A stretch of 64,000 bases of DNA from a virus. The notes beneath the pieces were generated by a model. That model did no database searches, was not told where the DNA came from, and worked only from the letters and a program-made list of their open reading frames with translations. Below, one piece after another: positions 1-64,000 of the stretch. Position numbers and translations under genes: made by a program. How positions within the stretch are numbered: the first letter of the stretch is position 1; the number at the start of each line of letters is the position of its first letter. The DNA lies in the IMG/VR virus record IMGVR_UViG_3300043331_000441, positions 1 to 64,000 of that record; one strand, written 5' to 3'.

Positions 1-56
1 CCTTAGGCGGCGGCTGCACGGAACCGTATCCCGCGGTTCCAGAAAGGAGATAGGCG

Positions 57-407
57 ATGCGGTACGGGTATTTCACCCATCATCCGCAGGAAGGGATCGG
101 CGTCGCGAAGCGCCACGATCGTGTGCACGCGTCGCAGGGTCTCGACATGGAAGCCCTTTGCGGCTGGGAGTTTGTCGGCCAGGCCGACCCCAAGCTGACA
201 AAGACCCCCAAGAAGCTCGGGGAGCTGCTCGCGGAGGTCACGTGCGTGCGCTGCGTCCGCGAGATCCTCGGCTTCGAAACCGGGCCGTCCCCGTTTGGCG
301 GCAGCGGCTGTCGCAACTGCGGGGCGCCCGAGGGAGAGCCGTGTCGTCACGACGCTGGCTGCGTCGACTCCGACCGCTCGTCAGGAGGCGTGTCATGGGC
401 TACGTGA
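57..407 (+). CDS. hypothetical phage protein, Cys-rich
   Basis: ORF with GAAAGGAG RBS; CxxC motifs. Confidence 0.7.
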   Translation: MRYGYFTHHPQEGIGVAKRHDRVHASQGLDMEALCGWEFVGQADPKLTKTPKKLGELLAEVTCVRCVREILGFETGPSPFGGSGCRNCGAPEGEPCRHDAGCVDSDRSSGGVSWAT

Positions 408-748
408 CGCTCCTCCTACACGAAGCAGAGCTGATCGAGGGTGGCATGTACGTCGATCAGGGAACCGAGCAATGCCGTGACATGACGGCTGCGATGCCGG
501 TCACGTTGCACCAGGAAGACCTCAAGCGCGGCACGTTCGTGGTCGCGCTGCACACGCTACAAGGGCACATGGTGCCGTTCACGTGGACGTATGACGGCGG
601 CGACCATCGCGCCGTCATCACCAGCGGCTGTCAGGCCGGAGGCACGCTGGAGCAGTTCCTCTACAAGCGTGCCGAGCACGCAGCGAAGGCCATCCACAAC
701 GGCTGGGCGCCCGAGGTCGTCGAACACACGCCCCGCCAAGACGACTGA
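395..748 (+). CDS. hypothetical protein
   Basis: ATG 395 after AGGAGG; start trimmed from track ORF 158..748. Confidence 0.7.
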   Translation: MGYVTLLLHEAELIEGGMYVDQGTEQCRDMTAAMPVTLHQEDLKRGTFVVALHTLQGHMVPFTWTYDGGDHRAVITSGCQAGGTLEQFLYKRAEHAAKAIHNGWAPEVVEHTPRQDD

Positions 749-756
749 GAACTGCC

Positions 757-1002
757 ATGTTTCGGACACAAGCCGAACGTGAACAGTTCTGGGCACGAAT
801 CGACCGCAAGGACTGTGTTGCGCATCCCGGTTTCATTCCGGAGCAACACGGGCCGATGCGCCACTTCGATCGTGAAATGCGCTGCGCAAGCCCAGGCTGC
901 GGCTCGCCCACGCATTTCAAGCTGGAGGGAATCCCGCGCTGCATGGTGCATTGCCTGCGCGAGATGAACGAAATGCTGATCGGCATGGGAATCAACGTCT
1001 AG
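757..1002 (+). CDS. small Zn-finger-like protein
   Basis: CASPGC...CMVHC. Confidence 0.65.
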   Translation: MFRTQAEREQFWARIDRKDCVAHPGFIPEQHGPMRHFDREMRCASPGCGSPTHFKLEGIPRCMVHCLREMNEMLIGMGINV

Positions 1003-1026
1003 GCCGGGCACCCCGGCAGGAGGAAC

Positions 1027-1266
1027 ATGGACAAACAGGACAACCCGGTAACACTCGCCCGCAACAGCTTCGGATCCGCGATGGCGAGAAGGCAGATCGG
1101 ACACGAACTGAGAGACGCGGCCTCGCACCTGTATGGGGCTGTGGACAGGCTCAGGAAGGTCGGCCTGCTAGCAGACGCCGAGCAGATCGAGAACATCGCT
1201 GACTCGGTGCGCAACAGGTTCGAAATCGACGAGGACGGCGACGCGCTCGCCTACCTCGACGTCTAG
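1027..1266 (+). CDS. hypothetical protein
   Basis: AGGAGG RBS, acidic helical ORF. Confidence 0.7.
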   Translation: MDKQDNPVTLARNSFGSAMARRQIGHELRDAASHLYGAVDRLRKVGLLADAEQIENIADSVRNRFEIDEDGDALAYLDV

Positions 1267-1520
1267 AACGCTGCCTGAAGCCGCCGTGATCTAGAGACGG
1301 CGGCTTCGCGGAGCGTCCGGACGCTCCCGTCCGCACAAAGAGAAGGGCCGCACAGCAGCACCCTGGTTGGCGCGTGGTGAGTGGCACACGCGCCGGGTGG
1401 CTCCAGGATCAGGTGGCAACAGGCGGCTCTTCTCTGCGGGCGCCCGGCACCAACAAGGAGGCAGCCCATGAGGCTGATCCAACATCTGCCCCTCGTCGCA
1501 GCACTTGCGGAGGGCAGCTG

Positions 1521-1721
1521 ATGATCGCGTACTGGGTAATCGAAGCCACAAAGGACGGCGTCGAAATCGACGAGCACCCGCTCACGCTCGCGCAAGGCTC
1601 GCGCCGCACGGCAGAGGACCTGGCCAACTGGGTCAGAGAGCACACGCCGTATGGCTGGTACGCGGACATCACGCCGCGACCCCTCGCGCGTGGTGACCTC
1701 GCCGAACTGATTCTCGCCTGA
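1521..1721 (+). CDS. hypothetical protein
   Basis: ATG 1521, TGATG coupling. Confidence 0.6.
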   Translation: MIAYWVIEATKDGVEIDEHPLTLAQGSRRTAEDLANWVREHTPYGWYADITPRPLARGDLAELILA

Positions 1722-1940
1722 GGTTGTTCGCGGGCGACCCCGACCAAGCGCGGGGCGCCCCGGGAACAACGGAAGGAGGTAGGCGTATGACGTGGCCGAC
1801 GAAGGCTCGCTGATTTTTTGCCAACGATCTCGGCGTCGCTGCTGAGCGTTCCCCAGAGTCCCTACGGGGCCTGGGGGGAACGAAAGGAGCAAACCATGAG
1901 GCGCTAGCCAAACAACCCCACATAGGACGTGGGCGTGGTC

Positions 1941-1967
1941 AAGGCCCCGGCTTCGAGCCGGGGCCTT
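1941..1967. terminator. intergenic hairpin
   Basis: AAGGCCCCGG-CTTCGAG-CCGGGGCCTT perfect 10-bp stem; no clear U tract. Confidence 0.45.
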
Positions 1968-2019
1968 GGGGCGCCCGCCCCAACCGGCCGAGCGGTTTCT
2001 CGGCAAGCAAGGAGGCGAC

Positions 2020-2238
2020 ATGATCCGCAGGATCATCAACCGCCTGCGGCGGACAGAGCCGTCGCAGAAGCACGGGAAGGACTTCACGCCCGACCCGTGG
2101 GAGTCCGTCAGGGCACCCCTCGTCGCGTGCGGCGAGTCCCGGCGACGGGGCATGACCAGGCTGCCGATGCCGCACGCGAAGGCGCGGAGGCGGGCAGCCA
2201 ACAAGCGGGCACGCGCTGCGCGGCGCGTGAACCGCTGA
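2020..2238 (+). CDS. basic hypothetical protein
   Basis: AAGGAGG RBS. Confidence 0.6.
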   Translation: MIRRIINRLRRTEPSQKHGKDFTPDPWESVRAPLVACGESRRRGMTRLPMPHAKARRRAANKRARAARRVNR

Positions 2239-2435
2239 TGGACGAGTCGACACGCTTCTACAGCGTGCGACTCGACGGCGACCCGAACACCTTTCTCATC
2301 CACGCGACTTCGATGATGGAAGCGATGGACAAGGTGTTCGCGCACTCACATCCGAGGCGCGTCGAGATCTTCGAAATGATCGATGCCAGCGAACCGTCGA
2401 TCATCGATCTCGTCAACGACACCGGGCGACACTGA
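2238..2435 (+). CDS. hypothetical protein
   Basis: TGATG coupling. Confidence 0.6.
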   Translation: MDESTRFYSVRLDGDPNTFLIHATSMMEAMDKVFAHSHPRRVEIFEMIDASEPSIIDLVNDTGRH

Positions 2436-2499
2436 GCGCTGAACGGGGCGCCCCTCACGGGGCGTCCTACTTGAGCGTTCAACGAGAGGAGTGGGGAAA

Positions 2500-2727
2500 A
2501 TGGTCGATGAGCGTATTACGCAGGCCGAAGATCTTGCGCGTACCTCGCATGATTACGCGAAGGCGTTTCGTATCTCGGCTCACATCTGCCGCAGCCGGTT
2601 CCCGGAAGCAGCGGCAGGACAGACGCTTGCGCGGATCTTCGAGGAGAAGGCGCACCTCGAAGACGATTTGTGCAAGCGCCTCTCAGACGATCCGATCGGC
2701 ACGTTGCGCGCCGAAGGACTCGCCTGA
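2500..2727 (+). CDS. hypothetical protein
   Basis: ORF with GAGGAG upstream. Confidence 0.6.
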   Translation: MVDERITQAEDLARTSHDYAKAFRISAHICRSRFPEAAAGQTLARIFEEKAHLEDDLCKRLSDDPIGTLRAEGLA

Positions 2728-2792
2728 ACGTGTGACGGCGCGGGGCGCCCGACGCCCCGACGCCGTGTGCGTTCAAGCGAAAAGGAGGAAAT

Positions 2793-3074
2793 ATGGACAG
2801 CACAGATACCACCCGTACGCCATACACGAAGCCGCTCACTAGCTTCGAGATGCGCGAAATCCAGCGTCGGATCAGCGAAGTCGTGCGCGCACGAACCAAC
2901 CCCCCCGCAGGCAAGCGCATCGGCTCCTTCGTCCCACTCTCCACGCACGAGGAGCGCGTCAAGGAAGTCGAGGACGCAATCGCGTTCGCGGCTCGCGGGA
3001 AGCTGAGGCGAGACGCGTGGCCGCCCGTGTGTCACGTGCGCCCAGCGGCGCTGAGTGCGCTCGTCACACCATGA
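2793..3074 (+). CDS. hypothetical protein
   Basis: AAAGGAGG RBS. Confidence 0.65.
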   Translation: MDSTDTTRTPYTKPLTSFEMREIQRRISEVVRARTNPPAGKRIGSFVPLSTHEERVKEVEDAIAFAARGKLRRDAWPPVCHVRPAALSALVTP

Positions 3075-3316
3075 CGCCGCGCACGGTTAGGCAGCACCGG
3101 GCGCCCAGCAAAAGGGCGCCCGGTGCGTCTATTCTGGCGGAAAGGAACTTGCATGATTGCTGGTATCGCATCAACCATTTTCACGATCTGCGTTGCGCTT
3201 CTTTCTTTGGCTGCGCTGGTCATGGCGGGCCTCATCCACGTTCGTTTTCGTAACGGCAGCCCGCTCGCACGCCTGAACGACAAACGCTAGGCAGCACTGA
3301 GCGCAACGTGCGTTGA

Positions 3317-3700
3317 GTGGTGCCTATCCCGGGCACCGCGGCTAACCACCGCACATACGACACGAAGGAGGGCCCACACGTGGTCTCTTTCACTGTCATC
3401 GGCGGCCCGCACAACGGGGCGCCCTTCGAGCCGGTCGCAGCGGCGGCTGCGCGCATCAAGCAGGTGCGCAAGGAGTTCGTCGAGGCCGCTGCGCAACGCA
3501 AGGAGCAGCACGAGCAGGAGCTGCGTGCGCTCGACAGGAAGCGCAAGGACGAGGAGCGCGAGGCGCGTCGTGCTGCGCGGCAGCAGTACCGCGAAGAGGT
3601 CGCGGACGCATACCGCGAGCGCTACGAGATCGCGCGGCGTGAACGCGAGGAGTTCATGCAGCGCATCGGCAAGCGCAGCCGCGTCCGCGTCTACGCGTAG
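3317..3700 (+). CDS. coiled-coil hypothetical protein
   Basis: E/R-rich helical ORF, high GC3. Confidence 0.65.
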   Translation: MVPIPGTAANHRTYDTKEGPHVVSFTVIGGPHNGAPFEPVAAAAARIKQVRKEFVEAAAQRKEQHEQELRALDRKRKDEEREARRAARQQYREEVADAYRERYEIARREREEFMQRIGKRSRVRVYA

Positions 3701-3767
3701 CACACACCCCCAGCTCAGGGCCTCCAGCGGAGGCCCTGGGCGTCAGCATGTCCGGAGGGAGTCCGAA

Positions 3768-4013
3768 ATGCTTCGCTTGCAGTGGGATGGTTCCTTCTTC
3801 AAGATCAGGCGCGACGCTCGCCGCTATGGGGGCGCCCGACGCTGGGATGGCAAGCGCATTCCCTGGATCATCCGTTTGCGTGTGTTCGGGCCTGGTATCG
3901 CGGTTGGCCCGATCGTTGTGCGCCGGATGATGATTCACAGTTTCATCCCGCACGTTCCTCACGGTCTTTACTGTCGCAAGTGCGATCATATTCGCGACCT
4001 GCATTACAGGTAA
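3768..4013 (+). CDS. hypothetical protein
   Basis: GGAGGGAG RBS, C-terminal CxxC. Confidence 0.55.
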   Translation: MLRLQWDGSFFKIRRDARRYGGARRWDGKRIPWIIRLRVFGPGIAVGPIVVRRMMIHSFIPHVPHGLYCRKCDHIRDLHYR

Positions 4014-4094
4014 GCGCGTTTCGCACAGCCACAGCGTCCTGATCCCCACCACGGGAGTCGGGCGCCCTTTTTACCTTAGAAAGGAGAACGCCCC

Positions 4095-4442
4095 ATGCGG
4101 CGTGGTCCACGCATAACCGAACTAGACATCACGCGCTTCACAGAAGGTGACTGCCATATCCTCGCCAAAGTGCTGCATTTGCGCACGCTGTGGCCTCTGT
4201 GCACGTTCCACAGAGGCGACTGCGAGCCGGACCTGCACGCATTCGTCTGTGATGGTGACACCGCAATCGACGTGCGGGGCGCCCGGCCGATCGACGACCT
4301 GCTCTGCGAGTGGGAAGATGCCGCAGGGTTCATAGAAATTTCTGAACTAAACTGGGGGAAGGAAATATTCCCCGGCTCGCGACGGAGAGCGCACACGATC
4401 GCACCCTTGCTGATCCCCGCCGGTGCTATGCGCGTTCCGTAG
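4095..4442 (+). CDS. hypothetical phage protein
   Basis: GAAAGGAGAAC start motif; FTEGDCHILA..HAFV. Confidence 0.7.
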   Translation: MRRGPRITELDITRFTEGDCHILAKVLHLRTLWPLCTFHRGDCEPDLHAFVCDGDTAIDVRGARPIDDLLCEWEDAAGFIEISELNWGKEIFPGSRRRAHTIAPLLIPAGAMRVP

Positions 4443-4479
4443 AGCCACAGCGCGTCCTGCAGAGCCACAGCGTTTTGTC

Positions 4480-4550
4480 GAGGGAGTAGCTCGAAGGTCG
4501 AGCCTCGGGTTGTGATCCCGACGGTGTGGGTTCGATTCCCACCTCCCTCT
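4480..4550 (+). tRNA. tRNA-His(GUG), no encoded CCA
   Basis: Acceptor GAGGGAG/CTCCCTC, D GCTC/GAGC, anticodon arm TCGGG-TTGTGAT-CCCGA, T arm GTGGG-TTCGATT-CCCAC. Confidence 0.85.
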
Positions 4551-4646
4551 TGGCGTCAGAGAGAATCCGACATGGCGGCTAGTGACCCGTTCGAGCCGGG
4601 CGCGGGCTGCGGGAGTGTTCACCGCAGGGACACCTCTCTGACGCCA
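4551..4646 (+). ncRNA. structured RNA candidate abutting the tRNA-His 3' end
   Basis: Perfect 13-bp closing helix TGGCGTCAGAGAG/CTCTCTGACGCCA with internal hairpins CCCG/CGGG and CTGCGG/CCGCAG. Confidence 0.5.
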
Positions 4647-4693
4647 CAAGAATCCCCCGCATTTGTACGGGAGCGCCCCGGAAAGGGGGCAAC

Positions 4694-5206
4694 ATGAAGG
4701 GTCTCTACGGAGCAATCATTGCTCTTGGACGGTCGATCAGCGAGATCGATCTGCACGGCTGGACGCTCGGCACATTCGGTAACGAGCACCACAAGAAGTG
4801 CGCGGTCGGGCTGCTCTCGTACTCGTTCGTGCAGACTCCCGACCATCTCTCGCTCTGCGGCCTGACAGACGACGAGACAGAGGCAGCGATCCTCGCTGCC
4901 TACGCGCTCTACGACGTACTCAGCCCTGAACAGGTGGAGCGATTGGAAGCTGCTCTTCGCCGCCTCGACGAGGACAACAACGACTCGCACTTCGACCGTG
5001 TGTACGCGTCGTTCCGCGACCGAAACAACGCGTCGCTTACGGAAATCGAGGACATCACCATCATCACGAACGACCAGGTGATGACCGAGCAGGCTGAGGC
5101 GCGCAGGTGGTTCTCGGATGCGCTCGACCTGCTCGCAGAGCAGCTGCCGATCCCGGCAGAGGCGGTCGTCCCCGAGCACGAGGGGCGCCCAGTCACATTC
5201 GTCTAG
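4694..5206 (+). CDS. DUF6197-like actinophage protein
   Basis: GWTLG...CAVGLL; paralog of next gene. Confidence 0.6.
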   Translation: MKGLYGAIIALGRSISEIDLHGWTLGTFGNEHHKKCAVGLLSYSFVQTPDHLSLCGLTDDETEAAILAAYALYDVLSPEQVERLEAALRRLDEDNNDSHFDRVYASFRDRNNASLTEIEDITIITNDQVMTEQAEARRWFSDALDLLAEQLPIPAEAVVPEHEGRPVTFV

Positions 5207-5221
5207 GAAAGGAGAACGTCC

Positions 5222-5767
5222 ATGAACAACCTCTACGAGGCCGTCATGATCGTCGGCCGCTCGATCGAGGAGATCGACCGCACGGGCTGGACGTGCGGCG
5301 CACTCGGCGTGAAGAACACTCCCAGGTGCGCCAACGCGCTGCTCAGCGTGTCAAGCGAGCGGCGGATGCCGGAGTACATCTACGACGCTGCTCGGCGTGC
5401 ACCCGAAACCGCGATGCCGCTGCGTCTCGCCGCGAAGGCGCTGTTCGAAACAGCGCCCGAGGAGGCGATGAAGGTCGTACGCAAGGCGTGGGACGAGGAT
5501 CCCGACGGGTACTGGGAGTTCGAGAAGGCGTTCAATGATCCACTGAACGGCGACCTCGGATACATCGGCGATGGGCTCGCGCAAATCAACGACGCCGACC
5601 ACATCGACAGCGGCTCGGAGGTTCCCATCCTCACGACCAAGACCGCCCGCGCGTGGTTCCAGCGGGCGTTCGACAAGCTCGCCGAGGAGTTGCCGGAGCC
5701 GATCCCGGCCGATCCGCCGCTCTACGTGAGCGACATCGCCTCGTCGCGCACGCCGGAGCACGTCTAG
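5222..5767 (+). CDS. DUF6197-like actinophage protein
   Basis: GRSIEEIDRTGWTCG...CANALL; GAAAGGAGAAC. Confidence 0.6.
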   Translation: MNNLYEAVMIVGRSIEEIDRTGWTCGALGVKNTPRCANALLSVSSERRMPEYIYDAARRAPETAMPLRLAAKALFETAPEEAMKVVRKAWDEDPDGYWEFEKAFNDPLNGDLGYIGDGLAQINDADHIDSGSEVPILTTKTARAWFQRAFDKLAEELPEPIPADPPLYVSDIASSRTPEHV

Positions 5768-5779
5768 AAGGAGGCGACC

Positions 5780-5881
5780 ATGTCCAGCCCCTGGAACATC
5801 GAGGTGCAGGTGGCGATTGTCACCTTCGCCGTGGTTGCGCTCGTCGTCTTGCTCATTTTCTGGGCGCTTGGGTGGACGTAG
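5780..5881 (+). CDS. 33-aa single-TM peptide
   Basis: AAGGAGG RBS; MSSPWNIEVQVAIVTFAVVALVVLLIFWALGWT, below track cutoff. Confidence 0.55.
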   Translation: MSSPWNIEVQVAIVTFAVVALVVLLIFWALGWT

Positions 5882-6087
5882 CGCGCTTCCCTCCTGGATG
5901 GACGCCTACGGGCGTCCGTCCTGGGGGATGACCGCCGTCGTTTTGGAGTCCCGCATACGCGGCGAAGGGAAGGTGACCACGATGTAACGCCAGCGTGAGA
6001 CAACACACATCTCTTGTTGCGCGACGTTGCCTGAGGGGCGCCCTCCGGACGCCCCTCGCGAAACGCCGACAAAGGAGGTGAAAAATC

Positions 6088-6390
6088 ATGCGTTTCTGTG
6101 ACAAGTGTGGGAAGCCAGTCGATCCCACCAACGACGCCGTGGAGCTTGACATTGAGCTGCACCGAGCAGAGGGCGATTTGTTCCCGATCGGACTCGTCAT
6201 TGCACAGGCACGGCATCTGCTGCCGGTTGCCGGGTGCCCCGGCTCGCCAAGCCGGGCGCAGTACCTCGAAGGACAACCGCGTGACCCACGGGGCATCTAC
6301 GGCTACGACCCGGAGCACGAGGAGCCGATCCGGAAGGCGTACGCCTCGATGCGGGACGCGGCTCGGGAAGGAGTGGCATATGAAGCGTGA
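6088..6390 (+). CDS. Zn-ribbon hypothetical protein
   Basis: AAAGGAGGT RBS; FCDKCGK. Confidence 0.7.
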   Translation: MRFCDKCGKPVDPTNDAVELDIELHRAEGDLFPIGLVIAQARHLLPVAGCPGSPSRAQYLEGQPRDPRGIYGYDPEHEEPIRKAYASMRDAAREGVAYEA

Positions 6391-6670
6391 CCTTTACATG
6401 ACGCTGCACTACATTCCGCATTACCGCACGCGCATGGCGGTCGTCGACTTCTACAGCCGCTGGAGCAGGTTCTTTTCTGTCATGGCGGATGAGTGGTGGG
6501 AGCTGCGCTTCGCAAAACGCCACAGGCCTTCGCGCGGGAAATCCACAAACGAGGATCGCTTCTGCAGTTGCGGCGTGCAGTACGGGCATGGGGAGTACTA
6601 CGACGAGGACGCCTGGTATCACCACAAGCAGGCGGCACGCGACGAGGAGTACGGGAGGAGGTGGAAGTGA
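6380..6670 (+). CDS. hypothetical protein
   Basis: AAGGAG RBS, overlap coupling. Confidence 0.6.
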   Translation: MKRDLYMTLHYIPHYRTRMAVVDFYSRWSRFFSVMADEWWELRFAKRHRPSRGKSTNEDRFCSCGVQYGHGEYYDEDAWYHHKQAARDEEYGRRWK

Positions 6671-6837
6671 GCGGCCATCACAAGTGGAGCGAGATCAAGC
6701 ACAAGACAACACCGGAGCAGCGCGAACAGGCGCGCCAGAAACTTCAACGTCAGCTTCGGTTTGCAAAGCTCAAGCCGTGGAACTGGGCGTGGGTTGTGCG
6801 CCTGGAGGCGCGGTTCTACCGCTGGCGTTACCGGTAA
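6667..6837 (+). CDS. small basic protein
   Basis: GTGA coupling; MSGHHKWSEIKHK. Confidence 0.55.
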   Translation: MSGHHKWSEIKHKTTPEQREQARQKLQRQLRFAKLKPWNWAWVVRLEARFYRWRYR

Positions 6838-6864
6838 CGGGGGCGCCCCCGAAAGGAGAACAAA

Positions 6865-7191
6865 GTGGGCATTACCGTGGCCTTCGAGTCGAAGGTTCCA
6901 CATACGACGCCATGGCTCTCGATTGAGTGGGAGATCGACAAGGACGACCCCCAGGAGCTAATCGAGGCGCTCGCCGAGATCGGATGGGCAGAAGACCCGC
7001 GTTACCGACGCGTCCCACCGATCCACAACATGCAAGAACTCAACCTCAACCCACCGAGCGGCTCGGGCCTGTTTGGTGAATGGACAGACGAAGAACGCAG
7101 ACAGCGGATGCCCGTTGTTCGCCGCGTTCTTCGCGACAAGGGTTTCAAAGACGTGCCCTGGAACCAGCTCACCCTGGCTGACCTGCTCTAG
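6865..7191 (+). CDS. hypothetical protein
   Basis: GAAAGGAGAAC start motif. Confidence 0.7.
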   Translation: MGITVAFESKVPHTTPWLSIEWEIDKDDPQELIEALAEIGWAEDPRYRRVPPIHNMQELNLNPPSGSGLFGEWTDEERRQRMPVVRRVLRDKGFKDVPWNQLTLADLL

Positions 7192-7216
7192 GGGTGCCCC
7201 CAGAAAGGAGAACACC

Positions 7217-7672
7217 ATGAGCAACATGTACGGCACGCCACGCCGCACCATCGTCCAGGAAACATGGTTCTGGGTGGCGATGGCAGGCGTGCTGCTGATC
7301 GCGATTCTCGCCGTGATCTTCGTCATCCGTTGGACGTCAGCGGACGCACGCGGACAGCTGCAGGCGCGTGAGCAGATCCTGTCGGGGAAGGCACGGATAG
7401 CTGCGTACAACCACTTCTTCGACCTCTGCGCCGCTGTCCAATCGGATGAGGCCTCGATCGTTTCGCTCAACCAGGAGCTGACGACAGGCCCGTCCGAGTC
7501 ACGACGAGAGCAGATCCAAGCGTCACTGACGGCGCTGCGCGCAGCCCGCGTCGAAAAGATCAACTCCTACAACGCGGATGCGCGCAAGGACTACACGATC
7601 GGGCAGTTCCGCGACCTGCAACTCCCATACACCATCAACAAGGCAGAAAGGGAAACGTCATGTATCGGGTAA
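7217..7672 (+). CDS. membrane-anchored coiled-coil protein
   Basis: N-terminal TM helix; start motif. Confidence 0.75.
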   Translation: MSNMYGTPRRTIVQETWFWVAMAGVLLIAILAVIFVIRWTSADARGQLQAREQILSGKARIAAYNHFFDLCAAVQSDEASIVSLNQELTTGPSESRREQIQASLTALRAARVEKINSYNADARKDYTIGQFRDLQLPYTINKAERETSCIG

Positions 7673-8235
7673 CACGTGTACTAAAGGACTGGTCGCTCAT
7701 CCTCGGTTGGCTCGCGATCATGGGGCTGCTCGTGCTGCTCGGCACGGCCTGCACCAGTGAGAACGACACCGCCAAGACCGAACGCAACGTGCGCGCCAGC
7801 GGCTACGCAAGGCTCGCCGCGCAACAGCCCGCGCACACGATGGACTACTCGCCCTCGCGTGACACGATCAACTTCTGGATCGATACCTGGGGCAAGCCGA
7901 ACAAGCTTTCGTACGTCTATCTGCTCGCCTCGAACGGCCAGATGATCGGCTACTACGTGTTCAAGGGGCTGCCCGTGTCGTACTGCGCAGCGCTGACACC
8001 CACTTACGACATCTATCGGCGCAACGATGCGCTGCTTTCGCTGCCCGCACCGGGCGTCGATGGCGTCTACTACTCGGGCGGCCAGTGCACGGCCTACTAC
8101 GGCAAGGACGCAACAACGAATAGCTACATCGAATATACGACCGGCCAGGGGATCAGCGCGCTCGTCTATGAGCGACCGTTGCCTCGCCAGGACGTCGAGC
8201 CGCTCGGTTTCACCGTGATCAAGGGGAAGAAGTGA
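7660..8235 (+). CDS. putative lipoprotein, conserved phage family
   Basis: Hydrophobic leader + LGTAC lipobox-like; LSYVYLL...GYYV...DGVYYS. Confidence 0.7.
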   Translation: MYRVTRVLKDWSLILGWLAIMGLLVLLGTACTSENDTAKTERNVRASGYARLAAQQPAHTMDYSPSRDTINFWIDTWGKPNKLSYVYLLASNGQMIGYYVFKGLPVSYCAALTPTYDIYRRNDALLSLPAPGVDGVYYSGGQCTAYYGKDATTNSYIEYTTGQGISALVYERPLPRQDVEPLGFTVIKGKK

Positions 8236-8351
8236 TGTGGACCGTTGTTCCCCTCATCATCGGATTCTTGGTCGGCGCTCTGCTCTGGGCGATCTTCGTC
8301 AAACCGCGGCAGGACCGTGGGTTCGCCGAACGTCGGCGACGCAGCCGATGA
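8235..8351 (+). CDS. 38-aa single-TM peptide
   Basis: TGATG coupling; MWTVVPLIIGFLVGALLWAIFVKPR. Confidence 0.55.
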   Translation: MWTVVPLIIGFLVGALLWAIFVKPRQDRGFAERRRRSR

Positions 8352-8539
8352 AAATCGAAGCCAACAAGACCTATCTCGTATGGGAGCTACCGCTGCTTGC
8401 GGTTGTTCTCTTCGCGCTGCTGCTGACAGGCAACGAAATCTTGCTGATCTGGGCGCTCGTTTTGGCGTGGTTCACGGGCGGTGACATTCGCTTTGTGCCA
8501 CGGGGCGCCCCGGAAGAACCGAGAGAGGAGGAGGAGTGA
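8348..8539 (+). CDS. small membrane protein
   Basis: ATGA coupling; two hydrophobic segments. Confidence 0.6.
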   Translation: MKIEANKTYLVWELPLLAVVLFALLLTGNEILLIWALVLAWFTGGDIRFVPRGAPEEPREEEE

Positions 8540-9120
8540 TGTATCGGGATAGAGCACTCCCGAAGCTCAGCACGGAAAAATTCAAGAAAGAAGTCACAAC
8601 GCTTGTTGAACAGGAACTCGCTAAGACGCTGGTGAGCATCGAGGACATCGTTCACGCAGAAGTGACGCGGCTAGTTCCAAAGATGATCCCAGCCATGCTG
8701 GGACTCAAGACAAGCAGCTGGCACGACGGAGGGTTCGAAATCGCCTCTGGACGTGACGCGCATCCCGTTGGCCTGGAACTTGCCAACGCAATGCGTGACA
8801 AGGCGCAAGAAGTCGTTTCGGAGGCGCTGAAAGACTGGACGCCACCGAAGGGCGTAATCGCCGCCGCCCGCACGGAGTACAACCGGCGCATGGACTACGC
8901 GGTTGGCGAGGCCGCGTCAGTACAGGCTGCCAGGGATGCGGAGGAGTGGGCTGTGACCTTCGTCAACGACGTGCTGGATGGCAAGTTCGACACGCCTGGG
9001 CGCCCCACATCTTCAAGCGAGAAGGCGCAGAATGTCCTGCGCGATATCGCAGAGGGAAGGCTTAAGGGCGCGAAGGCGGTCAAGGCAGCCGCCGAAGTGC
9101 TTGGGGAGGAGGCGTCATGA
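8536..9120 (+). CDS. hypothetical helical protein
   Basis: GAGGAG RBS, 194-aa ORF. Confidence 0.7.
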   Translation: MMYRDRALPKLSTEKFKKEVTTLVEQELAKTLVSIEDIVHAEVTRLVPKMIPAMLGLKTSSWHDGGFEIASGRDAHPVGLELANAMRDKAQEVVSEALKDWTPPKGVIAAARTEYNRRMDYAVGEAASVQAARDAEEWAVTFVNDVLDGKFDTPGRPTSSSEKAQNVLRDIAEGRLKGAKAVKAAAEVLGEEAS

Positions 9121-9518
9121 GTAAGCACGCTCTGCCATGCATAAAATGCGGAAAGCCGCTCGTCAACGTGGACGCCGAGACGGACGAAAACCAGCCCTAT
9201 TGCGGCACCGAGTTCGTCGCCTATGGGCACTACGGGTCAACGATCCACGATCCGATCGGTGAGCCAGAACGATTGGTCCTCGTCGCCAACATCTGCGACA
9301 CGTGCATCATGCGCGCGATCGAGAAGGACGTAATCCAGTCACGCGGCGCAGAAGGGGCGCCCCGCTTGGCGCATCACCATCTCGAACCGAAAGAGCGCGC
9401 CTGGGTGCTTGCGCAGAACGAGAAACAGTATGGCTGCGCTTGGGGCGACGACCAGCCGGTCGATTACCGCGAGCAAATGCTCAAGGCGGGATGGCCGGAA
9501 GAGATGCTGGACAGGTGA
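9117..9518 (+). CDS. Zn-ribbon hypothetical protein
   Basis: CIKCGK...ICDTC; ATGA coupling. Confidence 0.7.
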   Translation: MSKHALPCIKCGKPLVNVDAETDENQPYCGTEFVAYGHYGSTIHDPIGEPERLVLVANICDTCIMRAIEKDVIQSRGAEGAPRLAHHHLEPKERAWVLAQNEKQYGCAWGDDQPVDYREQMLKAGWPEEMLDR

Positions 9519-9521
9519 TCC

Positions 9522-9935
9522 ATGTCCACCATCTCAACTTTCTTCCACGTCCTCGACGGGGTAATCACCTATACATGGCCGATCATCTTCTCTCTCAGTC
9601 TGTACCTACACCATGTCGAGCGGCACAGACGACGCTTGGAAAGAGGCAAGTTCAGTAAGTGGAAGTACCGCACGTTCGGTGGCCCATACGCGGACTGGCA
9701 CTTCTTCCTCTACTGCGAATTTCCCGCGCTTGTCGTCCTGCTTGGCTCGGCCCTGACGATCAACAGTCGGTGGCCAGCGCATCTGTGGTGGATCTACATC
9801 GGTGTGCGCGACGCGGTGGACTGGATCACCGGCTCGGACGATCCGCCGTACCGGCGTTGGCTGGCCAGCCTTTCTGATGCGGTCAAGAAGCTCAAGATCG
9901 AGCCGCCGCCAAGGCCGGTGATCGAGCGAGCATGA
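9522..9935 (+). CDS. membrane protein
   Basis: Three hydrophobic segments. Confidence 0.65.
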   Translation: MSTISTFFHVLDGVITYTWPIIFSLSLYLHHVERHRRRLERGKFSKWKYRTFGGPYADWHFFLYCEFPALVVLLGSALTINSRWPAHLWWIYIGVRDAVDWITGSDDPPYRRWLASLSDAVKKLKIEPPPRPVIERA

Positions 9936-10330
9936 ACGCTGAACAGATCCAAAAAGCAGGTGAGATCGCCAACCGGGCGCCCGATCTACACCCATGGCAT
10001 GTTGCCCTGCAGGCGTGCAACGCCAGCGATGACTTCGACGGATATGTCGTCGGCCTCTTGCACGACTCGCTCGAAGACGCCTACGCGATGGTGGATGACC
10101 TCAGATCATTTCCCGAACACGTTCTTGCCGCCGTATTAACCCTCACTCGCAGAGAAGGAGAGACGTACTGGGACTACATCGAGCGCGTCCGGCAAAGCTC
10201 TGCGCTTGCGCGCAGGGTGAAGCTCGCGGACGCACGCATCAACCTCTCGCGCTGCGTCGCATCCGGTGATACATCGCGGGGCAAGCGATACCTACGCGTC
10301 ATCGACATCCTCACAAAGGAGGAAGCATGA
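9932..10330 (+). CDS. HD-domain hydrolase (RelA/SpoT-hydrolase-like small phage family)
   Basis: VGLLHDSLED...LTRREGETYWDYI...VKLADARINL. Confidence 0.75.
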   Translation: MNAEQIQKAGEIANRAPDLHPWHVALQACNASDDFDGYVVGLLHDSLEDAYAMVDDLRSFPEHVLAAVLTLTRREGETYWDYIERVRQSSALARRVKLADARINLSRCVASGDTSRGKRYLRVIDILTKEEA

Positions 10331-10551
10331 GCAGGATCGAAACACCAGAAGATCTGCAGGAGTTTTTCGAGACATGCGCCAAAGAGATCGACGTTGGCGA
10401 GTACTGGGATGCGCTAGGCATGTCGAGAGAGGCCCTGTACTGCATCGTGATGAACCTCTCCCATAACGTGGCCGAAGGGTTTCCACTTCCGGCTGCGCTG
10501 GAGATGGCGATGACATTCGGTGCGCAGCTCGCGCTGAGGCTCGCGCCATGA
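10327..10551 (+). CDS. hypothetical protein
   Basis: ATGA coupling. Confidence 0.65.
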   Translation: MSRIETPEDLQEFFETCAKEIDVGEYWDALGMSREALYCIVMNLSHNVAEGFPLPAALEMAMTFGAQLALRLAP

Positions 10552-10811
10552 GGGACATACGCATCACCTTCTCGCTTGACGCCTACGAATGGTGGGAGCG
10601 CACGATCGACTTGATCGCCGACGTAGGCGTTTTCTTCGTACGCATCTCGCCACCAGCAGGGGGCGCCCCGTTCGATGCGATGCTCTACGGCCGCGACCCG
10701 AACGGAGAGGTCGCCAACACCGTGATCGTGAGGCGCACAGACGCCGATGGGCTGGCATTGCCTGGCGCAGAGCGTGAGAGCATCGTCGCCGACAAGATCC
10801 ACATCTACTGA
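10548..10811 (+). CDS. hypothetical protein
   Basis: ATGA coupling. Confidence 0.65.
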   Translation: MRDIRITFSLDAYEWWERTIDLIADVGVFFVRISPPAGGAPFDAMLYGRDPNGEVANTVIVRRTDADGLALPGAERESIVADKIHIY

Positions 10812-10821
10812 GGGAGCTGCC

Positions 10822-11079
10822 ATGGGGGTCAATTTGGTCTGGGTGTGCCAACGACATCGGCGCTATCACCACTCCATGCGAGGAGAGGAGGGGATCGATT
10901 TCCAAGCGTTGATCAGCACTCCATCGGAGAACAGCAATGAATGTCCGGCGTACTGCTTCAGGACAGGGAATATCAGCGTTCATCGTGACGCTGATTTCGA
11001 CACAGCAGGGCTAACTGAATGGTGGCCTGTCTGGGAACAGCGGCCCGCAGAACTAAGGAGGCGACATGGCGCGCAATGA
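10822..11079 (+). CDS. hypothetical protein
   Basis: GAGGGAG RBS. Confidence 0.55.
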   Translation: MGVNLVWVCQRHRRYHHSMRGEEGIDFQALISTPSENSNECPAYCFRTGNISVHRDADFDTAGLTEWWPVWEQRPAELRRRHGAQ

Positions 11080-11356
11080 GACCCACGAGTACGTGCGGCG
11101 ACCAATCAGCAGCTACCGGTCCGTCGCCGATCACATCACCGACGTACAAAAGGCGGCAGAAGACCTGGAAAACGCCACAGTCGATTGCGAAATCGACTAC
11201 GACAGCGTCGTCATGTACGTCGAGGGCTACAGGTTACTGAGCGACGAAGAGCAGGCAGCGAAACGCGCTGCGCTGAACGAGGAGCTGGCCGCCGCGGACG
11301 AGCGCGACCGCGCGGAGTACGAACGGCTCAAGGCGAAGTTCGGAGGTGAGTCATGA
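11066..11356 (+). CDS. hypothetical protein
   Basis: AAGGAGG RBS. Confidence 0.7.
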   Translation: MARNETHEYVRRPISSYRSVADHITDVQKAAEDLENATVDCEIDYDSVVMYVEGYRLLSDEEQAAKRAALNEELAAADERDRAEYERLKAKFGGES

Positions 11357-11610
11357 CCGATATACGCGACGCCGAAGGGATGGCTCTCGCAGTGGGAACG
11401 AGGGTGCGCACCGGCACCGAAGAAGGGACCGTGGTTCGGATCACTGAGCCGGACGCCGACGTCAACGAGCACGGGGCGCCCGAATCGCTCGGCCCGCAGG
11501 TGATCGTCGAGTACGACAACGGCGACACGGAACATTGGGTCGCGCAGAATTGGGATGCTGGAGGTGAACTCGGATTCTTTCGTTGCGACGACGTCGATGT
11601 AGTCACATAG
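11353..11610 (+). CDS. hypothetical protein (SH3-like beta pattern)
   Basis: GGAGGT RBS; LAVGTRVRTG. Confidence 0.65.
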   Translation: MTDIRDAEGMALAVGTRVRTGTEEGTVVRITEPDADVNEHGAPESLGPQVIVEYDNGDTEHWVAQNWDAGGELGFFRCDDVDVVT

Positions 11611-11702
11611 GACCTCTGCGCGCCCGGGCGACCCACATCTGGGCGCTCACCTCGCGTGGGCGCCCGGAAAACATCCGAGTCAGGGGTGTTTTTCAAAAAG
11701 TA

Positions 11703-11711
11703 TGATATAAT
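11703..11711 (+). promoter_or_regulatory. extended -10 promoter
   Basis: TG-A-TATAAT in the most AT-rich intergenic stretch seen in the window. Confidence 0.65.
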
Positions 11712-11812
11712 GTAATTGGGAATACCCGTCCCTTTGCTCCTTCGTGGAGACCCGTGTGTGTGGGGGACAAGAGGTAACCCAATTCCTTAACCGGATGAAG
11801 GAGAGTGTGCCG

Positions 11813-12268
11813 ATGGCAACGCTGTCCGTCATTCGAGCACGCGCTGACGAGCTGCGGCATTTGCCGCATCTCACGCCTCTGCGTCTATTCAGGATTCTCT
11901 CTAGAGAGTTTCCTCATGCGGAGCGTGACTTTCTCGTCAGGGCGGCTCGGCTCGAAGGACACCCGCGCGGGGTGACGCCCGGTTGGGGGCGGCTTCACCC
12001 AGTGGTGGCCCGTTGGCAACCCAAGGGGCGCCCGGAAGAACCCGTGATCAAGACAGAAAGGAAGGTGGTTGCTGTGAACTACCCGGAGATAACCATCGAG
12101 GCGCGGGAGTTGCGCGCCACAGACTGGCTCGTAGGGCATGGCCTGATGAAGAAGCTCGGTAACTACGGCACGATGATCATGATCTGGCTCTACGACGGCA
12201 CAGTGATTCACTTCAGCCCACGCGAGCATGTGCGTGTACGACTCGAAGATCGCGGCGAAACCAGCTAA
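11813..12268 (+). CDS. hypothetical protein
   Basis: GAAGGAG RBS before ATG 11813. Confidence 0.6.
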   Translation: MATLSVIRARADELRHLPHLTPLRLFRILSREFPHAERDFLVRAARLEGHPRGVTPGWGRLHPVVARWQPKGRPEEPVIKTERKVVAVNYPEITIEARELRATDWLVGHGLMKKLGNYGTMIMIWLYDGTVIHFSPREHVRVRLEDRGETS

Positions 12269-12280
12269 GGAAGGAGACAA

Positions 12281-12496
12281 ATGGCAGAACCTGTTGCGCA
12301 GACCAGCATTTACCTGAACACCGAAGATCGGCAGATCCTGGAACAGCTCCAGGCGAGCACGGGTCTAGGTCGCTCGGCGGTAGTCAGGCTTGCGCTGCAC
12401 CGCGTGGCACAAGAGGACGCGGGCATGGAGCAGATGAATCGGCTGGCCAAGATAAAGGCGGCGGCCGAAGAGATCATTTCTCTTACTCAGGCATAG
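12281..12496 (+). CDS. ribbon-helix-helix (CopG-like) DNA-binding protein
   Basis: TSIYLNTEDRQILEQLQASTGLGRSAVVRLAL. Confidence 0.75.
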   Translation: MAEPVAQTSIYLNTEDRQILEQLQASTGLGRSAVVRLALHRVAQEDAGMEQMNRLAKIKAAAEEIISLTQA

Positions 12497-12505
12497 GATA
12501 GATCT

Positions 12506-12700
12506 ATGCCTGAGTCTCCATGTCAGGGCTGTGGACAACTAACACTGCACACAGACGATGACAGTACTCCCACATGCGAATTGTGTGCGGAGAAGCTGAT
12601 GTGGTGGAAGATCATCATCGATATCGCTGAGGGCCGCATCAAAGTCAAATACGACGATGACGGGCGCCCCATCGTTCCCGGTGTTCCACCATCAGGGTGA
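12506..12700 (+). CDS. small Zn-finger protein
   Basis: CQGC...CELC. Confidence 0.55.
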   Translation: MPESPCQGCGQLTLHTDDDSTPTCELCAEKLMWWKIIIDIAEGRIKVKYDDDGRPIVPGVPPSG

Positions 12701-12775
12701 TCATGTGGGGCGGCATGTCCGCCCCACATGATATTGAAAACGTCGATCCATATGGGAGCGAGGTGAAATGGAATC

Positions 12776-12973
12776 GTGTTTTCCCGCAACGACATTATCC
12801 GGGAATATTTTCGTCTCTGTGATCTCGTGAATGAGGTGGAGGAGACGACCGATCTGCTCGACGCAGAAGAAGCACAAGCGATGCGTGAACGCTATAGCGC
12901 CCGTGCTGAAGCGGTACTCGACTTCTACAGAGAGGAGAGGCGCCGGGCAGAACGCGTGGGCACCCGGCAGTAG
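12776..12973 (+). CDS. hypothetical protein
   Basis: Helical ORF, start uncertain. Confidence 0.5.
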   Translation: MFSRNDIIREYFRLCDLVNEVEETTDLLDAEEAQAMRERYSARAEAVLDFYREERRRAERVGTRQ

Positions 12974-12998
12974 CCTCAAGAACTGAAAGGAGAACATT

Positions 12999-13961
12999 TT
13001 GGATAGGGACAAGCTGAACGCTTGCATCGAACAGCTCGATGAGGTGGTCGATTGGAAGCGCGGTAGTGTCGTCGAACTGGCGGTAAAGCTCGAAGACGAC
13101 GAGTACTACGTCGATCTTGGCGCGTTCGGCGAGCAGACGATGTACGTCTGCCAGGAGAGCGACTACTACCCGATCGACGTCGATCAGGTGATGGATCATG
13201 CGCCGCGGGACGTCGAGGAGATCAGAGACACGCTACGCGAAATCCTCGAAGCAGAGGATGAGAAGGAACCATCCTCGCTCGATGATGTACTCGCGCAGAT
13301 GGCGGCAACTGGAACATCAGACGAGAAAAAGCTCGCGCTCGTGCTCATGGCCGTCGCCGACGCCGTCCGTCACTTCCCAACGACCGGTGCCGTGGGGGCG
13401 CCCCCAGCGCTGCCTGCGACACCGGCCCCGTGGCCCGGAGCGCTACGGGACAACATCGACTACACGGCGGATGACTTCCCTCTGCGCTACCAGCCGCCGC
13501 CCGGCTATGTGTGGACGAAGGCAAAAGGAACTACGCCGGTCCCGTATACCGAGGCAGAAAAGCTCGACTGCGAAGCGTTGCGCAGCGGCTCCGGCGTGGG
13601 CGAGATGATCCTGGACGCCAATGGGTGCATCTCATGGATCAAGCGCGACGGGGACGAGCTTGCTGACGACAACGGCCGCTGGGCACTCTGGTTGCACGAG
13701 CGGGACGGCATTCCCGCGGGCAACGGCAATCACAACCACAACACGCTGCCCCTGCCAATCGCCGAGCGTGGTGCACGGATGAACGGCTGGGTCGATAGCA
13801 GCGGGCGTTCGTCGGCGTGGCGGACCACAAGCGACTGGGATACGGCCAGGAGACGGATCGAGCAGATGCGGGCGGAGTACACGAACACGTCTGTGGTCGA
13901 GACGCCCGCAGAAGAGAAGCCGAAGGAAGAGTTCGCGCCGCCTGAGCCAGTCACGCTCTAA
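12999..13961 (+). CDS. acidic hypothetical protein upstream of MoxR-vWA pair
   Basis: GAAAGGAGAAC + TTG; 320 aa. Confidence 0.75.
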   Translation: MDRDKLNACIEQLDEVVDWKRGSVVELAVKLEDDEYYVDLGAFGEQTMYVCQESDYYPIDVDQVMDHAPRDVEEIRDTLREILEAEDEKEPSSLDDVLAQMAATGTSDEKKLALVLMAVADAVRHFPTTGAVGAPPALPATPAPWPGALRDNIDYTADDFPLRYQPPPGYVWTKAKGTTPVPYTEAEKLDCEALRSGSGVGEMILDANGCISWIKRDGDELADDNGRWALWLHERDGIPAGNGNHNHNTLPLPIAERGARMNGWVDSSGRSSAWRTTSDWDTARRRIEQMRAEYTNTSVVETPAEEKPKEEFAPPEPVTL

Positions 13962-13988
13962 GCCTCTCGCAAAGAAAAGGAGAACGAA

Positions 13989-14738
13989 TTGGCAAGCATT
14001 GCTGTGCCGGATGACGGCGGCTGGACCATCGCCAAAGCAGTGATTGGGCACGTCCCCAACCTTCTTCTCTGGGGTGTGCCCGGAACAGGCAAGAGCACGT
14101 TCGCGTGCGTCGAAGGCGCGTATGAGTGGTATCGCATCTACTGCCACGAAGAGATGTCCGACATGGACATCGTGGGCGGTGCGTCGCTCCGTAACGAGGG
14201 CGGCGCAACCGTTAGCGGCCACTCAGATGGAGTCGGTTTGCGTGCGTGGCGGGAAGGCAAGCGCCTGGTGATTGACGAGATTGACAAAGCGGGCGGCTCC
14301 GCGCTGACCGCCCTCCTCGCGATCACCGAAGATCACTCGACGGCCGCATACACGATCCCGCTCACGGGCGAGACCGTGCGGCCGAACGAGAAATTCCACT
14401 GCATCGCAACGATGAACGGATCTCCCGACGAGCTGCCCGAAGCGTTGCGCGACCGGTTCACGGTCAAGATCGAGATCAGCCAGCCGCATGAGAAGGCGAT
14501 TTCGGCCCTGACCGAGGACCTGAAGCTGGCAGCGAAGGCGTCCGCCAGTCTCGAAGATGACCGGCGCGTCTCGATTCGTGGCTGGCGTGCGTTCGCGACG
14601 TTGCGTCACGCGATTGGGGACGAGCAAATGGCCGCGCTGGCTGTGTTCGGAATGCCGCGCGCGCAGGAGATCTGCGACGCATTGCAGATCGTGCGCAACG
14701 GTGCCGACCCGGAGGCGCTCGCGGCCCTTTACCAGTAA
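13989..14738 (+). CDS. MoxR/CbbQ-family AAA+ ATPase
   Basis: Walker A GVPGTGKS, Walker B LVIDEIDK, IATMN, ALRDRF. Confidence 0.9.
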   Translation: MASIAVPDDGGWTIAKAVIGHVPNLLLWGVPGTGKSTFACVEGAYEWYRIYCHEEMSDMDIVGGASLRNEGGATVSGHSDGVGLRAWREGKRLVIDEIDKAGGSALTALLAITEDHSTAAYTIPLTGETVRPNEKFHCIATMNGSPDELPEALRDRFTVKIEISQPHEKAISALTEDLKLAAKASASLEDDRRVSIRGWRAFATLRHAIGDEQMAALAVFGMPRAQEICDALQIVRNGADPEALAALYQ

Positions 14739-14747
14739 GGAGCGGAC

Positions 14748-16046
14748 ATGGCGCGCAAGAAGAAGCAGGTGAAGGCGAAGCCGTTCCCGGAAGCGATCGA
14801 CGGGCGCCCTTGGACGATCAGAGAGTCCCCCACCCCCCGCAATGCGGGGGTGGGGGAAAGCATGATGCTCGTACCGCTCGGTACGGATACAAGGGAACGA
14901 GCCGTGCGTCTGCACGAAATGATGCACGTGAAGATCACGCCAACGTGGGCATTGCCGCAGGCTGCGCAAGAGCACAATCTCCCAGAGGACATCTTGCAGA
15001 ACTGCGAGGACGCACGCGTGCATGGGCACCTGAGGCGACTCGGGTTCGCGGAAGAGATGAAGGAGATGTCTGGTGTGATCTCCGATTTCGAGATCAATCA
15101 GATTGCCAAGCACGGCTCGCTGACGCAGGTGGCTGCGATGAGTGCGGCCATGAGCGGAACAGGCGAATGGCCTCGTCTGCGAGCCGCGATCAACAACCAT
15201 GCCAGGGAAGGTTCGCCGAAATATTGGGCGTTCCACACCGGAAGCAAGCTCGCGATAAAGGCGATGCGGGACCCGGTTGAGCTTCCAGAGCTGGAGCGTT
15301 CGATCGAGCTGTGCCAGCAGATCGTCGAGTTGTTCGGCGACCCAGGACGCCCCGAGGACCCGCCTGCGGTCGAGGTGATGCCTGCCGAACACATCTACGA
15401 GATGGCCAACACGGGACAGCTAAACAACAAACAGGGCGGCGCGCCACAAACGTTCAAGAATCGAACGTTCGAAGAGCATGAGGACATGGAGGGCTGGCAC
15501 GAGATGGAGATCGTGGAGCCGCCGCTCACGGTGCGACTGCCGAAAGAGATGCGGGTAAAGCCGCGCAAGATTCCGGAGGCGTACGGCAGACGGCTCCGGC
15601 GTGTGGGGCGACTCCACCACGACGGGCGTGTGTTTGCACGCAAGCTACGCAAGCCCGGTGGCGGGGCGGTGCTGATCGACGTGTCCGGCAGCATGCAGCT
15701 CACGAGCGAGGACGTGCTCCGACTCGTCGAAAAATATCCCGGCGGCGTGATCGCCACCTACTGCGGCGAAGGCGACGGCCGTCATGGGAAGGGCTGGCTG
15801 ACGGTGATCGCGCGCAACGGGATGCGTTGCGAGGATGCGGAGATGGCACCACGCGCAGGATGGAACGCAATCGATGGCCCCGCGCTTGACTGGATCGCAA
15901 AGCATCCTGGCCCTCGCTTCTGGATCTCTGACGCAAAGGTGCACGGAGGTGCGATCGGGCGTACCTACTGCCTCGGTGTCTGTTTGCGCCACAACATCAA
16001 GCGCGTGGACAACGCCAATGAGATCCTGGGGCGCCCTAGCGAGTAG
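14748..16046 (+). CDS. vWA (MIDAS) domain protein, MoxR partner
   Basis: VLIDVSGSM; N-terminal LHE metallopeptidase-like motif; adjacent to MoxR. Confidence 0.8.
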   Translation: MARKKKQVKAKPFPEAIDGRPWTIRESPTPRNAGVGESMMLVPLGTDTRERAVRLHEMMHVKITPTWALPQAAQEHNLPEDILQNCEDARVHGHLRRLGFAEEMKEMSGVISDFEINQIAKHGSLTQVAAMSAAMSGTGEWPRLRAAINNHAREGSPKYWAFHTGSKLAIKAMRDPVELPELERSIELCQQIVELFGDPGRPEDPPAVEVMPAEHIYEMANTGQLNNKQGGAPQTFKNRTFEEHEDMEGWHEMEIVEPPLTVRLPKEMRVKPRKIPEAYGRRLRRVGRLHHDGRVFARKLRKPGGGAVLIDVSGSMQLTSEDVLRLVEKYPGGVIATYCGEGDGRHGKGWLTVIARNGMRCEDAEMAPRAGWNAIDGPALDWIAKHPGPRFWISDAKVHGGAIGRTYCLGVCLRHNIKRVDNANEILGRPSE

Positions 16047-16179
16047 AGTGCGCATCAGAGAAAGGGCGAGGGAGAGGCTGGACACCCCTCCCTCGCAGAC
16101 CCGGAGAAAGGAGAACGCAAACGCCGGGTCGTTGCGAGTCTAACCAGAAAGGAGGACAAGTGACGGACGGTGTGTTGGG

Positions 16180-16953
16180 ATGCAGTTGAAGGAACCGCAT
16201 CCCCTGACCAAGCTGATTCCGGAAACGGCCGATCAGGACGCACTCGCAATAGAGATTGCGCAGGACGGCCTACGCGACCCAGTGATCTTGTATGAGGGCA
16301 AGATCATCGAAGGTCGGGTGCGCTATCGCGCATGGTTCCAGATAGCGCCAATCGTCAACCTCGGACGAGGTCGATCAGGCCAACATGGGCCACCTACGCG
16401 TGATTGGGTGCTCGATCACGACGGAGACGTCCTCGATTGGATGGTGCGACGTTATGTCGAGCAATACGCACCAACTGGCCTCGACGCAATCAAACTCGCG
16501 GCCGCCGTGTTGCCTCACTACCGCGCTATGCGCGGCCAGACCGAAAAGCGTCTCTACGAGGCGCTAGGTGGCGTGATTTCTTGGAACAAAATCCGCGCTC
16601 TCAATGGGCTAGAAGAGGCGGGTGCCCTCGATCGTGTGCTCAGTGGGGAACAGGATATTTACGAAGCTGCTCGCACGATCGGTCTCGCCTCAGATAAGCG
16701 CGGCATCGCGCTTGGCAAAAGCTACGGGGCAGGTGACAAGTTTGATCAAGCCATCTTGCCGCTGAAGCGATATCTCGCTGCCTGGAAACGAAAGAACTAC
16801 GAGTTTCGCCACGTCCCACCCAAGGAGGCATCACGAAGACTCTTATTGATCGACTCGGCAATCGAAGAACTCCAGGCAATGCGCCTGGACATCGCAAGGC
16901 GAGCGGTGGAGGCACGTCTGTCGGCCCCGCCAGAAAGGAAGGTGAGAGAGTGA
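16180..16953 (+). CDS. ParB/Srx-like N-domain protein
   Basis: HPLTKLIP...GLRDPVILYEGKIIEGRVRYRA. Confidence 0.65.
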   Translation: MQLKEPHPLTKLIPETADQDALAIEIAQDGLRDPVILYEGKIIEGRVRYRAWFQIAPIVNLGRGRSGQHGPPTRDWVLDHDGDVLDWMVRRYVEQYAPTGLDAIKLAAAVLPHYRAMRGQTEKRLYEALGGVISWNKIRALNGLEEAGALDRVLSGEQDIYEAARTIGLASDKRGIALGKSYGAGDKFDQAILPLKRYLAAWKRKNYEFRHVPPKEASRRLLLIDSAIEELQAMRLDIARRAVEARLSAPPERKVRE

Positions 16954-17609
16954 GCGGACTGCCGCCGCAGGCTCTACGACGCCCTGACGACGGTAGTTTC
17001 GTGGTCTCCAACGTTGATCTCACACAACTCAGTCAACTGCAGCGACTTGCTGTTGGCGTCCAGATCTGGGATCAGGTGCGAGCGTTGAAAACGGCGAACG
17101 GCGAATACCGTCCGCGTGATCCACATCAGAGTCGCGTCAAATCAGGCATCGGTTCAATGGAGGACATTGACCGTGCCGTTGCCGTCGCGGTGAACGTCCC
17201 ACATACCGCGCTCAGCCGAGTGCGCCCGTGCTTGCTGCAGCGGCCTGATCTTCTCAGGCGGTTGCAGGCAGGCGAGTTCGAAACGCTGAACGCGTTTCTC
17301 CGTGAGGCGGGCTTCTTGGTGAAAGGCACTCTCGCTGAGGGGCGCCCCTCCATGGCCAAACACAAAAGAGCATTCTTTGGCCATGGGGATAAGTTCGAGG
17401 GTGCCATCGAACCACTCAATCGCTATTTCCATACGTGGGAAAAGCGTGACTACAAATTCACGCATGTCCCGCCGCGATTGGCGAAGAAAAGAGTTGCGAA
17501 GATTGATAGGCTGATCGAGCAACTTGAACGTGCAAAAGCGGATCTCGAACAGCGGTCGCACGTTGCGACTCTGAGCGCTCCGCGAGAAGAAAGGAGAACA
17601 CGTAAGTGA
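16950..17609 (+). CDS. hypothetical protein, C-terminal domain paralogous to upstream gene
   Basis: GDKF...PLNRY...W..RDYKFTHVPP shared with 16180..16953. Confidence 0.7.
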   Translation: MSGLPPQALRRPDDGSFVVSNVDLTQLSQLQRLAVGVQIWDQVRALKTANGEYRPRDPHQSRVKSGIGSMEDIDRAVAVAVNVPHTALSRVRPCLLQRPDLLRRLQAGEFETLNAFLREAGFLVKGTLAEGRPSMAKHKRAFFGHGDKFEGAIEPLNRYFHTWEKRDYKFTHVPPRLAKKRVAKIDRLIEQLERAKADLEQRSHVATLSAPREERRTRK

Positions 17610-18394
17610 ATGGCTACAACGGCCACTTCGAGTTGGTCAACCCGAAGGAAATCGTGGTCGACCACCGGTATCAGCGTCCGCTCAAGAGCACGCTGGTGTC
17701 TCTGATCGCGCAGAACCCGTCTTGGGAACTGTTCGGCGTGCCGACGTGCTTCAAGCGCAAGAACGGCATGACCTACGTGGCAGACGGCCAGCAGCGGATC
17801 GCCGGAATCTTGCAGTCGGAGAAGCCTCCGGCGAAGATCCCGATCGTCTGGTTCGAGCTGGAAGACCTCGAAGACGAGGCGGCGGTGTTCGTGGCGATCA
17901 ATGAGTACCGCAAGGCATTGCAGCCGATCGAGAAGCACAAGGGCAAGATCATTGCCCGTGACGAGTCGACGTTGGCGATCGAACGGGCCGTTGCGAAGGC
18001 CGGATTCACGATCGACAACTATGTCGGCACCGGTGCGGCCGGTGCGCGCACGATCCAGGCGGTCGCAGCCGTCAACTGGATCTACAACCGGATCGGCGAG
18101 GAGGGCGTCTTGCAGGCGCTGACCTGCATCCGGGAGGCGTGGCCGGACGATCGTGATGGGATCACGGCTCACATGCTGCGCGCAGTGGGCGGGCTGATCG
18201 AAGAGCAGGGTGACAACTACAACCGCACTCGGATGATCACGGCGTTGAAGAAGACGCAGCCGCATCTCGTGATGCGCGAAGCGTCGCGGCTGGAGCTGGT
18301 GACCGGCGGCTCGAAGGGAACGCGTGTGCGCTTCGCATTCGCGAACCTGGCTGGCCTGAAGATGCCGAAGGACGCGGTAGCGCGCAAGCGCTAG
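17606..18394 (+). CDS. DUF6551/ParB-like protein
   Basis: IVVDHRYQRPL...YVADGQQR. Confidence 0.75.
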   Translation: MNGYNGHFELVNPKEIVVDHRYQRPLKSTLVSLIAQNPSWELFGVPTCFKRKNGMTYVADGQQRIAGILQSEKPPAKIPIVWFELEDLEDEAAVFVAINEYRKALQPIEKHKGKIIARDESTLAIERAVAKAGFTIDNYVGTGAAGARTIQAVAAVNWIYNRIGEEGVLQALTCIREAWPDDRDGITAHMLRAVGGLIEEQGDNYNRTRMITALKKTQPHLVMREASRLELVTGGSKGTRVRFAFANLAGLKMPKDAVARKR

Positions 18395-18562
18395 AGAGGC
18401 ACGACCCCGGAGAACGGCGGGGCGCCCCTCGCTTCGGCCTTCGAGCAGTCCCGAAGCGATTTCCTTTCCAAGCTTGGCAGCGCAGAACGCTCCACGCGTT
18501 GTGCGGTGCCTAGCACCCTGCGTGCGCATAACGCGCCGCAGCAGAGGAAAGGAGAAGCCCAA

Positions 18563-20035
18563 ATGGCTTCACCGAAGGAGGCTGCCCTCAAGCGGGCAGA
18601 CAAGAAGGCGGAGAAGGAGCTTCTGCGCACACTCGCCGAACTCGGCGGGCGCAAGAACGACGACGACGACATCGTCTTCGCCGGAACGAAGCTCACGATC
18701 CCGACGTCGATGGGGACGATCCGCCGTGCGATCGACTTCCTGGAGCGGAAGGAAGAGGAGATGGAGACCGAGACGGACTTCGTCAAGGTCTTCAACTACC
18801 GCCCCTGGGACGGCGCGTACTGCATGTGGAACGCCTTCAAGCGCGTGTTCGGTGCAGTCGCGCACAAGGGGACGCCGGGGTTCTTCTTCTTCCCTGGTGA
18901 CCCGCCGCGGATGATCACCGTCCCGGTCGACGTGAACAAGACCGCGCAGGTCCCGTGGGGCAACTTCGAGCTGCCCGCGCTGCCCGGCGTCTCGTTCTCG
19001 ACGTTCCAGAGCGACCACGTCGAACTCGGGCCGCTGTTCGGGATCACCGCCACGGGGCCGAAGAAGTTCGCGGCCGAGATCGAGGGCGTCTGGAAGCTGA
19101 TCGACGACGAGCTGAAGACGAACTCGATGTATCGCGGCAAGGCCTTCGACGGCCAGCCGATGCCGGAGTTCGTCGACCTGAGCGGCGTCGATCCCTCCAA
19201 GGTCGTCTACTCGGAAGAGACGATGACCGAGCTGGAGGCCCACATCTGGGCGCAGCTGCGTCACACGGGCGCGTTCGAGAAGGCGGGCTTCTCGCTCAAG
19301 CGGGCGGTCCTGCTGCACGGCACGTACGGCACCGGCAAGACGCTCGCGGCGATGCTGACCGCGAAGGAGGCGGTCGCCAACGGCTGGACGTTCATCAAGG
19401 GGCGCCCCGCCAGGGACGACCTCGGCTTCGTGATGCAGACGGCCAAGCTGTACCAGCCCGCCGTCGTCTTCTACGAGGACGTCGATCAGCTCGCCGACGC
19501 CGAGACCACGTCGGAGGAGTCGCTCGCACGTCTGCTCGACGACTTCGATGGGATCGATGCGAAGGGCACGCGGATGCTGGTCGTGCTGACCACGAACCAT
19601 CCGGAGCGGATCCAGCAGGGCATGGCCCGGCCGGGACGGCTCGACGCGTTGATCCCGATCGGCAAGCTCGACCTGCCTGGTCTGCGCAAGCTGGTCGAGG
19701 CGCACGTCGGCGATCAGCTCGCCGACGACATCGACTGGGAGCAGGTGATGGAGGCTGCCGACGGTTACACCCCCGCGTTCGTGACCGAGTTCGCCGGGCG
19801 CGTGTGGCGCTACGCGGCGGTCCGCACGGAGGGTGACACCGAGCACGTCACCTTCGTCACCGACGACCTCGTCAAGGCGGCGCTCGGGCTGCGTCCGCAG
19901 TACGAGCTGATGACCGGAGCGAAGGCACGGCACGAGAAGCCGCGGCTGGAGCAGGCGCTCGGCCGGGTCGTCAAGGACGTCGTGCAGGACACGCTCGACC
20001 CGCGCGTGCTGGTCGAGGCCAACGGCGACAACTAG
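18563..20035 (+). CDS. AAA ATPase (FtsH/Cdc48-type AAA domain, no protease domain)
   Basis: LLHGTYGTGKT, VFYEDVD, TTNHPERI, RPGRLD. Confidence 0.9.
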   Translation: MASPKEAALKRADKKAEKELLRTLAELGGRKNDDDDIVFAGTKLTIPTSMGTIRRAIDFLERKEEEMETETDFVKVFNYRPWDGAYCMWNAFKRVFGAVAHKGTPGFFFFPGDPPRMITVPVDVNKTAQVPWGNFELPALPGVSFSTFQSDHVELGPLFGITATGPKKFAAEIEGVWKLIDDELKTNSMYRGKAFDGQPMPEFVDLSGVDPSKVVYSEETMTELEAHIWAQLRHTGAFEKAGFSLKRAVLLHGTYGTGKTLAAMLTAKEAVANGWTFIKGRPARDDLGFVMQTAKLYQPAVVFYEDVDQLADAETTSEESLARLLDDFDGIDAKGTRMLVVLTTNHPERIQQGMARPGRLDALIPIGKLDLPGLRKLVEAHVGDQLADDIDWEQVMEAADGYTPAFVTEFAGRVWRYAAVRTEGDTEHVTFVTDDLVKAALGLRPQYELMTGAKARHEKPRLEQALGRVVKDVVQDTLDPRVLVEANGDN

Positions 20036-20047
20036 AAAGGAGGAACC

Positions 20048-20380
20048 GTGCTGAACGAGAGAGAGAACGAGGAGCAGGTCGACCGCGTCGATGACGTGAT
20101 GTCCGGCGTGCGCATGTACTCGCAGATGATCGCGACCTTCTTCCACCTGTCAGAGGGAAACCCGGTCGTCCCTCTGATCGGTGCGAACTTCATGGCGCAG
20201 TTCATCTCGAAGCTCGTCGAGTGGGGGGTGCTCACCGACGCGCAGCACGCGCAGGTGATGTTCCGCATGGCCGAGGAGGCGGCCGAACGCCGCGCGGCGC
20301 TGGAGGAGGCCGCGGGCGGCGACAACAAGAGCGGCCTGACCGATCCGACCAAGGATCTGATCAAGCAGCTCGGTATCTGA
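20048..20380 (+). CDS. hypothetical protein
   Basis: GAAAGGAGG RBS. Confidence 0.7.
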   Translation: MLNERENEEQVDRVDDVMSGVRMYSQMIATFFHLSEGNPVVPLIGANFMAQFISKLVEWGVLTDAQHAQVMFRMAEEAAERRAALEEAAGGDNKSGLTDPTKDLIKQLGI

Positions 20381-20388
20381 GAGGCTTG

Positions 20389-20418
20389 CAGCCCGGCCCC
20401 CGTATGGGGGCCGGGCTG
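20389..20418 (+). terminator. GC-rich hairpin after AAA operon
   Basis: CAGCCCGGCCCCC-GTAT-GGGGGCCGGGCTG 13-bp stem. Confidence 0.55.
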
Positions 20419-20440
20419 GCCTCGTTGAAGGGAGAATGTC

Positions 20441-20686
20441 ATGGCAGACGGGCTGTTCGTTGTTCGCTTCTATGACGGCTTCGATAACGAATGGATCGAT
20501 GTCAGCGACCCAGTCGGCCGCGTTGAAGCTGATCGCATCTGGAACGAAAAAACCGAAGACGGCACGAAGAACACAAGCTTCAATGACATTGACTACTACC
20601 GCGTCTTCCCCGCTGACACGACGATGGTCTTTTCTGAGAAAGGGAAGCGTGAAGTGTTCGGCATCGAGGCTGAGGGACGCCCTTGA
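20441..20686 (+). CDS. hypothetical protein
   Basis: GAAGGGAGAA RBS. Confidence 0.7.
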   Translation: MADGLFVVRFYDGFDNEWIDVSDPVGRVEADRIWNEKTEDGTKNTSFNDIDYYRVFPADTTMVFSEKGKREVFGIEAEGRP

Positions 20687-20895
20687 ACATCGAACATCTC
20701 CTAAGGCTCTATCCCGAGGAGGCAGACTTCACACGTTCGCTAGCCGCTCACGCTGACAGAGAACGAGATGGCGCGCAGTACCTGTTGGGATACGCGGTCT
20801 TGCAATATCGAGAGAACAAGCGCCTCTATCGCATGTGGCGAGATGCCACGCAAGGAAAGGAGAAAGAGTGCCCGTCTGCAACAAGTGCGGAGTGA
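20683..20895 (+). CDS. hypothetical protein
   Basis: TTGA coupling. Confidence 0.55.
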   Translation: MNIEHLLRLYPEEADFTRSLAAHADRERDGAQYLLGYAVLQYRENKRLYRMWRDATQGKEKECPSATSAE

Positions 20896-21011
20896 CGCAA
20901 GCCTCGGCAGAGATGCGGCGTTCTACCAAGGCGGGCCAGTGGCTATGCAAGGATTCCACGAAGTGCAAGACGCGTCGTCTTGCGCTCAAGAAAGGGTCAA
21001 GGCAGAGATGA
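20868..21011 (+). CDS. 47-aa Zn-finger peptide
   Basis: GAAAGGAGAA + GTG; CNKC...LCKDSTKC. Confidence 0.55.
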   Translation: MPVCNKCGVTQASAEMRRSTKAGQWLCKDSTKCKTRRLALKKGSRQR

Positions 21012-21685
21012 GCGACGAGCTTTCTCTCGATGCACGGGCTGTTCTGCGTGATCTGACGAGCCTGCTCAAGTCGCAGGAACGTGCGATGACAGCCCTCTCT
21101 GCTCAAAAGAAGTCGTTGCGAGACGACATCCAGACGATGGAGCGTCGTGCTGTCTTGGCGGAGGCGAACGCGGCTTCGCTTGAAACTGAACGGCAGCGTC
21201 TTGTCGAACGCGAGTCTGCGCTACGAGGTGAGGTTGAGAGACTCACACAAGAACTGGCCGTCAAGATCGACAGGCTTGAAGCGGAGCTGTCTGCCAGCAC
21301 AGAGCGGTTGACGCAGCAAGCCAACGTGGCGGAAGAACGCGCGCGCGCTCTCAAGCAACGCTGTGACGAGCTGCGGGAAAAGGCTGAGTACGGCGAGCGG
21401 ATGAAGCTCGTAGACGAGAAGCGTGAAGCCGCTGAAGAGCGCGCAGCGATGTTCGAGGAACGTTGTGACGCATTGCAGGCAAAGGCCGACCGTCACGATC
21501 GCCTCGACACGGCTGCGACCAAGCTGCTGGAGGAACTCGATCGGTTGCCACAGTCGATGAACGACGCTGCGATCGTTCCTGGCGTTTCTCGGCCAGAAAT
21601 TCCGCTGTACGGCACCTATGACTGGCAGAACGTCGTGAAGGCACGGCTCGCGTTGGTGAAAGAGATGCGAAAGGAGAGATCGTGA
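21008..21685 (+). CDS. long coiled-coil protein
   Basis: ATGA coupling; heptad E/R/L pattern. Confidence 0.7.
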   Translation: MSDELSLDARAVLRDLTSLLKSQERAMTALSAQKKSLRDDIQTMERRAVLAEANAASLETERQRLVERESALRGEVERLTQELAVKIDRLEAELSASTERLTQQANVAEERARALKQRCDELREKAEYGERMKLVDEKREAAEERAAMFEERCDALQAKADRHDRLDTAATKLLEELDRLPQSMNDAAIVPGVSRPEIPLYGTYDWQNVVKARLALVKEMRKERS

Positions 21686-21999
21686 GCACCCAGGAACACG
21701 AGTTCACACTCGATGGCGAGCAGGTCTGGCCACGCTCGATCAAGGAGCGCTACGGGATCTTCCGCGTCAAAGATGGGGGGCGCCCCGAGTTGCTGGCAAC
21801 GTGCCGCAACAAGAGTGCGGTTGGTACTGCGATCTGCAAGCTCGGTGAGGAGGGCGAATTCCTCGACTATTGCGTCGGTGTGATGGACGGAAGAGACCAC
21901 AAGAACCAGAAAGGAGAATGGGTTGGCACATGGTTGGTGCTGCCGTGGTTTTCGAAGGCAGCCGCCAGGAAGCTGAGGGGTAAGGGACGTACGTCCTAA
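21682..21999 (+). CDS. hypothetical protein
   Basis: GAAAGGAG + GTGA coupling. Confidence 0.65.
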   Translation: MSTQEHEFTLDGEQVWPRSIKERYGIFRVKDGGRPELLATCRNKSAVGTAICKLGEEGEFLDYCVGVMDGRDHKNQKGEWVGTWLVLPWFSKAAARKLRGKGRTS

Positions 22000-22012
22000 G
22001 AAAGGAGAACAG

Positions 22013-22468
22013 ATGGATACGACAATCCAGAGGCCGCTGGAAACTCCAGCGCCTGAGATCAGCGTTGCGACGGAGGAACAGGAGTACCGCCGTGACGTGT
22101 TCCTGAGCGCGGCCGAAATCATGGAGCGTGACGGCTACGCGACCGGCACGAAGGCGATGGCAACGAGCGGCCCGGTCTGCCTGCTCGGCGCAGTCGGACG
22201 TGCGATCGGCGCACGCGCAGTCATAAATCAGCCGATCTACGACTTCGACCAAGGCGGATGCGAGATCATCGTCAGTCCAACGAGCTACGACTACCTGACC
22301 ACGGGAGCGTTCGTGTGCGAACGTCCTGCGATCGCGGATGAACTCGACCCGTTCATTATCCAGATCTGGCGATTCAGCGACGGCCGTGGCAAGGAGGCCG
22401 TGGTGCGCGCGCTGCGCGCTATGGCGAACGGCAAGACGTTCGAAGAGGCAACCAGTGGCAACGCCTAG
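22013..22468 (+). CDS. DUF6197-like protein
   Basis: AAEIMERDGY...GPVCLLGAV. Confidence 0.65.
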   Translation: MDTTIQRPLETPAPEISVATEEQEYRRDVFLSAAEIMERDGYATGTKAMATSGPVCLLGAVGRAIGARAVINQPIYDFDQGGCEIIVSPTSYDYLTTGAFVCERPAIADELDPFIIQIWRFSDGRGKEAVVRALRAMANGKTFEEATSGNA

Positions 22469-23630
22469 ATACCACCACGTCTTCGCGTGGTGGTGCGAAA
22501 AGGAACTCTCCCCAGACAAACGTCACTTCGGCACACTGCATCACTGGGGATACATCCAGCACGAAAAGATCGACGTCAAACCGGGGATGCTGCAGAGCAG
22601 ATCCGGGAGTCGAATGATCCTCGTGCAGACCCTGCGACACAGGGACGGCAGACTGCGCTGTTTCCTGATCAACGGCGACGAGGGAGACACCACGACCGAG
22701 CGTGGGCAACAGCAACAGGCGCGTCATTGGCTGCAGGAATCGGGCGCCCCGTGTCTCGTCGTTCCATTTCGGGCGCTACACACGGCTGGCATCGATCCAC
22801 TCACAATCGTTCCCATCGAAATCACTGCAGACAGAAACGAAGAGATCATTCATACCGCGCCCGGCTTTGACAAAGAAGACATCATCTGGAAGCCAGTCGG
22901 GCGTAGCTCGTATTTCTCGGTCGGTCGTCTTCCCGGTCGTACTGATCTCACGTTTCATCGGGCAGACAGACGTGCTGAGTGGATGGACGTCAATGGTCGT
23001 AGTAAATATGTGGCGGTAGATATTCCGCTCCACGAACGTGGAATGACCATCAGGCTGCGACGCTGGAGCGCAAGCATCCAGCCGGACGGCACGGTCTCAG
23101 CCACGGAGTTCCGACATCGGCTTGGGGACGCTGTGTTCAGCGCACAACTACGCGGAGAGAAAACTCGCCGCAAGTTCGTTTCCTCGTTCGACTACCAGGA
23201 GCGCTGGCCGCTGTATTTCCTTGCCGAACTGCCATCGAAGGCACGCGTCAAGACGGTGGACGATGCGATTCTTGCGCTTGCGCCACCGATCGTGCATGCC
23301 GCGCATGCACAGCAACGTGATGTGAAGCGACAGGGAGATATGTTCGCGATCCCGACCGAGCTGACAACGAAGGAAGTCAAGCTGTTGACGGGCGGAACGA
23401 TCCGCAGGATGCAGGGCATCTTCGGCACCGACCACATCGTCACGGAAAGCTTTGTCGGCCAGAACCGCGTGACATACGGACGGGGGGTCATCCACCATCG
23501 CCCCGAGGGGCGCCCCCCGGATCATCGCAACGTTCATCTCGATAAGGTCTGGCACCTGATGGTGCCGAACACCGTGCCGAGAAGGCGCGGAGCCACCGCG
23601 CAGGCGAATACGCAGACTCCTGCGTTCTAA
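22455..23630 (+). CDS. protein with C-terminal RQGD module (DUF6745-associated)
   Basis: KRQGDMFAIP...H...PDH motif resembles 24119..24451. Confidence 0.65.
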   Translation: MATPRYHHVFAWWCEKELSPDKRHFGTLHHWGYIQHEKIDVKPGMLQSRSGSRMILVQTLRHRDGRLRCFLINGDEGDTTTERGQQQQARHWLQESGAPCLVVPFRALHTAGIDPLTIVPIEITADRNEEIIHTAPGFDKEDIIWKPVGRSSYFSVGRLPGRTDLTFHRADRRAEWMDVNGRSKYVAVDIPLHERGMTIRLRRWSASIQPDGTVSATEFRHRLGDAVFSAQLRGEKTRRKFVSSFDYQERWPLYFLAELPSKARVKTVDDAILALAPPIVHAAHAQQRDVKRQGDMFAIPTELTTKEVKLLTGGTIRRMQGIFGTDHIVTESFVGQNRVTYGRGVIHHRPEGRPPDHRNVHLDKVWHLMVPNTVPRRRGATAQANTQTPAF

Positions 23631-23653
23631 GCTGCGCCAACGAAAGGAGAACA

Positions 23654-23857
23654 ATGCAGACGGAGACGTCTGTCCCGACGAGCGCACCCGCGCTCGAACA
23701 GATCGAGTGCATCGGCTGCGGCACCGTGACGCTCGACGGCAAGTGCACCACGCCCGAGTGCCCGGAAGCTGCGGCGCAGTCGGTGCCGAAGGGATCGCTG
23801 ACGCCGAACGGGATCGCGATGCCTTCGGCGTTCACGATTCGCGGTCGGGTCGACTGA
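23654..23857 (+). CDS. small Zn-finger protein
   Basis: Start motif; CIGC...CTTPEC. Confidence 0.6.
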   Translation: MQTETSVPTSAPALEQIECIGCGTVTLDGKCTTPECPEAAAQSVPKGSLTPNGIAMPSAFTIRGRVD

Positions 23858-23865
23858 CAACTAGC

Positions 23866-23900
23866 TTTTGGCTGGGAGGGGCCGCCCCTCCCAGCCAAAA
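23866..23900. repeat. perfect 16-bp inverted repeat
   Basis: TTTTGGCTGGGAGGGG-CCG-CCCCTCCCAGCCAAAA, intergenic. Confidence 0.7.
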
Positions 23901-23921
23901 GTGAAAGGGAGAGAGGAGGCG

Positions 23922-24107
23922 ATGTTCAGGAAGAAGAAGCGGTGTCGTAACTTGTCACCCTCGCCGCATCCGTCGTATCACGGCAGACAGTGCGCGCGTG
24001 ACGCGGGTCATGACGGAATGTGCCTGATCAAAATCGGGCCATACCGCCATTATTGGCGGCAAGAGTTCTATGAGCGTCTTGGACAGGCGCTCACCAAAGA
24101 CAACTGA
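23922..24107 (+). CDS. small Cys/His protein
   Basis: GAGGAGG RBS. Confidence 0.6.
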   Translation: MFRKKKRCRNLSPSPHPSYHGRQCARDAGHDGMCLIKIGPYRHYWRQEFYERLGQALTKDN

Positions 24108-24118
24108 AGGGAGAACAG

Positions 24119-24451
24119 ATGTATCGTCAGGGCGATGTTCTTCTCGTCCCGGTGGACGCGCTTCCCAAGGAGCGCACCTACGTAAAGCGCAAGAGGGGCG
24201 AGGGTGTGATCCTCGCCGCAGGTGAGGCCACTGGCCATCACCACCGTGTGCGTGAGCGGGGCGCCCGCGAGTACCGAGTGGATCGCGAGCGGTATCTGAC
24301 CGTCGGTAAGGCGGGCGGCACGGTCACGCACGAGGAGCACGATCCGATCACGCTGCCGCAGGGTGTGTTCAAGATCGTGCAGCAGCGTGAGTACGAGCCG
24401 GTGATCGTCGACAACACGGTTCGCGCGTCGAGCCGAGCGGTGTACGACTGA
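24119..24451 (+). CDS. RQGD-family conserved phage protein
   Basis: MYRQGDVLL...GEATGHHH...HEEH...QQREY. Confidence 0.8.
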   Translation: MYRQGDVLLVPVDALPKERTYVKRKRGEGVILAAGEATGHHHRVRERGAREYRVDRERYLTVGKAGGTVTHEEHDPITLPQGVFKIVQQREYEPVIVDNTVRASSRAVYD

Positions 24452-24453
24452 TC

Positions 24454-25242
24454 ATGGCAAAGACAGTCGCTGCACGAGCGGCTGAGTTGGGCGTGGACCA
24501 GCAGGAGCTGGTCCGCGCCCTCAAAGCCCTCGCCTGGTACAAGACGCGCTACAAGAGAGGCCGCCTAATCAGATACGCCTACGGTCACTACTGGGCGCAA
24601 GAGAAGCAACCGCAGATGTCCAAAGAACAGGCATGTCTGCTGCTTGGCGTCGATCTCAAGGACGCGGAAAGGGCCGTCGATGCGACCTACCCGCCGTGGC
24701 GGGTTTGGTCGGCGCAGGAGATGCTCGATGCGATGTTCGCGTTCCACAAGGAACACGGACGCTTCCCGCGGCGGGCGGAGTACAAGCTCGCAAACAACCT
24801 GCCTCCGCGTGATCAGTGGCTGTGGCGGGGCCCCTCCACGCTTGGTGATTCGAGAATCCGTGCTTGGGATGCGTGGGAGCGATTGATCGCTCGCGACCGC
24901 CGTTGCACGCCACAGATCGCGATCACGCTTCGCAACGTGTTGGCGCGTAAGGAGGCGATCGATCGGATCGGTTTCCAGACATTCATCAAGCGCGGGCTGG
25001 CAACCGTGCGCGACGAGCATCCCGAGTACGGCACACTCTATGAGCTGCCGGGCGAAACCGAGTCGGAGCCGATGGTGCTGCTCAAGGTGGTCAACTCGAC
25101 GCCAGAGCCGGACGGAACGTTTGCGGACTACTACTTGCGGGTGCCCCCCGATCAGACAAACGTGCGGGAGGCGCTGACGTGGACGTTCAACGGCAACGAG
25201 GCATTGGGTAGTCAGCCGTACGAGCCGCTGGTGCAGACATGA
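24454..25242 (+). CDS. DUF6745-domain protein
   Basis: VVNSTPEPDGT...YLRVPP...EALTWTF. Confidence 0.75.
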   Translation: MAKTVAARAAELGVDQQELVRALKALAWYKTRYKRGRLIRYAYGHYWAQEKQPQMSKEQACLLLGVDLKDAERAVDATYPPWRVWSAQEMLDAMFAFHKEHGRFPRRAEYKLANNLPPRDQWLWRGPSTLGDSRIRAWDAWERLIARDRRCTPQIAITLRNVLARKEAIDRIGFQTFIKRGLATVRDEHPEYGTLYELPGETESEPMVLLKVVNSTPEPDGTFADYYLRVPPDQTNVREALTWTFNGNEALGSQPYEPLVQT

Positions 25243-25439
25243 TCTGCGATCGCTGCGGCAAGCAGTCCATCTCAAGCACGATGTCGTACTTCAACACGGA
25301 CACGATATGCCCCGAGTGCGATGACCGCGAGCGGGCGCATCCACGCTTTCAGGAAGCGCGGGATGCCGAGTTGGAGGCCTGCAAGCGCGGCGACTACAAC
25401 TTCCACGGGATTGGCCTGCCTGCGGAACTCGCGAGATAG
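25239..25439 (+). CDS. conserved small Zn-binding phage protein
   Basis: CDRCGK...MSYFNTDTICPEC...DYNFHGIG. Confidence 0.75.
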   Translation: MICDRCGKQSISSTMSYFNTDTICPECDDRERAHPRFQEARDAELEACKRGDYNFHGIGLPAELAR

Positions 25440-25441
25440 TC

Positions 25442-26026
25442 GTGACGTATCCACCTGAGCTTCGTCAGCGCGCGAAAGAGCTTCGCAAACACGGTCTGCT
25501 CATCAGGGTGATCGCGGCCGAATTGGGTGTTCCCAAGCCGACGGTCACGCGATGGCTGAATCCGAAGCTGGAAGCACGTGGGCGGACAAGGGCTCGCAGG
25601 CTGAAGTACGCGAAGAAGCGACGCTGTCCTGCTTGTGGTGGCAAGAGGGCGGACACGGCGTCGCTCTGCAAGTCGTGTTCCCGTGCTGGTCAGCGCTATT
25701 GGACACGCGAGCGCATTGTCGAAGCGTTACGTACCTGGGCCGCAGAGCATGGACGTGTGCCTGTACACGAGGACTGGGAACGGTCAGGAAAGGGGCATCC
25801 TGCAATCAGCTCGATCCTGGCCGGTCCCAACCCACCGTTTGCCTCCTGGTCTGAGATGTTGCTTGCGGCGGGGTTTACGCCACGCAAGAAGCGTGGGCCA
25901 AAATGGACAACCGAGAAGCTGAATCGCAAAGAACGAGCCGCGTTGAGACGGGCGAACAGAGAGGACGTGCTCAAGCGTGCGATTGCAAAGGAGAACACTG
26001 ATGAACAACCGCAGGGGCGCCCTTGA
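25442..26026 (+). CDS. HTH + Zn finger + homing-endonuclease-associated repeat protein
   Basis: IAAELGVPKPTVTRWL; CPAC..LCKSC; WTRERIVEAL...FASWSEMLLAAG. Confidence 0.7.
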   Translation: MTYPPELRQRAKELRKHGLLIRVIAAELGVPKPTVTRWLNPKLEARGRTRARRLKYAKKRRCPACGGKRADTASLCKSCSRAGQRYWTRERIVEALRTWAAEHGRVPVHEDWERSGKGHPAISSILAGPNPPFASWSEMLLAAGFTPRKKRGPKWTTEKLNRKERAALRRANREDVLKRAIAKENTDEQPQGRP

Positions 26027-26038
26027 GAGGAGGGTCGT

Positions 26039-26326
26039 ATGAACGACCCTCCTATGCAGTATCTACACGACCGGCTGGAGGAAAACGCCAACTCTCAGCC
26101 GATGACTGTCTACTGCGTTCTCTGTCCGAAGTTCGAGTTCGAGGGGACCGCAGCCGAAGCCCGCGCCGCCTCTGAGGCGCATCGCGAACGAGAGCACCCG
26201 GAACTTCTCACGAGACGCAAGATCGTGCGGAAGAAGCGGATGTTCTCGCAGGCGATGACCGAGGAGCGGGAAGCGGAGATCGAGGAAGAGAGGAGGAAGC
26301 GCATGCGGGCGTTCGGGATTTCATGA
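26039..26326 (+). CDS. hypothetical protein (C2H2-like)
   Basis: GAGGAGG RBS; CVLC...H...H. Confidence 0.65.
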   Translation: MNDPPMQYLHDRLEENANSQPMTVYCVLCPKFEFEGTAAEARAASEAHREREHPELLTRRKIVRKKRMFSQAMTEEREAEIEEERRKRMRAFGIS

Positions 26327-26532
26327 ACACCGAGCAGGAGCTTGTTCGCCTGATCGCCGACGGGCGCACGCGCAAACAGATCGCCACAGAACTCGGTCTC
26401 GGTGTAAGCACCGTGCGACGTCTGATCCGCCGTTTGTGCGAGCATTACGACTGCACGCAGAGGGAACTACCCGACGTGGCAGGAAAGGAGAACAATGGCG
26501 GACGAGGAAGTCATCGAATCGATCGAGGGTGA
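26323..26532 (+). CDS. LuxR-type HTH protein
   Basis: LIADGRTRKQIATELGLGVSTVRR. Confidence 0.75.
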   Translation: MNTEQELVRLIADGRTRKQIATELGLGVSTVRRLIRRLCEHYDCTQRELPDVAGKENNGGRGSHRIDRG

Positions 26533-27457
26533 GGCATGGGAAGAGGCAGAAGTTCTGCCTGCTGTCCGCCCACGCCAAGGGATGCTGTTGCGAGGCAGCG
26601 AGCCGACGGAGCAGCTGGCACATGCAATGGGAGTCGCCAAGGCGCTAGCTGATGTGATCGATCAGCAGGAGCTGTACAAGAACATCTCCGGCAAGAAGCA
26701 TGTGCTGGTCGAGGGCTGGGAGCTGCTCGGCTCACTTCTTGGTGTGTTCCCGGTTGTCGAGTGGACTCGACAGGTTGAGAATGGCTGGGAAGCGCGCGTT
26801 GTTGCAAAGACGCTCGATGGCTCTGAAGTCGGTTCCGCAGAGATGATGTGTACGCGGGCCGAGAACCGTTGGCGGACAGCCGATGACTACGCGATCCGTT
26901 CAATGGCACAGACACGCGCGATCTCGAAAGCACTGCGGGGGCCGCTCGGCTTCGTGATGAAGCTCGCTGGCTACGAGCCGACACCAGAAGGCGAGCTTCC
27001 CACCGAGAGCGGTAGCGGGGCGCCCCAGAGGCCATTCGATCCAGAGAGGGATCTGATGCAGGGAGCGATCACAGACCCGCATGAGATTCCGAAGGCGCTC
27101 GACGGATTTGATCCAACGGTTGACTGGCAGGAAACGCTCTCGGCGCTGACGATCGCTGTCTATCAGGAAACCTCGTGGCGAACGTTGGACGAGACACGTC
27201 GCAACGACTTCTGGCGACGACTTGCGAATGCGGTGCAATGGATCAGAGAGCACACGCCAGCGGGAGATTTTCCTCCGGTCGAAGAGAAGCAGATCACCCA
27301 GGGCCTGGCCTACGCGTTCAGCGGCACGATCGTGAAGCCTGTCTATAAGGAGATCCCGGTCCCGGAGGCTGTGTTGAGCGCCGAGGATCAGGCGCGTATC
27401 GAGGAGGCGCTTGCTGCGCCTGATGATATTCCGTTCGGTTACGAACGGGAGGAGTGA
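26495..27457 (+). CDS. putative single-strand annealing recombinase
   Basis: GKKHVLVEGW...SMAQTRAISKALR...GYEPTP; family recalled, not searched. Confidence 0.5.
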   Translation: MADEEVIESIEGEAWEEAEVLPAVRPRQGMLLRGSEPTEQLAHAMGVAKALADVIDQQELYKNISGKKHVLVEGWELLGSLLGVFPVVEWTRQVENGWEARVVAKTLDGSEVGSAEMMCTRAENRWRTADDYAIRSMAQTRAISKALRGPLGFVMKLAGYEPTPEGELPTESGSGAPQRPFDPERDLMQGAITDPHEIPKALDGFDPTVDWQETLSALTIAVYQETSWRTLDETRRNDFWRRLANAVQWIREHTPAGDFPPVEEKQITQGLAYAFSGTIVKPVYKEIPVPEAVLSAEDQARIEEALAAPDDIPFGYEREE

Positions 27458-27693
27458 TGTCGGAGCTTGATCCGGAAGCGTTGGATCGCTGGATTACGGG
27501 CGGACGCTACAACAGCACGACGATCGAAGTGTGGTGCCAGAACCCCGAGTGCGAGACCTATGACGAAGAGCCGATCGAGGTGTTCGCACAATCTGAATAT
27601 GGCACGACGTGGTGGACGCCCGACGAATGTGTCTTTTGTGGGGGTGAATTGAGCGAACATCGTCCCCAACGGGAGGACGATGATGGCGTATGA
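27454..27693 (+). CDS. small Zn-ribbon protein
   Basis: CQNPEC...CVFC. Confidence 0.65.
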   Translation: MMSELDPEALDRWITGGRYNSTTIEVWCQNPECETYDEEPIEVFAQSEYGTTWWTPDECVFCGGELSEHRPQREDDDGV

Positions 27694-28126
27694 CGCTGAG
27701 GCAGCCGTAGAGGCCAAGGCGTTTGTCGCCAAGATCCGCAGCGAAACAGTTTGCGCACGTTGTGGACGTCAGCCAATCGAATGGCATAGCGAGAAACACC
27801 ACACAACACCACATCACCGCGTCAGCAATCTGGCTATGAGGGGCTATCCAATTGACGTGATCGCTGCCGAAATCGCTCGTTGCGAACCACTCTGTCGCAG
27901 TTGCCATATGAAGATTGATGGGAGAGCTGCCGCGCGAAATGCAGCGCTTGCTGCTGCGGCGCGTCGCAGCATCGTTCCACAGCTTCCTTGTGTGGAATGC
28001 GGGAAGCTGTATAAGCCTCTTAGGCGCGGGTTATGCGGCACATGCTACGAACGCAAGCGGTGGCAGACACGCAAAACTCAACCTCACTGTGGAGGCGAGC
28101 TAGAGGAGCAGCGTCCCGAGGAATAA
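27680..28126 (+). CDS. HNH-like endonuclease
   Basis: CARC..EWH...AEIARCEPLCRSCH. Confidence 0.7.
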   Translation: MMAYDAEAAVEAKAFVAKIRSETVCARCGRQPIEWHSEKHHTTPHHRVSNLAMRGYPIDVIAAEIARCEPLCRSCHMKIDGRAAARNAALAAAARRSIVPQLPCVECGKLYKPLRRGLCGTCYERKRWQTRKTQPHCGGELEEQRPEE

Positions 28127-28140
28127 CGAAAGGAGAACCC

Positions 28141-28542
28141 ATGCGAAGGATGTGGTCGCAAGACGACATCCTCTACGCGATCATCGAGTGGGAGGAAGAG
28201 CGCGGAAAACCTCCCGTAGCTAACGACTGGCTGACCGCTGGCGAGAAAAATCCATCGGCGGTGACGGTCTACAAGAAATTCGGATCGTGGAACGAGGCAA
28301 TCAGGGCGGCTGGCTTTACTCCGTATGCATATCCACGCAAAGAGTTCGACGAGAAGCTGGCACGCCGTCTGCGCAAAGAAGGACTGTCTGAGAAGTCCAT
28401 TGCTAGCCGTCTAGAAATCAGCACCGATGTGCTCCGCAAGCGATTGGGCCCGCGGCCAAAGCTAGTCCCGGTTGGTAAGAAGCGCACACGCGAGCAGCGG
28501 ATCGCCGATTTGCAGAAGGCGATTGCGGATGAGCAGTCTTGA
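28141..28542 (+). CDS. homing-endonuclease-associated repeat + HTH protein
   Basis: WSQDDIL...GKPP...FGSWNEAIRAAG. Confidence 0.7.
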   Translation: MRRMWSQDDILYAIIEWEEERGKPPVANDWLTAGEKNPSAVTVYKKFGSWNEAIRAAGFTPYAYPRKEFDEKLARRLRKEGLSEKSIASRLEISTDVLRKRLGPRPKLVPVGKKRTREQRIADLQKAIADEQS

Positions 28543-28558
28543 AACGAAGAGGTGAAGC

Positions 28559-28942
28559 ATGAGGCTCTGGCACGACGATGTTCGACCGCCGCCAGATACG
28601 ACGTGGACGTGGGTGCGTACCAACGATCAAGCAATCGAGATCCTGCAACGGTGGGAGCCGGTGGTTGAGGAAATCTCGATGGACCACGACCTTGGTGTCC
28701 ATGTGCTCGATCCAGCTGACTTAGAGGACATGGAGTGGGACGAGTTCATGGACAAGGTTGACTCCGGGGAAATCGAAACCACATCAGAGACAGGCCTTGA
28801 TCTTGTCGAATGGATGGTGGCGAACGATCGGGTGCCCACGAAGATCACGATCCACAGCCATAACCCGGACGGGGCACATCGGATGGCAATGCGGTTCGTG
28901 GACGCAGGCCACGAGTGCGTGCTAGCACCGTTCAGGCCCTGA
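28559..28942 (+). CDS. cyclic-phosphate processing receiver (cREC) domain protein
   Basis: LWHDDVRPPP...ISMDHDLG...TGLD...TIHSHNPDG. Confidence 0.8.
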   Translation: MRLWHDDVRPPPDTTWTWVRTNDQAIEILQRWEPVVEEISMDHDLGVHVLDPADLEDMEWDEFMDKVDSGEIETTSETGLDLVEWMVANDRVPTKITIHSHNPDGAHRMAMRFVDAGHECVLAPFRP

Positions 28943-28952
28943 AAGGAGAGCA

Positions 28953-29288
28953 ATGGCAAAGCGCGCGTTTTGGCCGGGCTTCGCCTGGCGTATCCTCGCG
29001 CATGAACGCGAGGAGATTAAGAAAGACTCGCCACACACTGGCAAATCCATCGACATCGACTCCGGCATAAGTCGTACGTCGAGCGGTTATCCAGGAATCC
29101 GAGCACAGTTCGCTGGTAACTGGGAGTTCGACGAACTCGTGATCGACCACTGGTTCCATCTGGAACAGATGAACGACCGCCACTGGTGGATCGGGATTGG
29201 CGACCCCGGTAACGGCGACTACTACCACGTTCACGTCACGATCGACGGCAACAAGAAGGTCACTGTCTCCGTCGAAAACGAGTCATGA
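28953..29288 (+). CDS. hypothetical protein
   Basis: GAAAGGAG RBS; FDELVIDHWFHLEQM. Confidence 0.7.
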   Translation: MAKRAFWPGFAWRILAHEREEIKKDSPHTGKSIDIDSGISRTSSGYPGIRAQFAGNWEFDELVIDHWFHLEQMNDRHWWIGIGDPGNGDYYHVHVTIDGNKKVTVSVENES

Positions 29289-29440
29289 ACAACCTGCGCT
29301 ATCAGTTGCGGCTGATCGCGCGTCATCGCCGCTACGGAGGCGGGCAACAGGCGCTGAGCTTCGCGCTTCGGCATTGGCGCTTCTGGCTTTGGGGTGCCCC
29401 TCCGCCGGATGAGCGGTACACACACATTGGGAAGGAGTGA
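29285..29440 (+). CDS. 51-aa hypothetical protein
   Basis: ATGA coupling; fills the gap. Confidence 0.5.
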   Translation: MNNLRYQLRLIARHRRYGGGQQALSFALRHWRFWLWGAPPPDERYTHIGKE

Positions 29441-29441
29441 G

Positions 29442-29711
29442 ATGGAACGTATTGGGATTGGGATGCTTGCGGGCGAGGCGTCCGGGGCAATCAGGAATGG
29501 CCGAACAGTGATCAAACAGAACTCAGAGCCGGGGGATGCGCACCCGGACGGGACGTTGGGGACAGTGATGTCATCGATCCCGGTACCAATCGAAATTCGT
29601 GCCGGTGCAATCGCGGAAGGTTACGGCGACTGTGAGTACTTCTACTTCATCGACTGGGGTGGTGGTATTCCGGTTGGCACGATCGACTCGAAAGTAAAGG
29701 AGAACGTGTGA
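29442..29711 (+). CDS. hypothetical protein
   Basis: GAAGGAG RBS. Confidence 0.6.
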   Translation: MERIGIGMLAGEASGAIRNGRTVIKQNSEPGDAHPDGTLGTVMSSIPVPIEIRAGAIAEGYGDCEYFYFIDWGGGIPVGTIDSKVKENV

Positions 29712-30205
29712 CAGCAGCAGAAAAACTCGCATCGTTTATCGCCGAGTCGCAGGCAAAGATCCGTCGTGTTGGCGAGGAATTCGAGGACCCGGACGACGAC
29801 TGGATGTCCGTCGCATTCCTTGAGGGTCAGAACGACGTCTACGTCGTTGGGATGGCGGCCGATATGTTCGCCAACGACGACACCAAGGACGTGCTCGCCC
29901 AGTGGCTCAAGTTCGCGATGCAGTCCCTCAAGGCCGAGCGGTATGCCGTGCTCTTCAACGTGCATGGGTTGGAAAACCCATCCGAGGAGGACTGGGAAGC
30001 GCATCGCAACGGCAAGCGAATCTCCGAGTTCCCCAACGCGTACGAGATGCTGATGCTGATCGCGGGCGATGCAGAGCAAGAGCTGTGTTGCCAGGCAAGG
30101 ATCAACCGCGATGGCAAGACTCCGCCGACACTCGCTGAGTGGGAGATCGTGTCACAGTTTGGGGGGCGGTTCGCCAACCTCAACGAACGGATGCGTGCCG
30201 CATGA
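29708..30205 (+). CDS. hypothetical protein
   Basis: AAAGGAGAAC, GTGA coupling. Confidence 0.75.
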   Translation: MTAAEKLASFIAESQAKIRRVGEEFEDPDDDWMSVAFLEGQNDVYVVGMAADMFANDDTKDVLAQWLKFAMQSLKAERYAVLFNVHGLENPSEEDWEAHRNGKRISEFPNAYEMLMLIAGDAEQELCCQARINRDGKTPPTLAEWEIVSQFGGRFANLNERMRAA

Positions 30206-30381
30206 ATACCGACCCAAGTTTCTGGCATAAAGCTGGACTAGCCGACCGTGAAGCTGGCAACGACCAACCAGGGGTGACGTCCGAGGATTTCCATCGGGAG
30301 ATCACGGACTATGACCTCGCGCGTCGTTGCGCAGAGGCGTACAACGCGGGGTTCGAGGGGCGCCCCCGACCCCGACGCTGA
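30202..30381 (+). CDS. small hypothetical protein
   Basis: ATGA coupling. Confidence 0.55.
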   Translation: MNTDPSFWHKAGLADREAGNDQPGVTSEDFHREITDYDLARRCAEAYNAGFEGRPRPRR

Positions 30382-30833
30382 TGGAACGCTGGACGCAACG
30401 CTGTCAAGACGGACGTGCCTGCGCATGGTCAGGGGAACCCGCGTTCGTGCCAGACGGCATCACGATCTGCGACTCATGCCTCAAGTCGGCGCTTGATCTC
30501 AAATCAGCTTACGCGGTCGGATGCAATTGCTGCGAGCTGGAGGAGGATGCCGTCACAGAAGCGAGTGCGCTGGCAGCAATCCGTGGAGCGCTCGACGGGA
30601 CGCTTCGCTTCGAGCGCTACTACGTCACAGCCCGTACTCAGTACTACGACAAAGAAGGGAAACCGACCGACGACGTCTTGAAAGCATCAGTCACCAGGAC
30701 GAAATCGTTCTACTGCGTGATGGATGCGAGCGTCCCGTTCGCAGAACGGGAACCGATCGAAGAATTCGAGGGGCACCCCGGATGGGACAAAGCGAGGAAA
30801 CTCGTCAACAGACTGAACAAGGAGGTGACATGA
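30381..30833 (+). CDS. hypothetical protein with Cys motifs
   Basis: TGATG coupling. Confidence 0.65.
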   Translation: MERWTQRCQDGRACAWSGEPAFVPDGITICDSCLKSALDLKSAYAVGCNCCELEEDAVTEASALAAIRGALDGTLRFERYYVTARTQYYDKEGKPTDDVLKASVTRTKSFYCVMDASVPFAEREPIEEFEGHPGWDKARKLVNRLNKEVT

Positions 30834-31045
30834 CAAAGAAGGCAGCATTCGTTGATCTGCCAGCAGCAGATTTCCCGTTCCGCATCCGAATCGTCGATGA
30901 CGAGCGTGGTGTGGTCTGGGAGGAAACAGTGGACGGTCCGGGCGCGCTAGCGGTGCCCGGATTTGGGCCAGAACGAGCCGATCACCGGCACGTCGAGGTT
31001 GTGTACCCAGACGGTTCGGTGGTTAGCACGAAGGAAGGAGACTGA
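30830..31045 (+). CDS. hypothetical protein
   Basis: AAGGAGGT RBS. Confidence 0.6.
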   Translation: MTKKAAFVDLPAADFPFRIRIVDDERGVVWEETVDGPGALAVPGFGPERADHRHVEVVYPDGSVVSTKEGD

Positions 31046-31046
31046 A

Positions 31047-31658
31047 ATGCCTACCGGATATACCTCGGATCTGTACGAAGGCAAGAACATCACATTCACG
31101 GAGTTCGCGCTCAAGTGTGCGCGGGGCATGGGGGCAGCGGTCATGCTGCGCGACCACGACTTCGCTGTGTTGCCGACGCCCGAGAACGTGCAGAGCACGA
31201 ACTACGCAGAGCAGCGTCTGCCTGAGGCGCAGGCAGCGCTCGCGCGTTGCGAGGCGCTCTCTCTCAATGATTGGAGGGTGGAAACAGAGCAATACAACAA
31301 AGACACGCGCAAGGCGCGCGACGAGGTGATCGAGAAGAACGAGCGGATGCGCACCGCCTATACGGAGATGATCGCGCAGGTCGAGGCGTGGGAACCGCCA
31401 AGCGAGGATCACGTCCCCTTCAAAGAGTTCATGCTGCAGCAACTCAACGACTCGTTGAAGCATGACGTCGACGACAACGTCGAACAGTGGTACAAGACCC
31501 GCACTGTCGAAGAGCACCGTGAAGCAACGCTTGCGCGCTTGCGGCGCGAGGTTGAGTACTACGCCGAAGAGGCGGAGAAGGATCGTAAGCGCAACGAGGG
31601 TCGCGCGAAGTGGGTGCAGCAGCTGTACGAGTCACTCGACGTAGGGGTGCCCTTGTGA
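31047..31658 (+). CDS. conserved phage hypothetical protein (MPTGYT family)
   Basis: MPTGYT...FALKCARGMGA...W.PP...H..FKEFM..Q. Confidence 0.75.
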   Translation: MPTGYTSDLYEGKNITFTEFALKCARGMGAAVMLRDHDFAVLPTPENVQSTNYAEQRLPEAQAALARCEALSLNDWRVETEQYNKDTRKARDEVIEKNERMRTAYTEMIAQVEAWEPPSEDHVPFKEFMLQQLNDSLKHDVDDNVEQWYKTRTVEEHREATLARLRREVEYYAEEAEKDRKRNEGRAKWVQQLYESLDVGVPL

Positions 31659-32005
31659 TCGAATACCGCGCCATCGTCCGCAAGAAGATGAAATTCGAAA
31701 GCGGCTTCGAACTCGACGGCGGCGCTCATATCTACGTGCGCGAGACGCCGGAGGGTTGGATCGGCTCGTACTACACGTCCAAAGCAAGCTGTTATAGCTT
31801 TGCGATCGAAGAGGATGCGTTCTCGATCCTCCGTCGTGGCGATATCGCTGAGATGTTCATTGTCGTGATGCCCGATGGAGAGCCAACCGTCGATGTGGAG
31901 AAGGAGAATGACCTCGCACGACGTCGTCTGAAAGCCAAGATCGCTGCACACGAGATACAAGCGCAGGAGCTGAAGAAACTACTCGATAAGGAGGTGGGGT
32001 CGTGA
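31655..32005 (+). CDS. hypothetical protein
   Basis: GTGA coupling. Confidence 0.6.
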   Translation: MIEYRAIVRKKMKFESGFELDGGAHIYVRETPEGWIGSYYTSKASCYSFAIEEDAFSILRRGDIAEMFIVVMPDGEPTVDVEKENDLARRRLKAKIAAHEIQAQELKKLLDKEVGS

Positions 32006-32110
32006 TCGTTCGGTACAACCTTCGCGTAGACTTCGCGTTGTAAGGAGGCGTTTCTGATCGGCCTCCAGCCCTAGGCGGGCGAATCAAAACAACAAGAGGA
32101 AGGACACATC

Positions 32111-33061
32111 ATGAGCGGTATCTGGGAGTCCGTGGACATCATTCAGTCCACCGACGAGAACGTGGCCAAGTACGTCTTCAAGAAAGACGACGCGGTCGCG
32201 GAAGCTGTGCTGTACAAGTACCCAACTTACGACCAGCGCACGGTGATCTGTTGTTCCACGCAGTCGGGGTGCCCCGTGGGCTGCCGTTTCTGCGGTGCCG
32301 GGGACTACTTCGTCCGCAGCCTCACATCAAGTGAGATCGTCGCGCAGCCCGTGCGGCTACTCGACGACACAAACGTCGATCCGGCACGAATCGAGCGGCT
32401 GCAGATCATGTTCATGAGCATGGGCGAGCCGCTGCTCAACATGAAGGCGCTCATTCCCGCGCTCGCCGATCTGTACGACCGCTATCCCAACGCGGCGTTA
32501 CTGATCTCTACCTCTGCGCCAAAGATCAACTACGACGAAGTGATCGGCATCTCGCGGGTGATCCCAACGATCGGGCTGCAGTTCTCGATCCACGAATCAA
32601 CCGACGAGGCACGCGACAAGTTGATTCCCTTTAAGCAGAAGCTGTCGTTGGCATCGATCGCACTCGTTGGCCAACAGTGGTATCTCGCCACCGGACGCAG
32701 GCCGTTCTTCAACTACTGCGCTCACGAGGGGAACTCGTCCGACCTCGACGCCGATCGCTTGCTCGGTCTCTTCGATCCTGCGGTGTGGGAATGCACGATC
32801 TCGGTGATCTGTGAACGCGACGAGTCAGTCGCAGCGGCGAATGCGCGCCAGCGTGAGCTTGCGTTGGGTTTCGCCGGGAAGATGCTTGCGCGCGACTTCT
32901 CGACGAGAACGTTTGACCCTGCCGGTCAAGACGACATCGGCGGCGGCTGCGGGCAACTGTGGTTTGTGCAGGACTGGATGCGGGAGCATCCGGAGCAGGC
33001 GCGTCCGTCAATCGGCCATAGCCTGCCGATGATTCATACACCAGCGCTCACGCCAGCGTGA
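32111..33061 (+). CDS. RlmN/Cfr-family radical SAM RNA methyltransferase-like protein
   Basis: STQSGCPVGCRFC, MSMGEP, LQFSIH, DIGGGCGQL. Confidence 0.85.
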   Translation: MSGIWESVDIIQSTDENVAKYVFKKDDAVAEAVLYKYPTYDQRTVICCSTQSGCPVGCRFCGAGDYFVRSLTSSEIVAQPVRLLDDTNVDPARIERLQIMFMSMGEPLLNMKALIPALADLYDRYPNAALLISTSAPKINYDEVIGISRVIPTIGLQFSIHESTDEARDKLIPFKQKLSLASIALVGQQWYLATGRRPFFNYCAHEGNSSDLDADRLLGLFDPAVWECTISVICERDESVAAANARQRELALGFAGKMLARDFSTRTFDPAGQDDIGGGCGQLWFVQDWMREHPEQARPSIGHSLPMIHTPALTPA

Positions 33062-33075
33062 GAAAGGAGAACACG

Positions 33076-33303
33076 ATGAGTGAACCTGTGTGGCAAAGCA
33101 GGTTGGACGACAAGTACGACGTCAGCGTCACGCAAAACGACGAGGACGCATATAAGGGCACGCTCCGCGTCGTGGAAAACGGTGACGTGCTTCTCGAAGA
33201 GCCGGTCGGCATCTCCTATGGGGCACCCTTTGGGCCAGACGTTGCTGACGTGGCGGAATGGCAGCAGCGCGCCGCCGAATTCATCGATGGAAGGGAGACG
33301 TAA
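33076..33303 (+). CDS. hypothetical protein
   Basis: Start motif. Confidence 0.7.
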   Translation: MSEPVWQSRLDDKYDVSVTQNDEDAYKGTLRVVENGDVLLEEPVGISYGAPFGPDVADVAEWQQRAAEFIDGRET

Positions 33304-33524
33304 TGGTTGTCCAGGTAGAACTGAGCGAAGAGGACTTCGCGCAGATCAAGACCGGCCTCAACCTGGCCGAGATGATGGCCGACGCGATCGCCGACGCAAC
33401 CGTGCCAGTCGCCGGGTTCAAGGCTGAGATTCTCGCAGGGATCGGCGTCGAGACAGGCAAGCAGCTGGTCAAACAGGCGTTGGAAGCGGCCGATCGCGCC
33501 AAGCTCGCGGTGCGCGGCAGATGA
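33303..33524 (+). CDS. hypothetical protein
   Basis: TAATG coupling. Confidence 0.65.
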   Translation: MVVQVELSEEDFAQIKTGLNLAEMMADAIADATVPVAGFKAEILAGIGVETGKQLVKQALEAADRAKLAVRGR

Positions 33525-33838
33525 TGCGCGAACTAACTCAGCCAGAGCTAGACAAGCTGCTCGGCGACTTCTTCGTCTGTCCGTTCTGCGAATCGGAGGA
33601 GTGGTACGAAGGCCCATCGGGTGGGATGTCGCAGAACGTGTACTGCGCTAATGAGGAGTGCGGCGCAGGCTTCAACGTGATGGGGCCCAAGCCCGTCAAC
33701 GTCGGCGGACAGTTGATCCTTCCGCCGAAGGGAGGCGACCCAGGCCCGGTTCTTACCCTGGTACAGCCAACGGTGGACGAGCCGGAGGTTCGGCTGCCAT
33801 GGTGGAAGCGACTCTTTGCACACCGGCATGAGCCATGA
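33521..33838 (+). CDS. Zn-ribbon protein, paralog of 62014..62310
   Basis: CPFC...GGMSQNVYCANEECGAGFNV. Confidence 0.7.
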   Translation: MMRELTQPELDKLLGDFFVCPFCESEEWYEGPSGGMSQNVYCANEECGAGFNVMGPKPVNVGGQLILPPKGGDPGPVLTLVQPTVDEPEVRLPWWKRLFAHRHEP

Positions 33839-34086
33839 GTGGTTGTTCGATCACCATTCGCCACCGAAGAGACGGCCCACGCTATGTCGTGCGCTACCGC
33901 ATAGGCGGACGCGATACGCCGCTCACACACGCGGGATCGTTCAAAACACTCGGCGAAGCAACCCTTCGTCGCGGGCTGATCCTCGACGAGCTGGCAATGG
34001 GGCGCAATCCGGCGTTGATCCTGCGCTCGTTGCAGGACGCAATCGAGGGCAAGACGGTGCCAATGCCTTCTTTGGATCAGAAGTGA
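33835..34086 (+). CDS. stand-alone integrase Arm-like DNA-binding domain protein
   Basis: RYVVRYRIGGR...GSFKT..EA; no catalytic domain. Confidence 0.5.
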   Translation: MSGCSITIRHRRDGPRYVVRYRIGGRDTPLTHAGSFKTLGEATLRRGLILDELAMGRNPALILRSLQDAIEGKTVPMPSLDQK

Positions 34087-34202
34087 GGGGCGCCCTCGCA
34101 GAACTGTGGCGGGGCAACTGCACGTATCGGGAGCCGCAGGACGAGACGTGTCCGCGCTGTCGGCTGCGTCGCCGTACGGGCTGGCTCTGGATCCGCCGCC
34201 AT

Positions 34203-34241
34203 TTGACAAACTTGGCACTTCGCCGCGAAGTGCGTTAGTCT
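34203..34241 (+). promoter_or_regulatory. promoter with overlapping palindromic operator
   Basis: TTGACA 34203; TTGGCA-18-TAGTCT; inverted repeat GCACTTCGC-C-GCGAAGTGC 34215-34233. Confidence 0.5.
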
Positions 34242-34329
34242 CGTCGCGGCGTTCAAAAGAACGCGAACGGCCCCAAGAAGCTCCCGTTTCCTGAGGCCGT
34301 CAAATCTCCACTCCAATTGGAGAGAAATC

Positions 34330-34641
34330 CTGAAAACCAGTCTACCCGATGGTACGGAAGTCAAACTGACGCGAGGCCAGTCGCGCGTCCTGATTCACAT
34401 CTTCATGTACCAACGGAGATTCATGCAATCTCCGTTTTGGCCAGAAATCGCACATGACACCGATATTCATCGGGGCGAGGTGGCCAAGATCCTCAGCAAG
34501 CTGAGGCGTCGCGGGTTTTTGACCTACGAAGAGAAGCCTCGCAGCATCCTGCTCACTGACGCAGGTATGCGCGTTGCCCTTGAGTGGTATCAGCAAAAGG
34601 GCGACACATGGCGAGCACCGCATCGCTGGAAGTACCTCTAG
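34330..34641 (+). CDS. LexA-like winged-helix DNA-binding protein (probable CTG start)
   Basis: KLTRGQSRVL...PFWPEIA...LSKLRRRGFL...PRSI; in-frame extension upstream of ATG 34405. Confidence 0.6.
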   Translation: MKTSLPDGTEVKLTRGQSRVLIHIFMYQRRFMQSPFWPEIAHDTDIHRGEVAKILSKLRRRGFLTYEEKPRSILLTDAGMRVALEWYQQKGDTWRAPHRWKYL

Positions 34642-34795
34642 CGCGCTGGACATACTCCGCCAGCGTTGCGTCGGCTGTACGTGGAGGTGCTCTCGTGCGA
34701 CGACGAGGGTATGCGGTGACGGCGAATGGTCAGGTGGAGGCGTGGAAGGGTACGGGGCGTGCTGCGCCTTCGGCTTGCACGAGAAAGGAGAACAG

Positions 34796-35020
34796 ATGAC
34801 AACGATCGAACAACCAATCACCGACGTCTGGGTTGATGACAAGGTGCCGGAGAAGTTCACGCACCTGTACAGGTCGTACTCCGATACGGCGTATTGCGGG
34901 GCGCCCCGCCGACTGAGTGTCTGCGCTGGGCATCCAGCAGTCACCTGGAAGCCAGGGATGATGAACTGCCCCATCGACGGCACGCCGATTTGCACGGAAT
35001 GCCTACTGCTTGCGGGCTGA
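34796..35020 (+). CDS. small Cys-rich protein
   Basis: Start motif; CP..ICTEC. Confidence 0.65.
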   Translation: MTTIEQPITDVWVDDKVPEKFTHLYRSYSDTAYCGAPRRLSVCAGHPAVTWKPGMMNCPIDGTPICTECLLLAG

Positions 35021-35030
35021 AAGGAGAACA

Positions 35031-35429
35031 ATGCACCGCGAAGGCAACGACGACTTCGCCTTCAGGCCTGTCCACCAAACACAGATAGTCCGCGACGGCG
35101 AGTTCCTCTACGAGGAGGCGATCACGCCAGCCTGCGACTTCTGCTTGGACAGTCGCGTGGTCTGGGAGTATCCCTGCGCAACCTTCGTGCTCGACGATGA
35201 CTTCGGCTCAGACGGTGCGTGGCTCGCGTGCGCGCGCTGCGCTGAGTTGATCGAAGAACGGTTGCTGCCTGCGCTGACATTGCGCAGCCTGAAATCGAAG
35301 GAGGCCCGCGGCGAGAAGATCACTGGCGACGCCATCGATCGCATCGGCCGCATCCAGCAGGGCTTCTTCGACCATCGCAACGGCGAGCGGTTCGTATGCA
35401 AGGAGGCCGCGAATGCGCAGCAACCTTGA
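35031..35429 (+). CDS. Zn-binding hypothetical protein
   Basis: Start motif; CDFC...W.AC..C. Confidence 0.7.
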   Translation: MHREGNDDFAFRPVHQTQIVRDGEFLYEEAITPACDFCLDSRVVWEYPCATFVLDDDFGSDGAWLACARCAELIEERLLPALTLRSLKSKEARGEKITGDAIDRIGRIQQGFFDHRNGERFVCKEAANAQQP

Positions 35430-35706
35430 CCTACTGATGGCAGAGATGGGGAAGCACACCATACGAGCGCATGCGCTTCAAGACGAAGCCCGTGCCCTCG
35501 CGCGCGACGCAGGCGAACTACAGGCGATGGCGATGGCCGTAAGTGAGGAGATTCGCCTCGATGGGACACCGAACGCCGCGTCGATCCCGGAGAAGCAATG
35601 CCCGAATCGGTACGCGCACAAGTCTCACCTTTGGCGAGACGAGGACTACGGCAAGGCCGTTTGGCCGACATGCCGCTGTTCGGGAAGGAGCACTGACGCG
35701 ACATGA
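35413..35706 (+). CDS. hypothetical protein
   Basis: AAGGAGG RBS. Confidence 0.6.
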   Translation: MRSNLDLLMAEMGKHTIRAHALQDEARALARDAGELQAMAMAVSEEIRLDGTPNAASIPEKQCPNRYAHKSHLWRDEDYGKAVWPTCRCSGRSTDAT

Positions 35707-35909
35707 CGCGCACGAAAGAAAGGGAACTCGTCGAGGAACAGCTTCTCGCTGAGCTTGCGCCCGACGTCAGAGCGCATCTCGAACAAATGATCATCGACCT
35801 AGAGACGTACGAGACGAGGGCAGCACAGGCGTTTGTAGTCGGGCGCGGCGGGCCGATCAGACGCATACGCGACTGGTGGCTACTGCGAAAAATGAAAGGA
35901 GAAACATGA
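35703..35909 (+). CDS. hypothetical protein
   Basis: ATGA coupling. Confidence 0.6.
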   Translation: MTRTKERELVEEQLLAELAPDVRAHLEQMIIDLETYETRAAQAFVVGRGGPIRRIRDWWLLRKMKGET

Positions 35910-36169
35910 AGCCAGTGACCGTCTCGCAGCAAAGAAAGAACGCTCGCGAGCGCGGGTTCGCGGTCGGATGCGGCTCAGGCCTACACATGGACATTGGGCG
36001 ATGCGACTGCCCGGAACCGATTCCTGATCCCTTCGATCCGGACTGGCGCGCATGGCCAAGCTGGCAGATGATCGTGCGCCACCCACTGCGCAGCATTTAC
36101 GTGCGGTTCTGGGGTGCGGGTACGCCGCGCTTCCAACTCCGCAAAGTCAAGGAAAGGAGAACAAAATGA
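35906..36169 (+). CDS. hypothetical protein
   Basis: GAAAGGAGAA, ATGA coupling. Confidence 0.65.
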   Translation: MKPVTVSQQRKNARERGFAVGCGSGLHMDIGRCDCPEPIPDPFDPDWRAWPSWQMIVRHPLRSIYVRFWGAGTPRFQLRKVKERRTK

Positions 36170-36531
36170 CGTACCCCATAGCATCAGTGATCTACGGCTG
36201 CCCATATCCACAAGGGCACCCGGATGGCGACACGTTCGAGGCGCTCATGGACGACCACTTCGGCGAGGACGCGATCTTCGGCTTGTCGCAGGACGAAGAG
36301 TCACTGTGGGAAAGCAATTACAGCGCCTCCCCCAGCGGGGATCCCGCCGGATACTTTGGCGAACTGCTACACGCAGCCGATGGCTACTGGGAACTGCAGC
36401 CAGAGTGGTTTCAGCAGCCGGTTCCTGCAGACGTAGTTGTCCGCGTTGATGCCGCCTGGGAGACATTGCCAGAGCCGGTGCGCGAAGCCTTAGGGCGCCC
36501 CCGGTTGGCAATCGCATGGAGCGACTCATGA
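36166..36531 (+). CDS. hypothetical protein
   Basis: Start motif. Confidence 0.7.
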   Translation: MTYPIASVIYGCPYPQGHPDGDTFEALMDDHFGEDAIFGLSQDEESLWESNYSASPSGDPAGYFGELLHAADGYWELQPEWFQQPVPADVVVRVDAAWETLPEPVREALGRPRLAIAWSDS

Positions 36532-36698
36532 ACGAACTCCAGAACCCGACAATCGACGAAACGCCTGTAAGCGAAGACGAGGCCGAACCAGAACTCGCTC
36601 ATTGGATGCATCCCACAGACGTTCAGATGGAACTGATGAACGAGGGGCGCTTCCCACGGCTGGATGGACTGAGCTGGGTCTTCCCAGGAGGGCAGTGA
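36528..36698 (+). CDS. small acidic protein
   Basis: ATGA coupling. Confidence 0.5.
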   Translation: MNELQNPTIDETPVSEDEAEPELAHWMHPTDVQMELMNEGRFPRLDGLSWVFPGGQ

Positions 36699-36702
36699 AA
36701 AA

Positions 36703-37482
36703 ATGAAGCGCGGACGACTGACCTTCCACAGCGAGACAGGCACGGAAGGTGGTTACTGGGCGTTCCAGGACGAGCAGTTCATCACGCTCGAACCGCCGAA
36801 GTGGGGTGTCTTCGCAGAGCGCGCCGTCTTCGATCCAGAGAATCCTGTACGCACGGGCGTCATGGCAAACGACGTCCACGTCCTCCACGACGGCGTATGG
36901 CTTCCGCTTCCTGATCCCATCCAGACAGACCCGGACTACTACATCTCATCTCTCTTCAACGGAGAGCACAAAGGGGACCGCGAGGCCGACGCGCGCCTGA
37001 TGGAACGCTACGGCTTCACAATGAAATACGCCGCCGACCGCATGAACGAGGCGGTCGGGGAGGGCAACTGGACGCTCGAAGAGCCAACCACTGCTGTCGC
37101 CAACGATGGCAAGCGCTACCACTATGGGGGCACCCCGCACGCCGAGCGTCCCTACGGCGTGCGACCGGGTGAGATCACACGTGGCACCGTCATCTGGGAG
37201 GACGGCGAAGAAGATGTCCGCACCTCCGCCGAGCTACTCGTCGAGCAGTGGAGCTATGAGGGGCTGCATTACCTCAAGGACGGCGACTACCTGCGCATCT
37301 TTGATCGGGAAGACCCATCCCAAGTTGTCTGGGAGGGAACGATCAGGCTCCGCCAGCACGAGCCGTTCGCAGAGTCAGCGTTCGGCTACTGGATTCACGC
37401 CGATCATGAAGGGGTGCCCCGCGAGGAATGGGCGAAGTTCTTCCTTGGGGACACGTACTCGGGAGAACTGGAGTCAGCATGA
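36703..37482 (+). CDS. hypothetical phage protein
   Basis: FHSETGTEGGYWAFQD...YEGLHYLKDGD. Confidence 0.75.
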   Translation: MKRGRLTFHSETGTEGGYWAFQDEQFITLEPPKWGVFAERAVFDPENPVRTGVMANDVHVLHDGVWLPLPDPIQTDPDYYISSLFNGEHKGDREADARLMERYGFTMKYAADRMNEAVGEGNWTLEEPTTAVANDGKRYHYGGTPHAERPYGVRPGEITRGTVIWEDGEEDVRTSAELLVEQWSYEGLHYLKDGDYLRIFDREDPSQVVWEGTIRLRQHEPFAESAFGYWIHADHEGVPREEWAKFFLGDTYSGELESA

Positions 37483-37940
37483 GCGCATTGGAATTCACCC
37501 AGGACGAAATCAAGAAGCGCGAGGCGGTGCTGACGCCGCTGGATCCATCCCAACGCTACGACGCAGAAGCGTGGCTCTGTAGTTACGAGACGGACGCATA
37601 CGAGGATCAACTAGGGATCAGGCACAACGCGTGGGTTGTCTGGGACCGCCAGATCATCCACGTCACCCACTCGTTTGAGCAATACGAGTACTACGGCAGG
37701 GAGTTTTTCAACTCTGGTCGTTTCGGACGCTCGGACGATGAGCGTGAGTGGCGTTACCACGCGAACCTCGTTGATTACACCGGTGGCGGAAGCTGGGAGG
37801 TGACGCGAGGAGACGATGGTCTAGGCAATGGCCGTATCTGGCGGAAGGCTCCCTACACCACGCCGGACCTTCCCGTGCGTGGGTACATGCTGCCGAACGG
37901 TATGCGCGCATCCAAACTGATTCCAGGCGGCAACAGGTGA
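37479..37940 (+). CDS. hypothetical protein
   Basis: ATGA coupling. Confidence 0.65.
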   Translation: MSALEFTQDEIKKREAVLTPLDPSQRYDAEAWLCSYETDAYEDQLGIRHNAWVVWDRQIIHVTHSFEQYEYYGREFFNSGRFGRSDDEREWRYHANLVDYTGGGSWEVTRGDDGLGNGRIWRKAPYTTPDLPVRGYMLPNGMRASKLIPGGNR

Positions 37941-37950
37941 AAGGAGAACA

Positions 37951-38226
37951 GTGACAACAGAGTTAGAACAAGCCCCGGTCGAAGAGATCGGCGAGACGAC
38001 CGACGAGATCGACGAGATCCCTGAGATGCACGCGCATCTCTACGACAGCATCGATTCTGGCCTGACCTTGTCTGATGTCGCTCTTTGCGGCATCCGTCGC
38101 GACAACGATCCACACGCCTGTTACCACGATTCGTTCGATGGCACAGAACCGACGCTTTGGACAGGTCAGACAGCCTGTCCGAAGTGCGGCGCAACCTGTT
38201 GCGCAACTTGCCTCGCGTTGGCGTGA
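37951..38226 (+). CDS. Zn-binding hypothetical protein
   Basis: Start motif; CPKCG..CCATC. Confidence 0.7.
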   Translation: MTTELEQAPVEEIGETTDEIDEIPEMHAHLYDSIDSGLTLSDVALCGIRRDNDPHACYHDSFDGTEPTLWTGQTACPKCGATCCATCLALA

Positions 38227-38241
38227 AAGGAGGACAACAAC

Positions 38242-38415
38242 GTGGAAGCAAGAACATGGCCCGATCACGCCAGCGTGACATTTGGTGATGTCCGCCGCGC
38301 GATCAAAGAGGCCCACCACCAAGCTTCGAAGCTCGCCGCCCAGACGGGCGCCCGCCGGGACAAGAAGCGCGAGGACAAACTGTGGCAGGTACTCAAAGAA
38401 ATGGAGTCCGGATGA
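38242..38415 (+). CDS. 57-aa hypothetical protein
   Basis: GAAAGGAGG + GTG. Confidence 0.55.
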   Translation: MEARTWPDHASVTFGDVRRAIKEAHHQASKLAAQTGARRDKKREDKLWQVLKEMESG

Positions 38416-38606
38416 TTTGGAAATCGATCGAGCATGCGATCGATGAGGCGATCGAACACGAACTGCGAATGGCATATCGAGCTGGCTATCGAGAGGCAGC
38501 GGCTATCTACGGGCGCAACGTCCACGCGATACAGCATGCGTATCAGGAATCGGACGACAAGTCGTACGTGTATGTGGCAGAGAGAAAGGAGACCATGAAT
38601 GGCTGA
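38412..38606 (+). CDS. hypothetical protein
   Basis: ATGA coupling. Confidence 0.6.
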   Translation: MIWKSIEHAIDEAIEHELRMAYRAGYREAAAIYGRNVHAIQHAYQESDDKSYVYVAERKETMNG

Positions 38607-38844
38607 TGTGAAGCGATCACTTCTCGTGCGAGTCAATTCTGTCGCGAGAGTTTGCGAAATCCTCACCGGATACGGCCGAATCATCGGGATCGATCACGAA
38701 GGAACGATCACCTACGAACTCGAAGAGAAGGATGACTACGAGCTAGGCCGCCGCTCGTACGAAATCGAACACGAACTGAACGCTGAATTCACTGGCGCGT
38801 GCATCGTCAGCGCCATCAAGAAGAAAGGAAAGGAGACTACCTAA
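38599..38844 (+). CDS. hypothetical protein
   Basis: GAAAGGAG RBS. Confidence 0.65.
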   Translation: MADVKRSLLVRVNSVARVCEILTGYGRIIGIDHEGTITYELEEKDDYELGRRSYEIEHELNAEFTGACIVSAIKKKGKETT

Positions 38845-39261
38845 ATGCTCAGAATCGGGAAGAACTCATGGCACTACTGGCTGTGGAAGCTCGGGCGTGA
38901 CGAGAATTCCAGGCCGAAGAACCTATGCAAGTACTTCTGGCATATCGCGATCGTCAAGGTGCTCTTGCCCGCGATTCTCGCGAGCTTCGTGCTACTCGGC
39001 GTCGCCACGCTCGGATGGCTGATCTGGGGGCACCCCGTTGAGTTCGGCGTCGGTCTCATGTTGCTGGTCGGCGGAACCGCAGCGGTTGTGGGCGTCATCA
39101 AGCTGACCGAAACGTATGTCGAGCACCGACGCGAGGTTGCGATGACGCGTCCGCCGAAGCCGAAGAAGCCGAAGAAGGAGAAGAAGCCGAACATCTTCTT
39201 TGAGTTCCTCAAGGCACGCAAGCGCAAGATGTGCCCGCTAATCGAAGTCGTGGACGACTAA
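38845..39261 (+). CDS. two-TM membrane protein
   Basis: NLCKYFW...two hydrophobic helices...CP. Confidence 0.7.
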   Translation: MLRIGKNSWHYWLWKLGRDENSRPKNLCKYFWHIAIVKVLLPAILASFVLLGVATLGWLIWGHPVEFGVGLMLLVGGTAAVVGVIKLTETYVEHRREVAMTRPPKPKKPKKEKKPNIFFEFLKARKRKMCPLIEVVDD

Positions 39262-39275
39262 CAAAGGAGAACGAG

Positions 39276-40190
39276 ATGGCAACAACAACACGCAAAACAG
39301 CCACGAAGAAGATGGCTGCACCCACGGCATGGCCATTCTCCGTACAAGCAGTCAAGCTGAGCGACATGTTTATCGATTTTGGCTACCAACGCGAAACGCG
39401 AGGCCAGTTTGTTGTCACCAACGCATCCGACGACACATTCCGCCCTGACCTCGTCCACGTTCTCACGCTCTCCAAGCGAGCCGACGGAAGATACGCCATT
39501 GTCGATGGCGGGCATCGCTATCTGATGTTGATGGAGCGCGGCATCGCTGAGTGGACGGCGGTCGTCTACGAAAACCTCTCCTACGACGACGAGGCCGACC
39601 TATTCGTCGAGCTGAATTTCAGACGCAACTCCGTGCGCCCATACGAACGACACCGCGCAATGATCGAGGCGAAAGTCCCGATGGCACTCGCTCTCCGTGC
39701 CTGTGCAGAAGACGAAGGTTTTGTGATTGCGGCGAGTGCAAACGGGGAGAATGCGATCGGAGCCATCTCCTCGCTGGAAGAAGTCTTCCTCGTGGCAAAA
39801 CATGAGGCCGGGACGACCTTCCAGCGCCACGTAGAGGTCAGAAAGTGGATCACTACCTCCGAAACCGAAGGCCCTGATCTGCTGAGAAAGACCCTTGCGT
39901 CTCTGCGGGAGGCATGGTCCGACCGGGACTCATGGGCGCAAGGCAAGGCTGGGAACATGATCCGTGGCGTTGCGCGTTTTCTGGCCAAGCATCCTAACGT
40001 CACTGTGGAGGAGATGGCACTCGTACTTCGCCATTCCGACCCACTGAGCGTGCAGCAGGAAGCACGGCATCTGCAAAAGCCTGGCGCCGGGAGTGGCAAG
40101 GGGCGCCCCGTCGAGACAGTGGTAGAGCGTCTCTACAAGAAGCACGGGGACGCACGTTTACTCAAGAAGTCAGCAAAGGAGAACACATGA
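39276..40190 (+). CDS. DUF6551/ParB-like protein
   Basis: IDFGYQRE...YAIVDGGHR...EADLFVELN. Confidence 0.75.
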   Translation: MATTTRKTATKKMAAPTAWPFSVQAVKLSDMFIDFGYQRETRGQFVVTNASDDTFRPDLVHVLTLSKRADGRYAIVDGGHRYLMLMERGIAEWTAVVYENLSYDDEADLFVELNFRRNSVRPYERHRAMIEAKVPMALALRACAEDEGFVIAASANGENAIGAISSLEEVFLVAKHEAGTTFQRHVEVRKWITTSETEGPDLLRKTLASLREAWSDRDSWAQGKAGNMIRGVARFLAKHPNVTVEEMALVLRHSDPLSVQQEARHLQKPGAGSGKGRPVETVVERLYKKHGDARLLKKSAKENT

Positions 40191-40423
40191 CCGTTTCGAC
40201 GATGGACATCAAAGTCGGTGATCGTGTTGGCCGTCAGATGGGCAACGACGGCCCGATCATGTGGCTGACCGTCACTGACGTGGACGAGGAAATCATCCAC
40301 TGCAACCTGTGGACGTTCGATCGTGAGACTGGCGCAGAAATCGACGACAAGCTGCAATGGGGGCCGAAGTACGGTCGCACCGGCAGCTTCATCGTGCGCG
40401 TGCAGCAGGGCGTGGCCGCGTGA
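40187..40423 (+). CDS. hypothetical protein
   Basis: Start motif; LWTFDRETGAEID. Confidence 0.7.
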   Translation: MTVSTMDIKVGDRVGRQMGNDGPIMWLTVTDVDEEIIHCNLWTFDRETGAEIDDKLQWGPKYGRTGSFIVRVQQGVAA

Positions 40424-40653
40424 AGATCGAGACCAACCGCGAGCACAACGTCGGTTATCTCTCGCTGTGTGAGATTGGGCCTGGGGAGGTCGCGTGCACG
40501 ATGACCGTGACTCCCCAGGTCGGTCCCGAACCGAGAACGCCGAGCATCAACCTCGATTTCGACTCTAAGGGCGCCCTGCTGGGGATTGAGTTTCTCGATG
40601 CAGAGACAGGGATGGCGCGTCTGCGTAGCGATCTCACTGACAAGGAGATGTAA
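40420..40653 (+). CDS. DUF2283-like protein
   Basis: YLSL...INLDFDSKGALLGIEFLDA. Confidence 0.7.
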   Translation: MKIETNREHNVGYLSLCEIGPGEVACTMTVTPQVGPEPRTPSINLDFDSKGALLGIEFLDAETGMARLRSDLTDKEM

Positions 40654-40928
40654 TGGCATACATGCGCGGCACGTTCTATGTGTGGGGAGACGGCGAGAAC
40701 ATCCACATCAACGATGTGGTGATGCCGGACGACGTATTCGACCAGCTTGTCGCAATGCGCTGGGCACAGATGACCGAGGAGGAGAAGGAGGCCGCGAAGC
40801 GGGCAGCTGTTGAGAACTACTCAGGCAACTTCGGCTGCACCAAACTGTGCGAAGAGATGGGCGTACCGTCGGCCCTCGATTGGGTCAACGATCTGGCTGA
40901 GCGGATGCGAAAGGAGAACGGTGTCTGA
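40653..40928 (+). CDS. hypothetical protein
   Basis: TAATG coupling. Confidence 0.7.
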   Translation: MAYMRGTFYVWGDGENIHINDVVMPDDVFDQLVAMRWAQMTEEEKEAAKRAAVENYSGNFGCTKLCEEMGVPSALDWVNDLAERMRKENGV

Positions 40929-41121
40929 CGTCAGATGGGAAAAGACGCTCTATATCGAAGCACGGACATCAGACCAAGATCATCAGGTCGAAACGCTTCA
41001 GTTCACCAGAGGAGAAGAGGAGGACGATCTACTCGTCATGCGCACACGCACAACCACCTACTTCTTCAGCCGCGCCGCGATTGAAGCGATCTACGATCTC
41101 CACAACGAGGTGCCGCGATGA
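40921..41121 (+). CDS. hypothetical protein
   Basis: Start motif + GTG. Confidence 0.6.
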   Translation: MSDVRWEKTLYIEARTSDQDHQVETLQFTRGEEEDDLLVMRTRTTTYFFSRAAIEAIYDLHNEVPR

Positions 41122-41393
41122 GCTGGACGATCAAAGTCGAACCCAGTGGGCTCGATGGACTCAACAAGATCATGTTTCCGTTCGAACGCTGGAAGTGGAT
41201 GGTGTTCGAAGACGACCACATGCCGCTGTTTGCACGCACGGTCAACGGCTACGCGCGCACGAAGGAACAGGCGTTCGCCAGGGGGGAGGAGTGCATCGAA
41301 GAGATCGTGCGCGACCGTGCTCTCCCGCCCCAGATGCCCAATCTCGAAATCCGCAAATACGTGCCAAGGTCAGAGCGTGACACGCAAACGTGA
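41118..41393 (+). CDS. hypothetical protein
   Basis: ATGA coupling. Confidence 0.65.
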   Translation: MSWTIKVEPSGLDGLNKIMFPFERWKWMVFEDDHMPLFARTVNGYARTKEQAFARGEECIEEIVRDRALPPQMPNLEIRKYVPRSERDTQT

Positions 41394-41694
41394 TCTGGAC
41401 TTCGAGACGCTCGTTGAGGTGACAAACACGAATATCGCGATCGGGCGCGGCAAGGTTAACGTTGCGCTCGCCGCGATCAAGGTTGCCTGGCAGTCCGAAG
41501 GGGGACGCCCCGAGGACCTGCATAAGGAGATTCGTCTGCGGGCTGCGGCGTACCGCGAAGTGTGGCCGACGCTGACGCTCACACCCACCGCGCTCGCCGT
41601 GCACTGGAAGCGCGTCGCGGCCGAGCGCACACAGAAGCGCGGATCCAAGGGGATCATCGACGAGATGCGAAGGGAGGAGAAACAAGATGAGTGA
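41377..41694 (+). CDS. hypothetical protein
   Basis: LTPTALAVHW. Confidence 0.6.
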   Translation: MTRKRDLDFETLVEVTNTNIAIGRGKVNVALAAIKVAWQSEGGRPEDLHKEIRLRAAAYREVWPTLTLTPTALAVHWKRVAAERTQKRGSKGIIDEMRREEKQDE

Positions 41695-41902
41695 CATGGG
41701 AATCATCAACGTCGTCCAGATGACGGGAGAAGTGCGGATCGAACTTGAAGACGGCTTCTACATCTCCCTAAACCGAGGGGGAATGATCGTGGGCAAAGAA
41801 AGGGCACCCCAGGACGAGCACGCACATGTCAGCGCCCTTGGTGCTGATCAGATCGCACGGACGATCATGTCCTGGGAGTTTGTCAATGAAAATTCTCGTT
41901 AG
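41687..41902 (+). CDS. hypothetical protein
   Basis: GGAGGAG RBS. Confidence 0.6.
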   Translation: MSDMGIINVVQMTGEVRIELEDGFYISLNRGGMIVGKERAPQDEHAHVSALGADQIARTIMSWEFVNENSR

Positions 41903-42473
41903 CGGCGACTGGCACGGTCATACGTCTGCCGCCAAGGCCGCCGCCAAGAAGGCCAACCAAACAGGGTGCGCGTTGATCTTCCAGGTCGGCGACTTCGGCT
42001 TCTGGCCGCACACCGACCCCGACTACGTCCGCTTCCTCGCGCTCGGCGGTGGCTACTCGATCGATAAACAGTGGCGGCTCTCGCAGGGACCGAGTGGTCA
42101 GTACTGGTGGCCGCAAGAGACGATCACGCAGCGTGAGGTCTACACAGCGATCGAGGGCGGCGAGACCGACGTGATGTTCACGCATGATGCGCCGGAGGGC
42201 ACTGACATCGGCAATCCCATGTTTACTGAGATGCTCAAGAACACGCCCGAGTGTCATCAGAACCGTATGGCCGTGCGCGCGGTCGTTGATGTCGCGAAGC
42301 CACTACGCCTTTACCATGGCCACTTCCACCATCGCGAGGACTACATGCTCATCCTCGAAGACGGCACGGAGGTCGAGGTGTTCGCGCTCGCGGACTGGCG
42401 TGGCCTGCCGTTCGACAGCACTTGGACGGTGCTTGACACGGCAGGCATCAAACTGCAACGTGCAGTGACCTGA
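41886..42473 (+). CDS. calcineurin-like metallophosphoesterase (appears to lack the GNH motif)
   Basis: GDWHG, GDFGFWP, GGGYSID, THDAP, YHGHFH. Confidence 0.75.
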   Translation: MKILVSGDWHGHTSAAKAAAKKANQTGCALIFQVGDFGFWPHTDPDYVRFLALGGGYSIDKQWRLSQGPSGQYWWPQETITQREVYTAIEGGETDVMFTHDAPEGTDIGNPMFTEMLKNTPECHQNRMAVRAVVDVAKPLRLYHGHFHHREDYMLILEDGTEVEVFALADWRGLPFDSTWTVLDTAGIKLQRAVT

Positions 42474-42483
42474 AGGAGAACGT

Positions 42484-42678
42484 ATGAGGTTTAGTTTCAA
42501 CCACCTCGTCTACGAGGTGCCCGACGACGCAGGCATCAGCATCGAGGTCGTTGTTGATGACGAGCACGCCGATTACAACTTCGTGAAGGACGGCGATCAC
42601 ATCCCCATGCTCGGGGGAATCGACGAGGAAGGAAACCCGGTCGAATCATGGGAGGACGTCGGGATTCGGCGGCTTTGA
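42484..42678 (+). CDS. small acidic protein
   Basis: GAAGGAGAAC. Confidence 0.65.
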   Translation: MRFSFNHLVYEVPDDAGISIEVVVDDEHADYNFVKDGDHIPMLGGIDEEGNPVESWEDVGIRRL

Positions 42679-42688
42679 AAGGAGAATA

Positions 42689-42985
42689 TTGGACTCAATG
42701 AGACTCGGTGCGGTGGCAGCAAGCGTTAAGCTCGGCCGCAGAGTCACCTTTCAGGCCTACGGCAATTCGATGAGGCCGCTTATCAAAAGTAACGAGATCG
42801 TGACTGTGCGTCCATTGCTCGTCCCACCGGAGCGGGGCGACGTCGTCCTCGCGCGCGTCAATGGGCACTGGTATCTCCACCTCGTCAGCGCGACGCGCCC
42901 AGGCCAGGTACAGATCTCCAACAACCATGGCCACGTGAATGGCTGGACATCGCTCAAGAATGTCGTTGGGATCCTCGAACGATGA
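42689..42985 (+). CDS. S24/S26 peptidase-like protein
   Basis: GNSMRPLI...GDVVL...YLH. Confidence 0.75.
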   Translation: MDSMRLGAVAASVKLGRRVTFQAYGNSMRPLIKSNEIVTVRPLLVPPERGDVVLARVNGHWYLHLVSATRPGQVQISNNHGHVNGWTSLKNVVGILER

Positions 42986-43446
42986 CACGCGAGGAATCAC
43001 TCACGATCGTCGAAATGATCATCTCGGGCTGGCCTGATGCGAAGCCACTCGACCGCGACGAAATCGCAATGTACGCGCGTTCGATCCAGGACCTCGACGC
43101 GGAGCTGGCGACGCACGCGGTGCTCAAGGCACACAAGGAATCTCGGTTCCGCCCCGGGCCGCCTGAACTACGCGAGCGCGTACGCGCCGAACGCCGCAGC
43201 CTTGCCGCAGAGCTGCCGCCGATCGAGCCAACCACGGGGCGCCCCCTGCCGATGTGGGTCAAGCGCTGGATCTGTGCGCGCTTGCTCTACAAACGCTTCG
43301 GCAAGGAGCAGGACTTACGACGATTTCCCGAACAGGGGGACTTCGGCGATCTCACCCAGGAGGTGATGCCAGAGGGGGTATGGACGGAAGAGGCAGAAAG
43401 CGTCGGGGAGAAAGAATTCCACGACGCGTTCCGTAGAATGTTCTGA
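42982..43446 (+). CDS. helicase loader/inhibitor (G39P-like N-domain) protein
   Basis: MTREES...I...WP...DLD...AV...SRFRP. Confidence 0.55.
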   Translation: MTREESLTIVEMIISGWPDAKPLDRDEIAMYARSIQDLDAELATHAVLKAHKESRFRPGPPELRERVRAERRSLAAELPPIEPTTGRPLPMWVKRWICARLLYKRFGKEQDLRRFPEQGDFGDLTQEVMPEGVWTEEAESVGEKEFHDAFRRMF

Positions 43447-43465
43447 AAACTCAAAGGAGAACGAC

Positions 43466-44305
43466 ATGAAGAAGTTCCTCGTACTGCTCGCGCTAGCAGC
43501 GTGCGCAGTCATCGGCGTCGTCGCCGGAGTCGCATCCGGTGGCGGCAACCCGCACGGCGACAAGGTGACGATCTGTCACGCCGCCGGTCGGGAGGGCACG
43601 ACGCACTACGAGACACTGACGATCGGCTACCAGGCCGTGTACGGGCCAGCGGGCCACTTCTACGAGAACGGCACGCCGCGCGCCGGGCACGAGCAGGATT
43701 ACCTCGGACCGTGCAAGGGAGACACGACAGACACAACGCCGACAGACACAACCCCGACCGATACCACGCCAACGGATACGACCCCGACAACGCCCACTGA
43801 AACGACGCCCACGACACCGACTACCCCGACCACGCCGTCAAGTCCGACCGGCGCGGCCACGGTGATCTGTGACAACGGCGTCTACAAGGTGAGTGGCACT
43901 GTCGATGGACAGGCAGCAGACAGCGTGCAGCCCGCGACGATCCCCGGCTCGACGAAGGGTACGGTCGAAGTGATCGTCACGCGCGGTGACACGTCAGTAC
44001 GGACAAGCGTGACAGTCAATGGCGACTGTGGGGCGCCCCCAACGACGGCGACAACGCCGACGACAGCGGCAACCACGACCGCGACGACGCCCACGACAAC
44101 CACGACGCCGCCTACGGCAACGACGCCCGCCAAGCCGTCCACGCCGAAGACGGTCAAGCCACCGAAGCAGAAGACGACCTCGGTGAAGAAGGCGGTCAAG
44201 AAGCAGCCGAAGCTGACCGGTAACCCGAAGGTCGATAAGTGCAAGGACCTCGGGAACGGGACGATGCGCTGCAAGGGCGTCGTTGTCACCCAGGGCAGCG
44301 GTTGA
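43466..44305 (+). CDS. secreted Thr/Pro-rich protein
   Basis: Signal peptide; KVTICHA.G domain; (DTTPT)n and T/P linkers; basic tail. Confidence 0.8.
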   Translation: MKKFLVLLALAACAVIGVVAGVASGGGNPHGDKVTICHAAGREGTTHYETLTIGYQAVYGPAGHFYENGTPRAGHEQDYLGPCKGDTTDTTPTDTTPTDTTPTDTTPTTPTETTPTTPTTPTTPSSPTGAATVICDNGVYKVSGTVDGQAADSVQPATIPGSTKGTVEVIVTRGDTSVRTSVTVNGDCGAPPTTATTPTTAATTTATTPTTTTTPPTATTPAKPSTPKTVKPPKQKTTSVKKAVKKQPKLTGNPKVDKCKDLGNGTMRCKGVVVTQGSG

Positions 44306-44496
44306 TGGTCGTACATGGAAAGGGGGCGGCGCAAGCCGCCCCCAACCAACGCCAACGCCTCGCCGTGTGGTGGTGGGGCCTGAGCGACGTTGAGCGCAAC
44401 CGCTACCGCAAACGATTCATGAGTGCGGTCAAGAAGAACCGACGCTTCCGCACTTCGGTGTATCGCCTACTCGCCAGAGAGGAGAACAAGCCGTGA
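44305..44496 (+). CDS. small basic protein
   Basis: TGATG coupling. Confidence 0.5.
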   Translation: MVVHGKGAAQAAPNQRQRLAVWWWGLSDVERNRYRKRFMSAVKKNRRFRTSVYRLLAREENKP

Positions 44497-45248
44497 CGAA
44501 CACGAAATCATCAGATGAGATTGACCGCATTGCGCGATCATTCCACGAGGCCTACGAACGCCTCGCGCCCGAACACGGTTACGCAACGCGCCGCGAGTCA
44601 GCCGTGCCGTGGGATCAGGTACCGGAGAACAACAAGAAGCTGATGCGCGCTGTCGTAGCCGAGATAATTCCCGCCGAAGTGGTGGCTCTCCGCGCCGAAC
44701 TCGCAGAAGCCCACGAGACGCGAGAACTGGCGATCCAGAACGGGGCGCACAACGTGGACGTGCTGCATCAGCAACTCGTTCGCGAGCGTGCTGCGCGGGA
44801 AGCAGCCGAACGGGAACGAGACGAGTACCGCGAGGCCGCACAGAACTGGGAGCAGTCTGCACTCGTGGCCGCTGAGAAGCGGTGGGCTGCCGAACGGGAA
44901 CGAGAAGCGTGGCGCGACTGGATCGACAAGCCCCACAAGGACGACCGCTGGCGGGCCATCTTGCCCCTGCTCCCGCCCGAGTACCAAGGGATCGACAACC
45001 CCGTCGAGCGCCTGATCGAGCGTGCGGAGGCTGCCGAGGCCAGGGAGAAGCATCTAGGGACGCTGTTGCAGCGTGTGGCTGACTCCAAATGTCTCTGCGG
45101 CGGGGAATGGCACTGGACTGGCGTACAAACCCGCTGCACCGGATGCGACCGGGTAAAGGGTTACGGCACCGCTCCGAGGGATGCCGAGGTCATCCGTGCT
45201 GCTCTTGGTTCCGCCGCTGCCGCCGACACCACGGAGGACACGGCATGA
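44493..45248 (+). CDS. modular mosaic coiled-coil protein 1
   Basis: VVALRAELAEA / ERAAREAAERERD / ERAEAAEA / ALGSAAAAD modules. Confidence 0.75.
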   Translation: MTNTKSSDEIDRIARSFHEAYERLAPEHGYATRRESAVPWDQVPENNKKLMRAVVAEIIPAEVVALRAELAEAHETRELAIQNGAHNVDVLHQQLVRERAAREAAERERDEYREAAQNWEQSALVAAEKRWAAEREREAWRDWIDKPHKDDRWRAILPLLPPEYQGIDNPVERLIERAEAAEAREKHLGTLLQRVADSKCLCGGEWHWTGVQTRCTGCDRVKGYGTAPRDAEVIRAALGSAAAADTTEDTA

Positions 45249-46830
45249 GCAACCCCATCGACGTGCTGCGCGAGGAGCGCGACCGCGAGCGTGCCGCCAG
45301 GGAAGCAGCCGAGGAACGCGCCAGCGTTGCCGAACGGGAACGAGACGAGGGCGTCTCCTACTGGCGAGGCAAGGCTGCCTACTTCGAGCGGCGTGAGAAG
45401 CTGGTCCGCGAGGCTGCCGAGGCCGAGGTGGTGGCTCTCCGCGCCGAACTCGCAGAGGCCAAGACAAACCAGTTCCCGGAGATAGACGAGTCCCTGTTGC
45501 CTGATTCGGTGAGTGGCGCTTCGTGGGACCCTGCGACGCTAACCGCGCTCGCGGAGGCGCATTGCCGCCATGCATGGGATCACAACATGGAAGTCAAGGC
45601 GTGGGTGGTGCTAACGCTGCTTGGCGAGCGTGCCGCCAGGGAAGCAGCCGAACGGGAACGAGAGGAGATGTTGCTCAACGAGGCTGAGGCGCGGCGGGCG
45701 GCAACTCTGGATCGCGAGCGTGCGGAAGCGGCCGAGGCCGACGCGAAACAACTACGGGAGGCGCTGGAACATATCCCCCGGTGCGGCAACTGCATGTCGG
45801 GCCGGACATGGGCCTGCGAGACGTACCAGGGCGCTCTCGGTTCCGCCGCTGCCGCCGACAAGCTCGACTCGTGCCCGCATTGCGGACTCAAAGGCAAGCC
45901 CTTCTGCTGGTGCGGCGAACACGCGCCCGTTCGTGAGGCTGCCGCCCGCGCCGAACTCGCAGAAGCCAACGCGCGAGCTGACAAGTGGCTCGCACGCTAC
46001 GAGGCAGAGCGAGATGACCGCGCGCGCGAGCGTGCCGCCAGGGAAGCAGCCGAACGGGAACGCCGCGATCTGGAGCAGCGCATGGACGACGAGATCGTCG
46101 CGCACGGCAAGACGGAGGAGCGTGCGGAAGCAGCCGAACGGGAACGGGACGAGTTGCTGGACGAGCGGTGGCGGTACGTGCAGGCGGTGGAGGCTGCCGA
46201 GGCGGACAACCAGCGGCTCCGGGACGCGCTGGTGCGCAAAGAGTCGGATGACCGCGAGTTCTGCAAGGGCGGCACGGAGACGTGTGAGCGCTGCGTCGGC
46301 TCATGCGGCATCGAGGAATCGTGGGACGACATCAAGCCGACGGCGATCGTCCAGGCGGTCGGCGGCGTGATCGAGGACGCCTATAGCCGGGTGAACCGCC
46401 CCGGCCCTGGCTCGTTCTCCGTCGATGGCGCGAAGTACGTGCTCGCAGTTGAGGCCAGAGCGGAGGCTGCCGAACGGGAACGAGACGCACTACGCGGCGA
46501 ACTAGAGCAGGCGTATGACTGCTGTGCGAGACCTTCCGGTACCTGCTTTGACCCGTCTGTTCTCACAAAGGTTGGGAGCGCGGATCCGAGTGCCGCCGAC
46601 GTGGACGGGGCCGACAAGCCCGATGTGGCCTCTGGCGGTCATCACGAGTCGGTGGGAGAGCGCCAGGGTAGGCAACCCGCGCTCCCGACACAACTGCTTG
46701 TAGACGCTGCCGGATTCGTCTGGCGCGACTTCGGCGAGGGCTACCTCTCCGGTTGCCCGTTCAATCCTGACAACGAGCCGCTGCCTGAGCCGATCACAGC
46801 CTACGTGAGAGCGGAGGCTGCCGAGGCCAG
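44679..46830 (+). repeat. dispersed in-frame DNA modules (24-35 bp)
   Basis: e.g. GAGCGTGCCGCCAGGGAAGCAGCCGAACGGGAACG identical at 45626 and 46028, variants at 44784 and 45287. Confidence 0.9.
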
Positions 46831-47002
46831 GGAGCAACAGCTACGGGTCGACCGGCACGAAGCATGGGAGGCGCTCGAAGACATCCTCATGTGCGAGGGC
46901 GACTCGTTCACCGAGGTTGCAGAGCGGGCACGCCGAGGACTTGCCCGCAAGTGGGCCGCTCTCGCTTCCGGCCAGCCCGCCGACAGCCAGGAGGGGGCAT
47001 GA
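45245..47002 (+). CDS. modular mosaic coiled-coil protein 2 (585 aa)
   Basis: ATGA coupling at 45245; same modules repeated with unique inserts, several CxxC. Confidence 0.75.
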   Translation: MSNPIDVLREERDRERAAREAAEERASVAERERDEGVSYWRGKAAYFERREKLVREAAEAEVVALRAELAEAKTNQFPEIDESLLPDSVSGASWDPATLTALAEAHCRHAWDHNMEVKAWVVLTLLGERAAREAAEREREEMLLNEAEARRAATLDRERAEAAEADAKQLREALEHIPRCGNCMSGRTWACETYQGALGSAAAADKLDSCPHCGLKGKPFCWCGEHAPVREAAARAELAEANARADKWLARYEAERDDRARERAAREAAERERRDLEQRMDDEIVAHGKTEERAEAAERERDELLDERWRYVQAVEAAEADNQRLRDALVRKESDDREFCKGGTETCERCVGSCGIEESWDDIKPTAIVQAVGGVIEDAYSRVNRPGPGSFSVDGAKYVLAVEARAEAAERERDALRGELEQAYDCCARPSGTCFDPSVLTKVGSADPSAADVDGADKPDVASGGHHESVGERQGRQPALPTQLLVDAAGFVWRDFGEGYLSGCPFNPDNEPLPEPITAYVRAEAAEAREQQLRVDRHEAWEALEDILMCEGDSFTEVAERARRGLARKWAALASGQPADSQEGA

Positions 47003-47202
47003 CGACGATCCGCGTGCGGGAACCAAGCAACGATGGGCGCCTAACCATCGAGTGGTACGCGGTCATGGGCGACGGCGCGTGGATGCTGCTCGACGGCGGA
47101 AACATCGTATCCATCCATGACTGGAAGTGGCAGGCACGACTCGCCCGACGACTGCTGCTCAGACAGCGCCAGCCCACCGACATCCAGGAGAACCCGGCAT
47201 GA
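46999..47202 (+). CDS. hypothetical protein
   Basis: GGAGG, ATGA coupling. Confidence 0.6.
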   Translation: MTTIRVREPSNDGRLTIEWYAVMGDGAWMLLDGGNIVSIHDWKWQARLARRLLLRQRQPTDIQENPA

Positions 47203-47465
47203 CCTCGCCGCGGAATCGTTCCGCTGTTTGTACGCCGAGCGATGATCCGGTGTACGAGCGCTGCGGCACTTGTCTGGTCAGTTCACCGCTTGACGGTCAG
47301 TTGTACTGCGAGCGGCCAGCGGGTCACCGTGGCCCGCATCGTCTGAGCAAGGAAGACGAACGACGCTCCTCCCAGTTCTGGGCGAGGTGGATGCGCCGTG
47401 CGCTCGCCCGCGCGGAGGCCCGTGATGATGATCCCATCGGCACGGTCGAGGAGCGCCATGCCTGA
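47199..47465 (+). CDS. Cys/His small protein
   Basis: ATGA coupling; C.R..GH.GPH. Confidence 0.6.
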   Translation: MTSPRNRSAVCTPSDDPVYERCGTCLVSSPLDGQLYCERPAGHRGPHRLSKEDERRSSQFWARWMRRALARAEARDDDPIGTVEERHA

Positions 47466-47658
47466 CCGTTCTGCTGCCGAAACACTCGGCACCGAGCAGC
47501 GCTGCTCGCACGTCGCGCTAGGTGACATAGAGAGCCGCTGCGAGCGCGAACACGGACACGGCGGGGCGCATCACTGCGCGGTCGATTCGGACCCGCATTG
47601 GAGGTACGTCATCTCGTGGTGGCCCAAGGACGCCCGCGCGGAGGCCCGTGATGCCTAG
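47458..47658 (+). CDS. Cys/His small protein
   Basis: C....H.H.G.H; alternative start 47425. Confidence 0.5.
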   Translation: MPDRSAAETLGTEQRCSHVALGDIESRCEREHGHGGAHHCAVDSDPHWRYVISWWPKDARAEARDA

Positions 47659-47890
47659 CGCGTGCCCGAAGTGCGGCACCCCCGGCGCTGAATCCTTAAC
47701 GCATGTCTGCGTCGTGCCTGACCGTCCTGCTGCCGGTGCGCCCGCCTGCCCCGATTGCGGGCTTAGTGGCCGCTTCCGCCCTTCTCGGCTCCGTCCTCCG
47801 CTCTGGCATTGCGACGGGTGTGCCCGTGACTTCCCGCCCCCTTCCGCTGCCGGTGCGCCAACCACCGAGCCGACGAGCGAGGCGCGATGA
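47651..47890 (+). CDS. Zn-ribbon protein
   Basis: CPKC, CPDC, CDGC. Confidence 0.6.
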   Translation: MPSACPKCGTPGAESLTHVCVVPDRPAAGAPACPDCGLSGRFRPSRLRPPLWHCDGCARDFPPPSAAGAPTTEPTSEAR

Positions 47891-48054
47891 CGATCGAAGT
47901 GGTCGGCAGGCGCTCGGCGCTCCAGTACGCGGTGGACGCCAATGGCAACTGGTGGTGGAAGCACGATTTCAGCAAGCGGTGGCGTCCTGCCGTTTGCGTC
48001 AGGTCGATCCCGCACGAGATCCTCGCTCTCGCCGCTGCCGGGGTGTCGTCGTGA
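47887..48054 (+). CDS. 55-aa hypothetical protein
   Basis: ATGA/GTGA coupling at both ends. Confidence 0.5.
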   Translation: MTIEVVGRRSALQYAVDANGNWWWKHDFSKRWRPAVCVRSIPHEILALAAAGVSS

Positions 48055-48419
48055 CCGGACGTCGGCTAAGAATCATCGTCTGCGGAAGTCGCAACTGGCA
48101 CGACCAACAACGAATCGCCGACCGCCTCGGCCACGTACCGGCCGACGCCACCATCGTCCACGGAGGCGCCCGCGGTGCCGACAGCATTGCTGGTGAAGAA
48201 GCGGCCAGACTCGGTCTTTTGGTCGAACCGCATTATGCCAACTGGGAGCGGTATGGACGCGCCGCGGGGCCGATTCGCAATCGCGAGATGGCCGACGCCG
48301 GTGCCGATCTTTGCATCGCCTTCCTTCAAGAAACACCTGACGCTCCGTCTCGCGGCACTCGTAATATGATCGACCAGGCGCGCGAACGAGGTATTCCAGT
48401 GGAGGTCATCGAGGCTTGA
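48051..48419 (+). CDS. SLOG-superfamily (DUF2493/YspA-related) protein
   Basis: IIVCGSR...VHGGARGAD...W..YGRAAGPIRN..M. Confidence 0.85.
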   Translation: MTGRRLRIIVCGSRNWHDQQRIADRLGHVPADATIVHGGARGADSIAGEEAARLGLLVEPHYANWERYGRAAGPIRNREMADAGADLCIAFLQETPDAPSRGTRNMIDQARERGIPVEVIEA

Positions 48420-49678
48420 GGCAATGCCCGAAGTGCGGCGATCCTATGGTCCAGTGGGGTCACGGCAGGATGGAACGCTGGCGTTGCCCGGCATGCCACC
48501 GGAAGCGGCGCAAGCAGTATCACGGCAAAGTCGAAATCATCGAGCAACCGGGATCACATCCGATGCCTGACGCGTCGGTGTTTGTGGACGATCACGATTT
48601 CAAGCTCTATATGGGCAACTGCCTCGACGTATTAGGCACGTTGCCCAGCGAGTCCGTCGATTGCGTGGTTACCAGTCCGCCGTATTGGGGGCTTCGTGAT
48701 TACCGAGCCGAAGGCCAGCTCGGCATGGAATCCACGCCAGAAGAGTTCGTCCAAAACATGACGTCTGTCTTTAGCGAAGCCCGGCGCATCCTTACTCCAC
48801 ACGGCACTTGCTGGGTTAATCTCGGTGATTCGTATACAAGTGGTGGCCGCACCTGGCGAGCACCGGATGCCAAGGACGCCTCAGGCGCACCACGAACAAT
48901 TGGTTCCCGCCCCGAAACTCCGCCAGGACTAAAGCCAAAAGATTTAGTTGGTATCCCCTGGCGCGTTGCTTTCGCGCTGCAGAACGATGGTTGGTGGCTT
49001 CGTAGCGACATTATTTGGTCGAAGGCCAACCCTATGCCAGAATCTGTTCTCGATCGTCCAACACGCTCCCACGAGTACATCTTCCTTCTTACGAAGCAAG
49101 CCCACTACTGGTGGGATATTGAGGCTGTGCGTGAACCGCACAATCCGGATAACCGCAGAATCACAACAGTGCAGGCCGGAGAAGGATCAATCCAACACCG
49201 TGACGGCGAACGCTGGCCAAACAGCGGTCGCAACATACGCTCGGTCTGGTCAATTCCCGCGCAACCGTATCCAGGCGCACACTTCGCAACCTTCCCGGAA
49301 GAACTCGCGCGACGCGCGATTGTCGCCGGATGCCCGCTCAAGGTTTGTCGTGAGTGTGGGAAACCATCCGAACGAATCGTTGAGCGCGACCGTGAAGATG
49401 TAGAGGGGTGGGCGCCCGTGCGCAAGCTAGAACACTCACAAGGCGCGGCCGAACAAGGCAACGGGCGCTTCGGCAATCCGCTTGTCACAACACTCGGCTG
49501 GACCGACTGTGGGCATAACAACTGGAGAAGCGGCATAGTCCTTGATCCGTTCATGGGCAGCGGCACGGTTGCCAAGGTTGCGCGCGACCATCAGCGCCAT
49601 GCTGTCGGCATCGAGTTGAACCCAGAGTATTGCCGCATGATCGCAGAGCGCCTGCAGCAGCTTTCTCTACTTGCCTAA
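48416..49678 (+). CDS. site-specific DNA methyltransferase (N4C/N6A, beta class) with N-terminal Zn ribbon
   Basis: VTSPPYWGLRDY, IIWSKANPMPES, HFATFP, VLDPFMGSGT. Confidence 0.9.
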   Translation: MRQCPKCGDPMVQWGHGRMERWRCPACHRKRRKQYHGKVEIIEQPGSHPMPDASVFVDDHDFKLYMGNCLDVLGTLPSESVDCVVTSPPYWGLRDYRAEGQLGMESTPEEFVQNMTSVFSEARRILTPHGTCWVNLGDSYTSGGRTWRAPDAKDASGAPRTIGSRPETPPGLKPKDLVGIPWRVAFALQNDGWWLRSDIIWSKANPMPESVLDRPTRSHEYIFLLTKQAHYWWDIEAVREPHNPDNRRITTVQAGEGSIQHRDGERWPNSGRNIRSVWSIPAQPYPGAHFATFPEELARRAIVAGCPLKVCRECGKPSERIVERDREDVEGWAPVRKLEHSQGAAEQGNGRFGNPLVTTLGWTDCGHNNWRSGIVLDPFMGSGTVAKVARDHQRHAVGIELNPEYCRMIAERLQQLSLLA

Positions 49679-49712
49679 CAACATGGCCCAATGCGGCCTA
49701 GAAAGGAGAACG

Positions 49713-50075
49713 GTGAGCAATGTTGATGTAAACGAAGATTTTGTGGTTTCAGTCCATGCACTCGAACGCTTCGAAGAACGGTTCCCAGAGGAATGGTCTA
49801 ACGATGCAGGCGTTGGCCAGTTGATCCACCGCGAGACGATGGATGCCCTGGAGGCTGGTCGTGTGTCGAGCATTCCGCCGCTTGAGTTTGCTGACAACGA
49901 CATCTCCCGTTGGAACGCACGCAAGTCCAAGATCGTCTGGGTACCCGACAAGACCCGCGGCTACGTGATCGTGGACGGCTACGAGGGGATGACCGTCGCG
50001 ACGGTGCTCACTGGGCAGCCAGCAGAACAGGCGCGTAATAAACTGTACGGTGCGACAAAAAGACCACGACGATAG
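49713..50075 (+). CDS. hypothetical protein
   Basis: Start motif; SVHALERFEERF. Confidence 0.7.
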   Translation: MSNVDVNEDFVVSVHALERFEERFPEEWSNDAGVGQLIHRETMDALEAGRVSSIPPLEFADNDISRWNARKSKIVWVPDKTRGYVIVDGYEGMTVATVLTGQPAEQARNKLYGATKRPRR

Positions 50076-50104
50076 AAAGCCAACCGGTTCAAGCCCGGTA
50101 AAGG

Positions 50105-50281
50105 ATGGTGGCCAAACATGACAGAGCCAAGCGCGAGAAGGAGATAAGGAACCAGGCGTACGCAAATCGCTACCGCCAGCGTGAGTGCAAGAAGTGCAAG
50201 CACCGCAGTTCCCGCCCAGGACGTTGTGTGATCTGTGGCGGCGATATGAAGCAAGGAAAGGAGAACAGTGGATCTTCCTAG
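50105..50281 (+). CDS. 58-aa Zn-finger peptide
   Basis: CKKC...CVICGG. Confidence 0.5.
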   Translation: MVAKHDRAKREKEIRNQAYANRYRQRECKKCKHRSSRPGRCVICGGDMKQGKENSGSS

Positions 50282-50477
50282 GACGACGGCGCTCCGTCCA
50301 CGCCCCGTGTGGATGCGCCACCTCAAGCGATCGTTGATGAACCTGGAGGATCCCGGGCCTCCAACAGAGGCAGAAAAACAGGACGCGATCAAGGTCCTGC
50401 GTGATCCAGACAACGCCGGGGTGCCCGGCCTTTGGATCGAAGCTCATCGCATTTTCGATGAAGCAGGAAGGGAGTAG
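50268..50477 (+). CDS. hypothetical protein
   Basis: Start motif. Confidence 0.6.
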   Translation: MDLPRTTALRPRPVWMRHLKRSLMNLEDPGPPTEAEKQDAIKVLRDPDNAGVPGLWIEAHRIFDEAGRE

Positions 50478-50479
50478 GA

Positions 50480-51148
50480 GTGGCAAAGAAGAAGAAGCAG
50501 CTCAAGACAGTCCTGACGTTTGTGCAGGACGAGACTGGCTCGATGATGGGGATCGCCGACCGGACGATCTCGGCCTTCAACGAATACTTCGACACGCTGA
50601 AGAAAGAGAAGGACATCGGCGACGTCGAGACGATCATCTGGCAGTTCTCCGATACGCAGACGGAGGCGCGCGTGCGCAAGCTCCACGAGGGCCCGCTCGC
50701 CGATGTACCGACACTCGACGCCCAGAGCTACCGGCCACGCGGTGTCACCCCGCTACTCGATGCCGTTGGAACAGCAATTCAGCAGGCCGAGGGCAAGAAG
50801 GCCGACCGTCATCTGTTCATCGTGCAGACAGACGGACTGGAGAACGCGAGCGTGGACTTCACGCGCGAAGAGATCGCAAAGCTCGTCGCGAAGAAAGAGA
50901 AGGCCGAGAACTGGACGCTCGTCTTCCTCGGCGCAGGTATCGCGAACTGGGTCAGCGAAGCACGCGCGATGGGGGCCACTGGCCAGTCCGTCACAAGCTA
51001 CGACCCTGGCGATCAGACAGTCGCTTACGCCAGTCTGAGTTCCACCGCCGGTGCGTTCCTGCGCACAAACAGCGTCAAGGCACACAGCCTTGGCTCAGAC
51101 ACCGAGAAGGAGATCAAGAGACGGAAGAAGACCACGCCGAAGTCGTAA
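50480..51148 (+). CDS. vWA domain protein
   Basis: VQDETGSM...TPLLDAVG...TDGLENAS...FLGA. Confidence 0.85.
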   Translation: MAKKKKQLKTVLTFVQDETGSMMGIADRTISAFNEYFDTLKKEKDIGDVETIIWQFSDTQTEARVRKLHEGPLADVPTLDAQSYRPRGVTPLLDAVGTAIQQAEGKKADRHLFIVQTDGLENASVDFTREEIAKLVAKKEKAENWTLVFLGAGIANWVSEARAMGATGQSVTSYDPGDQTVAYASLSSTAGAFLRTNSVKAHSLGSDTEKEIKRRKKTTPKS

Positions 51149-51176
51149 TTCACACACCGGAGAAAGGAGAACAGCA

Positions 51177-51557
51177 ATGAGGCAGGTCACAGTTCAGAAG
51201 GACGATCTGATGGAGATCGTCAAGGCAAACCGCGACGAGCACCGCACGATCTTCGAGAAGGCCGTCGAGGGTTACCGCAAACGAGCGATCGAGATCCTCG
51301 AAGAGCACATCGAACGAATCAAGCACGGCAAGGTCGAGCGTGTCGTGGTGCAGTTGCCGGTGCCGCAGGATCACACGGCCGACTACGACCGCGTGCTGAA
51401 GATGCTCGACATGAGCGTTGACGACGAGGTCACGCTCGACGAGCAGGCGTTCGCCGAGTACGTGATGGACGACTGGCACTGGCAGCGGCAGTTCCTGACC
51501 GACTCATCTTCGTTCACGGCGCTTGCCGCTGCAAAGCTCGACCGACTCAACAAGTAA
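51177..51557 (+). CDS. conserved phage hypothetical protein
   Basis: N...H...F..A..GY...P.DHT.DYDR...ML.MS. Confidence 0.75.
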   Translation: MRQVTVQKDDLMEIVKANRDEHRTIFEKAVEGYRKRAIEILEEHIERIKHGKVERVVVQLPVPQDHTADYDRVLKMLDMSVDDEVTLDEQAFAEYVMDDWHWQRQFLTDSSSFTALAAAKLDRLNK

Positions 51558-51567
51558 AGGAGAACAG

Positions 51568-51732
51568 ATGCACGGCAAATCGTTCGCGGCGGGTGTCGCG
51601 GCTGGCGTACTTGGGCTGCTGTTGCTCAAGTCGCTCACCCACCTTTTCCTGCCGCTCCTAGTGATCGTGGGGATCATCGTCGTCGCGTACGTCATATTCG
51701 GCGGAGGTCGCAATGAGCGTCCACCCGCTTGA
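51568..51732 (+). CDS. small two-TM protein
   Basis: Start motif; hydrophobic. Confidence 0.65.
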   Translation: MHGKSFAAGVAAGVLGLLLLKSLTHLFLPLLVIVGIIVVAYVIFGGGRNERPPA

Positions 51733-51910
51733 CGACGAAGAGGTTGTCTGCACCGTCACGCTCCTGCATACCCCGACCGGGGCAATTGCACAGCGGGCAG
51801 AGACGGCACCAGCAGACGGCCCTCCCGATGTAGATGGGGCTGTCGAGAAAGCAAAGAGGGGCGCCCTCGACAGCCTGCTCAGTCAACTCGAACAGATAGG
51901 TGGTGCATGA
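51713..51910 (+). CDS. hypothetical protein
   Basis: GGAGGT RBS. Confidence 0.55.
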   Translation: MSVHPLDDEEVVCTVTLLHTPTGAIAQRAETAPADGPPDVDGAVEKAKRGALDSLLSQLEQIGGA

Positions 51911-52983
51911 TGAGAAAGGCCCTGATCATCCTTGTGTTCTTGGCGCTGTTCGCCTTCCTGGCGACCGGTTGCAACGAGAACACGTCTGCCAAGTCCGACG
52001 AGACCGTTTGTGTGTTCGACGGCTCCGAACATGGCTCGCAAAAGTTGAAGTACCAGATCTTCCCTGGCCAGGAGCCGCGGAAGTCGGACAGCAACGACGA
52101 GGTTGTTCGCATTCCTACCTCGTTCCGTTTCTATGCCGCGTTCCGTGATCGCTCGCGCGCAGATGCGGGTGCACCAGAGTTCTATCTCGGCTACGCGAAG
52201 GACAACGTCCCTGTGCAAGTCGAGGGTCAGGACAAGTTCCGCTTCAACACCGACAACGCCTGTGAGTGGTATGCCCGCCACGGGCGGCGTAACGCCAACG
52301 ACGGAAACCTTGGCTTCAACGCTCGTTCGAACGAGTCAGCATCGGACTTCTCGCCGTGGGTGCGCTGGCTGAACGAGAACTTCGGCAGCGTGATGGCCGC
52401 AACGATCAAGGCCGAATCGAAGAACTTCACGTGGCCGGAGTTGGTGTACGGCGACGACCCGGAGGGGCCGCAGCGTTCCCAGGGCGTCGACATCGCCTAC
52501 GGCAAGTGGATCGGCTACAAGTTCACGCAGAGGCTGCAAGAGTCGATCGGTGGCTCGTTCTTCTGTGGCACCAACCCGGAAATCTGGGAGGGCTACGAGA
52601 TCGACAAGAACTGCCCGCCGATCTTCTTCGAGACCGGGCCAATCAAGACGCAAGACGACACCCTGATGACTCAGCACGCAGCCACGATTGCATTGCAGGC
52701 GAAGGCCAACAACGATGCGTTGGCGGCCAAGATCCGTGCCGATGCGCTGCGCAAGCAGCTTGCCGAAGAAGCGGTGGCGGCGAAGATCAGAGCACAGCGC
52801 GTTGGTTCTCAGCGGCGTGACGAGAAGACGAAGCAGCGCGTACTGCAGGAACAGGTGAAGACGGCGCGGTTGCAGACGCTTTCCGATCCGGACGTGCAGA
52901 AGTGCCTTGTCTACGCGAAGAGTGGGCTGGACTGCGACGGCAAGTGGCCGACCAAGGTGATTCTCGGACAGTCCGGGAGGTAA
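51907..52983 (+). CDS. lipoprotein with C-terminal coiled coil (SPFH/band-7-like architecture)
   Basis: LATGC lipobox; Ala/Glu/Lys-rich tail. Confidence 0.6.
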   Translation: MMRKALIILVFLALFAFLATGCNENTSAKSDETVCVFDGSEHGSQKLKYQIFPGQEPRKSDSNDEVVRIPTSFRFYAAFRDRSRADAGAPEFYLGYAKDNVPVQVEGQDKFRFNTDNACEWYARHGRRNANDGNLGFNARSNESASDFSPWVRWLNENFGSVMAATIKAESKNFTWPELVYGDDPEGPQRSQGVDIAYGKWIGYKFTQRLQESIGGSFFCGTNPEIWEGYEIDKNCPPIFFETGPIKTQDDTLMTQHAATIALQAKANNDALAAKIRADALRKQLAEEAVAAKIRAQRVGSQRRDEKTKQRVLQEQVKTARLQTLSDPDVQKCLVYAKSGLDCDGKWPTKVILGQSGR

Positions 52984-52987
52984 GGCG

Positions 52988-53773
52988 ATGGGACGCACCG
53001 AAACAAAGCTCACCGCCGGGTGGGTGGTCTGCGGTGCGATCTGGCTGGCATGGGCCGTGTTTGCGTTTGGTGCCAACCAAGCGAAGGACTCGAACTACCG
53101 CGACAAGCTCGACGCCGCAAAGACACAACAGGTGTTCTGGCGCGTCGTGGCAGGAAGAGAACAGGGCAACGAGAGCGGGGTGCTGAACAAGCTCGCGAAC
53201 GATTTACGAGCGACGCCCGCGTCGGAATTGGTCGACTTTCGTGGCGACTCCAACCGGTACGGCGGCATCACAGAGGCTCTCGGCTACGACCCGTTCAATG
53301 GCCCTAACTGCCAGGAATGCGGGCCGCTCGACGACGCAGTCGTAGCGGACGCAATCGAAATCAAGAAGGGTGGGTTGCAGGCGGTGGTGGCACGCCTGCA
53401 ACCTCCCAAGCCAGATCACGTCAGTGGACCACCGCTTGTCCTATGGCTCGTGTGGCTTGTATCGCTGCCGCTTGCGGTCTTCGGTTACAAGCGCTACGCA
53501 CAACACCGCCATGAAGTGAAGTACGGCGAGTACACACAGGAACTCGAACTCGCCGATTCGTTGTCAAGCGCAATGAAGGGCCTGCCCTCACCGCAGGCCG
53601 ACGAGCTGGGCGTCCTTCGCAGCAAGCTGCTGGAAGGAATCGATCAGCGCGTCAAGTACGGAGAAGATGAGGCGAAGCAGATGCGTCTGGCGGCGCTGAA
53701 GGAAGAAGCGCTCGCCACGCTCGAAGCCATTGATGAGGGCAACCGTGTCCTCGCGAAAGGAGAACACCAATGA
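52988..53773 (+). CDS. two-TM membrane protein
   Basis: Hydrophobic helices near N-terminus and middle. Confidence 0.7.
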   Translation: MGRTETKLTAGWVVCGAIWLAWAVFAFGANQAKDSNYRDKLDAAKTQQVFWRVVAGREQGNESGVLNKLANDLRATPASELVDFRGDSNRYGGITEALGYDPFNGPNCQECGPLDDAVVADAIEIKKGGLQAVVARLQPPKPDHVSGPPLVLWLVWLVSLPLAVFGYKRYAQHRHEVKYGEYTQELELADSLSSAMKGLPSPQADELGVLRSKLLEGIDQRVKYGEDEAKQMRLAALKEEALATLEAIDEGNRVLAKGEHQ

Positions 53774-54498
53774 AGCGTCTCAAGTTCATCCTCGCCTCCA
53801 TCTGGAGCGCGTTCCTTGGCAAGAAGGAAGGGCAGTACCACCGGGAGATCCTCGACCTCACCTATGAACAGATGACAGACGGTCTGGTCGAGGTGAAGCG
53901 TGACCTCGCAAACGTCGCGACTGCGAAGCATCGCATCCTGCAGTTGGTCGAGAAGGCACGTACCGAAACGCTCACGTTGGAGAGCAACGCCGTCGGCTTC
54001 CTCAACGCTGGTGACGAGCAGAGCGCACGCGAGAGCCTGGAGCGGAAGGCTGCCGTGTCTCAGCAGCTAGTGCAGCTGGAAAGCCAGGCGGCAGGCATCT
54101 CGATTCGACAGAAGGCGCTGGAAGACAACCAGCGTGAGCTGGAAACGCGCATCTCGGCGTTCAAGGCGGAGAAGGAAGTCATCAAGGCCCGCTACTCGGC
54201 AGCGCAAGCCACGGCGCGGATCGGTGAGACCGTCACCGGGATCAGCAAGGACGCGCGTGAGGCAACGAAGGCCGTGGGTCGGATTACCGAGCAGACGGAG
54301 GAGCTGGAGGCACGTGGCGACGCGCTCTCCGAGCTGATCCAGGGCGGCAGCCTGGAAGACGTGTTCAACCCTGGGCAGTCACCGCTCGACAGGCGGGCGC
54401 TCGAAATGGCGCGCAACGAAGCGGTCGAGAACGATCTCGCGCGGCTGCGTAAGCAGATCGGCCAGGGCACCCCTGCGCCCACGGGTGGTGGCAGCTGA
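53770..54498 (+). CDS. pspA: PspA/IM30 (ESCRT-III-like) family protein
   Basis: Long coiled coil; A...GDE..ARE.L.RK; K.V.KARY.AA.A. Confidence 0.8.
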   Translation: MKRLKFILASIWSAFLGKKEGQYHREILDLTYEQMTDGLVEVKRDLANVATAKHRILQLVEKARTETLTLESNAVGFLNAGDEQSARESLERKAAVSQQLVQLESQAAGISIRQKALEDNQRELETRISAFKAEKEVIKARYSAAQATARIGETVTGISKDAREATKAVGRITEQTEELEARGDALSELIQGGSLEDVFNPGQSPLDRRALEMARNEAVENDLARLRKQIGQGTPAPTGGGS

Positions 54499-54716
54499 TG
54501 ACGCTCGCGGAGCTGCTCAAGGAACTCCCGAGCTACAACGAGGTTGCGGGGCACATGCTGCCGAGTGGTGAGCTATGCCTAATGCTGAACCACCGTGTCA
54601 CTCTCGATAACGCTGTCCTCGTCCGCGTACGTGCGGACGAGGACGTGCTCGCCTTCTACACAGAAGACGAAGCAGCGATCGAGGTGATCAACACAGGAGG
54701 CGACTGGCCATCATGA
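54498..54716 (+). CDS. hypothetical protein
   Basis: TGATG coupling. Confidence 0.6.
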   Translation: MTLAELLKELPSYNEVAGHMLPSGELCLMLNHRVTLDNAVLVRVRADEDVLAFYTEDEAAIEVINTGGDWPS

Positions 54717-54825
54717 AAAGATGGAAGGAGAGATACGACCGTTACATGTTCGCGCTAGGCGAACGATGGTCGATTGCGCTCACCGACTGGCTGCGCAAGA
54801 AGTTCAACCTGCCAAGGAGAGATGC

Positions 54826-54981
54826 ATGAGTGACGTCGAAAAAACCGTCGAAGAGACGCCGGATCAGTCGATCATCGTGGTCCGCGAACGGCAGTACATG
54901 TGGGCGATCTACTTCGCCTTCATCGTCCTTGTCGCAGCGATCACGTTTGGTGTCATGGAACTCCTGTTCGGAGGACGCTGA
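54826..54981 (+). CDS. small single-TM protein
   Basis: AAGGAG RBS; hydrophobic C-terminus. Confidence 0.55.
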   Translation: MSDVEKTVEETPDQSIIVVRERQYMWAIYFAFIVLVAAITFGVMELLFGGR

Positions 54982-55223
54982 TGGTCGGCATCGTTGATCG
55001 CGTACTCCGGCGTCTAGGGCTAAGACCGCCCTACGAGACACGTGATCGAGAGGCGACGTACCGCATCAAGGGTGGCCGTGTTCTTACCGACGCCGACATC
55101 CAGGCACTAGCCGATGAGGCGGAGAGGGGATACGACGTCGACGCACTCCGCAATATCACTGCGATGCCCGATGATGGCTCGGACGATCCTGAGGCACGGA
55201 AACGTATGTTGGAAAACACGTAG
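54981..55223 (+). CDS. hypothetical protein
   Basis: TGATG coupling; GRVLTDADIQALADEAERGYD. Confidence 0.6.
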   Translation: MVGIVDRVLRRLGLRPPYETRDREATYRIKGGRVLTDADIQALADEAERGYDVDALRNITAMPDDGSDDPEARKRMLENT

Positions 55224-55236
55224 AAAGGAGAACATC

Positions 55237-55506
55237 GTGAAGCGACAGCTTCCGGAAGGCGCGAAGGTCAAGTTCCAGCACGAGCGATTGTTCACGCAAG
55301 ACAGGCCGCTGAGCGCACAGCCGCGCGGCGGGAAGACCACCGCAATCGTCACGTTCGCTGATGGTGGACAGGTTCTGGGGGAAGCAATGTGCTCCTCCAA
55401 GGACAATTACTGCAAGCGCATCGGGCGCGACATTGCGCTTGGTCGCGCTTTGGCGAGCCTCGAAGCAACCGCAGACGCACAAAGCCCAGAAAGGAGAACG
55501 GCATGA
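55237..55506 (+). CDS. conserved phage hypothetical protein
   Basis: RGG.T...CS.KDNYC...GR.IALGRA. Confidence 0.75.
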   Translation: MKRQLPEGAKVKFQHERLFTQDRPLSAQPRGGKTTAIVTFADGGQVLGEAMCSSKDNYCKRIGRDIALGRALASLEATADAQSPERRTA

Positions 55507-55895
55507 TCAAGCCCAACAGCGCCGCCGAGGCAGTCGCACAGGGAGCCCAGTTGCTCGACGAGAAAGAACCTGGCTGGTGGCGCGAAATCGACCTCGGCAC
55601 ACTCGAACTCTCAAGCTGCAAGCGTTGCATCTGCGGGCAGCTTGGCGAAAGAAAGCGGAAATCGTACGAGAGCTATGTGCACGGAACCCTCGACGTGCCC
55701 ATGTACTTCGATGACGCCTGCTACGAGCACGGCCCGTCGTATTACGGTTTCGACTGTCTCTATGAGACCGTCGAAACCGTCGAACCGCTCGCGACATGGG
55801 ATGAACTGGACGCCGAGTGGGAGAAGGTCATCCTTGCCCGACGCGAGGCCGACAAGCTTGTCCCCGCTGAGGAGAGAGAGATGGTGACTACGTGA
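55503..55895 (+). CDS. actinophage-type hypothetical protein
   Basis: GAQLLDE..PGW...ID...C.CGQL. Confidence 0.7.
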   Translation: MIKPNSAAEAVAQGAQLLDEKEPGWWREIDLGTLELSSCKRCICGQLGERKRKSYESYVHGTLDVPMYFDDACYEHGPSYYGFDCLYETVETVEPLATWDELDAEWEKVILARREADKLVPAEEREMVTT

Positions 55896-56146
55896 GCCGA
55901 ACCTACATTGTCTTCGGCTCCGACGACAAGCGGAACTGGAAGGACCTCGGCCCGTTCACCGCCGGGGGCGCCCCCCAGGCGATCAAACAGGCAATCGAGA
56001 AGACGCAACACGGACATTACTTCGCGGTTGCCGAAGGAAATATCACGGCGGTCACACCAGAGGTTCAACAGCGCGCACCGATTGTGCGGCTACGGCCGAT
56101 GGCGCGCGGGCAGCTCACAGTGGAAGACGCCCTCAAGGAGTCGTAG
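55892..56146 (+). CDS. hypothetical protein
   Basis: GTGA coupling. Confidence 0.65.
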   Translation: MSRTYIVFGSDDKRNWKDLGPFTAGGAPQAIKQAIEKTQHGHYFAVAEGNITAVTPEVQQRAPIVRLRPMARGQLTVEDALKES

Positions 56147-56172
56147 GATCGGAGAAAACCTCCGGAGGGAAG

Positions 56173-56682
56173 ATGACCGAGATCGTCCCCGTCCCATCGC
56201 AAGGCATCCAGCTACTCGCCGAGTTAGAGAAGGCGGGGGCGATCACCAACACCGCACTCATCCTCCCACCAGACATACCGTACGAGCAGTGTGAATCACT
56301 CGCGACGATGCTCGGTCAGCTGCACCGCACGTCGCAGTGGCTGATCGGTGATTTGCTCAATCACATCGAACGGGTCTACGGTGAGACGTATGCACAGGCA
56401 GCGGAGGCAACAGGTCTCTCGAAAGGGGCGCTCATGAACTACACCTCTGTCTGCGCGCACATACCGCGCTCACGGCGGCGGCACAACGTGCCGTTCTCAA
56501 CCCACATGGAAGTTGCGTATCTCGAACCGACCGAGCAGGAACGCTGGTTGAGCCAGGCTGCCGCGAATCGGTGGACAAAGGAAGAACTGCGTGCTGCGAG
56601 AAAAGCAGAGGGCAATCACTCGCCAGCGGTAGTAGAATGCGTATGTGCAGCGTGTGGACATGTCCACACGCACACCGCATAA
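56173..56682 (+). CDS. LmbU-like DNA-binding protein
   Basis: SQWLIGD...Y.QAAEATGLS...L.NY...RRR..V.FS.H.EVA...WL..A. Confidence 0.75.
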   Translation: MTEIVPVPSQGIQLLAELEKAGAITNTALILPPDIPYEQCESLATMLGQLHRTSQWLIGDLLNHIERVYGETYAQAAEATGLSKGALMNYTSVCAHIPRSRRRHNVPFSTHMEVAYLEPTEQERWLSQAAANRWTKEELRAARKAEGNHSPAVVECVCAACGHVHTHTA

Positions 56683-56705
56683 AAGGAGAGCAACAGCAAT
56701 AATAT

Positions 56706-56810
56706 GCGCCCGTAGCTCATTGGTAGAGCACCGGTCTGATTGGCCGGAGGTAAGCGCGAAAGCATAGGTGGGTTCATCGCCACCGAAAGGTTCGATTCCT
56801 GCCGGGCGCT
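56706..56810 (+). tRNA. tRNA-Ile(GAU)-like gene with 32-nt T-stem insertion (56756-56787)
   Basis: Acceptor GCGCCCG/CGGGCGC; D GCTC/GAGC; CCGGT-CTGATTG-GCCGG; T stem GC|insert|AGG-TTCGATT-CCTGC. Confidence 0.65.
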
Positions 56811-56839
56811 TACGCAAGAGAGCAGCGCACTCTCTAGGG

Positions 56840-56922
56840 CTGGGAAACGGGAAGCCGAAGCGTGGCAGCGGGGGCGCCCCGCGCAGAAGCCAATCCGTGC
56901 GATGCGGAGCACCGTTTCCCAG
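56840..56922 (+). ncRNA. four-way-junction RNA candidate between the two Ile-like tRNAs
   Basis: 11-bp helix CTGGGAAACGG/CCGTTTCCCAG enclosing three hairpins. Confidence 0.5.
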
Positions 56923-56933
56923 TACCGACTTAT

Positions 56934-57086
56934 CGGGATGTAGCTCAGTGGTAGAGCACCGGTCTGATGTACCGGAGGACGCGTCTGAAAAGACATAGGC
57001 ATTCCAGAAGGGCGACGTATTCGCGCTTTTGAGAAGCCGGAGCGAAATACTCCGTAAGCCGAAAGGTTCGAATCCTGCCATCCCGA
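56934..57086 (+). tRNA. tRNA-Ile(GAU)-like gene with 81-nt T-stem insertion (56983-57063)
   Basis: Acceptor CGGGATG/CATCCCG + A73; CCGGT-CTGATGT-ACCGG; AGGAC; GC|insert|AGG-TTCGAAT-CCTGC. Confidence 0.7.
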
Positions 57087-57088
57087 CT

Positions 57089-57550
57089 ATGAAACGACCA
57101 ACACTCATATGGGCACAAGACCTCGGAGAACCCGAGTGCCCCTACGCACGACGCTGGGTTCTCAATCTTGGCTTCGCCAGTATTCGCGTCCACCACTGGG
57201 TCCGCAGCGACGACAAGCGCGCGCCGCATGATCATCCATGGTGGTTTCTGACACTGGTGCTGTCAGGCTCCTACGAGGATTGGGGCTATCCGGAACGCAC
57301 CGCCAAGGGCGCCCCGCGCCTGGATCACAAAACAGTCGATCCGCTCAAACGTGGCAGCGTGCGTTACCGGCCAGCCCATCACATTCACTCGGTGAGCGTC
57401 CCGCCGGGCGGATGCTGGACAGTCCTCCTCACGGGAAGGGAGCGCAAACAGTGGGGATTCTGGACGCGCCGGAAGGATGGCGCTGCGCGTTTTCTGCGTT
57501 CTGCGCGATACTTCTATAAGCACGGGCACCATCCGTGCGATCAGGAATGA
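57089..57550 (+). CDS. cupin-fold phage protein
   Basis: VHHW..SD..R.PHDHPW.F.TLVL.G.Y.D...HSV. Confidence 0.8.
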   Translation: MKRPTLIWAQDLGEPECPYARRWVLNLGFASIRVHHWVRSDDKRAPHDHPWWFLTLVLSGSYEDWGYPERTAKGAPRLDHKTVDPLKRGSVRYRPAHHIHSVSVPPGGCWTVLLTGRERKQWGFWTRRKDGAARFLRSARYFYKHGHHPCDQE

Positions 57551-57647
57551 AAGGAGAACAAGTGAGCGAGAGGCGAGCATTCCCTCACTCGCGCCAGCCG
57601 GTGTGCCCCACTGAATAAAGCCATGGAAGAATGCGACCACGACTGGG

Positions 57648-57878
57648 ATGACGACTTCATGGGCGGTTCAATCTGCCGAAAGTGTCGTACGCATGTCTAA
57701 AAACGTCTTCTGGGAGGGCGTGTCTGCCAAGGATGACCCGCGTCGGTTCAGACGTCCAGTACGGGTGGATGGAAAGAATTGCCGTGACCGTCAACCCTGG
57801 GGAGGATTCACCGACCAGGAGCGATGTGAATGCGTCGGAGAATGCGAGTACGATCGCCGACAGAATGAGGCTTCGTGA
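57648..57878 (+). CDS. hypothetical protein
   Basis: Cys-containing ORF; start uncertain. Confidence 0.45.
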   Translation: MTTSWAVQSAESVVRMSKNVFWEGVSAKDDPRRFRRPVRVDGKNCRDRQPWGGFTDQERCECVGECEYDRRQNEAS

Positions 57879-58167
57879 CCCAGGACTCCTCGCGCTTCTT
57901 TCGCATACGTATGACGAATGCGCATTGTGTGGCACCACACAAAATCTGCACCTGCACCACGTGCTCTACCGCTCGCAAGGAGGTGATGATGTCCGTGGGA
58001 ATATCGTTTGCCTCTGCCGCTCGTGCCATGAAGCAGTTCACCGAGGCGATAAAGCTGCTCTCCACGCACACATCCGCCTCTTCCGGCCAGACGTCGTGGA
58101 ATATCTGCAAGGACGACTAGGTGTAGATGCAGCGAATGCACGTTTAGCGTCCGATGCCTGTGGATAA
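57865..58167 (+). CDS. HNH endonuclease
   Basis: CALC...HLHH...SQGG.D...N...LC..CH...H. Confidence 0.85.
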   Translation: MRLRDPGLLALLSHTYDECALCGTTQNLHLHHVLYRSQGGDDVRGNIVCLCRSCHEAVHRGDKAALHAHIRLFRPDVVEYLQGRLGVDAANARLASDACG

Positions 58168-58188
58168 CATATCCCCAGGTGATTGTGG

Positions 58189-58509
58189 ATGGCAACAAAG
58201 CTGTACGACAGCCAGCGCTGGCGCGACTACCGTTCGCGCGTTCTCGCAGACGACGCTGAGTGCGCCTTCGCGCGCCTGGCGGGCGACTGCAGCGGCGCGC
58301 TGCAAGTTCATCACGTTGAGCCACTCGCTGACGGTGGGCCACCGTTTCCCGCCAGAGATGGCGTGGTTGTGTTGTGTGTCGCGCACCACAGCTGGCTCCA
58401 CGGCTGGAAGCGACGTAAGAAGCAGACCTGGAAAAGGTGTCCTCATCACCATGTGACGCCCGAAGGGCGTCGCCTGTGTGAACGTAGGCTGAACCGAGTC
58501 GCCGCCTAG
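58189..58509 (+). CDS. HNH endonuclease (phage, terminase-associated type)
   Basis: LYDSQRWR..R..VL...C...VHH..P...GG...LC..HH. Confidence 0.8.
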   Translation: MATKLYDSQRWRDYRSRVLADDAECAFARLAGDCSGALQVHHVEPLADGGPPFPARDGVVVLCVAHHSWLHGWKRRKKQTWKRCPHHHVTPEGRRLCERRLNRVAA

Positions 58510-58539
58510 TACGTCCGATCGCAAAATTACTGTTTCCCC

Positions 58540-58935
58540 GTGGAAGTTTCCCCGGAGGAAAGGGCATGGGCTGCTGGTCTCTTCGAGGGCGAGGGTTGTC
58601 TTGCATACAGCAACGGACGCCCGCGTCTACAACTCAAGATGATCCATGAGGAAAGCGTTCGACGTGTTCATGCAGCGATTGGGCTTGGCAAGGTGTACGG
58701 GCCGTACGGCCCGTACACCAGCCAATTCGGTAGTAAGCCTGTGTTCATGTGGGTCGTCGACCAAGACGAGGTTGCGGAGGCAATCGAACTCTTGCGTCCC
58801 CATCTGTCAGAGTGGGCCGCCAAACGGCTTGATCGAACTGCGGACGAACGCATCAATGATGTTCCTCGTGCGGTGCGTAAGCCCAAGCGTCGCCGCCCGC
58901 CAGAGAACACAGATGCCGACGACTGGTTGTCATGA
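58540..58935 (+). CDS. single-motif LAGLIDADG homing endonuclease
   Basis: RAWAAGLFEGEGCL...L.LKM...G.G.V...WVV. Confidence 0.8.
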   Translation: MEVSPEERAWAAGLFEGEGCLAYSNGRPRLQLKMIHEESVRRVHAAIGLGKVYGPYGPYTSQFGSKPVFMWVVDQDEVAEAIELLRPHLSEWAAKRLDRTADERINDVPRAVRKPKRRRPPENTDADDWLS

Positions 58936-59246
58936 CACGTGGATTAGTAGACTGTCATGACGCATGGGCGGAGCATGGTGCGCAGCGAGAGGCTGTGACG
59001 AGGGTCGGCACACCCTGGTTGAAACACTCCGCCCTTGCACTAAGTAGTCTGTTCAGATCTGCGGCCCCAACCCGTCGAGCACGAAGGGCATCTTCACAGG
59101 CGGGAGGGCCGCAGAAAATCAGTGGGCCTCAGGTCTGTAGTAGCGAGTTGATCGCCGTGAACTGGCCTCGTGCAGCCTTTGTGAGCCGTAGTTGACGACA
59201 CGCTGCGGTGAGCAGGGGAAAGACCCGGCTAAGCGGGCGCCCACAA

Positions 59247-59314
59247 ATCCCGGCACGCCTGACAGGGAAGTGTTCTCAGTGGATAGGGTCAGTACATCCG
59301 AGAACCGCCGGGAT
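59247..59314 (+). ncRNA. structured RNA candidate with possible pseudoknot
   Basis: ATCCCGGC/GCCGGGAT, GTTCTC/GAGAAC, GGAT/ATCC; CTGAC (59259) complementary to loop GTCAG (59288). Confidence 0.45.
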
Positions 59315-59320
59315 CATGAT

Positions 59321-59405
59321 CTGCGCAGAGGGAGACGGGCGCGCGGCCATGCGTCGGAATCAGGGGCGGCGACCTTCCCCCCGACGTATTCGTACGGACT
59401 CCCTC
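59321..59405 (+). ncRNA. pseudoknot element E1
   Basis: CTGCGC/GCGCGG crossing GAGGGAG/CTCCCTC; inner ATGCGTCGG/CCGACGTAT. Confidence 0.6.
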
Positions 59406-59409
59406 ATTT

Positions 59410-59481
59410 GCCCCGGTCGTTCAGCGGCCAGGATGCCGCCCTGTCGAGGCGGAGACACGGGTTCGATTCCCGTCCGGGGCG
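59410..59481 (+). tRNA. tRNA-Asp(GUC), no encoded CCA
   Basis: GCCCCGG/CCGGGGC; CCGCC-CTGTCGA-GGCGG; ACGGG-TTCGATT-CCCGT. Confidence 0.9.
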
Positions 59482-59482
59482 T

Positions 59483-59572
59483 CTGCGCAGAGGGGAGACG
59501 GCGCGCGCAGCGCGGAGTCGATGAAGGAACAGAACCTCCTCCCTTCATCGCCTGCGGGATCGGACTCCCCTC
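59483..59572 (+). ncRNA. pseudoknot element E2
   Basis: CTGCGC/GCGCAG crossing GAGGGGAG/CTCCCCTC; inner CGATGAAGG/CCTTCATCG. Confidence 0.6.
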
Positions 59573-59590
59573 AGATGAAAGGAGAACACA

Positions 59591-59719
59591 GTGAAACTGC
59601 CGTTTCGACGTGCTGCGAAATATCGGACGCGCCGCCGGTGGGGCCGATGTCTGCTGTGCGGGCGCTTCGGGCGTCTCTACGATTGCGTGGGCGATTGGCT
59701 TTGTAGACGATGTGGATAG
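59591..59719 (+). CDS. 42-aa Zn-finger peptide
   Basis: GAAAGGAGAAC + GTG; CLLC...CRRC. Confidence 0.6.
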   Translation: MKLPFRRAAKYRTRRRWGRCLLCGRFGRLYDCVGDWLCRRCG

Positions 59720-59912
59720 AGGTGATCAAAAACGCCAGACACGAACTTCCTGAGTAAGACTCCGGGCCCGACGTCCGTAGTCGGATGGTGGATGCTCTAC
59801 CCTCGTCGGAGGCCCCATCCTGGCGGCGTCTAGTTGGGAGTGATGCCCCAACACGCACCTGCACCTGGGAACAGAACGCAGGGCGTTTCATCACAACAGA
59901 AGGGAGAACACG

Positions 59913-60392
59913 ATGGGTTTACGAGAGATCATCACTGGCAGCGACGCCGAGGATAAGAAGCTCAGCGCGTCCGTCGGTCTACGGCCTTACAAGCGCTGGT
60001 ACTTCTTTGGCTGGAAGTCCCCGCAGATTCTCTACCGGCGGCTACGCAACAAGTACTACCCACTCAAGCGTCTGCGTTGGGCTTCACAACGCGCACGACG
60101 CGGCTACGACGACCCCGCGATCTGGAACCTCAATTCCACACTTGCGGAACTCACAGTGATCGGCTGCCGCAAGCATCGCGAGTACGGAAACGGGTACCCC
60201 GCAGAGTTCACCGAGGAGTACGGCAGCGGCGGCGGGTGGGAGAAATGGGAGGACATCCTGCGCCGCATCGAAGAGGGCTTCCAGGCCTGGCTTGATGAGG
60301 ACGGCTTCTTCCACGAGAAGCCAGAGCAGGAAGCGAAGTTCAAGGACGGAATGGCCCTCTATGGCGAATGGTTCGGTTCGCTCTGGGACTAA
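59913..60392 (+). CDS. conserved phage hypothetical protein
   Basis: QRA.RGYDD..IWNL...GYP...W..IL..I..GF...F.SLWD. Confidence 0.75.
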   Translation: MGLREIITGSDAEDKKLSASVGLRPYKRWYFFGWKSPQILYRRLRNKYYPLKRLRWASQRARRGYDDPAIWNLNSTLAELTVIGCRKHREYGNGYPAEFTEEYGSGGGWEKWEDILRRIEEGFQAWLDEDGFFHEKPEQEAKFKDGMALYGEWFGSLWD

Positions 60393-60404
60393 AGGGAGAA
60401 CACA

Positions 60405-60641
60405 ATGGTTGAGTGGACAGCAGCCGAGAAAGGCTTCTCGCTCTCCGACGATGAGCAGAACGGCGTCGTGATCGCCGTCAACACGATCCTGCGCGGCGCA
60501 TGGACACCCGCAGGAGTAGAGAAGTGGTGGGACCGCCCGCGACACGAGCTGCGCGGGGCCACACCCAGAGAGGCCCTGCCGTATATCCCAACGGACGTCG
60601 TGGAACTGGCGATTGCCGGGATGATGCAGGGCGGATCATGA
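60405..60641 (+). CDS. MbcA/ParS/Xre-antitoxin C-terminal-like protein
   Basis: W.......WW.RP...L.GATP..AL. Confidence 0.55.
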   Translation: MVEWTAAEKGFSLSDDEQNGVVIAVNTILRGAWTPAGVEKWWDRPRHELRGATPREALPYIPTDVVELAIAGMMQGGS

Positions 60642-60651
60642 AAGGAGAACA

Positions 60652-60828
60652 ATGAGTGCTTCAACAACACCACAGGGGCACCCCAACAGGCGCGACGAGA
60701 TCATCCTTGCGCTCGCGATCTTCATGTGGATGGCTGTCGCGGCTGTCGCGTGGCTGGCGTACTCGTACTGGCACGGATTCGACCCAGAGCTGTGCCGCTC
60801 CTACGGGGGCTGCCAATGGACCGCGTGA
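60652..60828 (+). CDS. 58-aa single-TM peptide
   Basis: Start motif; IILALAIFMWMAVAAVAWLAY. Confidence 0.6.
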   Translation: MSASTTPQGHPNRRDEIILALAIFMWMAVAAVAWLAYSYWHGFDPELCRSYGGCQWTA

Positions 60829-60950
60829 CCCGCCGCATCGGATGGTGGCTCATGGGATGGCCGACCGGCGTTCGACGAGTAAACCAGTGGCTAATCCGCT
60901 ACGGCCCGTACCGCCTCGGTGCGTGGCTAGTCAACCGGAGGTCAGCGTGA
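60816..60950 (+). CDS. small Trp/Arg-rich peptide
   Basis: Coupled to the next gene. Confidence 0.45.
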   Translation: MDRVTRRIGWWLMGWPTGVRRVNQWLIRYGPYRLGAWLVNRRSA

Positions 60951-61408
60951 CCCGCCCGGACCCCGCCGACATCGACCACGCCCTCGCTGCGCGGAAGAAA
61001 GGGCTTGGCCTCACCAGGGCCGAGGCCTGGAGGCTTGCTGACGAGGTGGTGGCCCTCCGCGCCGAACTCGCAGAAGCCATCGAGCAGCGCAACGAATGGG
61101 CCGAGCGCGTCGAGGTCGTGCGTGCCGCCAGGGAAGCAGCCGAACGGGAACGAGACGGCTACAAGCAGACGGCCAACAGCAACCACTGGCGTGCGGAGGC
61201 TGCCGAAACCGAGCTGCGCGAGCTGCGTCTCGTAGTCGCTCGGCAGTTGACGCCACTCGATGTTGCCGTGACACACATCGACATCCTGCGCCGAAAAAGC
61301 GATGACTACACCCCACGGGAACGGGACAACGTCGCGATCATCGTCGAGTCGCACGCCGAGGAAGCACGGAAGGCGTTGTTCGATGCGCTTCGTGCGGAAG
61401 AGACGTGA
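60947..61408 (+). CDS. modular mosaic coiled-coil protein 3
   Basis: Same DNA modules as 44493-47002. Confidence 0.75.
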   Translation: MTRPDPADIDHALAARKKGLGLTRAEAWRLADEVVALRAELAEAIEQRNEWAERVEVVRAAREAAERERDGYKQTANSNHWRAEAAETELRELRLVVARQLTPLDVAVTHIDILRRKSDDYTPRERDNVAIIVESHAEEARKALFDALRAEET

Positions 61409-61845
61409 GCTGGTGGTACGTCTCGTCGCCACGGATGACCGGCGGGATCGAACTCGACGAGAACAACGTCATCGTCGGGGGCGCCCCTATCTTCCGCCGC
61501 TTCTTCGGCCAGCCCGCCAAGAACCTGGGCAACTGGCTGCGCAAGCACGGTGATGTCGAGTTTCAGAGACTGACAGAGGGGAGGGCCGGTACCAGCCCGC
61601 CACGTCAGAGAGCCTCAGGGTCGCATTCCCCTCTCCCTGAGGCCACGCACACCTACACGTGGGGCAACAACCCCAAGCGCGCGACCCTCAAGGGCCGTGC
61701 CTGTCGCATCCTGTTGAAGGGGAGGATGCGATCGGTTATGGTCGAATTCGAGAACGGGCAGCGTGAGATCGTCTCGATACGCGCGCTGCGAGAAAGGAGA
61801 ACAGATGGCCGAAGAGACGAAGATGACCAAGCTGTGGACGCGTGA
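61405..61845 (+). CDS. hypothetical protein, apparent two-domain fusion
   Basis: GGAPIFRRF.GQP..NL..WL then YTWGNN.KR..LKGR.C. Confidence 0.55.
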   Translation: MSWWYVSSPRMTGGIELDENNVIVGGAPIFRRFFGQPAKNLGNWLRKHGDVEFQRLTEGRAGTSPPRQRASGSHSPLPEATHTYTWGNNPKRATLKGRACRILLKGRMRSVMVEFENGQREIVSIRALRERRTDGRRDEDDQAVDA

Positions 61846-62017
61846 CGGCCGCGTCTGGAACGTCCTCGGCGACCCCGAAGACATCTGGAAACGGGTTATC
61901 CAGATACCGACCAACGGGTCAACGACCCACTGGGTCGAGTTGACGACGCTCGACGGCTATGTCGTCCGCATCCGCAAGGATCATGTCACTACAGTGGCGG
62001 ATGTTGGTGCGGCATGA
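61805..62017 (+). CDS. hypothetical protein
   Basis: Start motif. Confidence 0.7.
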   Translation: MAEETKMTKLWTRDGRVWNVLGDPEDIWKRVIQIPTNGSTTHWVELTTLDGYVVRIRKDHVTTVADVGAA

Positions 62018-62310
62018 GGGAACTAAGTCAGTATGAACTGGACAGCCTGCTTGGTGCCTACTTCATCTGCCCGTTCTGCAAGTCAGAGGAGTGGTATAAG
62101 GGCGGCGAAGGTGGCATGTCGCAGAACGTCTTCTGCGCTAACGAGGAGTGCGGCGCTGGCTTCAACGTGATGGGCCCCAAGCCGGTCAACCTCGGCGGCC
62201 AACTGATCCAGCCACCCAAGGGTGGCGACCCTGGCCCGCTGGAACCAGCACCTGTCAAACTGGACGCCCCGCCCACGCAGCTTCCCTGGTGGAAAAGGTT
62301 GTTCACATGA
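62014..62310 (+). CDS. Zn-ribbon protein, paralog of 33521..33838
   Basis: CPFC...GGMSQNVFCANEECGAGFNV. Confidence 0.7.
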   Translation: MRELSQYELDSLLGAYFICPFCKSEEWYKGGEGGMSQNVFCANEECGAGFNVMGPKPVNLGGQLIQPPKGGDPGPLEPAPVKLDAPPTQLPWWKRLFT

Positions 62311-62510
62311 CGTGTGCGCAATGCGGTCGCAAGATGGACGAGCGGATCGAGACGATCTGGCAGCACGTCACCGGCTGGACGAAGAAGCGCGATCAGGGCG
62401 GCACAAATCACATCGCGCTCCGCGAAGAGCTGCCGGAAGTGATGTGCAACGGCTGCATGACATTACTGCTTGATGGCCTTAACCCGGGCCAGCAGTCGCT
62501 GGGCGTCTGA
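62307..62510 (+). CDS. small Zn-finger protein
   Basis: CAQC...CNGC. Confidence 0.65.
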   Translation: MTCAQCGRKMDERIETIWQHVTGWTKKRDQGGTNHIALREELPEVMCNGCMTLLLDGLNPGQQSLGV

Positions 62511-62788
62511 TGCCGCGCGTCAAGATGGTTTACCAAGAGCACGGCGAGTGGGCGCCCGCAAGCGCGCAGCCTGGCACCTGTAAGCATCCGCGCGACAGGC
62601 TGCGCTACGACAGCAACTTCGCCATGCCGATCCACATGTACTGCCGTGATTGCGGCACGCGTTATCTCAGCCCCTACCACGGCATGACGCAGGAAGAGAT
62701 GGACGAAGTGCGTGAACGCGCCAAGCAGCGGGCGATCGAATACGGATTCATGGACGAAAACGGCAACTGGCTCGACGACGATGACTGA
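62510..62788 (+). CDS. Zn-binding hypothetical protein
   Basis: CKH...CRDC. Confidence 0.65.
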   Translation: MPRVKMVYQEHGEWAPASAQPGTCKHPRDRLRYDSNFAMPIHMYCRDCGTRYLSPYHGMTQEEMDEVRERAKQRAIEYGFMDENGNWLDDDD

Positions 62789-62954
62789 TTACGGCATTAC
62801 GTGGACGCCAGAAGAACCCGATCTCTACAAGATCGAGTTTGAGGAAGCGATCGTTATGAGCGAGTCGGGGGATCTACGTATCGAGTTGCCACTTCCGCGC
62901 GGTACATTCCGCGTGCGCGTCATCGTCGAGACCGACGAAGAACCACAGGATTGA
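62781..62954 (+). CDS. small acidic protein
   Basis: Overlap coupling. Confidence 0.55.
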   Translation: MTDYGITWTPEEPDLYKIEFEEAIVMSESGDLRIELPLPRGTFRVRVIVETDEEPQD

Positions 62955-63376
62955 GCCAAGAACTCGTCTACCCACTGACCGGCGAGGTCGTCTCCTACGA
63001 CGATCCGGCTGGCTGCGTGAGGCTGCTCGGCGAGATCCGTGAGCTGGAGCAGAAACTTAAGTCGCTCAAGTCAGAACTCACGCTCGCGTTAGAGCAGGAG
63101 TTCTCACGGCAGGGGCGAAAGACGATCGAGGTGAATGGCGTCAAGGCGGAGCTGCGTGGCGGCAGCGGCATCGTGTGGGACATCGAAGTCTTAGAAGAAC
63201 TGCGGCAGCTCGGGTTACCGGAAGAAAGGATGGACGAGCTGATGCAGGCTGAGATCACATACAAGGTCAACGGCAGCGTGGCGAAGCAGATTGCGGCAGC
63301 CAACCCTGAGTACGCTGATGTGATCGAACGCGCGAAACAGCGCGTCCCGAAAGCGACCTACGTCGCGCTTGGCTAA
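62951..63376 (+). CDS. hypothetical protein (Gp157-like helical)
   Basis: TTGA coupling; coiled coil then beta-rich segment. Confidence 0.65.
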   Translation: MSQELVYPLTGEVVSYDDPAGCVRLLGEIRELEQKLKSLKSELTLALEQEFSRQGRKTIEVNGVKAELRGGSGIVWDIEVLEELRQLGLPEERMDELMQAEITYKVNGSVAKQIAAANPEYADVIERAKQRVPKATYVALG

Positions 63377-63581
63377 GGGCTCAGAGCAGCCGAGATGGGA
63401 ATGGTCGCGGGGGGTGAGGGAGTGTGCCGGTTGTGAGCGCACGCTCCGGATCGCAGACGTCCGCTGTTGGCACGCGGGCGCGGACGGCATCCCGGTCATC
63501 TTCTGCCACGAGTGCTTCCCCGGACGTTGGCGAGAGTGGCTTACATCTGCGCGCACGTCTGCGCAGGGCGATCACGACTGA
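63369..63581 (+). CDS. small Zn-finger protein
   Basis: CAGC...CHEC. Confidence 0.55.
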   Translation: MAKGSEQPRWEWSRGVRECAGCERTLRIADVRCWHAGADGIPVIFCHECFPGRWREWLTSARTSAQGDHD

Positions 63582-63709
63582 CGGCAGCATTGATCCAGAA
63601 GAAATTGTAGAGTTGATCGCCCGACAAATAGAACGAGCGAAAGGAGCAGCGATGCGTAGGACAATCTAGCCCTGCTGCGGATCAGCGGGGCGCCCCCAAG
63701 GAGGCGCTT

Positions 63710-63985
63710 ATGAAGCGCTGGCATGAGGAGCATGCGCTCATGTTCCGCCGTTGGAAGTTCGAGATGCGGCTGCATGGTTACGACTGGCGGAACCCTCCCG
63801 ATCCGAAGTGCGACCGCAAGGCGTGTCACTGCGCTGCCGGGATCGGTTCGATGCGGAAGAAGACACCGCTTGACTGTGGTCGCGCCCGCTGTGGTGTATG
63901 CCACGGCGATAAGTTCTATTCACCGAAGGCGCGCGCGAATAAGAAGCGCGCAGCGATCCAGTTTGAGCTGGACGCCATGGCATAA
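63710..63985 (+). CDS. Cys-rich basic protein
   Basis: AAGGAGG RBS; CHC...CGRARCGVCH. Confidence 0.7.
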   Translation: MKRWHEEHALMFRRWKFEMRLHGYDWRNPPDPKCDRKACHCAAGIGSMRKKTPLDCGRARCGVCHGDKFYSPKARANKKRAAIQFELDAMA

Positions 63986-64000
63986 CCCCCAAAAAGGGTT

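What the first reader, a model, noticed from the sequence alone, without database searches (positions are those of the whole stretch)
321..63696. Highly iterated palindrome GGG(G)CGCCC(C) throughout the phage, independent of reading frame
Seen: about 55 GGGCGCCC and 22 GGGGCGCCCC by eye (e.g. 1752, 2445, 6839, 8502, 9354, 13394, 17339, 19399, 23507, 27017, 40100, 55964, 63687). An independent-base model at an assumed 63% GC gives about 6 and under 1. Inside genes it is read as both Gly-Ala-Pro and Gly-Arg-Pro, so selection acts on the DNA. It is densest at 0.3-6.9 kb (16 copies) and often sits directly before an RBS (6839, 63687; variant at 7191). Established: comparable to cyanobacterial HIP1; the core GGCGCC is the NarI/KasI site. 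Inference: a phage-wide binding, methylation or recombination tag, possibly loading sites for the three ParB-like proteins or crossover points for cassette shuffling.
Basis: partly seen in the sequence, partly recalled or inferred. Interest (0 to 1): 0.75.

Follow-up and report, generated by a model that had tools for sequence, protein, structure and literature searches.

The report
Selected GGGCGCCC palindrome saturating an actinophage
An uncultured 130-kb phage of actinobacteria-like hosts and its closest relatives keep the 8-letter palindrome GGGCGCCC about 18 times more often than chance, evenly spread and strongly enough to bend codon and amino-acid choice, while shunning the same GGCGCC core in any other context; this is a phage counterpart of the still unexplained cyanobacterial HIP1 word, and which protein reads it is not known.

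Summary
Every null fails to explain this (dinucleotide shuffle 2.4; Markov orders 0-5 give 4-15; synonymous-codon shuffle 8.6±2.8 against 61 genic copies). It is the most over-represented 8-mer in the genome.

All three reading frames are used. 24 of 35 Gly-Arg-Pro tripeptides are spelled with it (2.6 expected), and GRP itself is 3-fold enriched. Sites are conserved at orthologous positions (64% and 44%, against about 20% background), including synonymous positions. They are still being gained separately in each lineage, and they are spaced more evenly than random.

The GGCGCC core is at its expected total (89), but only 12 copies lie outside the octamer (85 expected). CTCGAG, GAGCTC and GCCGGC are absent (45-90 expected), which is restriction avoidance.

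The enrichment is limited to a subclade (≥78% identity). More distant kin with the same avoidance profile lack it, which argues against a purely host-imposed word.

The only DNA methyltransferase is an orphan Type-II-like enzyme with an N4-cytosine-type TSPPY motif. It is my preferred but unproven reader. The host could not be identified. An overlapping window of this scan noted the same pattern, and the scan found analogous palindromes in other phages.

The parts
322..63695 (.). Array of 55 GGGCGCCC copies in the window (77 in the whole contig). 22 extend to GGGGCGCCCC. No conserved sequence lies beyond a G preference at -1 (47/77) and a C preference at +1 (38/77).
   Evidence: Start positions: 322, 705, 1438, 1753, 1969, 2446, 2743, 3099, 3114, 3417, 3830, 4060, 4277, 5183, 6036, 6841, 8503, 8998, 9355, 9975, 10661, 11474, 11658, 12026, 12662, 13396, 14802, 16029, 17340, 18420, 19400, 21778, 22742, 23508, 24259, 26015, 27018, 30358, 34088, 34899, 36493, 38346, 40101, 40569, 43237, 44031, 49410, 51859, 55966, 56872, 57307, 59235, 61479, 62550, 63688.
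322..6848 (.). Densest stretch: 16 copies in 6.9 kb, among very small + strand genes and short spacers at the left contig end.
   Evidence: 20 copies in the first 10 kb against a local expectation of 0.48.
3094..3126 (+). Perfect 13-bp-stem hairpin with a T-rich tail, built from two motif copies (3099 and 3114). It is the only clear terminator-like structure that uses the motif.
48416..49678 (+). The only DNA methyltransferase of the genome (P0001, 420 aa). It is a beta-class N6_N4_Mtase with motif IV TSPPY and an N-terminal zinc ribbon, it matches Type II R-M methylase models, and it has no recognisable nuclease partner. It is the candidate reader or writer of the word, and it carries one motif copy at 49410.
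   Evidence: No PF00145 or Vsr anywhere in the genome.
17606..18394 (+). DUF6551 / phrog_1033 'ParB-like partition protein' with faint DndB/DpdB resemblance. An alternative candidate reader. A 10-mer copy lies 25 nt past its stop (18419-18428).
39231..40190 (+). Second, weaker DUF6551 / phrog_1033 ParB-like protein. A 10-mer copy lies inside its 3' end (40100-40109).
1006..60683 (.). 21 of the genome's 24 copies of the central-transition variants GGGTGCCC/GGGCACCC (5.5-fold enriched). They are either weaker sites or intermediates.
   Evidence: The three-way orthology shows several arose de novo and not by decay of a full site.

Best explanation
GGGCGCCC is a highly iterated palindrome of this phage lineage. 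It is a double-stranded DNA recognition word kept by selection at evenly spread positions along the whole genome, in genes and between them. I propose that it is read by a restriction-modification-type enzyme, most likely the phage's own orphan Type-II-like N4-cytosine methyltransferase (48416-49678). That enzyme would mark these sites on phage DNA and thereby also make this one GGCGCC context safe from NarI/KasI-type host restriction. All other GGCGCC contexts, like CTCGAG, GAGCTC and GCCGGC, have been purged by restriction avoidance.

Shown: the over-representation, DNA-level selection, ongoing lineage-specific gain, even spacing, restriction to one subclade, purging of naked GGCGCC, and the presence of a single orphan amino-methyltransferase.

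Inferred: that this enzyme recognises the octamer, that it makes m4C, and what benefit the marked sites give.
For: Over-representation under all nulls; it is the top 8-mer of the genome.

DNA-level drive: 24 of 35 GRP, 13 of 47 [GRW]AP and 23 of 58 xGAx positions are spelled with the word, against 2.6, 1.1 and 2.5 expected. The GRP peptide occurs 37 times against 12.3±3.4.

Conservation: 7/11 and 4/9 orthologous sites are kept, against 16-21% for background or G/C-only 8-mers. Third codon positions inside sites are conserved 20/22 against a 61% background (p 0.003).

Independent gains by point substitution in each of three lineages.

Spacing CV 0.44-0.70 against 0.93±0.17 in five segments or records (P 0.002-0.04). 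Constraint-filtered neutral accumulation would not give this.

A contiguous 8-bp G/C palindrome is the typical recognition format of Type II enzymes, and actinomycetes are the classic source of 8-bp G/C cutters (my knowledge).

The genome has exactly one DNA MTase. It has TSPPY (the N4-cytosine signature, my knowledge of beta-class enzymes), a strong match to Type II MTase models and no nuclease partner. It is conserved at 70-84% identity in at least five other metagenomic contigs.

Ancestral-type kin avoid GGCGCC altogether (G005 1 vs 10.7; G004 2 naked vs 15.7; Arthrobacter phage Atuin 0 vs 8). The enriched subclade tolerates 20-89 GGCGCC-containing sites, which implies protection of that context.

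Precedent: cyanobacterial HIPs, including a GGCGCC HIP in Calothrix PCC 7103, co-occur with orphan methyltransferases (PMC4390886). HIP1 shows the same conservation and non-random spacing (PMC5861425).
Against: No direct link between the methyltransferase and the word. Its specificity is unknown, and the sequence matches mix N6-adenine and N4-cytosine enzymes.

Contigs carrying 30-55% homologues of the enzyme show no comparable palindrome.

The relatives that share the motif (G001-G003) show no MTase, though they are structural-arm fragments.

Protection from restriction explains tolerance of the octamer, not its 18-fold enrichment; the selective benefit remains unspecified.

The host genome was not available, so a host reader is not excluded.
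Confidence: 0.4

Rival explanations
1. The word is the binding box of another phage DNA-binding protein: one of the two ParB-like (phrog_1033/DUF6551) proteins, or a ribbon-helix-helix dimer. This would form a Noc/KorB-like array of dispersed sites that organises, compacts or globally regulates the phage chromosome. Methylation plays no part.
For: Two ParB-like proteins are encoded, and each has a 10-mer copy at or just past its 3' end (post hoc, roughly 0.5% by chance). About 77 dispersed, evenly spaced sites resemble the roughly 70 Noc-binding sites of B. subtilis or the 12 KorB operators of RK2 (my knowledge). 13 of 77 copies sit just upstream of an RBS. An 8-bp palindrome fits one RHH dimer, as in the MetJ met box (my knowledge). 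The central YR variants are enriched and gained de novo, as expected for tolerant protein binding.
Against: Canonical ParB_N is not detected. ParB-family HTH dimers recognise palindromes of about 14-16 bp, but no conservation extends beyond 10 bp here. Positions within genes are uniform, with no preference for gene ends (KS p 0.70). No RHH protein was identified here. This reading does not explain why naked GGCGCC is purged while the octamer is tolerated under apparent NarI-type pressure.
Confidence: 0.22
2. The word is imposed by the host. It is the host's own HIP or a Chi-like or other host-machinery signal that the phage mimics (for example to stop a RecBCD/AdnAB-type exonuclease), or it results from a host repair bias.
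For: The host is unknown and could not be examined (one search gave only a 39% hit in a Saccharibacteria MAG). Density is highest at one contig end, as expected for end protection.
Against: Kin with the same restriction-avoidance fingerprint (CTCGAG, GAGCTC, GCCGGC, GGCGCC all near 0), which therefore probably infect similar hosts, lack the enrichment. G005 has 0 in 14 kb, where about 4.7 would be expected at G000's structural-arm density. G004 has 3 in 21.6 kb, and Atuin has 0. Known Chi sites are asymmetric and read on single strands (my knowledge). The right contig end shows no rise. Even spacing and conservation of synonymous sites argue against a simple mutational bias.
Confidence: 0.2
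3. The enrichment is a functionless by-product. A methyltransferase acting on the word biases mismatch repair or mutation fixation so that sites accumulate (Elhai's model for the alternative HIPs), with no benefit to the phage.
For: The model was proposed for GGCGCC and other HIPs (PMC4390886). Gains continue independently in each lineage, by stepwise point substitutions. Density is highest where protein constraint is probably weakest, in tiny left-end genes.
Against: Spacing is more even than random in every segment. Sites and their synonymous positions are conserved well above background. One-mismatch neighbours are not uniformly depleted; GGGTGCCC/GGGCACCC is 5.5-fold enriched and not consumed. 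Actinobacteria generally lack methyl-directed MutS/MutL repair (my knowledge). No Vsr is encoded.
Confidence: 0.1
4. The sites are recombination hot spots that mark crossover points for exchange of gene cassettes among related phages.
For: One of four tests was borderline: G002 in its own coordinates has 7 sites within 150 nt of an HSP boundary against 3.5 expected, P about 0.05. HIP1 has recently been linked to DNA uptake and recombination (10.1101/2024.09.10.611283 and PMC13756078, abstracts only).
Against: The other three tests were null. Most sites lie inside genes at uniform relative positions. Sites are conserved within colinear, well-aligned blocks.
Confidence: 0.05

Closest known systems
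HIP1 (GCGATCGC) and the alternative highly iterated palindromes of cyanobacteria, including GGCGCC in Calothrix PCC 7103 (PMC4390886, PMC5861425)
   Same: A G/C-rich palindromic octamer, 15-fold or more over-represented, in all frames and between genes. It distorts codon choice, is conserved at orthologous positions beyond background, is non-randomly spaced, and co-occurs with an orphan DNA methyltransferase. Its function is unknown.
   Different: Here it is carried by a virus lineage and not a cellular phylum, and the word is different. The density is lower (0.6 per kb overall, 2 per kb at the left end). The core hexamer is purged in every other context. The associated enzyme is an N4/N6 beta-class amino-methyltransferase and not the GATC/CGATCG pair. 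No link between enzyme and word is shown.
Hyper-abundant AGTACT/CAGTACTG palindrome of enterobacterial jumbo phages
   Same: A phage-borne, selection-maintained short palindrome in all frames whose reader protein is unidentified.
   Different: A different word, a different phage group and a different host phylum. Those notes are unpublished AI notes and were not re-tested here.
Restriction-site avoidance in phages (PMC6286503)
   Same: Total absence of CTCGAG, GAGCTC and GCCGGC, and 7-fold depletion of naked GGCGCC, fit classical avoidance of Type II sites.
   Different: Avoidance predicts loss of all GGCGCC. Here one flanked form of the avoided core is enriched 18-fold.
Stoperators of Cluster A mycobacteriophages (my knowledge)
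   Same: Tens of copies of one short word dispersed through an actinophage genome, including inside genes, and read by a phage protein.
   Different: Stoperators are 13-bp, asymmetric and oriented with transcription, and they are bound by the immunity repressor of temperate phages. This word is a symmetric 8-10-mer, and no such repressor link is known.
Noc-binding sites / KorB operators (ParB-family proteins with many dispersed palindromic sites; my knowledge)
   Same: Roughly 10-80 dispersed palindromes, and ParB-like proteins are encoded.
   Different: Those sites are 13-16 bp. Here only 8-10 bp are conserved, and the ParB-like proteins are distant (DUF6551).
Chi sites
   Same: A G-rich octamer, over-represented and dispersed, that could protect linear DNA.
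   Different: Chi is asymmetric and orientation-dependent, and it is a property of the host genome. The host was not testable here.

Membership tests
Highly iterated palindromes (HIP class, sensu Elhai 2015) | Short palindrome over-represented by an order of magnitude against composition-aware expectation | tested here: met
   77 observed against 4-15 (Markov orders 0-5), 2.4 per window (dinucleotide shuffles) and 8.6 (synonymous shuffle); top 8-mer of the genome.
Highly iterated palindromes (HIP class, sensu Elhai 2015) | Occurs in coding DNA in all frames and in non-coding DNA | tested here: met
   25/13/23 by frame plus 16 intergenic.
Highly iterated palindromes (HIP class, sensu Elhai 2015) | Sites conserved between related genomes above background (Xu et al. 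2018 criterion for selection) | tested here: met
   7/11 and 4/9 conserved against 16-21% background; third codon positions 20/22 against 61%.
Highly iterated palindromes (HIP class, sensu Elhai 2015) | Non-random (regular or periodic) distribution along the chromosome | tested here: met
   Spacing CV 0.44-0.70 against 0.93±0.17, P 0.002-0.04 in five segments or records. Periodicity in the strict sense was not tested.
Highly iterated palindromes (HIP class, sensu Elhai 2015) | Cognate orphan methyltransferase that modifies the word | tested here: inconclusive
   One orphan Type-II-like MTase with TSPPY is present. Its specificity is unknown, and co-occurrence across relatives could not be tested.
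Highly iterated palindromes (HIP class, sensu Elhai 2015) | Property of a cellular (cyanobacterial) genome | tested here: not met
   The carrier is a virus contig and its viral relatives. Hence 'works like a HIP', and not a member of the HIP1 family proper.
ParB/parS-type (Noc, KorB) binding-site arrays | A ParB-family protein with an N-terminal ParB/Srx domain is encoded | tested here: inconclusive
   PF02195 is not found. Two DUF6551 proteins hit phrog_1033 'ParB-like partition protein' and show sub-threshold matches to ParBc_2, DndB and DpdB.
ParB/parS-type (Noc, KorB) binding-site arrays | Palindromic site of about 13-16 bp with two HTH half-sites | tested here: not met
   No conservation beyond positions -1 and +1 of the octamer.
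Restriction-site avoidance | A Type II palindrome strongly depleted against Markov expectation | tested here: met
   CTCGAG 0/56, GAGCTC 0/45, GCCGGC 0/90, naked GGCGCC 12/85. The same holds in relatives G002-G005.
Chi-like exonuclease-control sites | Over-represented in the host chromosome and oriented with replication | not testable with these tools
The word is a palindrome, so it has no orientation.
7-deazaguanine (Dpd) or phosphorothioate (Dnd) DNA modification | DpdA/TGT-like transglycosylase or preQ0 pathway genes | tested here: not met
   PF01702 and PF06508 are absent.

The most novel reading that the evidence does not exclude
This would be a virus-borne HIP system. A phage lineage acquired an orphan 8-bp-specific N4-cytosine methyltransferase and has since been selected to spread its target evenly over the genome, even rewriting proteins (the Gly-Arg-Pro excess). 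The methylated word would serve as an epigenetic self-mark: it turns a restriction-sensitive core into a protected one, and phage machinery may also read it. If true, it offers a small, genetically tractable model of how highly iterated palindromes arise and what they are for.
Probability: 0.3. Interest if true: 0.75.

Novelty: new variant of a known kind. Interest (0 to 1): 0.6.

Why it matters
HIP1 has been known for thirty years without an agreed function. A phage that shows the same syndrome has about 200 genes, a single candidate methyltransferase and relatives that differ in site content. The contrast between 'octamer favoured' and 'naked core purged' is a clean natural example of a phage escaping restriction avoidance for one sequence context. 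It also shows that DNA-level words can measurably reshape a viral proteome (a 3-fold excess of Gly-Arg-Pro). In practical terms, the word and the four-site avoidance fingerprint could help tie uncultured relatives, and eventually a host, to this lineage.

Tried and rejected
1. Chance, composition or codon-usage artefact: rejected by all nulls.
2. Part of a longer repeat or mobile element: rejected; no conserved flanks and no enrichment of GGGCG-N(0-15)-CGCCC half-site hairpins.
3. Terminator stems as the cause of the left-end excess: only one clear case at 3094-3126.
4. A simple flank-conversion model (NGGCGCCN turning into the octamer), prompted by the hexamer total equalling its expectation: not favoured. 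Orthologues of private sites differ at 2-6 positions, including the core.
5. Vsr-type short-patch repair, or decay by m5C deamination: there is no C5-MTase and no Vsr. The T/A central variants are gained de novo and are not only decay products.
6. BanI-type (GGYRCC) avoidance: rejected; naked GGTGCC and GGCACC are at expectation.
7. Crossover hot spots: not supported.
8. A deazaguanine or Dnd-like modification system, suggested by faint DndB/DpdB hits: no TGT or QueC.
9. The second over-represented word family (CCGGTAAC/GTAACGCC) as a lineage-specific regulatory tag for finding relatives: it comes from collagen-like Gly-X-Y repeats in fibre genes.
10. Host identification: a high-GC3 secreted-protein gene gave only a 39% hit in a Saccharibacteria MAG. 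The nearest cultured phages are ≤37% identical. PLSDB hits to the MTase are mostly proteobacterial plasmids and useless as a host proxy.
11. Left-arm relatives: three protein scans of viral contigs found none.
12. Literature search for the exact word returned only primers and unrelated uses.

Full report
WHAT THE WINDOW IS. The window is the first 64 kb of a single 130,556-bp IMG/VR virus contig (CheckV completeness about 92%, linear, 60.1% G+C). The left arm (1 to about 70 kb) is almost entirely + strand and made of many small genes. The right arm is - strand and holds TerL, portal, capsid protease, major capsid protein, adaptor, fibres and a glycan operon. Capsid, protease and TerL place it among actinobacteriophages, but the nearest cultured phages are only 30-37% identical: Actinomycetia phage DSL-LC01, Arthrobacter phage Atuin, Gordonia phage GMA2 and Microbacterium phage Pumpernickel. 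The host is not known.

THE OBSERVATION.
- Dinucleotide shuffles of the window give 2.4 and 0.11.
- Markov chains of order 0-5 give 4.2-14.7 and 0.2-1.4 for the genome.
- Shuffling synonymous codons within each gene, with proteins kept, gives 8.6±2.8 against 61 genic copies. Permuting codons gives 5.0±2.2.
- The word is the most over-represented 8-mer of the genome, ahead of the ribosome-binding word.
- Nothing is conserved around it except G at -1 (47/77) and C at +1 (38/77).
- All three frames are used (25/13/23) and 16 copies are intergenic.
The refutation 'disappears under a codon- and Markov-aware null' therefore fails.

A SECOND HALF OF THE PATTERN. The hexamer GGCGCC occurs 89 times, which is its expected number (82-96). 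However, 77 of these copies are the octamer. The other fifteen NGGCGCCN contexts sum to 12 against about 85 expected. Naked GGTGCC and GGCACC are at expectation, so the avoided word is specifically GGCGCC, the NarI/KasI/SfoI site. The genome also has no CTCGAG (56 expected), no GAGCTC (45) and no GCCGGC (90). This is classical restriction avoidance. An overlapping window of this scan had noted the same contrast by eye (e1-5958209), and my counts agree.

STRENGTH OF THE DRIVE.
- Of 35 Gly-Arg-Pro tripeptides, 24 are spelled GGGCGCCC, where codon usage predicts 2.6.
- 13 of 47 [G/R/W]-Ala-Pro and 23 of 58 x-Gly-Ala-x positions are likewise realised (1.1 and 2.5 expected).
- GRP itself occurs 37 times against 12.3±3.4 in shuffled proteins, whereas PRG, RGP and GPR occur 5-10 times.
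The DNA word has therefore shaped amino-acid sequences as well as codon choice.

RELATIVES. Capsid and TerL searches of viral contigs found relatives that cover the structural arm. Counts below are observed (expected).
- G002 (56.6 kb; 87% capsid identity): 23 copies (1.2).
- G003 (89% capsid identity) and the near-identical G001: 10 (0.9) and 8 (0.7).
- L062 (79% TerL identity): 2 in 4 kb (0.2).
- G004 (72% capsid identity): 3 (1.1).
- G005 (52% capsid identity): 0 (0.8).
- L010, L011, L065 and L066 (61-66% identity): no enrichment.
All of G002-G005 share the absence of CTCGAG, GAGCTC and GCCGGC and the depletion of naked GGCGCC. L010, L011, L065 and L066 have neither feature. Among cultured phages, Arthrobacter phage Atuin shows the same four-site avoidance plus many more, and no octamer. 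DSL-LC01 and GMA2 show neither. The octamer enrichment is thus a derived trait of one subclade inside a group with one restriction-avoidance fingerprint. The word appears in assemblies from several independent samples, so it is not an assembly artefact.

SELECTION ON SITES.
- In blastn alignments of the structural arm (about 75-80% identity), G000 sites are conserved at 7 of 11 positions in G002 and 4 of 9 in G003. The background is 16-21% for all 8-mers and 19-20% for other G/C-only 8-mers.
- Third codon positions inside sites are conserved 20/22 with G002 against 61% for background G/C third positions (p 0.003), and 16/20 against 67% with G003 (not significant).
- A three-way comparison shows 4 sites shared by all lineages, 3 shared by two, and private gains in each lineage (2, 4, 4). 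The gains arose by point substitutions, with one caught in steps: CGGTGCCC, CGGCGCCC, GGGCGCCC.
- Spacing is more even than random everywhere tested: CV 0.63, 0.70 and 0.58 in three G000 segments, 0.55 in G002 and 0.44 in G003, against 0.93±0.17 (P 0.002-0.04).
- Positions within genes are uniform (KS p 0.70).
- Density falls from 20 and 11 per 10 kb at the left end, to about 5-6 across the rest of the left arm, to about 3 in the structural arm. It is always at least 7-fold above local expectation.
- 13 of 77 copies lie within 45 nt upstream of a start codon (4.4±2.0 expected), a real but minor subset.
- Only one terminator-like hairpin is built from the word (3094-3126).
These are the diagnostics that Xu et al. 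used to argue that selection maintains HIP1 (PMC5861425).

NEIGHBOUR WORDS. The central transition variants GGGTGCCC/GGGCACCC are 5.5-fold enriched (24 against 4.3), and GGGCGTCC/GGACGCCC about 2-fold. Variants that keep a naked GGCGCC core are depleted. In the three-way orthology several T/A variants arose de novo and not from a full site. I therefore read them as weaker or intermediate sites and not as deamination debris. The sample is small.

CANDIDATE READERS. Six-frame family searches find no C5-methyltransferase, no Vsr, no canonical ParB_N, no TGT/DpdA and no QueC.

There is exactly one DNA methyltransferase, at 48416-49678: PF01555 (E 1.6e-45), with a strong match to Type II R-M methylase models (PADLOC, E 3.6e-105), an N-terminal zinc ribbon and motif IV TSPPY. 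From my knowledge of beta-class enzymes, SPPY/F marks N4-cytosine methylases and DPPY marks N6-adenine methylases. The PDB and NCBIfam matches mix both kinds, so the base specificity remains inferred. Its neighbours are not recognisable nucleases, so it is an orphan. It has 70-84% orthologues on at least five other metagenomic contigs, but I could not fetch those contigs (see the limits below). More distant homologues (30-55%) sit in contigs without any comparable palindrome. G001-G003 show no methyltransferase, but they are colinear fragments of the structural arm only.

Two DUF6551 proteins (17606-18394 and 39231-40190) match phrog_1033 'ParB-like partition protein'. A survey of 103 left-arm proteins also found HTH_23, Peptidase_S24, HNH-repeat and two weak Lar-like proteins.

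INTERPRETATION. The word is a DNA-level signal under selection in this phage subclade. That part I hold with high confidence. Three things point to a restriction-modification-type reader:
- the format, a contiguous 8-bp G/C palindrome with partial 10-bp extension;
- the coexistence of octamer enrichment with purging of the naked core;
- the fact that ancestral-type kin purge all GGCGCC, while the enriched subclade tolerates 20-89 such cores.
Cyanobacterial HIPs, including a GGCGCC HIP in Calothrix PCC 7103, show the same association with orphan methylases (PMC4390886). My preferred model, at about 40%, is a phage-borne HIP whose sites are methylated by this enzyme. What the marked, evenly spaced sites then do is not established; a self-mark, broader protection, or a landing pad for phage machinery are all possible.

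Rivals:
- A binding-site array for a ParB-like or RHH protein, about 22%. The precedents (Noc, KorB) have longer sites.
- A host-imposed word such as a host HIP or Chi analogue, about 20%. The clade-restricted distribution among phages with the same avoidance fingerprint disfavours it, but it cannot be excluded without the host.
- A functionless by-product of methylation-biased repair, about 10%. Even spacing and synonymous-site conservation disfavour it.
- Crossover hot spots, about 5%. No consistent association with homology breakpoints was found.

NOVELTY. I found no paper describing this word or a HIP-like element in a phage. The literature search is limited to open-access text. Earlier agents of this scan reported analogous palindromes (AGTACT/CAGTACTG) in enterobacterial jumbo phages, also without a reader (e1-178290, e1-274822; not re-tested here). 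So this is a new variant of a known kind and not a new category.

LIMITS.
- Gene calls are my own crude GC3-based calls, so frame and intergenic counts may shift by a few.
- G002 and G003 share ancestry with G000, so the conservation tests are not independent of each other.
- Only the structural arm could be compared, because no left-arm relatives were retrievable.
- The host test was not possible.

Noticed in passing
whole contig (window 1-64000 and beyond): Absolute absence of CTCGAG (56 expected), GAGCTC (45) and GCCGGC (90). The same absence is seen in relatives G002-G005 and, with many more hexamers, in Arthrobacter phage Atuin. This is a restriction-avoidance fingerprint that could help assign a host.
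   Followed up: partly
proteome of the contig: The tripeptide Gly-Arg-Pro occurs 37 times against 12.3±3.4 expected, while its permutations occur 5-10 times. This is a proteome-level footprint of a DNA word.
   Followed up: yes
G000 72135-72170 and 101290-103310 (beyond the window): Collagen-like Gly-X-Y repeats in fibre genes generate the second family of over-represented words (CCGGTAAC, GTAACGCC) and probably also ACCGGT/CACCGGTG.
   Followed up: partly
window 3094-3126: A perfect 13-bp-stem hairpin with a T-rich tail, made of two motif copies. It is the only strong intrinsic-terminator-like site on the + strand in the first 9 kb.
   Followed up: partly
relatives G003/G001 (L022-L025): In this lineage naked GGCGCC is only about 2-fold depleted (10 against 20), compared with 6-8-fold in G000, G002 and G004. 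This suggests relaxed NarI-type pressure or broader protection there.
   Followed up: no
window 1-64000: A Pfam survey of 103 left-arm proteins found no DNA polymerase, helicase or primase family. It found AAA/MoxR-like ATPases, STAND NTPases, cREC_REC, PspA, radical SAM, a SLOG/YAcAr protein next to the MTase, Peptidase_S24, and two weak Lar-like zinc-ribbon hits.
   Followed up: no
whole contig: The tetramers GATC (1.56x) and GTAC (1.62x) are over-represented, and TTAA (0.33x), AATT and CTAG are under-represented, against a first-order Markov model. GCGATCGC, the HIP1 word itself, is depleted (3 against 15).
   Followed up: no
L016, L015, L018/L044 (contigs with 42-54% MTase homologues): Mild (about 5-fold) excess of CGGCGCCG or CGCCGGCG in three unrelated viral contigs that carry homologues of the methyltransferase. 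This may be a codon effect and was not tested further.
   Followed up: no
G002 (IMGVR_UViG_3300015371_000043): CheckV rates this 56.6-kb record as 100% complete, yet it is colinear only with the structural arm (68-130 kb) of G000 and lacks any counterpart of the 64-kb left arm. Either the estimate is wrong or the left arm is a lineage-specific addition.
   Followed up: no

Follow-up and report, generated by a model that had tools for sequence, protein, structure and literature searches.

Three genes of an uncultured phage, termed g1, g2 and g3, are on the basis of their sequences members of a very rare phage gene family. The explanation that best covers the observations as a whole, and which we regard as reasonably probable, is that the family encodes helical rods and that recombination at linker modules shuffles their cassettes. 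The source is a metagenome-assembled virus contig with a 130-kb genome; the window, meaning the whole stretch of DNA analysed, comprises 64,000 nucleotides and contains all three genes (Table 1). The mosaic character proposed in the preliminary description, in which constant modules alternate with swappable inserts, was borne out.

Gene family and module layout

In the alignment the family has the layout N-terminus (VTRPDPADID), module A, var1, B, var2, C, var3, D and tail, with the tail encoding the ribosome-binding site and start of the following gene. The third paralog, g3, is the canonical short member, with the VTRPDPADID N-terminus followed by modules A, B and C, and its protein is identical to P0077. 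The order in g1 is RyR-like N-domain, A, var1, B, var2, B', insert, C, Cys knuckle, D and tail. The longer g2 looks like an in-frame fusion of about three family units (residues roughly 1-232, 233-392 and 393-585), a division that was taken from a segment map against the relatives.

Modules A-D were found where the preliminary description had placed them, every one in frame with the g1 and g2 open reading frames. The module A copies at 44679 and 45428 are identical over 29 nt and the copy at 61046 has one mismatch, while the module B copies at 45626 and 46028 are identical over 35-37 nt. The 14-nt core of module B, GCCGAACGGGAACG, occurs in eight exact copies (44805, 44889, 45329, 45647, 46049, 46133, 46469 and 61139), with no copy elsewhere in the 130-kb genome. 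The module D copies at 45201 and 45833 differ by one mismatch and the copy at 46955 is diverged. The flanks of the modules are unrelated to one another, and the intervening segments are, as had been claimed, mutually unrelated, several of them with Cys clusters. Within the tail codons of g1 lie GGAGGA and the ATGA at which g1 stops and g2 starts, and the g2 tail contains AGGAGG and the ATGA for g4.

The neighbouring genes encode ParB-like, phosphoesterase, helicase-loader-like, SLOG and DNA methylase proteins, and the surroundings look like an early or DNA-metabolism region.

Table 1. Features of the family genes and the adjoining chain of open reading frames. Coordinates were worked out by hand from residue numbers.
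Feature	Position	Strand	Details
g1	44493..45248	+	251 aa; GTG start after GAGAGGAG (from ORF and junction sequence)
RyR-like mini-domain of g1 (residues 2-68)	44496..44696	+	Motif FHExYERLAP..GY.TR..S.VPW..VPE.N+.LM.
Module A, g1 copy (AEVVALRAELAEA)	44673..44711	+	Other copies 45422-45460 (g2), 61043-61078 (g3), partial 45947-45967 (g2)
Module B, g2 copy (ERAAREAAERER)	45626..45660	+	Identical copy 46028-46062
Module B, further copies	61118-61152, 44784-44818, 45287-45310		g3, one mismatch; g1, three mismatches; first 24 nt, respectively
Module C (ERAEAAEA), g1 copy	45018..45047	+	Others start 45716, 46118, 46454, 46805 (g2), 61187 (g3)
Cys knuckle of g1	45090..45146	+	CxC...CxxC; modelled as beta-hairpin
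Module D (AALGSAAAAD) and tail of g1	45198..45248	+	D copies 45830-45859 (internal in g2), 46955-47002 (diverged D and tail)
g2	45245..47002	+	585 aa; ATG overlaps g1 stop (ATGA)
Finger cassette of g2	45872..45922	+	CPHC...CWC..H
Further g2 Cys clusters	45782-45817, 46262-46306, 46520-46546
g2 cassette, residues 465-521	46637..46807	+
Last module C, C-terminal helices and tail of g2 (residues 522-585)	46808..46999	+
Small translationally coupled ORF chain	46999..47890	+	g4 46999-47202, g5 47199-47465, g6 ~47422-47658, g7 47648-47890
g3	60947..61408	+	153 aa; GTG start after GGAGG; 14 kb downstream

Mosaic relatives

A family profile identified 31 representatives among 1.84 billion proteins, 15 of them with E <= 1e-10. 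About 23 metagenome relatives carry the same cassettes in different combinations, with the changes falling at module edges (crossover points are placed at protein resolution), and cassettes are shared block-wise at 90-100% identity in these new arrangements. P0003, for example, consists of residues 1-96 of g1, then 17 new residues and then residues 522-585 of g2, the last block being 100% identical to its C-terminus. Upstream of the var1 segment of g1 stand three different N-termini, and downstream of it at least two different segments (g1, P0003, P0004 and P0053). In g1 the RyR-like domain is at the N-terminus, but P0060 has it between C and D, and the segment NGAHNVD is found between A and B in g1 and between B and C in P0070. 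The finger cassette of g2 also follows module D in P0066, P0070, P0071, P0053 and P0072, and residues 465-521 of g2 occur in separate small proteins of relatives (P0067, P0068 and P0069; partly P0073). P0066, P0070, P0071, P0076, P0078, P0080 and P0084 end with the same tails as g1 and g2. A fixed insert order, which the preliminary description had named as evidence against its own proposal, was not seen in the relatives: at the protein level, cassettes vary in both combination and position. Some cassettes missing from this genome are present in relatives, so the cassette pool exceeds any single genome.

DNA and tblastn searches with g1 and g2 gave no match in 50,697 isolated phages. In IMG/VR, the family profile, the g2 peptides and the module B 21-mer had no match; the sole match to g1 was an 86-aa stand-alone N-domain (L004), and the module A 20-mer was found in just three unrelated small proteins containing LRAELA. 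The module A pattern had 0 matches in JGI metagenome contigs, and the family profile gave 600 pattern matches there with no relative among them. No family relative was found in GTDB genomes or in five distant phages with a shared methylase. Annotation searches of g1-g7 returned nothing meaningful in Pfam, PHROGs or NCBIfam (for g1 and g2, no Pfam family at E <= 0.1), a profile search of PDB sequences had no match, and the ESM Atlas yielded unnamed clusters and weak leads only.

The record is a metagenome-assembled virus contig, and many of the relatives come from contigs about 1 kb long (most 934-3776 nt) and may be truncated. Such very short contigs would be expected if assemblies break at a heterogeneous, repeat-rich locus, and g2 or the whole arrangement might then be a chimera of strain variants joined through shared modules. 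We consider this artefact very unlikely. g2 remains in frame across more than 10 module junctions in 1.76 kb, it is coupled at either end by ATGA overlaps, and identical proteins are recorded on three contigs for g1 and g2 and on two for g3. The modules, at 37 nt or less, would presumably also fall below the final k-mers of usual assemblers. A mosaic family would stand even with a chimeric g2.

DNA identity of the linker modules

The preliminary description had claimed that conservation of the modules extends to synonymous positions. In the null model used here, the proteins were fixed and codons were redrawn from genome usage in 300 simulations. The observed counts of exact repeats no shorter than 14, 20 and 24 nt were 50, 23 and 11, compared with expected means of 2.0, 0.1 and 0.01, and they exceed those of all 300 simulations. 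In the AERER core, codons are identical in 148 of 172 same-residue pairs, compared with 61 expected. By both the codon resampling and the codon-pair counts, synonymous-position conservation is real within this genome, and the resampling rules out codon bias alone as the cause of the repeats.

Frozen synonymous positions would also be found if the modules were kept as nucleic-acid sites, either iteron-like binding sites for replication or partition proteins within coding DNA or an RNA signal. The lambda origin lies inside gene O, and the present locus adjoins helicase-loader-like and ParB-like genes; moreover, all eight copies of the 14-nt core are on a single strand and confined to the family genes. 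However, the copies are widely and unevenly spaced (84-440 nt apart), and one of them is 14 kb away, within a paralog. All copies are in the same frame and encode the same peptide, which is also conserved in the relatives as protein; Rfam gave no match, and inverted repeats of note were absent. The reshuffling of cassettes would be left unexplained, and we give this alternative a low probability.

An ordinary paralog family, in which the repeats reflect protein constraint on a helical motif together with codon bias and no special recombination, seems less probable still. Low-complexity Ala/Glu/Arg helix is common in GC-rich phages, and LRAELAEA is encoded by the same 20 nt in unrelated phage proteins. 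Against this stand the excess of repeats of at least 20 nt under codon resampling and the 90-100% identical cassette blocks that stand in new combinations in relatives, which point divergence cannot yield. A diversity-generating retroelement or an invertase shufflon, to which variable segments beside constant repeats might point, has a negligible probability and was rejected because the defining parts are absent: the genome has no RVT_1 (reverse transcriptase) match, the repeats are all direct with none inverted and act as linkers between unrelated cassettes, and whole cassettes vary in place of adenine-specific substitution.

Structure models and the RyR-like mini-domain

The AF2 models of g1 and g2 contain long, confidently predicted Ala/Glu/Arg-rich helices and low-confidence knuckles. 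The g1 model has a mean pLDDT of 80, with residues 45-145 forming a single helix; in g2, helices are modelled at residues 4-76, 96-176, 227-341, 393-428, 518-548 and 555-575. The long helices span 73-115 residues with pLDDT >90 in what are monomer models only. The preliminary description had called these proteins coiled coils. Long helices are indeed modelled, but their hydrophobic content is just 17-25% and there is no clear or dominant 3.5-residue periodicity. Its view of the inserts as mini-domains holds around modules C and D, where knuckles or small domains are found, but many inserts, those of var1 and var2, are stretches of helix.

The N-terminal domain of g1 carries a widespread motif (Table 1), and the domain is shared by 63 proteins with varied fusion partners. 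In a Foldseek search with this domain, RyR domains made up nearly all of the best 50 matches, with a probability of 0.9-1.0 but E values of 0.1-0.5. The values for VIA were Z of 7.0-7.4 and an r.m.s.d. of 2.6-3.0, with 55-68 residues aligned, most of a 93-residue Bacteroides protein. Z values below 8 can come from common helical arrangements, and a Z of about 7 is middling for a small helical domain; at that middling level, the model suggests an RyR-like fold for the g1 N-terminus. The RyR family PF02026 was matched neither in g1 nor in the genome at E <= 10, nor in any of the 57 aligned proteins. Read directly from the sequence, g1 has H18-x-x-Y21, and the H-x-x-aromatic and P-W...PE..K motifs of the domain lie at what we take to be the corresponding positions of the Pfam RyR consensus.

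A 2026 preprint describes phage RyR-domain proteins as anti-Thoeris factors (PMC13232231). These proteins, termed RyDEP (PF02026), cleave or sponge 2'/3' cADPR and thereby counter Thoeris (PMC13232231); their ligand and catalytic residues are His, Trp, His and Asp. Like RyDEP, g1 may have an RyR-type helical repeat, as which its residues 2-68 are modelled, and the setting is an actinophage-like genome. Unlike RyDEP, the g1 domain has about 45-65 residues with a shorter loop, is without PF02026 detection and forms one exchangeable cassette on a helical rod. The mini-domain, widespread, unannotated and with many fusion partners, may belong to this newly reported class of phage proteins, whose members bind or destroy immune signals based on ADP-ribose. 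A counter-defence role of the family proteins, drawn from this analogy, is speculative.

A model for cassette exchange

That recombination at the modules generated the present arrangements we consider highly probable. Evolution would proceed via recombination or gene conversion at short linkers (A, B, C, D and tail) kept DNA-identical over 14-37 nt. Every module has sufficient length for crossover, and the intervening cassettes could thereby be exchanged, deleted, duplicated or fused, whether among the paralogs of one genome or among relatives that infect the same cell. The tail would have a second role, at the nucleotide level: its codons hold the Shine-Dalgarno sequence and ATGA overlap of the following gene, so that it would act as a conserved gene boundary; g2 would be an in-frame fusion of about three units with its tail boundaries lost. 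RecT, ERF and RecA were not detected in the phage genome, so host enzymes, or else an unrecognised phage enzyme, would have to work with homologies no longer than 37 nt.

The products would be Ala/Glu/Arg-rich alpha-helical rods broken by Cys knuckles, the RyR-like mini-domain and other short domains. We think it fairly likely that the family proteins are accessory early proteins. A tentative suggestion, to which we attach a rather low probability, is that these proteins display binding cassettes on a rod that is oligomeric or rigid, and that they target host functions, defence signalling being one example. More doubtful again is a working cassette-diversification system, in which frequent gene conversion through the DNA-identical linkers, among the three paralogs and with co-infecting relatives, would keep making new combinations, and a single phage population would hold a counter-defence or host-interaction protein in many allelic forms, comparable to bacterial antigenic-variation loci.

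Comparison with known systems

The gp38 adhesins and gp37 tail fibres of T-even phages have conserved glycine-rich motifs (GRMs) between hypervariable segments, and recombination at the motifs swaps the segments (PMC3157838, citing Tetart 1998). The present family resembles them in that short, strict motifs alternate with variable segments from a limited palette, and in that changes, here at protein resolution, fall at the edges of conserved motifs, a modular design that would allow rapid reassortment. As in gp38, conserved motifs stand in conserved order while variable segments recur in different combinations, which is an analogy of mechanism and not homology; there is no sequence relationship between gp38/gp37 and the family. 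Whereas gp38 and gp37 are receptor-binding parts of the virion with a Gly-rich structural core, the present family is non-structural and its genes lie in what looks like an early or DNA-metabolism region; its constant parts consist of helical Ala/Glu/Arg modules, the position and number of cassettes vary, and whole units fuse.

The Ea22/Ead proteins of lambdoid phages (PF13935), to which the preliminary description had likened the locus, are early proteins of mosaic build, in which a coiled coil forms the middle and the C-terminal domains are unrelated (PMC10834534, PMC7093339). Like the Ea22 genes, the family genes are probably early-region accessory genes, with a helical centre and terminal domains swapped among related phages. 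In Ea22, however, the N-terminal region and coiled coil are constant and variation is C-terminal, whereas mosaicism here runs along the whole protein, and the family has several internal DNA-identical linkers with up to eight copies per genome. When the whole genome was searched in six frames with Ead_Ea22 PF13935, nothing was found at E <= 10, while control genomes matched, and a language-model resemblance to Ea22 was weak (0.81). The likeness therefore holds as an analogy; as a family assignment it was rejected, because no match was found even at E <= 10.

The modular theory of phage evolution (Susskind and Botstein) holds that conserved 'linker' sequences lie at gene boundaries, as in the boundary sequences of lambdoid phages. 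The tail modules are like such linkers in being conserved at gene junctions (Shine-Dalgarno sequence and ATGA), and they could mediate whole-gene exchange, but most linkers here are intragenic and are reused many times in one genome. Accounts of mosaicism in phages usually place it between genes or within tail fibres, and here the units of exchange are sub-genic. Since the linkers stand out as stretches of 14-37 nt whose synonymous sites are frozen and which one genome reuses as many as eight times, and since reshuffled products are seen in natural relatives, the 'linker' model of modular evolution becomes directly testable at one small locus.

Junctions are also repeated in the chain of small open reading frames that follows g2. 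g4 ends in ...QENPA followed by ATGA, and a 23-nt junction repeat (ARAEARD, GGAGG and GTGATG) is present at 47405-47427 and 47631-47653. The relative P0067 ends with the same tail as this ARAEARD junction repeat of the g4-g7 chain.

Shared linkers and family architecture

The locus contains two adjacent paralogous genes, g1 and g2, and a third copy, g3, lies elsewhere in the genome (table below). Relatives were sought by comparing g1 and g2 with 5.8 billion clustered proteins and a family profile with 1.84 billion representatives. Very few were found (31 at E <= 1e-3, of which 15 reach E <= 1e-10); every one is on a metagenome contig, and none carries a name or a Pfam domain. The aligned relatives have a single architecture: the N-terminus VTRPDPADID is followed by modules A, B, C and D in that order and then by a short tail. 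Variable segments separate the modules; the one between A and B is helical, and the one between C and D can accommodate a small domain. A CPHC...CWC finger sometimes stands between D and the tail. Judged from its sequence, the tail is both the protein end and a conserved gene boundary, because its codons include the Shine-Dalgarno sequence of the following gene and the ATGA at which that gene overlaps. While g3 is a canonical member, g1 has another domain in place of the family N-terminus and g2 reads as approximately three family units fused in frame. The relatives P0066, P0070 and P0071 end shortly past the finger (...VREAAADSQENPA), and in g2 the corresponding ...VREAAA is followed immediately by an incomplete module A and a second unit.

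Features of the locus and its surroundings (window positions)
Feature	Position	Strand	Description
tRNA-His(GTG)	4480-4550		ARAGORN
S24-like protein	42689-42985	+	98 aa
Thr/Pro-rich protein	43466-44305	+	279 aa
g1	44493-45248	+	251 aa
g1 N-domain	44505-44669		g1 residues 5-59
A/B direct repeats	44679-61152		29-36 nt, 0-1 mismatch
g2	45245-47002	+	585 aa; ATG 45245 most likely start; overlaps g1 stop as ATGA
g4-g7	46999-47890	+	small Cys-rich ORFs; ATGA or GTGATG overlap coupling
Junction repeat	47405 and 47631		23 nt
SLOG/YspA-family protein	47703-48419	+	PF10686, E 2e-14
N6/N4 DNA methyltransferase	48416-49678	+	PF01555, E 2e-45
tRNA-Asp(GTC)	59409-59483		ARAGORN
g3	60947-61408	+	153 aa; from whole-genome search

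The four ORFs 3' of g2 (g4-g7) encode 67-88 aa, and three of them have CxxC/His clusters. The junction repeat among them codes for ARAEARD and contains GGAGG and GTGATG as well. The metagenome protein P0067 ends with the same ARAEARDA tail, which places g4-g7 in the same boundary-sequence network.

Identity of the linkers at the DNA level

Each of the modules A-D named in the preliminary description was found in place and in the coding frame. Three of them are also present in g3: its A copy differs by one synonymous change, its B copy shares 36 identical nt with g2, and C is there too. A 14-nt core, GCCGAACGGGAACG, has eight exact copies that encode AERER every time, and is absent elsewhere in the 130 kb. 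All of the repeats are direct, and the sequences flanking the module copies are unrelated.

Where two copies share a residue, identical codons are 2-3 times commoner than predicted from genome codon usage; for the AERER core, 148 of 172 codon pairs are identical compared with 61 expected. In 300 simulations in which the g1-g3 proteins were held fixed and their codons redrawn, exact repeats of >=14, >=20 and >=24 nt had means of 2.0, 0.1 and 0.01; the genes themselves contain 50, 23 and 11. The excess of identical codon pairs and of repeats bears out the earlier claim that synonymous sites are conserved beyond protein constraint. The module copies therefore share recent common DNA ancestry or have been selected as DNA.

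Cassette combinations among relatives

Mapped segment by segment onto g1-g3 at the protein level, 23 relatives resolve into module-bounded blocks of 90-100% identity in differing combinations. In P0003, the left part corresponds to g1 residues 1-96 (99% over 1-99), the middle is 17 residues without a counterpart in this genome and the right part is identical (100%) to g2 residues 522-585; the changes fall at the start of B on the left and at the start of C on the right. The segment following A in g1 occurs with three different N-termini (g1 and P0003; P0004; P0053), and its downstream partners differ too. Pieces of g2 occur as separate small proteins (P0074 and P0081; P0066; P0070; P0075; P0072 and P0078; P0073; P0067-P0069). 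Position also varies: the NGAHNVD segment occupies the A-B interval in g1 and the B-C interval in P0070, and the g1 N-terminal domain is found in the C-D interval of P0060. The swapping of inserts between constant modules that had been proposed is thus seen among the relatives as recombined and repositioned cassettes, with no fixed insert order. Many cassettes of the relatives are absent from this genome, and the cassette pool is therefore larger than any single genome.

The simplest account, we infer from these sequences, is that recombination or gene conversion takes place at the modules. Repeated crossovers at the linkers would leave 14-37 identical nucleotides within unrelated flanks, with linkers reused within and between genes, including those 14 kb apart, and the mosaic relatives would be the expected products. 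A search of the phage genome for RecT, ERF and RecA found no such gene. Alternatively, the modules could act as sites in DNA or RNA, a reading poorly matched by their irregular spacing, strict reading frame and conservation at the peptide level in relatives. An assembly chimera could also have produced g2, but its frame is kept across more than ten junctions, it is coupled at both ends and proteins identical to it are on record from three contigs. A diversity-generating retroelement is ruled out by the absence of a reverse transcriptase from the genome.

In mechanism, the nearest known counterpart is found in the gp38/gp37 adhesins of T-even phages, which have a modular layout bounded by motifs; hypervariable segments are exchanged there by recombination between the conserved motifs (PMC3157838). 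By gene type, the mosaic early protein Ea22 (PMC10834534) comes nearest, an analogy already drawn in the preliminary description, but the Ead_Ea22 profile has no match here. What is new is a very rare family whose linkers are sub-genic and frozen at synonymous sites, and whose cassettes are mobile in position and number.

Predicted structures

AlphaFold models were generated with family alignments as input. In the g1 model, residues 45-145 form a single continuous helix spanning A, the first variable segment, B, the second variable segment and a further B copy (B'). The g2 model has helices of 73, 81 and 115 residues (pLDDT >90), between which lie Cys knuckles modelled at low confidence and a small region of beta-hairpin. 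Ala, Glu and Arg make up ~55% of the helices. The coiled-coil scaffold originally proposed is one candidate reading of them: large hydrophobic residues account for only 17-25% and a 3.5-residue period is not dominant, so that a stable single helix and a weak Ala-based coiled coil are equally possible.

Residues 13-59 of g1 contain a motif common to at least 63 metagenome proteins, in which its many fusion partners are unrelated and include nuclease, HTH and LexA-type domains and a receiver domain. The 45-residue domain (FHExYERLAP..GY.TR..S.VPW..VPE.N) is the same as that of an 86-aa stand-alone phage protein (L004:51-311). It has no Pfam coverage; the RyR profile PF02026 gives nothing for it even at E <= 10 and matches 0 of the 57 proteins in the alignment. 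The modelled fold is nevertheless RyR-like: the structures matched by the model of residues 2-68 are almost all RyR domains (Foldseek, probability 0.9-1.0). Comparison by VIA with a Bacteroides RyR protein and human RyR3 Repeat12 gave middling Z values of 7.0-7.4 (r.m.s.d. 2.6-3.0 over 55-68 residues), and weak BFVD matches include viral RyR-domain proteins. A counter-defence role, at least for this cassette, may be taken as a reasonable lead, not a result.

Genomic setting

The window covers the opening 64 kb of an IMG/VR virus record of 130,556 bp, which has an estimated completeness of 92% and a GC content of ~0.60. The phage is probably a distant actinophage, since the best matches of its AAA-ATPase are in Gordonia and Mycobacterium phages (~40% identity). 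Among 50,697 isolated phages, none matches the g1/g2 locus at the DNA or protein level. ParB-like, metallophosphoesterase, S24-like and helicase-loader-like genes and a Thr/Pro-rich secreted protein lie 5' of g1/g2, and a SLOG/YspA protein and an N6/N4 DNA methylase lie further 3'; the region has the appearance of an early or DNA-metabolism arm.

The S24 (LexA/UmuD-type) peptidase match covers the catalytic part only (E 7e-7), and the protein has no DNA-binding domain. The Thr/Pro-rich protein has a signal-like hydrophobic N-terminal segment and two long repeat tracts (ACN-CCN repeats, 9-15-nt period); it has no match in Pfam or PHROG, and its composition suggests a mucin-like phage protein that is secreted or displayed at the cell surface. 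The methyltransferase has a CxxC...CxxC zinc-ribbon-like N-terminus, and its start is overlapped by the SLOG/YspA gene. The A/B direct repeats, in the same orientation and 14-16 kb apart, could allow deletion of the block between them, including the tRNA-Asp region.

Follow-up and report, generated by a model that had tools for sequence, protein, structure and literature searches.

The window, the whole stretch of DNA analyzed here, comprises the first 64 kb of an IMG/VR phage record of 130,556 bp that is estimated to be 92% complete. Its plus strand carries two tRNA look-alikes, W1 (56706-56810, 105 nt) and W2 (56934-57086, 153 nt), which are separated by a structured 123-nt spacer (56811-56933, same strand) and followed, also on the plus strand, by a gene encoding a 153-aa, thiol-dioxygenase-like cupin (57089-57550). 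W1 is the first member of the tandem pair and lies 278 nt upstream of the cupin gene. The cupin ATG is located 2 nt past the discriminator base of W2 (CU-AUG), with no Shine-Dalgarno sequence visible. The spacer folds into a 12-bp closing helix, CUGGGAAACGG/CCGUUUCCCAG, around several hairpins (MFE -53.1 kcal/mol, z = -2.78); it has no match in Rfam and no homolog among the cupin loci that we collected.

A blastn search of the W1/W2 region against 50,697 phage records returned no match, and exact DNA patterns representing the tRNA body and the insert/T-arm junction gave 0 matches in IMG/VR. Contigs from four soil DNA runs that map to the region are short and are identical where they overlap, showing no variants and no insert-free form. 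Two HNH-endonuclease-type ORFs (57682-58167 and 58540-58935) lie between the look-alike/cupin unit and a tRNA-Asp gene (59409-59483), a placement typical of homing-endonuclease genes beside phage tRNA clusters. The window also encodes a PspA/IM30 family protein at 53770-54498 (Pfam PF04012, E = 5e-18). Finally, a 71-nt tRNA on the minus strand of G000 (116052-116122; L004:12058-12117) is called Ser(AGA) by ARAGORN; it has no long variable arm, and its Rfam alignment is restricted to model positions 6-65.

Read directly from the sequence, W1 possesses the acceptor stem GCGCCCG/CGGGCGC, the D arm GCUC/GAGC, and the anticodon arm CCGGU-CUGAUUG-GCCGG. Its anticodon-type loop, CUGAUUG, supplies U33, GAU, U37, and G38; the discriminator is U, and no CCA is encoded. 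The outer GC of the W1 T stem occupies 56754-56755, AGG resumes after the insert at 56788-56790, and the T loop UUCGAUU and then CCUGC follow. W2 is built likewise, with the acceptor stem CGGGAUG/CAUCCCG, the D arm GCUC/GAGC, a 5-bp anticodon stem, and the loop CUGAUGU (U33, GAU, G37, U38). Its outer T-stem GC lies at 56981-56982, AGG follows the insert, the T loop UUCGAAU precedes CCUGC, and the discriminator is A (A73). Together, the T loops have the consensus GGUUCGAWUCC. Positions 8-36 of the two look-alikes are nearly identical, and their 7-bp acceptor stems are wholly different, each fully compensated. A preliminary description of this DNA had given these coordinates and arms, the split T stem, and inserts of 32 and 81 nt, and our reading agrees with it to the base.

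Insert 1 (56756-56787, plus strand) places 32 nt in the 5' strand of the W1 T stem. Judged from its sequence and from the fold of the insert alone, it presents, in order, a hairpin GC-GAAA-GC, the joiner AUA, a helix GGUGG/CCACC topped by an 8-nt loop (GUUCAUCG), and GAA. Insert 2 (56983-57063, plus strand) places 81 nt in the 5' strand of the W2 T stem; here sequence and folds give a hairpin GUCU-GAAA-AGAC, AUA, a helix opening with GGC, and GAA. The GGC helix of insert 2 carries a long hairpin and a second hairpin, GGAG-CGAAAUA-CUCC, and the GCC partner of GGC is ambiguous. A hammerhead-like reading of CUGAUGA...GAAA was also considered and set aside: the motifs, inspected by eye, fall within hairpin loops, and Rfam gives no match.

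The insert 1 apical loop, G-U-U-C-A-U-C-G, contains the anticodon-loop-like UUCAUC. This loop is similar to GUUGAUCU and GCUGAUCU, which come from the inserts of two metagenome loci described below, L016 and L018, with the apical loops G-U-U-G-A-U-C-U and G-C-U-G-A-U-C-U, respectively. On their letters (UUCAUC or YUGAUC), the apical loops of W1, L016, and L018 resemble an additional anticodon loop of the Ile type. The W2 arm contains no such Ile-type loop.

The exact register of the interruption is ambiguous in the window, as GC|insert|AGG and GCG|insert|GG each yield a 5-bp T stem. Across W1, W2, L016, and L018, GYG|insert|GG yields a 5-bp stem, and GC|...|AGG fits only the window copies. Thermodynamic folding does not choose between these T-stem registers or a variable-arm model; rather, the multiloop penalty favors non-tRNA folds over all of them. 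The T stem (GCG..GG/CCYGC) hardly varies, so continuity of the stem across the insert is consistent with, and not proven by, the data.

Both look-alikes score above the 29-bit gathering threshold of the Rfam tRNA family RF00005 (41.8 bits for W1 and 46.5 bits for W2), with alignments that cover the full model (1-71). These alignments assign the inserts to the variable region and flag two nonstandard T-stem pairs in the NC line. Default ARAGORN calls neither W1 nor W2. The preliminary description had recommended running tRNA finders with intron options: for ARAGORN, that option merely forces meaningless anticodon-loop introns. With the inserts removed in silico, ARAGORN reports two tRNA-Ile(GAT) genes of 73 nt each, regardless of which cut register is chosen, which bears out the claim that removal of the inserts restores a cloverleaf. 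As encoded, neither copy has a contiguous 5-bp T stem: next to the T loop stand only AGG/CCU (or GG/CC), and the outer pairs are 32 or 81 nt away. Moreover, a decoding tRNA-Ile has U33, GAU or LAU, A37 (t6A), and A38; positions 37/38 are UG in W1 and GU in W2. In tRNA-Ile with U36, A37 is the expected base. The phage record contains no further tRNA-Ile. Apart from tRNA, no described Rfam family matches at E<=10, and this includes the hammerhead, twister, pistol, hatchet, and HDV ribozymes.

The downstream protein belongs to phrog_4786 (E = 3e-31), annotated as "cysteine dioxygenase". Its AlphaFold model has a pLDDT of 87, and the top Foldseek matches are thiol, ergothioneine, and mercaptosuccinate dioxygenases; a profile search against PDB sequences yields nothing significant. 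There are 227 cupin homologs at E<=1e-10. Only a single MAG contig contains the cupin among 185,579 species genomes, and tblastn matches it in 100 cultured-phage records. The closest relatives (P0001-P0011) are 70-83% identical. The closest relative with any upstream sequence, the L009 cupin (74% identity; 16 nt of upstream sequence), has an ordinary Shine-Dalgarno-led start; the locus of another close relative, L010, includes no upstream sequence at all. Single-protein searches of IMG/VR with both neighboring genes gave no matches. The 169-aa ORF upstream in the window was considered as a counterpart of the methyltransferase that precedes the cupin in the Caulobacter phage CcrColossus; the two are unrelated.

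The surroundings of related cupins place W1 and W2 within a family. An alignment of 23 cupins (A1) retrieved 160 loci, 80 from metagenomes and 80 from IMG/VR. A covariance model, R1, built from an alignment of 13 normal-size look-alikes neighboring these cupins (A2), was run over all of the loci. In 61 of the 84 distinct loci that have at least 200 nt of upstream sequence, the 3' end of a look-alike falls within -40 to +60 nt of the cupin N-terminus. Heavily expanded look-alikes that R1 misses were recognized by script or by eye in several of the other loci; with R1, actinophage-type cupins (30-40% identity) show no look-alike. R1 scores W1 at 40.1 bits over its full length and W2 at 38.1 bits, with the 3' part of W2 misplaced by the model. 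Tandem pairs of look-alikes also exist in L011, L024, L076, and CcrColossus. In A2, 99.3% of the cells are paired, and 14 of the 21 pairs show compensatory changes. Of 500 shuffles, not one attains the observed value on four of five measures; for further pair types, two attain it. Selection on the structure of the tRNA body is strong, and the pairing of RNA and cupin gene is conserved.

Most members of the family carry an anticodon-type loop of the form C-N-G-A-U-N-N in which N33 is usually A or G. Because A33 and G33 are incompatible with a normal decoding loop, most family members are not decoders. Valine-type (NAC) loops are present in a minority of members, and U33 is likewise a minority feature, found in the window copies, L058, L062, L116, and L088. 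Extra folded domains have been added at differing sites. Specifically, the D loop is expanded in L020, L022, L026, L050, and L085; the anticodon loop in L007, L008, L013, L029, L036, L037, L039, L046, L087, L088, L090, and L102; and the T loop in L062 and L116. The T stem, as in the window, is a further site. Named viruses are among the carriers. Paraglaciecola Antarctic GD virus 1 has an unannotated 124-nt look-alike upstream of its cupin (L008:2162-2285), with RNA ligase and phosphatase genes just upstream of the look-alike. CcrColossus (NC_019406.1) has two unannotated look-alikes (L007:1404-1676 and ~1697-1940), each exceeding 200 nt owing to a large anticodon-loop insert (the first is 273 nt, as delimited by script) and located upstream of a methyltransferase-cupin pair. 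In both records, the downstream cupin is again annotated "cysteine dioxygenase". A literature search of incomplete coverage turned up neither a tRNA-like family linked to a cupin gene nor T-stem inserts in bacteria or phages. The cupin-linked tRNA look-alikes are a large and apparently undescribed family.

The T-stem insertion site recurs in other loci. A script identifies a T stem split in its 5' strand in W1, W2, L016:245-379, L018:583-723, and L019:280-427; the same site is used, by eye, in L083:662-836 and perhaps in L014:2370-2492. L016 and L018 repeat the plan of the window inserts: a G-closed GAAA-loop hairpin, a short joiner, and a helix that opens with GG. The GAAA-hairpin-then-helix plan that the preliminary description noticed in W1 and W2 therefore extends to two further loci. 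In W1, W2, L016, and L018, the GAAA loop of the first hairpin is kept on a stem of 2-4 bp, with the closing pairs C-G, U-A, U.G, and C-G, respectively. The second helix begins with GG in all four, its third pair being U-A in W1 and C-G elsewhere. The main anticodon-type loops of L016 and L018 carry A33. A long-arm fold that RNAfold prefers for L016 was discarded, as it is not compensated in L018. The four to five T-stem-insert members outside the window are too few and too divergent for covariation statistics on the insert. Recurrence of plan and site in unrelated metagenome contigs (L016 and L018), together with the compensated acceptor stems of W1 and W2, argues for more than chance. A search with the pattern ATAGG..CCGAAAGGTTCGA returned 15 matches, none clearly tRNA-shaped on inspection (L170 is ambiguous). 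The two-helix T-stem arm is a rare variant within the cupin-linked look-alike family.

The T-stem site also accepts additions in tRNAs with normal anticodon loops. L019:280-427 is a 148-nt tRNA with the loop CUUAUAA (UAU) and a 75-nt, nearly perfect hairpin arm in its T stem. It lies ~390 nt upstream of a cupin whose start is ordinary and Shine-Dalgarno led. In addition, phage tRNA(CAU) genes with normal CUCAUAA loops, in the IMG/VR loci L190, L230, L246, L248, L257, L259, and L267, contain a 5-10-nt bulge in the T-stem 5' strand at the position of the window's inserts (GCR-bulge-GG UUCGAAU CCCGC). An insert at this site thus need not abolish tRNA function.

The junction between look-alike and cupin is tight. 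In five loci, the start codon lies 0-3 nt from the look-alike 3' end: the window, L036, and L024 read A|CU AUG, L018 reads A|CUU AUG, and L016 reads A|UG. In ~35 other distinct loci, which include L030, L035, L038, L041, L042, L053, L055, L070, L079, L100, and L120, the cupin frame leaves the discriminator directly (...gua|CUG AUC AGG UGG...). There, no AUG, GUG, or UUG exists between the look-alike and the conserved W..LGLPECPY, indels in this interval are in frame, and the reading frame extends across the entire tRNA shape. The base following the discriminator is C in the listed frame-A junctions (CUN, CAN, CCA, CGA) and in most others. Where a homolog has an ordinary start, its first residues are M-[KR]-I-x-W, which puts the homologous N-terminus at the RNA 3' end, on the discriminator. 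Thirty of the ~35 loci without a start codon have the anticodon-type loop's AUN in frame and stop-free. Gene callers translate through the RNA at such loci, producing database proteins such as P0110 and P0042. A GUG in the T stem is not conserved.

What are the inserts? The preliminary description had raised two possibilities, a new class of short tRNA intron or an unspliced, tRNA-scaffold RNA bearing an extra module. In the first case, an activity of the host, or an as-yet unrecognized one of the phage, would remove the inserts to generate a functional tRNA-Ile(GAU). Precise removal does produce a textbook cloverleaf that ARAGORN calls tRNA-Ile(GAT), both copies possess U33 and GAU, the phage has no other tRNA-Ile, and a shared insert plan is what one would expect of a recognition element for a splicing factor. 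However, the region 56600-57200 has no match to an Rfam intron or ribozyme at E<=10, and the phage record, at 92% completeness, has no splicing endonuclease (PF01974), RtcB, or RNA ligase. The spliced product would retain U37 (W1) or G37 (W2) next to U36, and the insert-free relatives are mostly A33 or G33 non-decoders. Relatives also insert elsewhere with the same cupin linkage, which points to scaffold expansion. Furthermore, the two junctions are neighbors on the same strand, a geometry that does not permit a bulge-helix-bulge; the earlier statement that the inserts fit neither group I/II nor archaeal introns is borne out, and the intron class itself appears improbable. Even less credible is the notion that W1 and W2 are decaying tRNA pseudogenes with junk insertions. 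While tRNA finders miss both copies and position 37 is abnormal, all stems are intact, the insert architecture is kept between the copies and in L016 and L018, and covariation and synteny are strong across the family. In particular, the acceptor stems of W1 and W2 are different yet fully compensated, which speaks decisively against decay, and we give this idea almost no weight.

Alternatively, W1 and W2 could be working five-arm tRNAs that are charged with isoleucine and decode AUC/AUU unspliced, the arm aiding IleRS, TilS, or another enzyme. U33 and GAU in both copies and A73 in W2 agree with this proposal, as do the resemblance of the arm loops UUCAUC (W1) and YUGAUC (L016/L018) to Ile-type anticodon loops, the normal CUUAUAA loop of the L019 tRNA(UAU) with its 75-nt arm at the same T-stem site, and the tolerance of phage tRNA(CAU) genes for bulges there. 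We nevertheless judge it unlikely: U37 or G37 is unusual for a U36 tRNA, the W2 arm has no Ile-type loop, the main loops of L016 and L018 carry A33, and a decoding role leaves the tight coupling to the cupin start unexplained. A further possibility is that the tRNA shape is a cis-acting part of the cupin mRNA, rather than a separate RNA, that controls or drives translation, with the T-stem arm as a regulatory add-on. The start codon could be hidden or presented inside the fold, or the shape could function as a tRNA-mimic initiation element. The ~35 loci with no ATG, GTG, or TTG before W..LGLPECPY, their frame-keeping indels, the in-frame AUN in 30 of them, the gene calls that read through the look-alike (P0110, P0042), and the window ATG with no preceding Shine-Dalgarno sequence all speak for such a role. 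Against it, an in-frame AUN is an automatic consequence of the constant tRNA length, given the frame at the junction, the T-stem GUG is not conserved, the window itself has a plain ATG, and, on geometric grounds, a linker of 2-5 nt would not bring the acceptor end to the decoding center. We know of no bacterial mechanism in which a tRNA shape acts in cis to start translation. A cis-acting role of this kind strikes us as somewhat less plausible than decoding by five-arm tRNAs.

Our preferred interpretation, which we hold with slightly better than even confidence, is that W1 and W2 stay unspliced and are expanded representatives of a family of Ile/Val-tRNA-shaped phage RNAs that are co-transcribed with the cupin gene and end at the cupin. 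The absence of support for splicing, the non-decoding relatives, and the varied expansion sites that share the same gene partner together lead us to interpret the inserts as built-in arms of a scaffold. The second of the earlier possibilities, an unspliced scaffold RNA with an extra module, thus fits the comparative data from the family. The hypothesis is that W1 and W2 RNA does not decode and that the insert, as an integral fifth arm, presents a surface for binding. The tRNA shape would be recognized by RNase P and RNase Z of the host, which would cut the transcript, releasing stable tRNA-shaped RNAs. A start codon 0-3 nt from the RNA 3' end and the absence of a Shine-Dalgarno sequence in the window suggest such excision and a near-leaderless cupin message. 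Specifically, the cupin message would be left with a 2-nt leader (CU-AUG) and would be effectively leaderless, by analogy to mitochondrial tRNA punctuation. Partners of the RNA could be the cupin, IleRS, or a host enzyme that targets tRNA. Several observations sit uneasily with this interpretation. U33 and a plain GAU set W1 and W2 apart from most members, phage tRNA(CAU) genes tolerate bulges at the T-stem site, the L009 cupin has its Shine-Dalgarno-led start, and the leaderless-message idea leaves unexplained the ~35 loci with no AUG or GUG after the look-alike.

A bolder proposal, doubtful in our view yet not far-fetched, is that the tRNA fold, and not a Shine-Dalgarno sequence plus start codon, defines the cupin start, making the tRNA shapes an obligatory 5' module of the message. 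Punctuation by RNase Z and RNase P could produce a leaderless message, or the module could be a tRNA-mimic initiation element, and the T-stem arm could serve as a regulatory or partner-binding handle. If so, bacterial viruses would have their own version of mitochondrial tRNA punctuation or IRES-type tRNA mimicry.

If our preferred interpretation, the unspliced scaffold, is correct, the tRNA shape serves phages as a modular scaffold onto which RNA domains can be grafted at several sites, the T stem included. The constant partnership with a thiol-dioxygenase-like cupin and the frequent lack of start codons between RNA and cupin both point to a new RNA-protein system or mode of gene expression. 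The look-alike/cupin system is common in soil and aquatic phages and is also present in cultured-phage records. The look-alike genes also pose an annotation problem, being overlooked by standard tRNA finders and read through by gene callers.

Comparison with known systems places W1 and W2 near, and outside of, several of them. Like a canonical tRNA-Ile(GAU) (RF00005), they have a 7-bp acceptor stem, a D arm, a 5-bp anticodon stem with a 7-nt loop, U33, GAU, and GGUUCGAWUCC. Unlike it, they have 32 or 81 structured nt interrupting the T-stem 5' strand, U37 or G37 rather than A37, no encoded CCA, an RNA end that abuts the start of a protein gene, and relatives that mostly do not have U33. In tRNA, the T stem is a contact site for EF-Tu and stacks into one arm with the acceptor stem, the arm used by RNase P, RNase Z, and the CCA-adding enzyme. 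Group I and II introns are characterized by an RF00028-type core, a location in the anticodon loop, and a length of roughly 200 nt or more, whereas these inserts are 32 and 81 nt long and lie in the T stem. Archaeal tRNAs contain noncanonical T-arm introns that are spliced via a bulge-helix-bulge. These introns resemble the window inserts in being T-arm intervening sequences whose removal restores a cloverleaf; W1 and W2, however, cannot form the bulge-helix-bulge, the host is bacterial, and the phage record encodes no splicing endonuclease. Lak megaphages reportedly carry "enigmatic" tRNA introns, apparently in the anticodon-loop region. They, too, are short inserts in phage tRNA genes that fall outside the self-splicing classes, but the W1 and W2 inserts occupy the T stem and are part of a cupin-linked family in which most members free of inserts are not decoders.

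Mitochondrial tRNA punctuation offers a likeness of arrangement, with tRNA shapes that abut coding sequences and excision that would create leaderless messages; it is an analogy only, and in many family members the junction lacks an AUG. The YrlA/bacterial Y RNAs (RF02553) show that a tRNA-shaped module can serve as a non-decoding scaffold, and such RNAs are also present in phages. W1 and W2 have no RF02553 match and no Ro-binding stem; their 5' and 3' ends pair as an ordinary acceptor stem, and they retain the anticodon arm. Finally, class II tRNAs and allo-tRNAs are said to bear long variable arms, and they share with W1 and W2 an extra helical arm between the anticodon arm and the T loop and, consequently, a five-arm shape. 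In class II tRNAs and allo-tRNAs, a single arm, at positions 44-48, leaves before an intact 5-bp T stem. In W1 and W2, only two to three T-stem pairs adjoin the T loop, the outer two to three pairs lie beyond the insert, and the insert itself comprises at least two helices.
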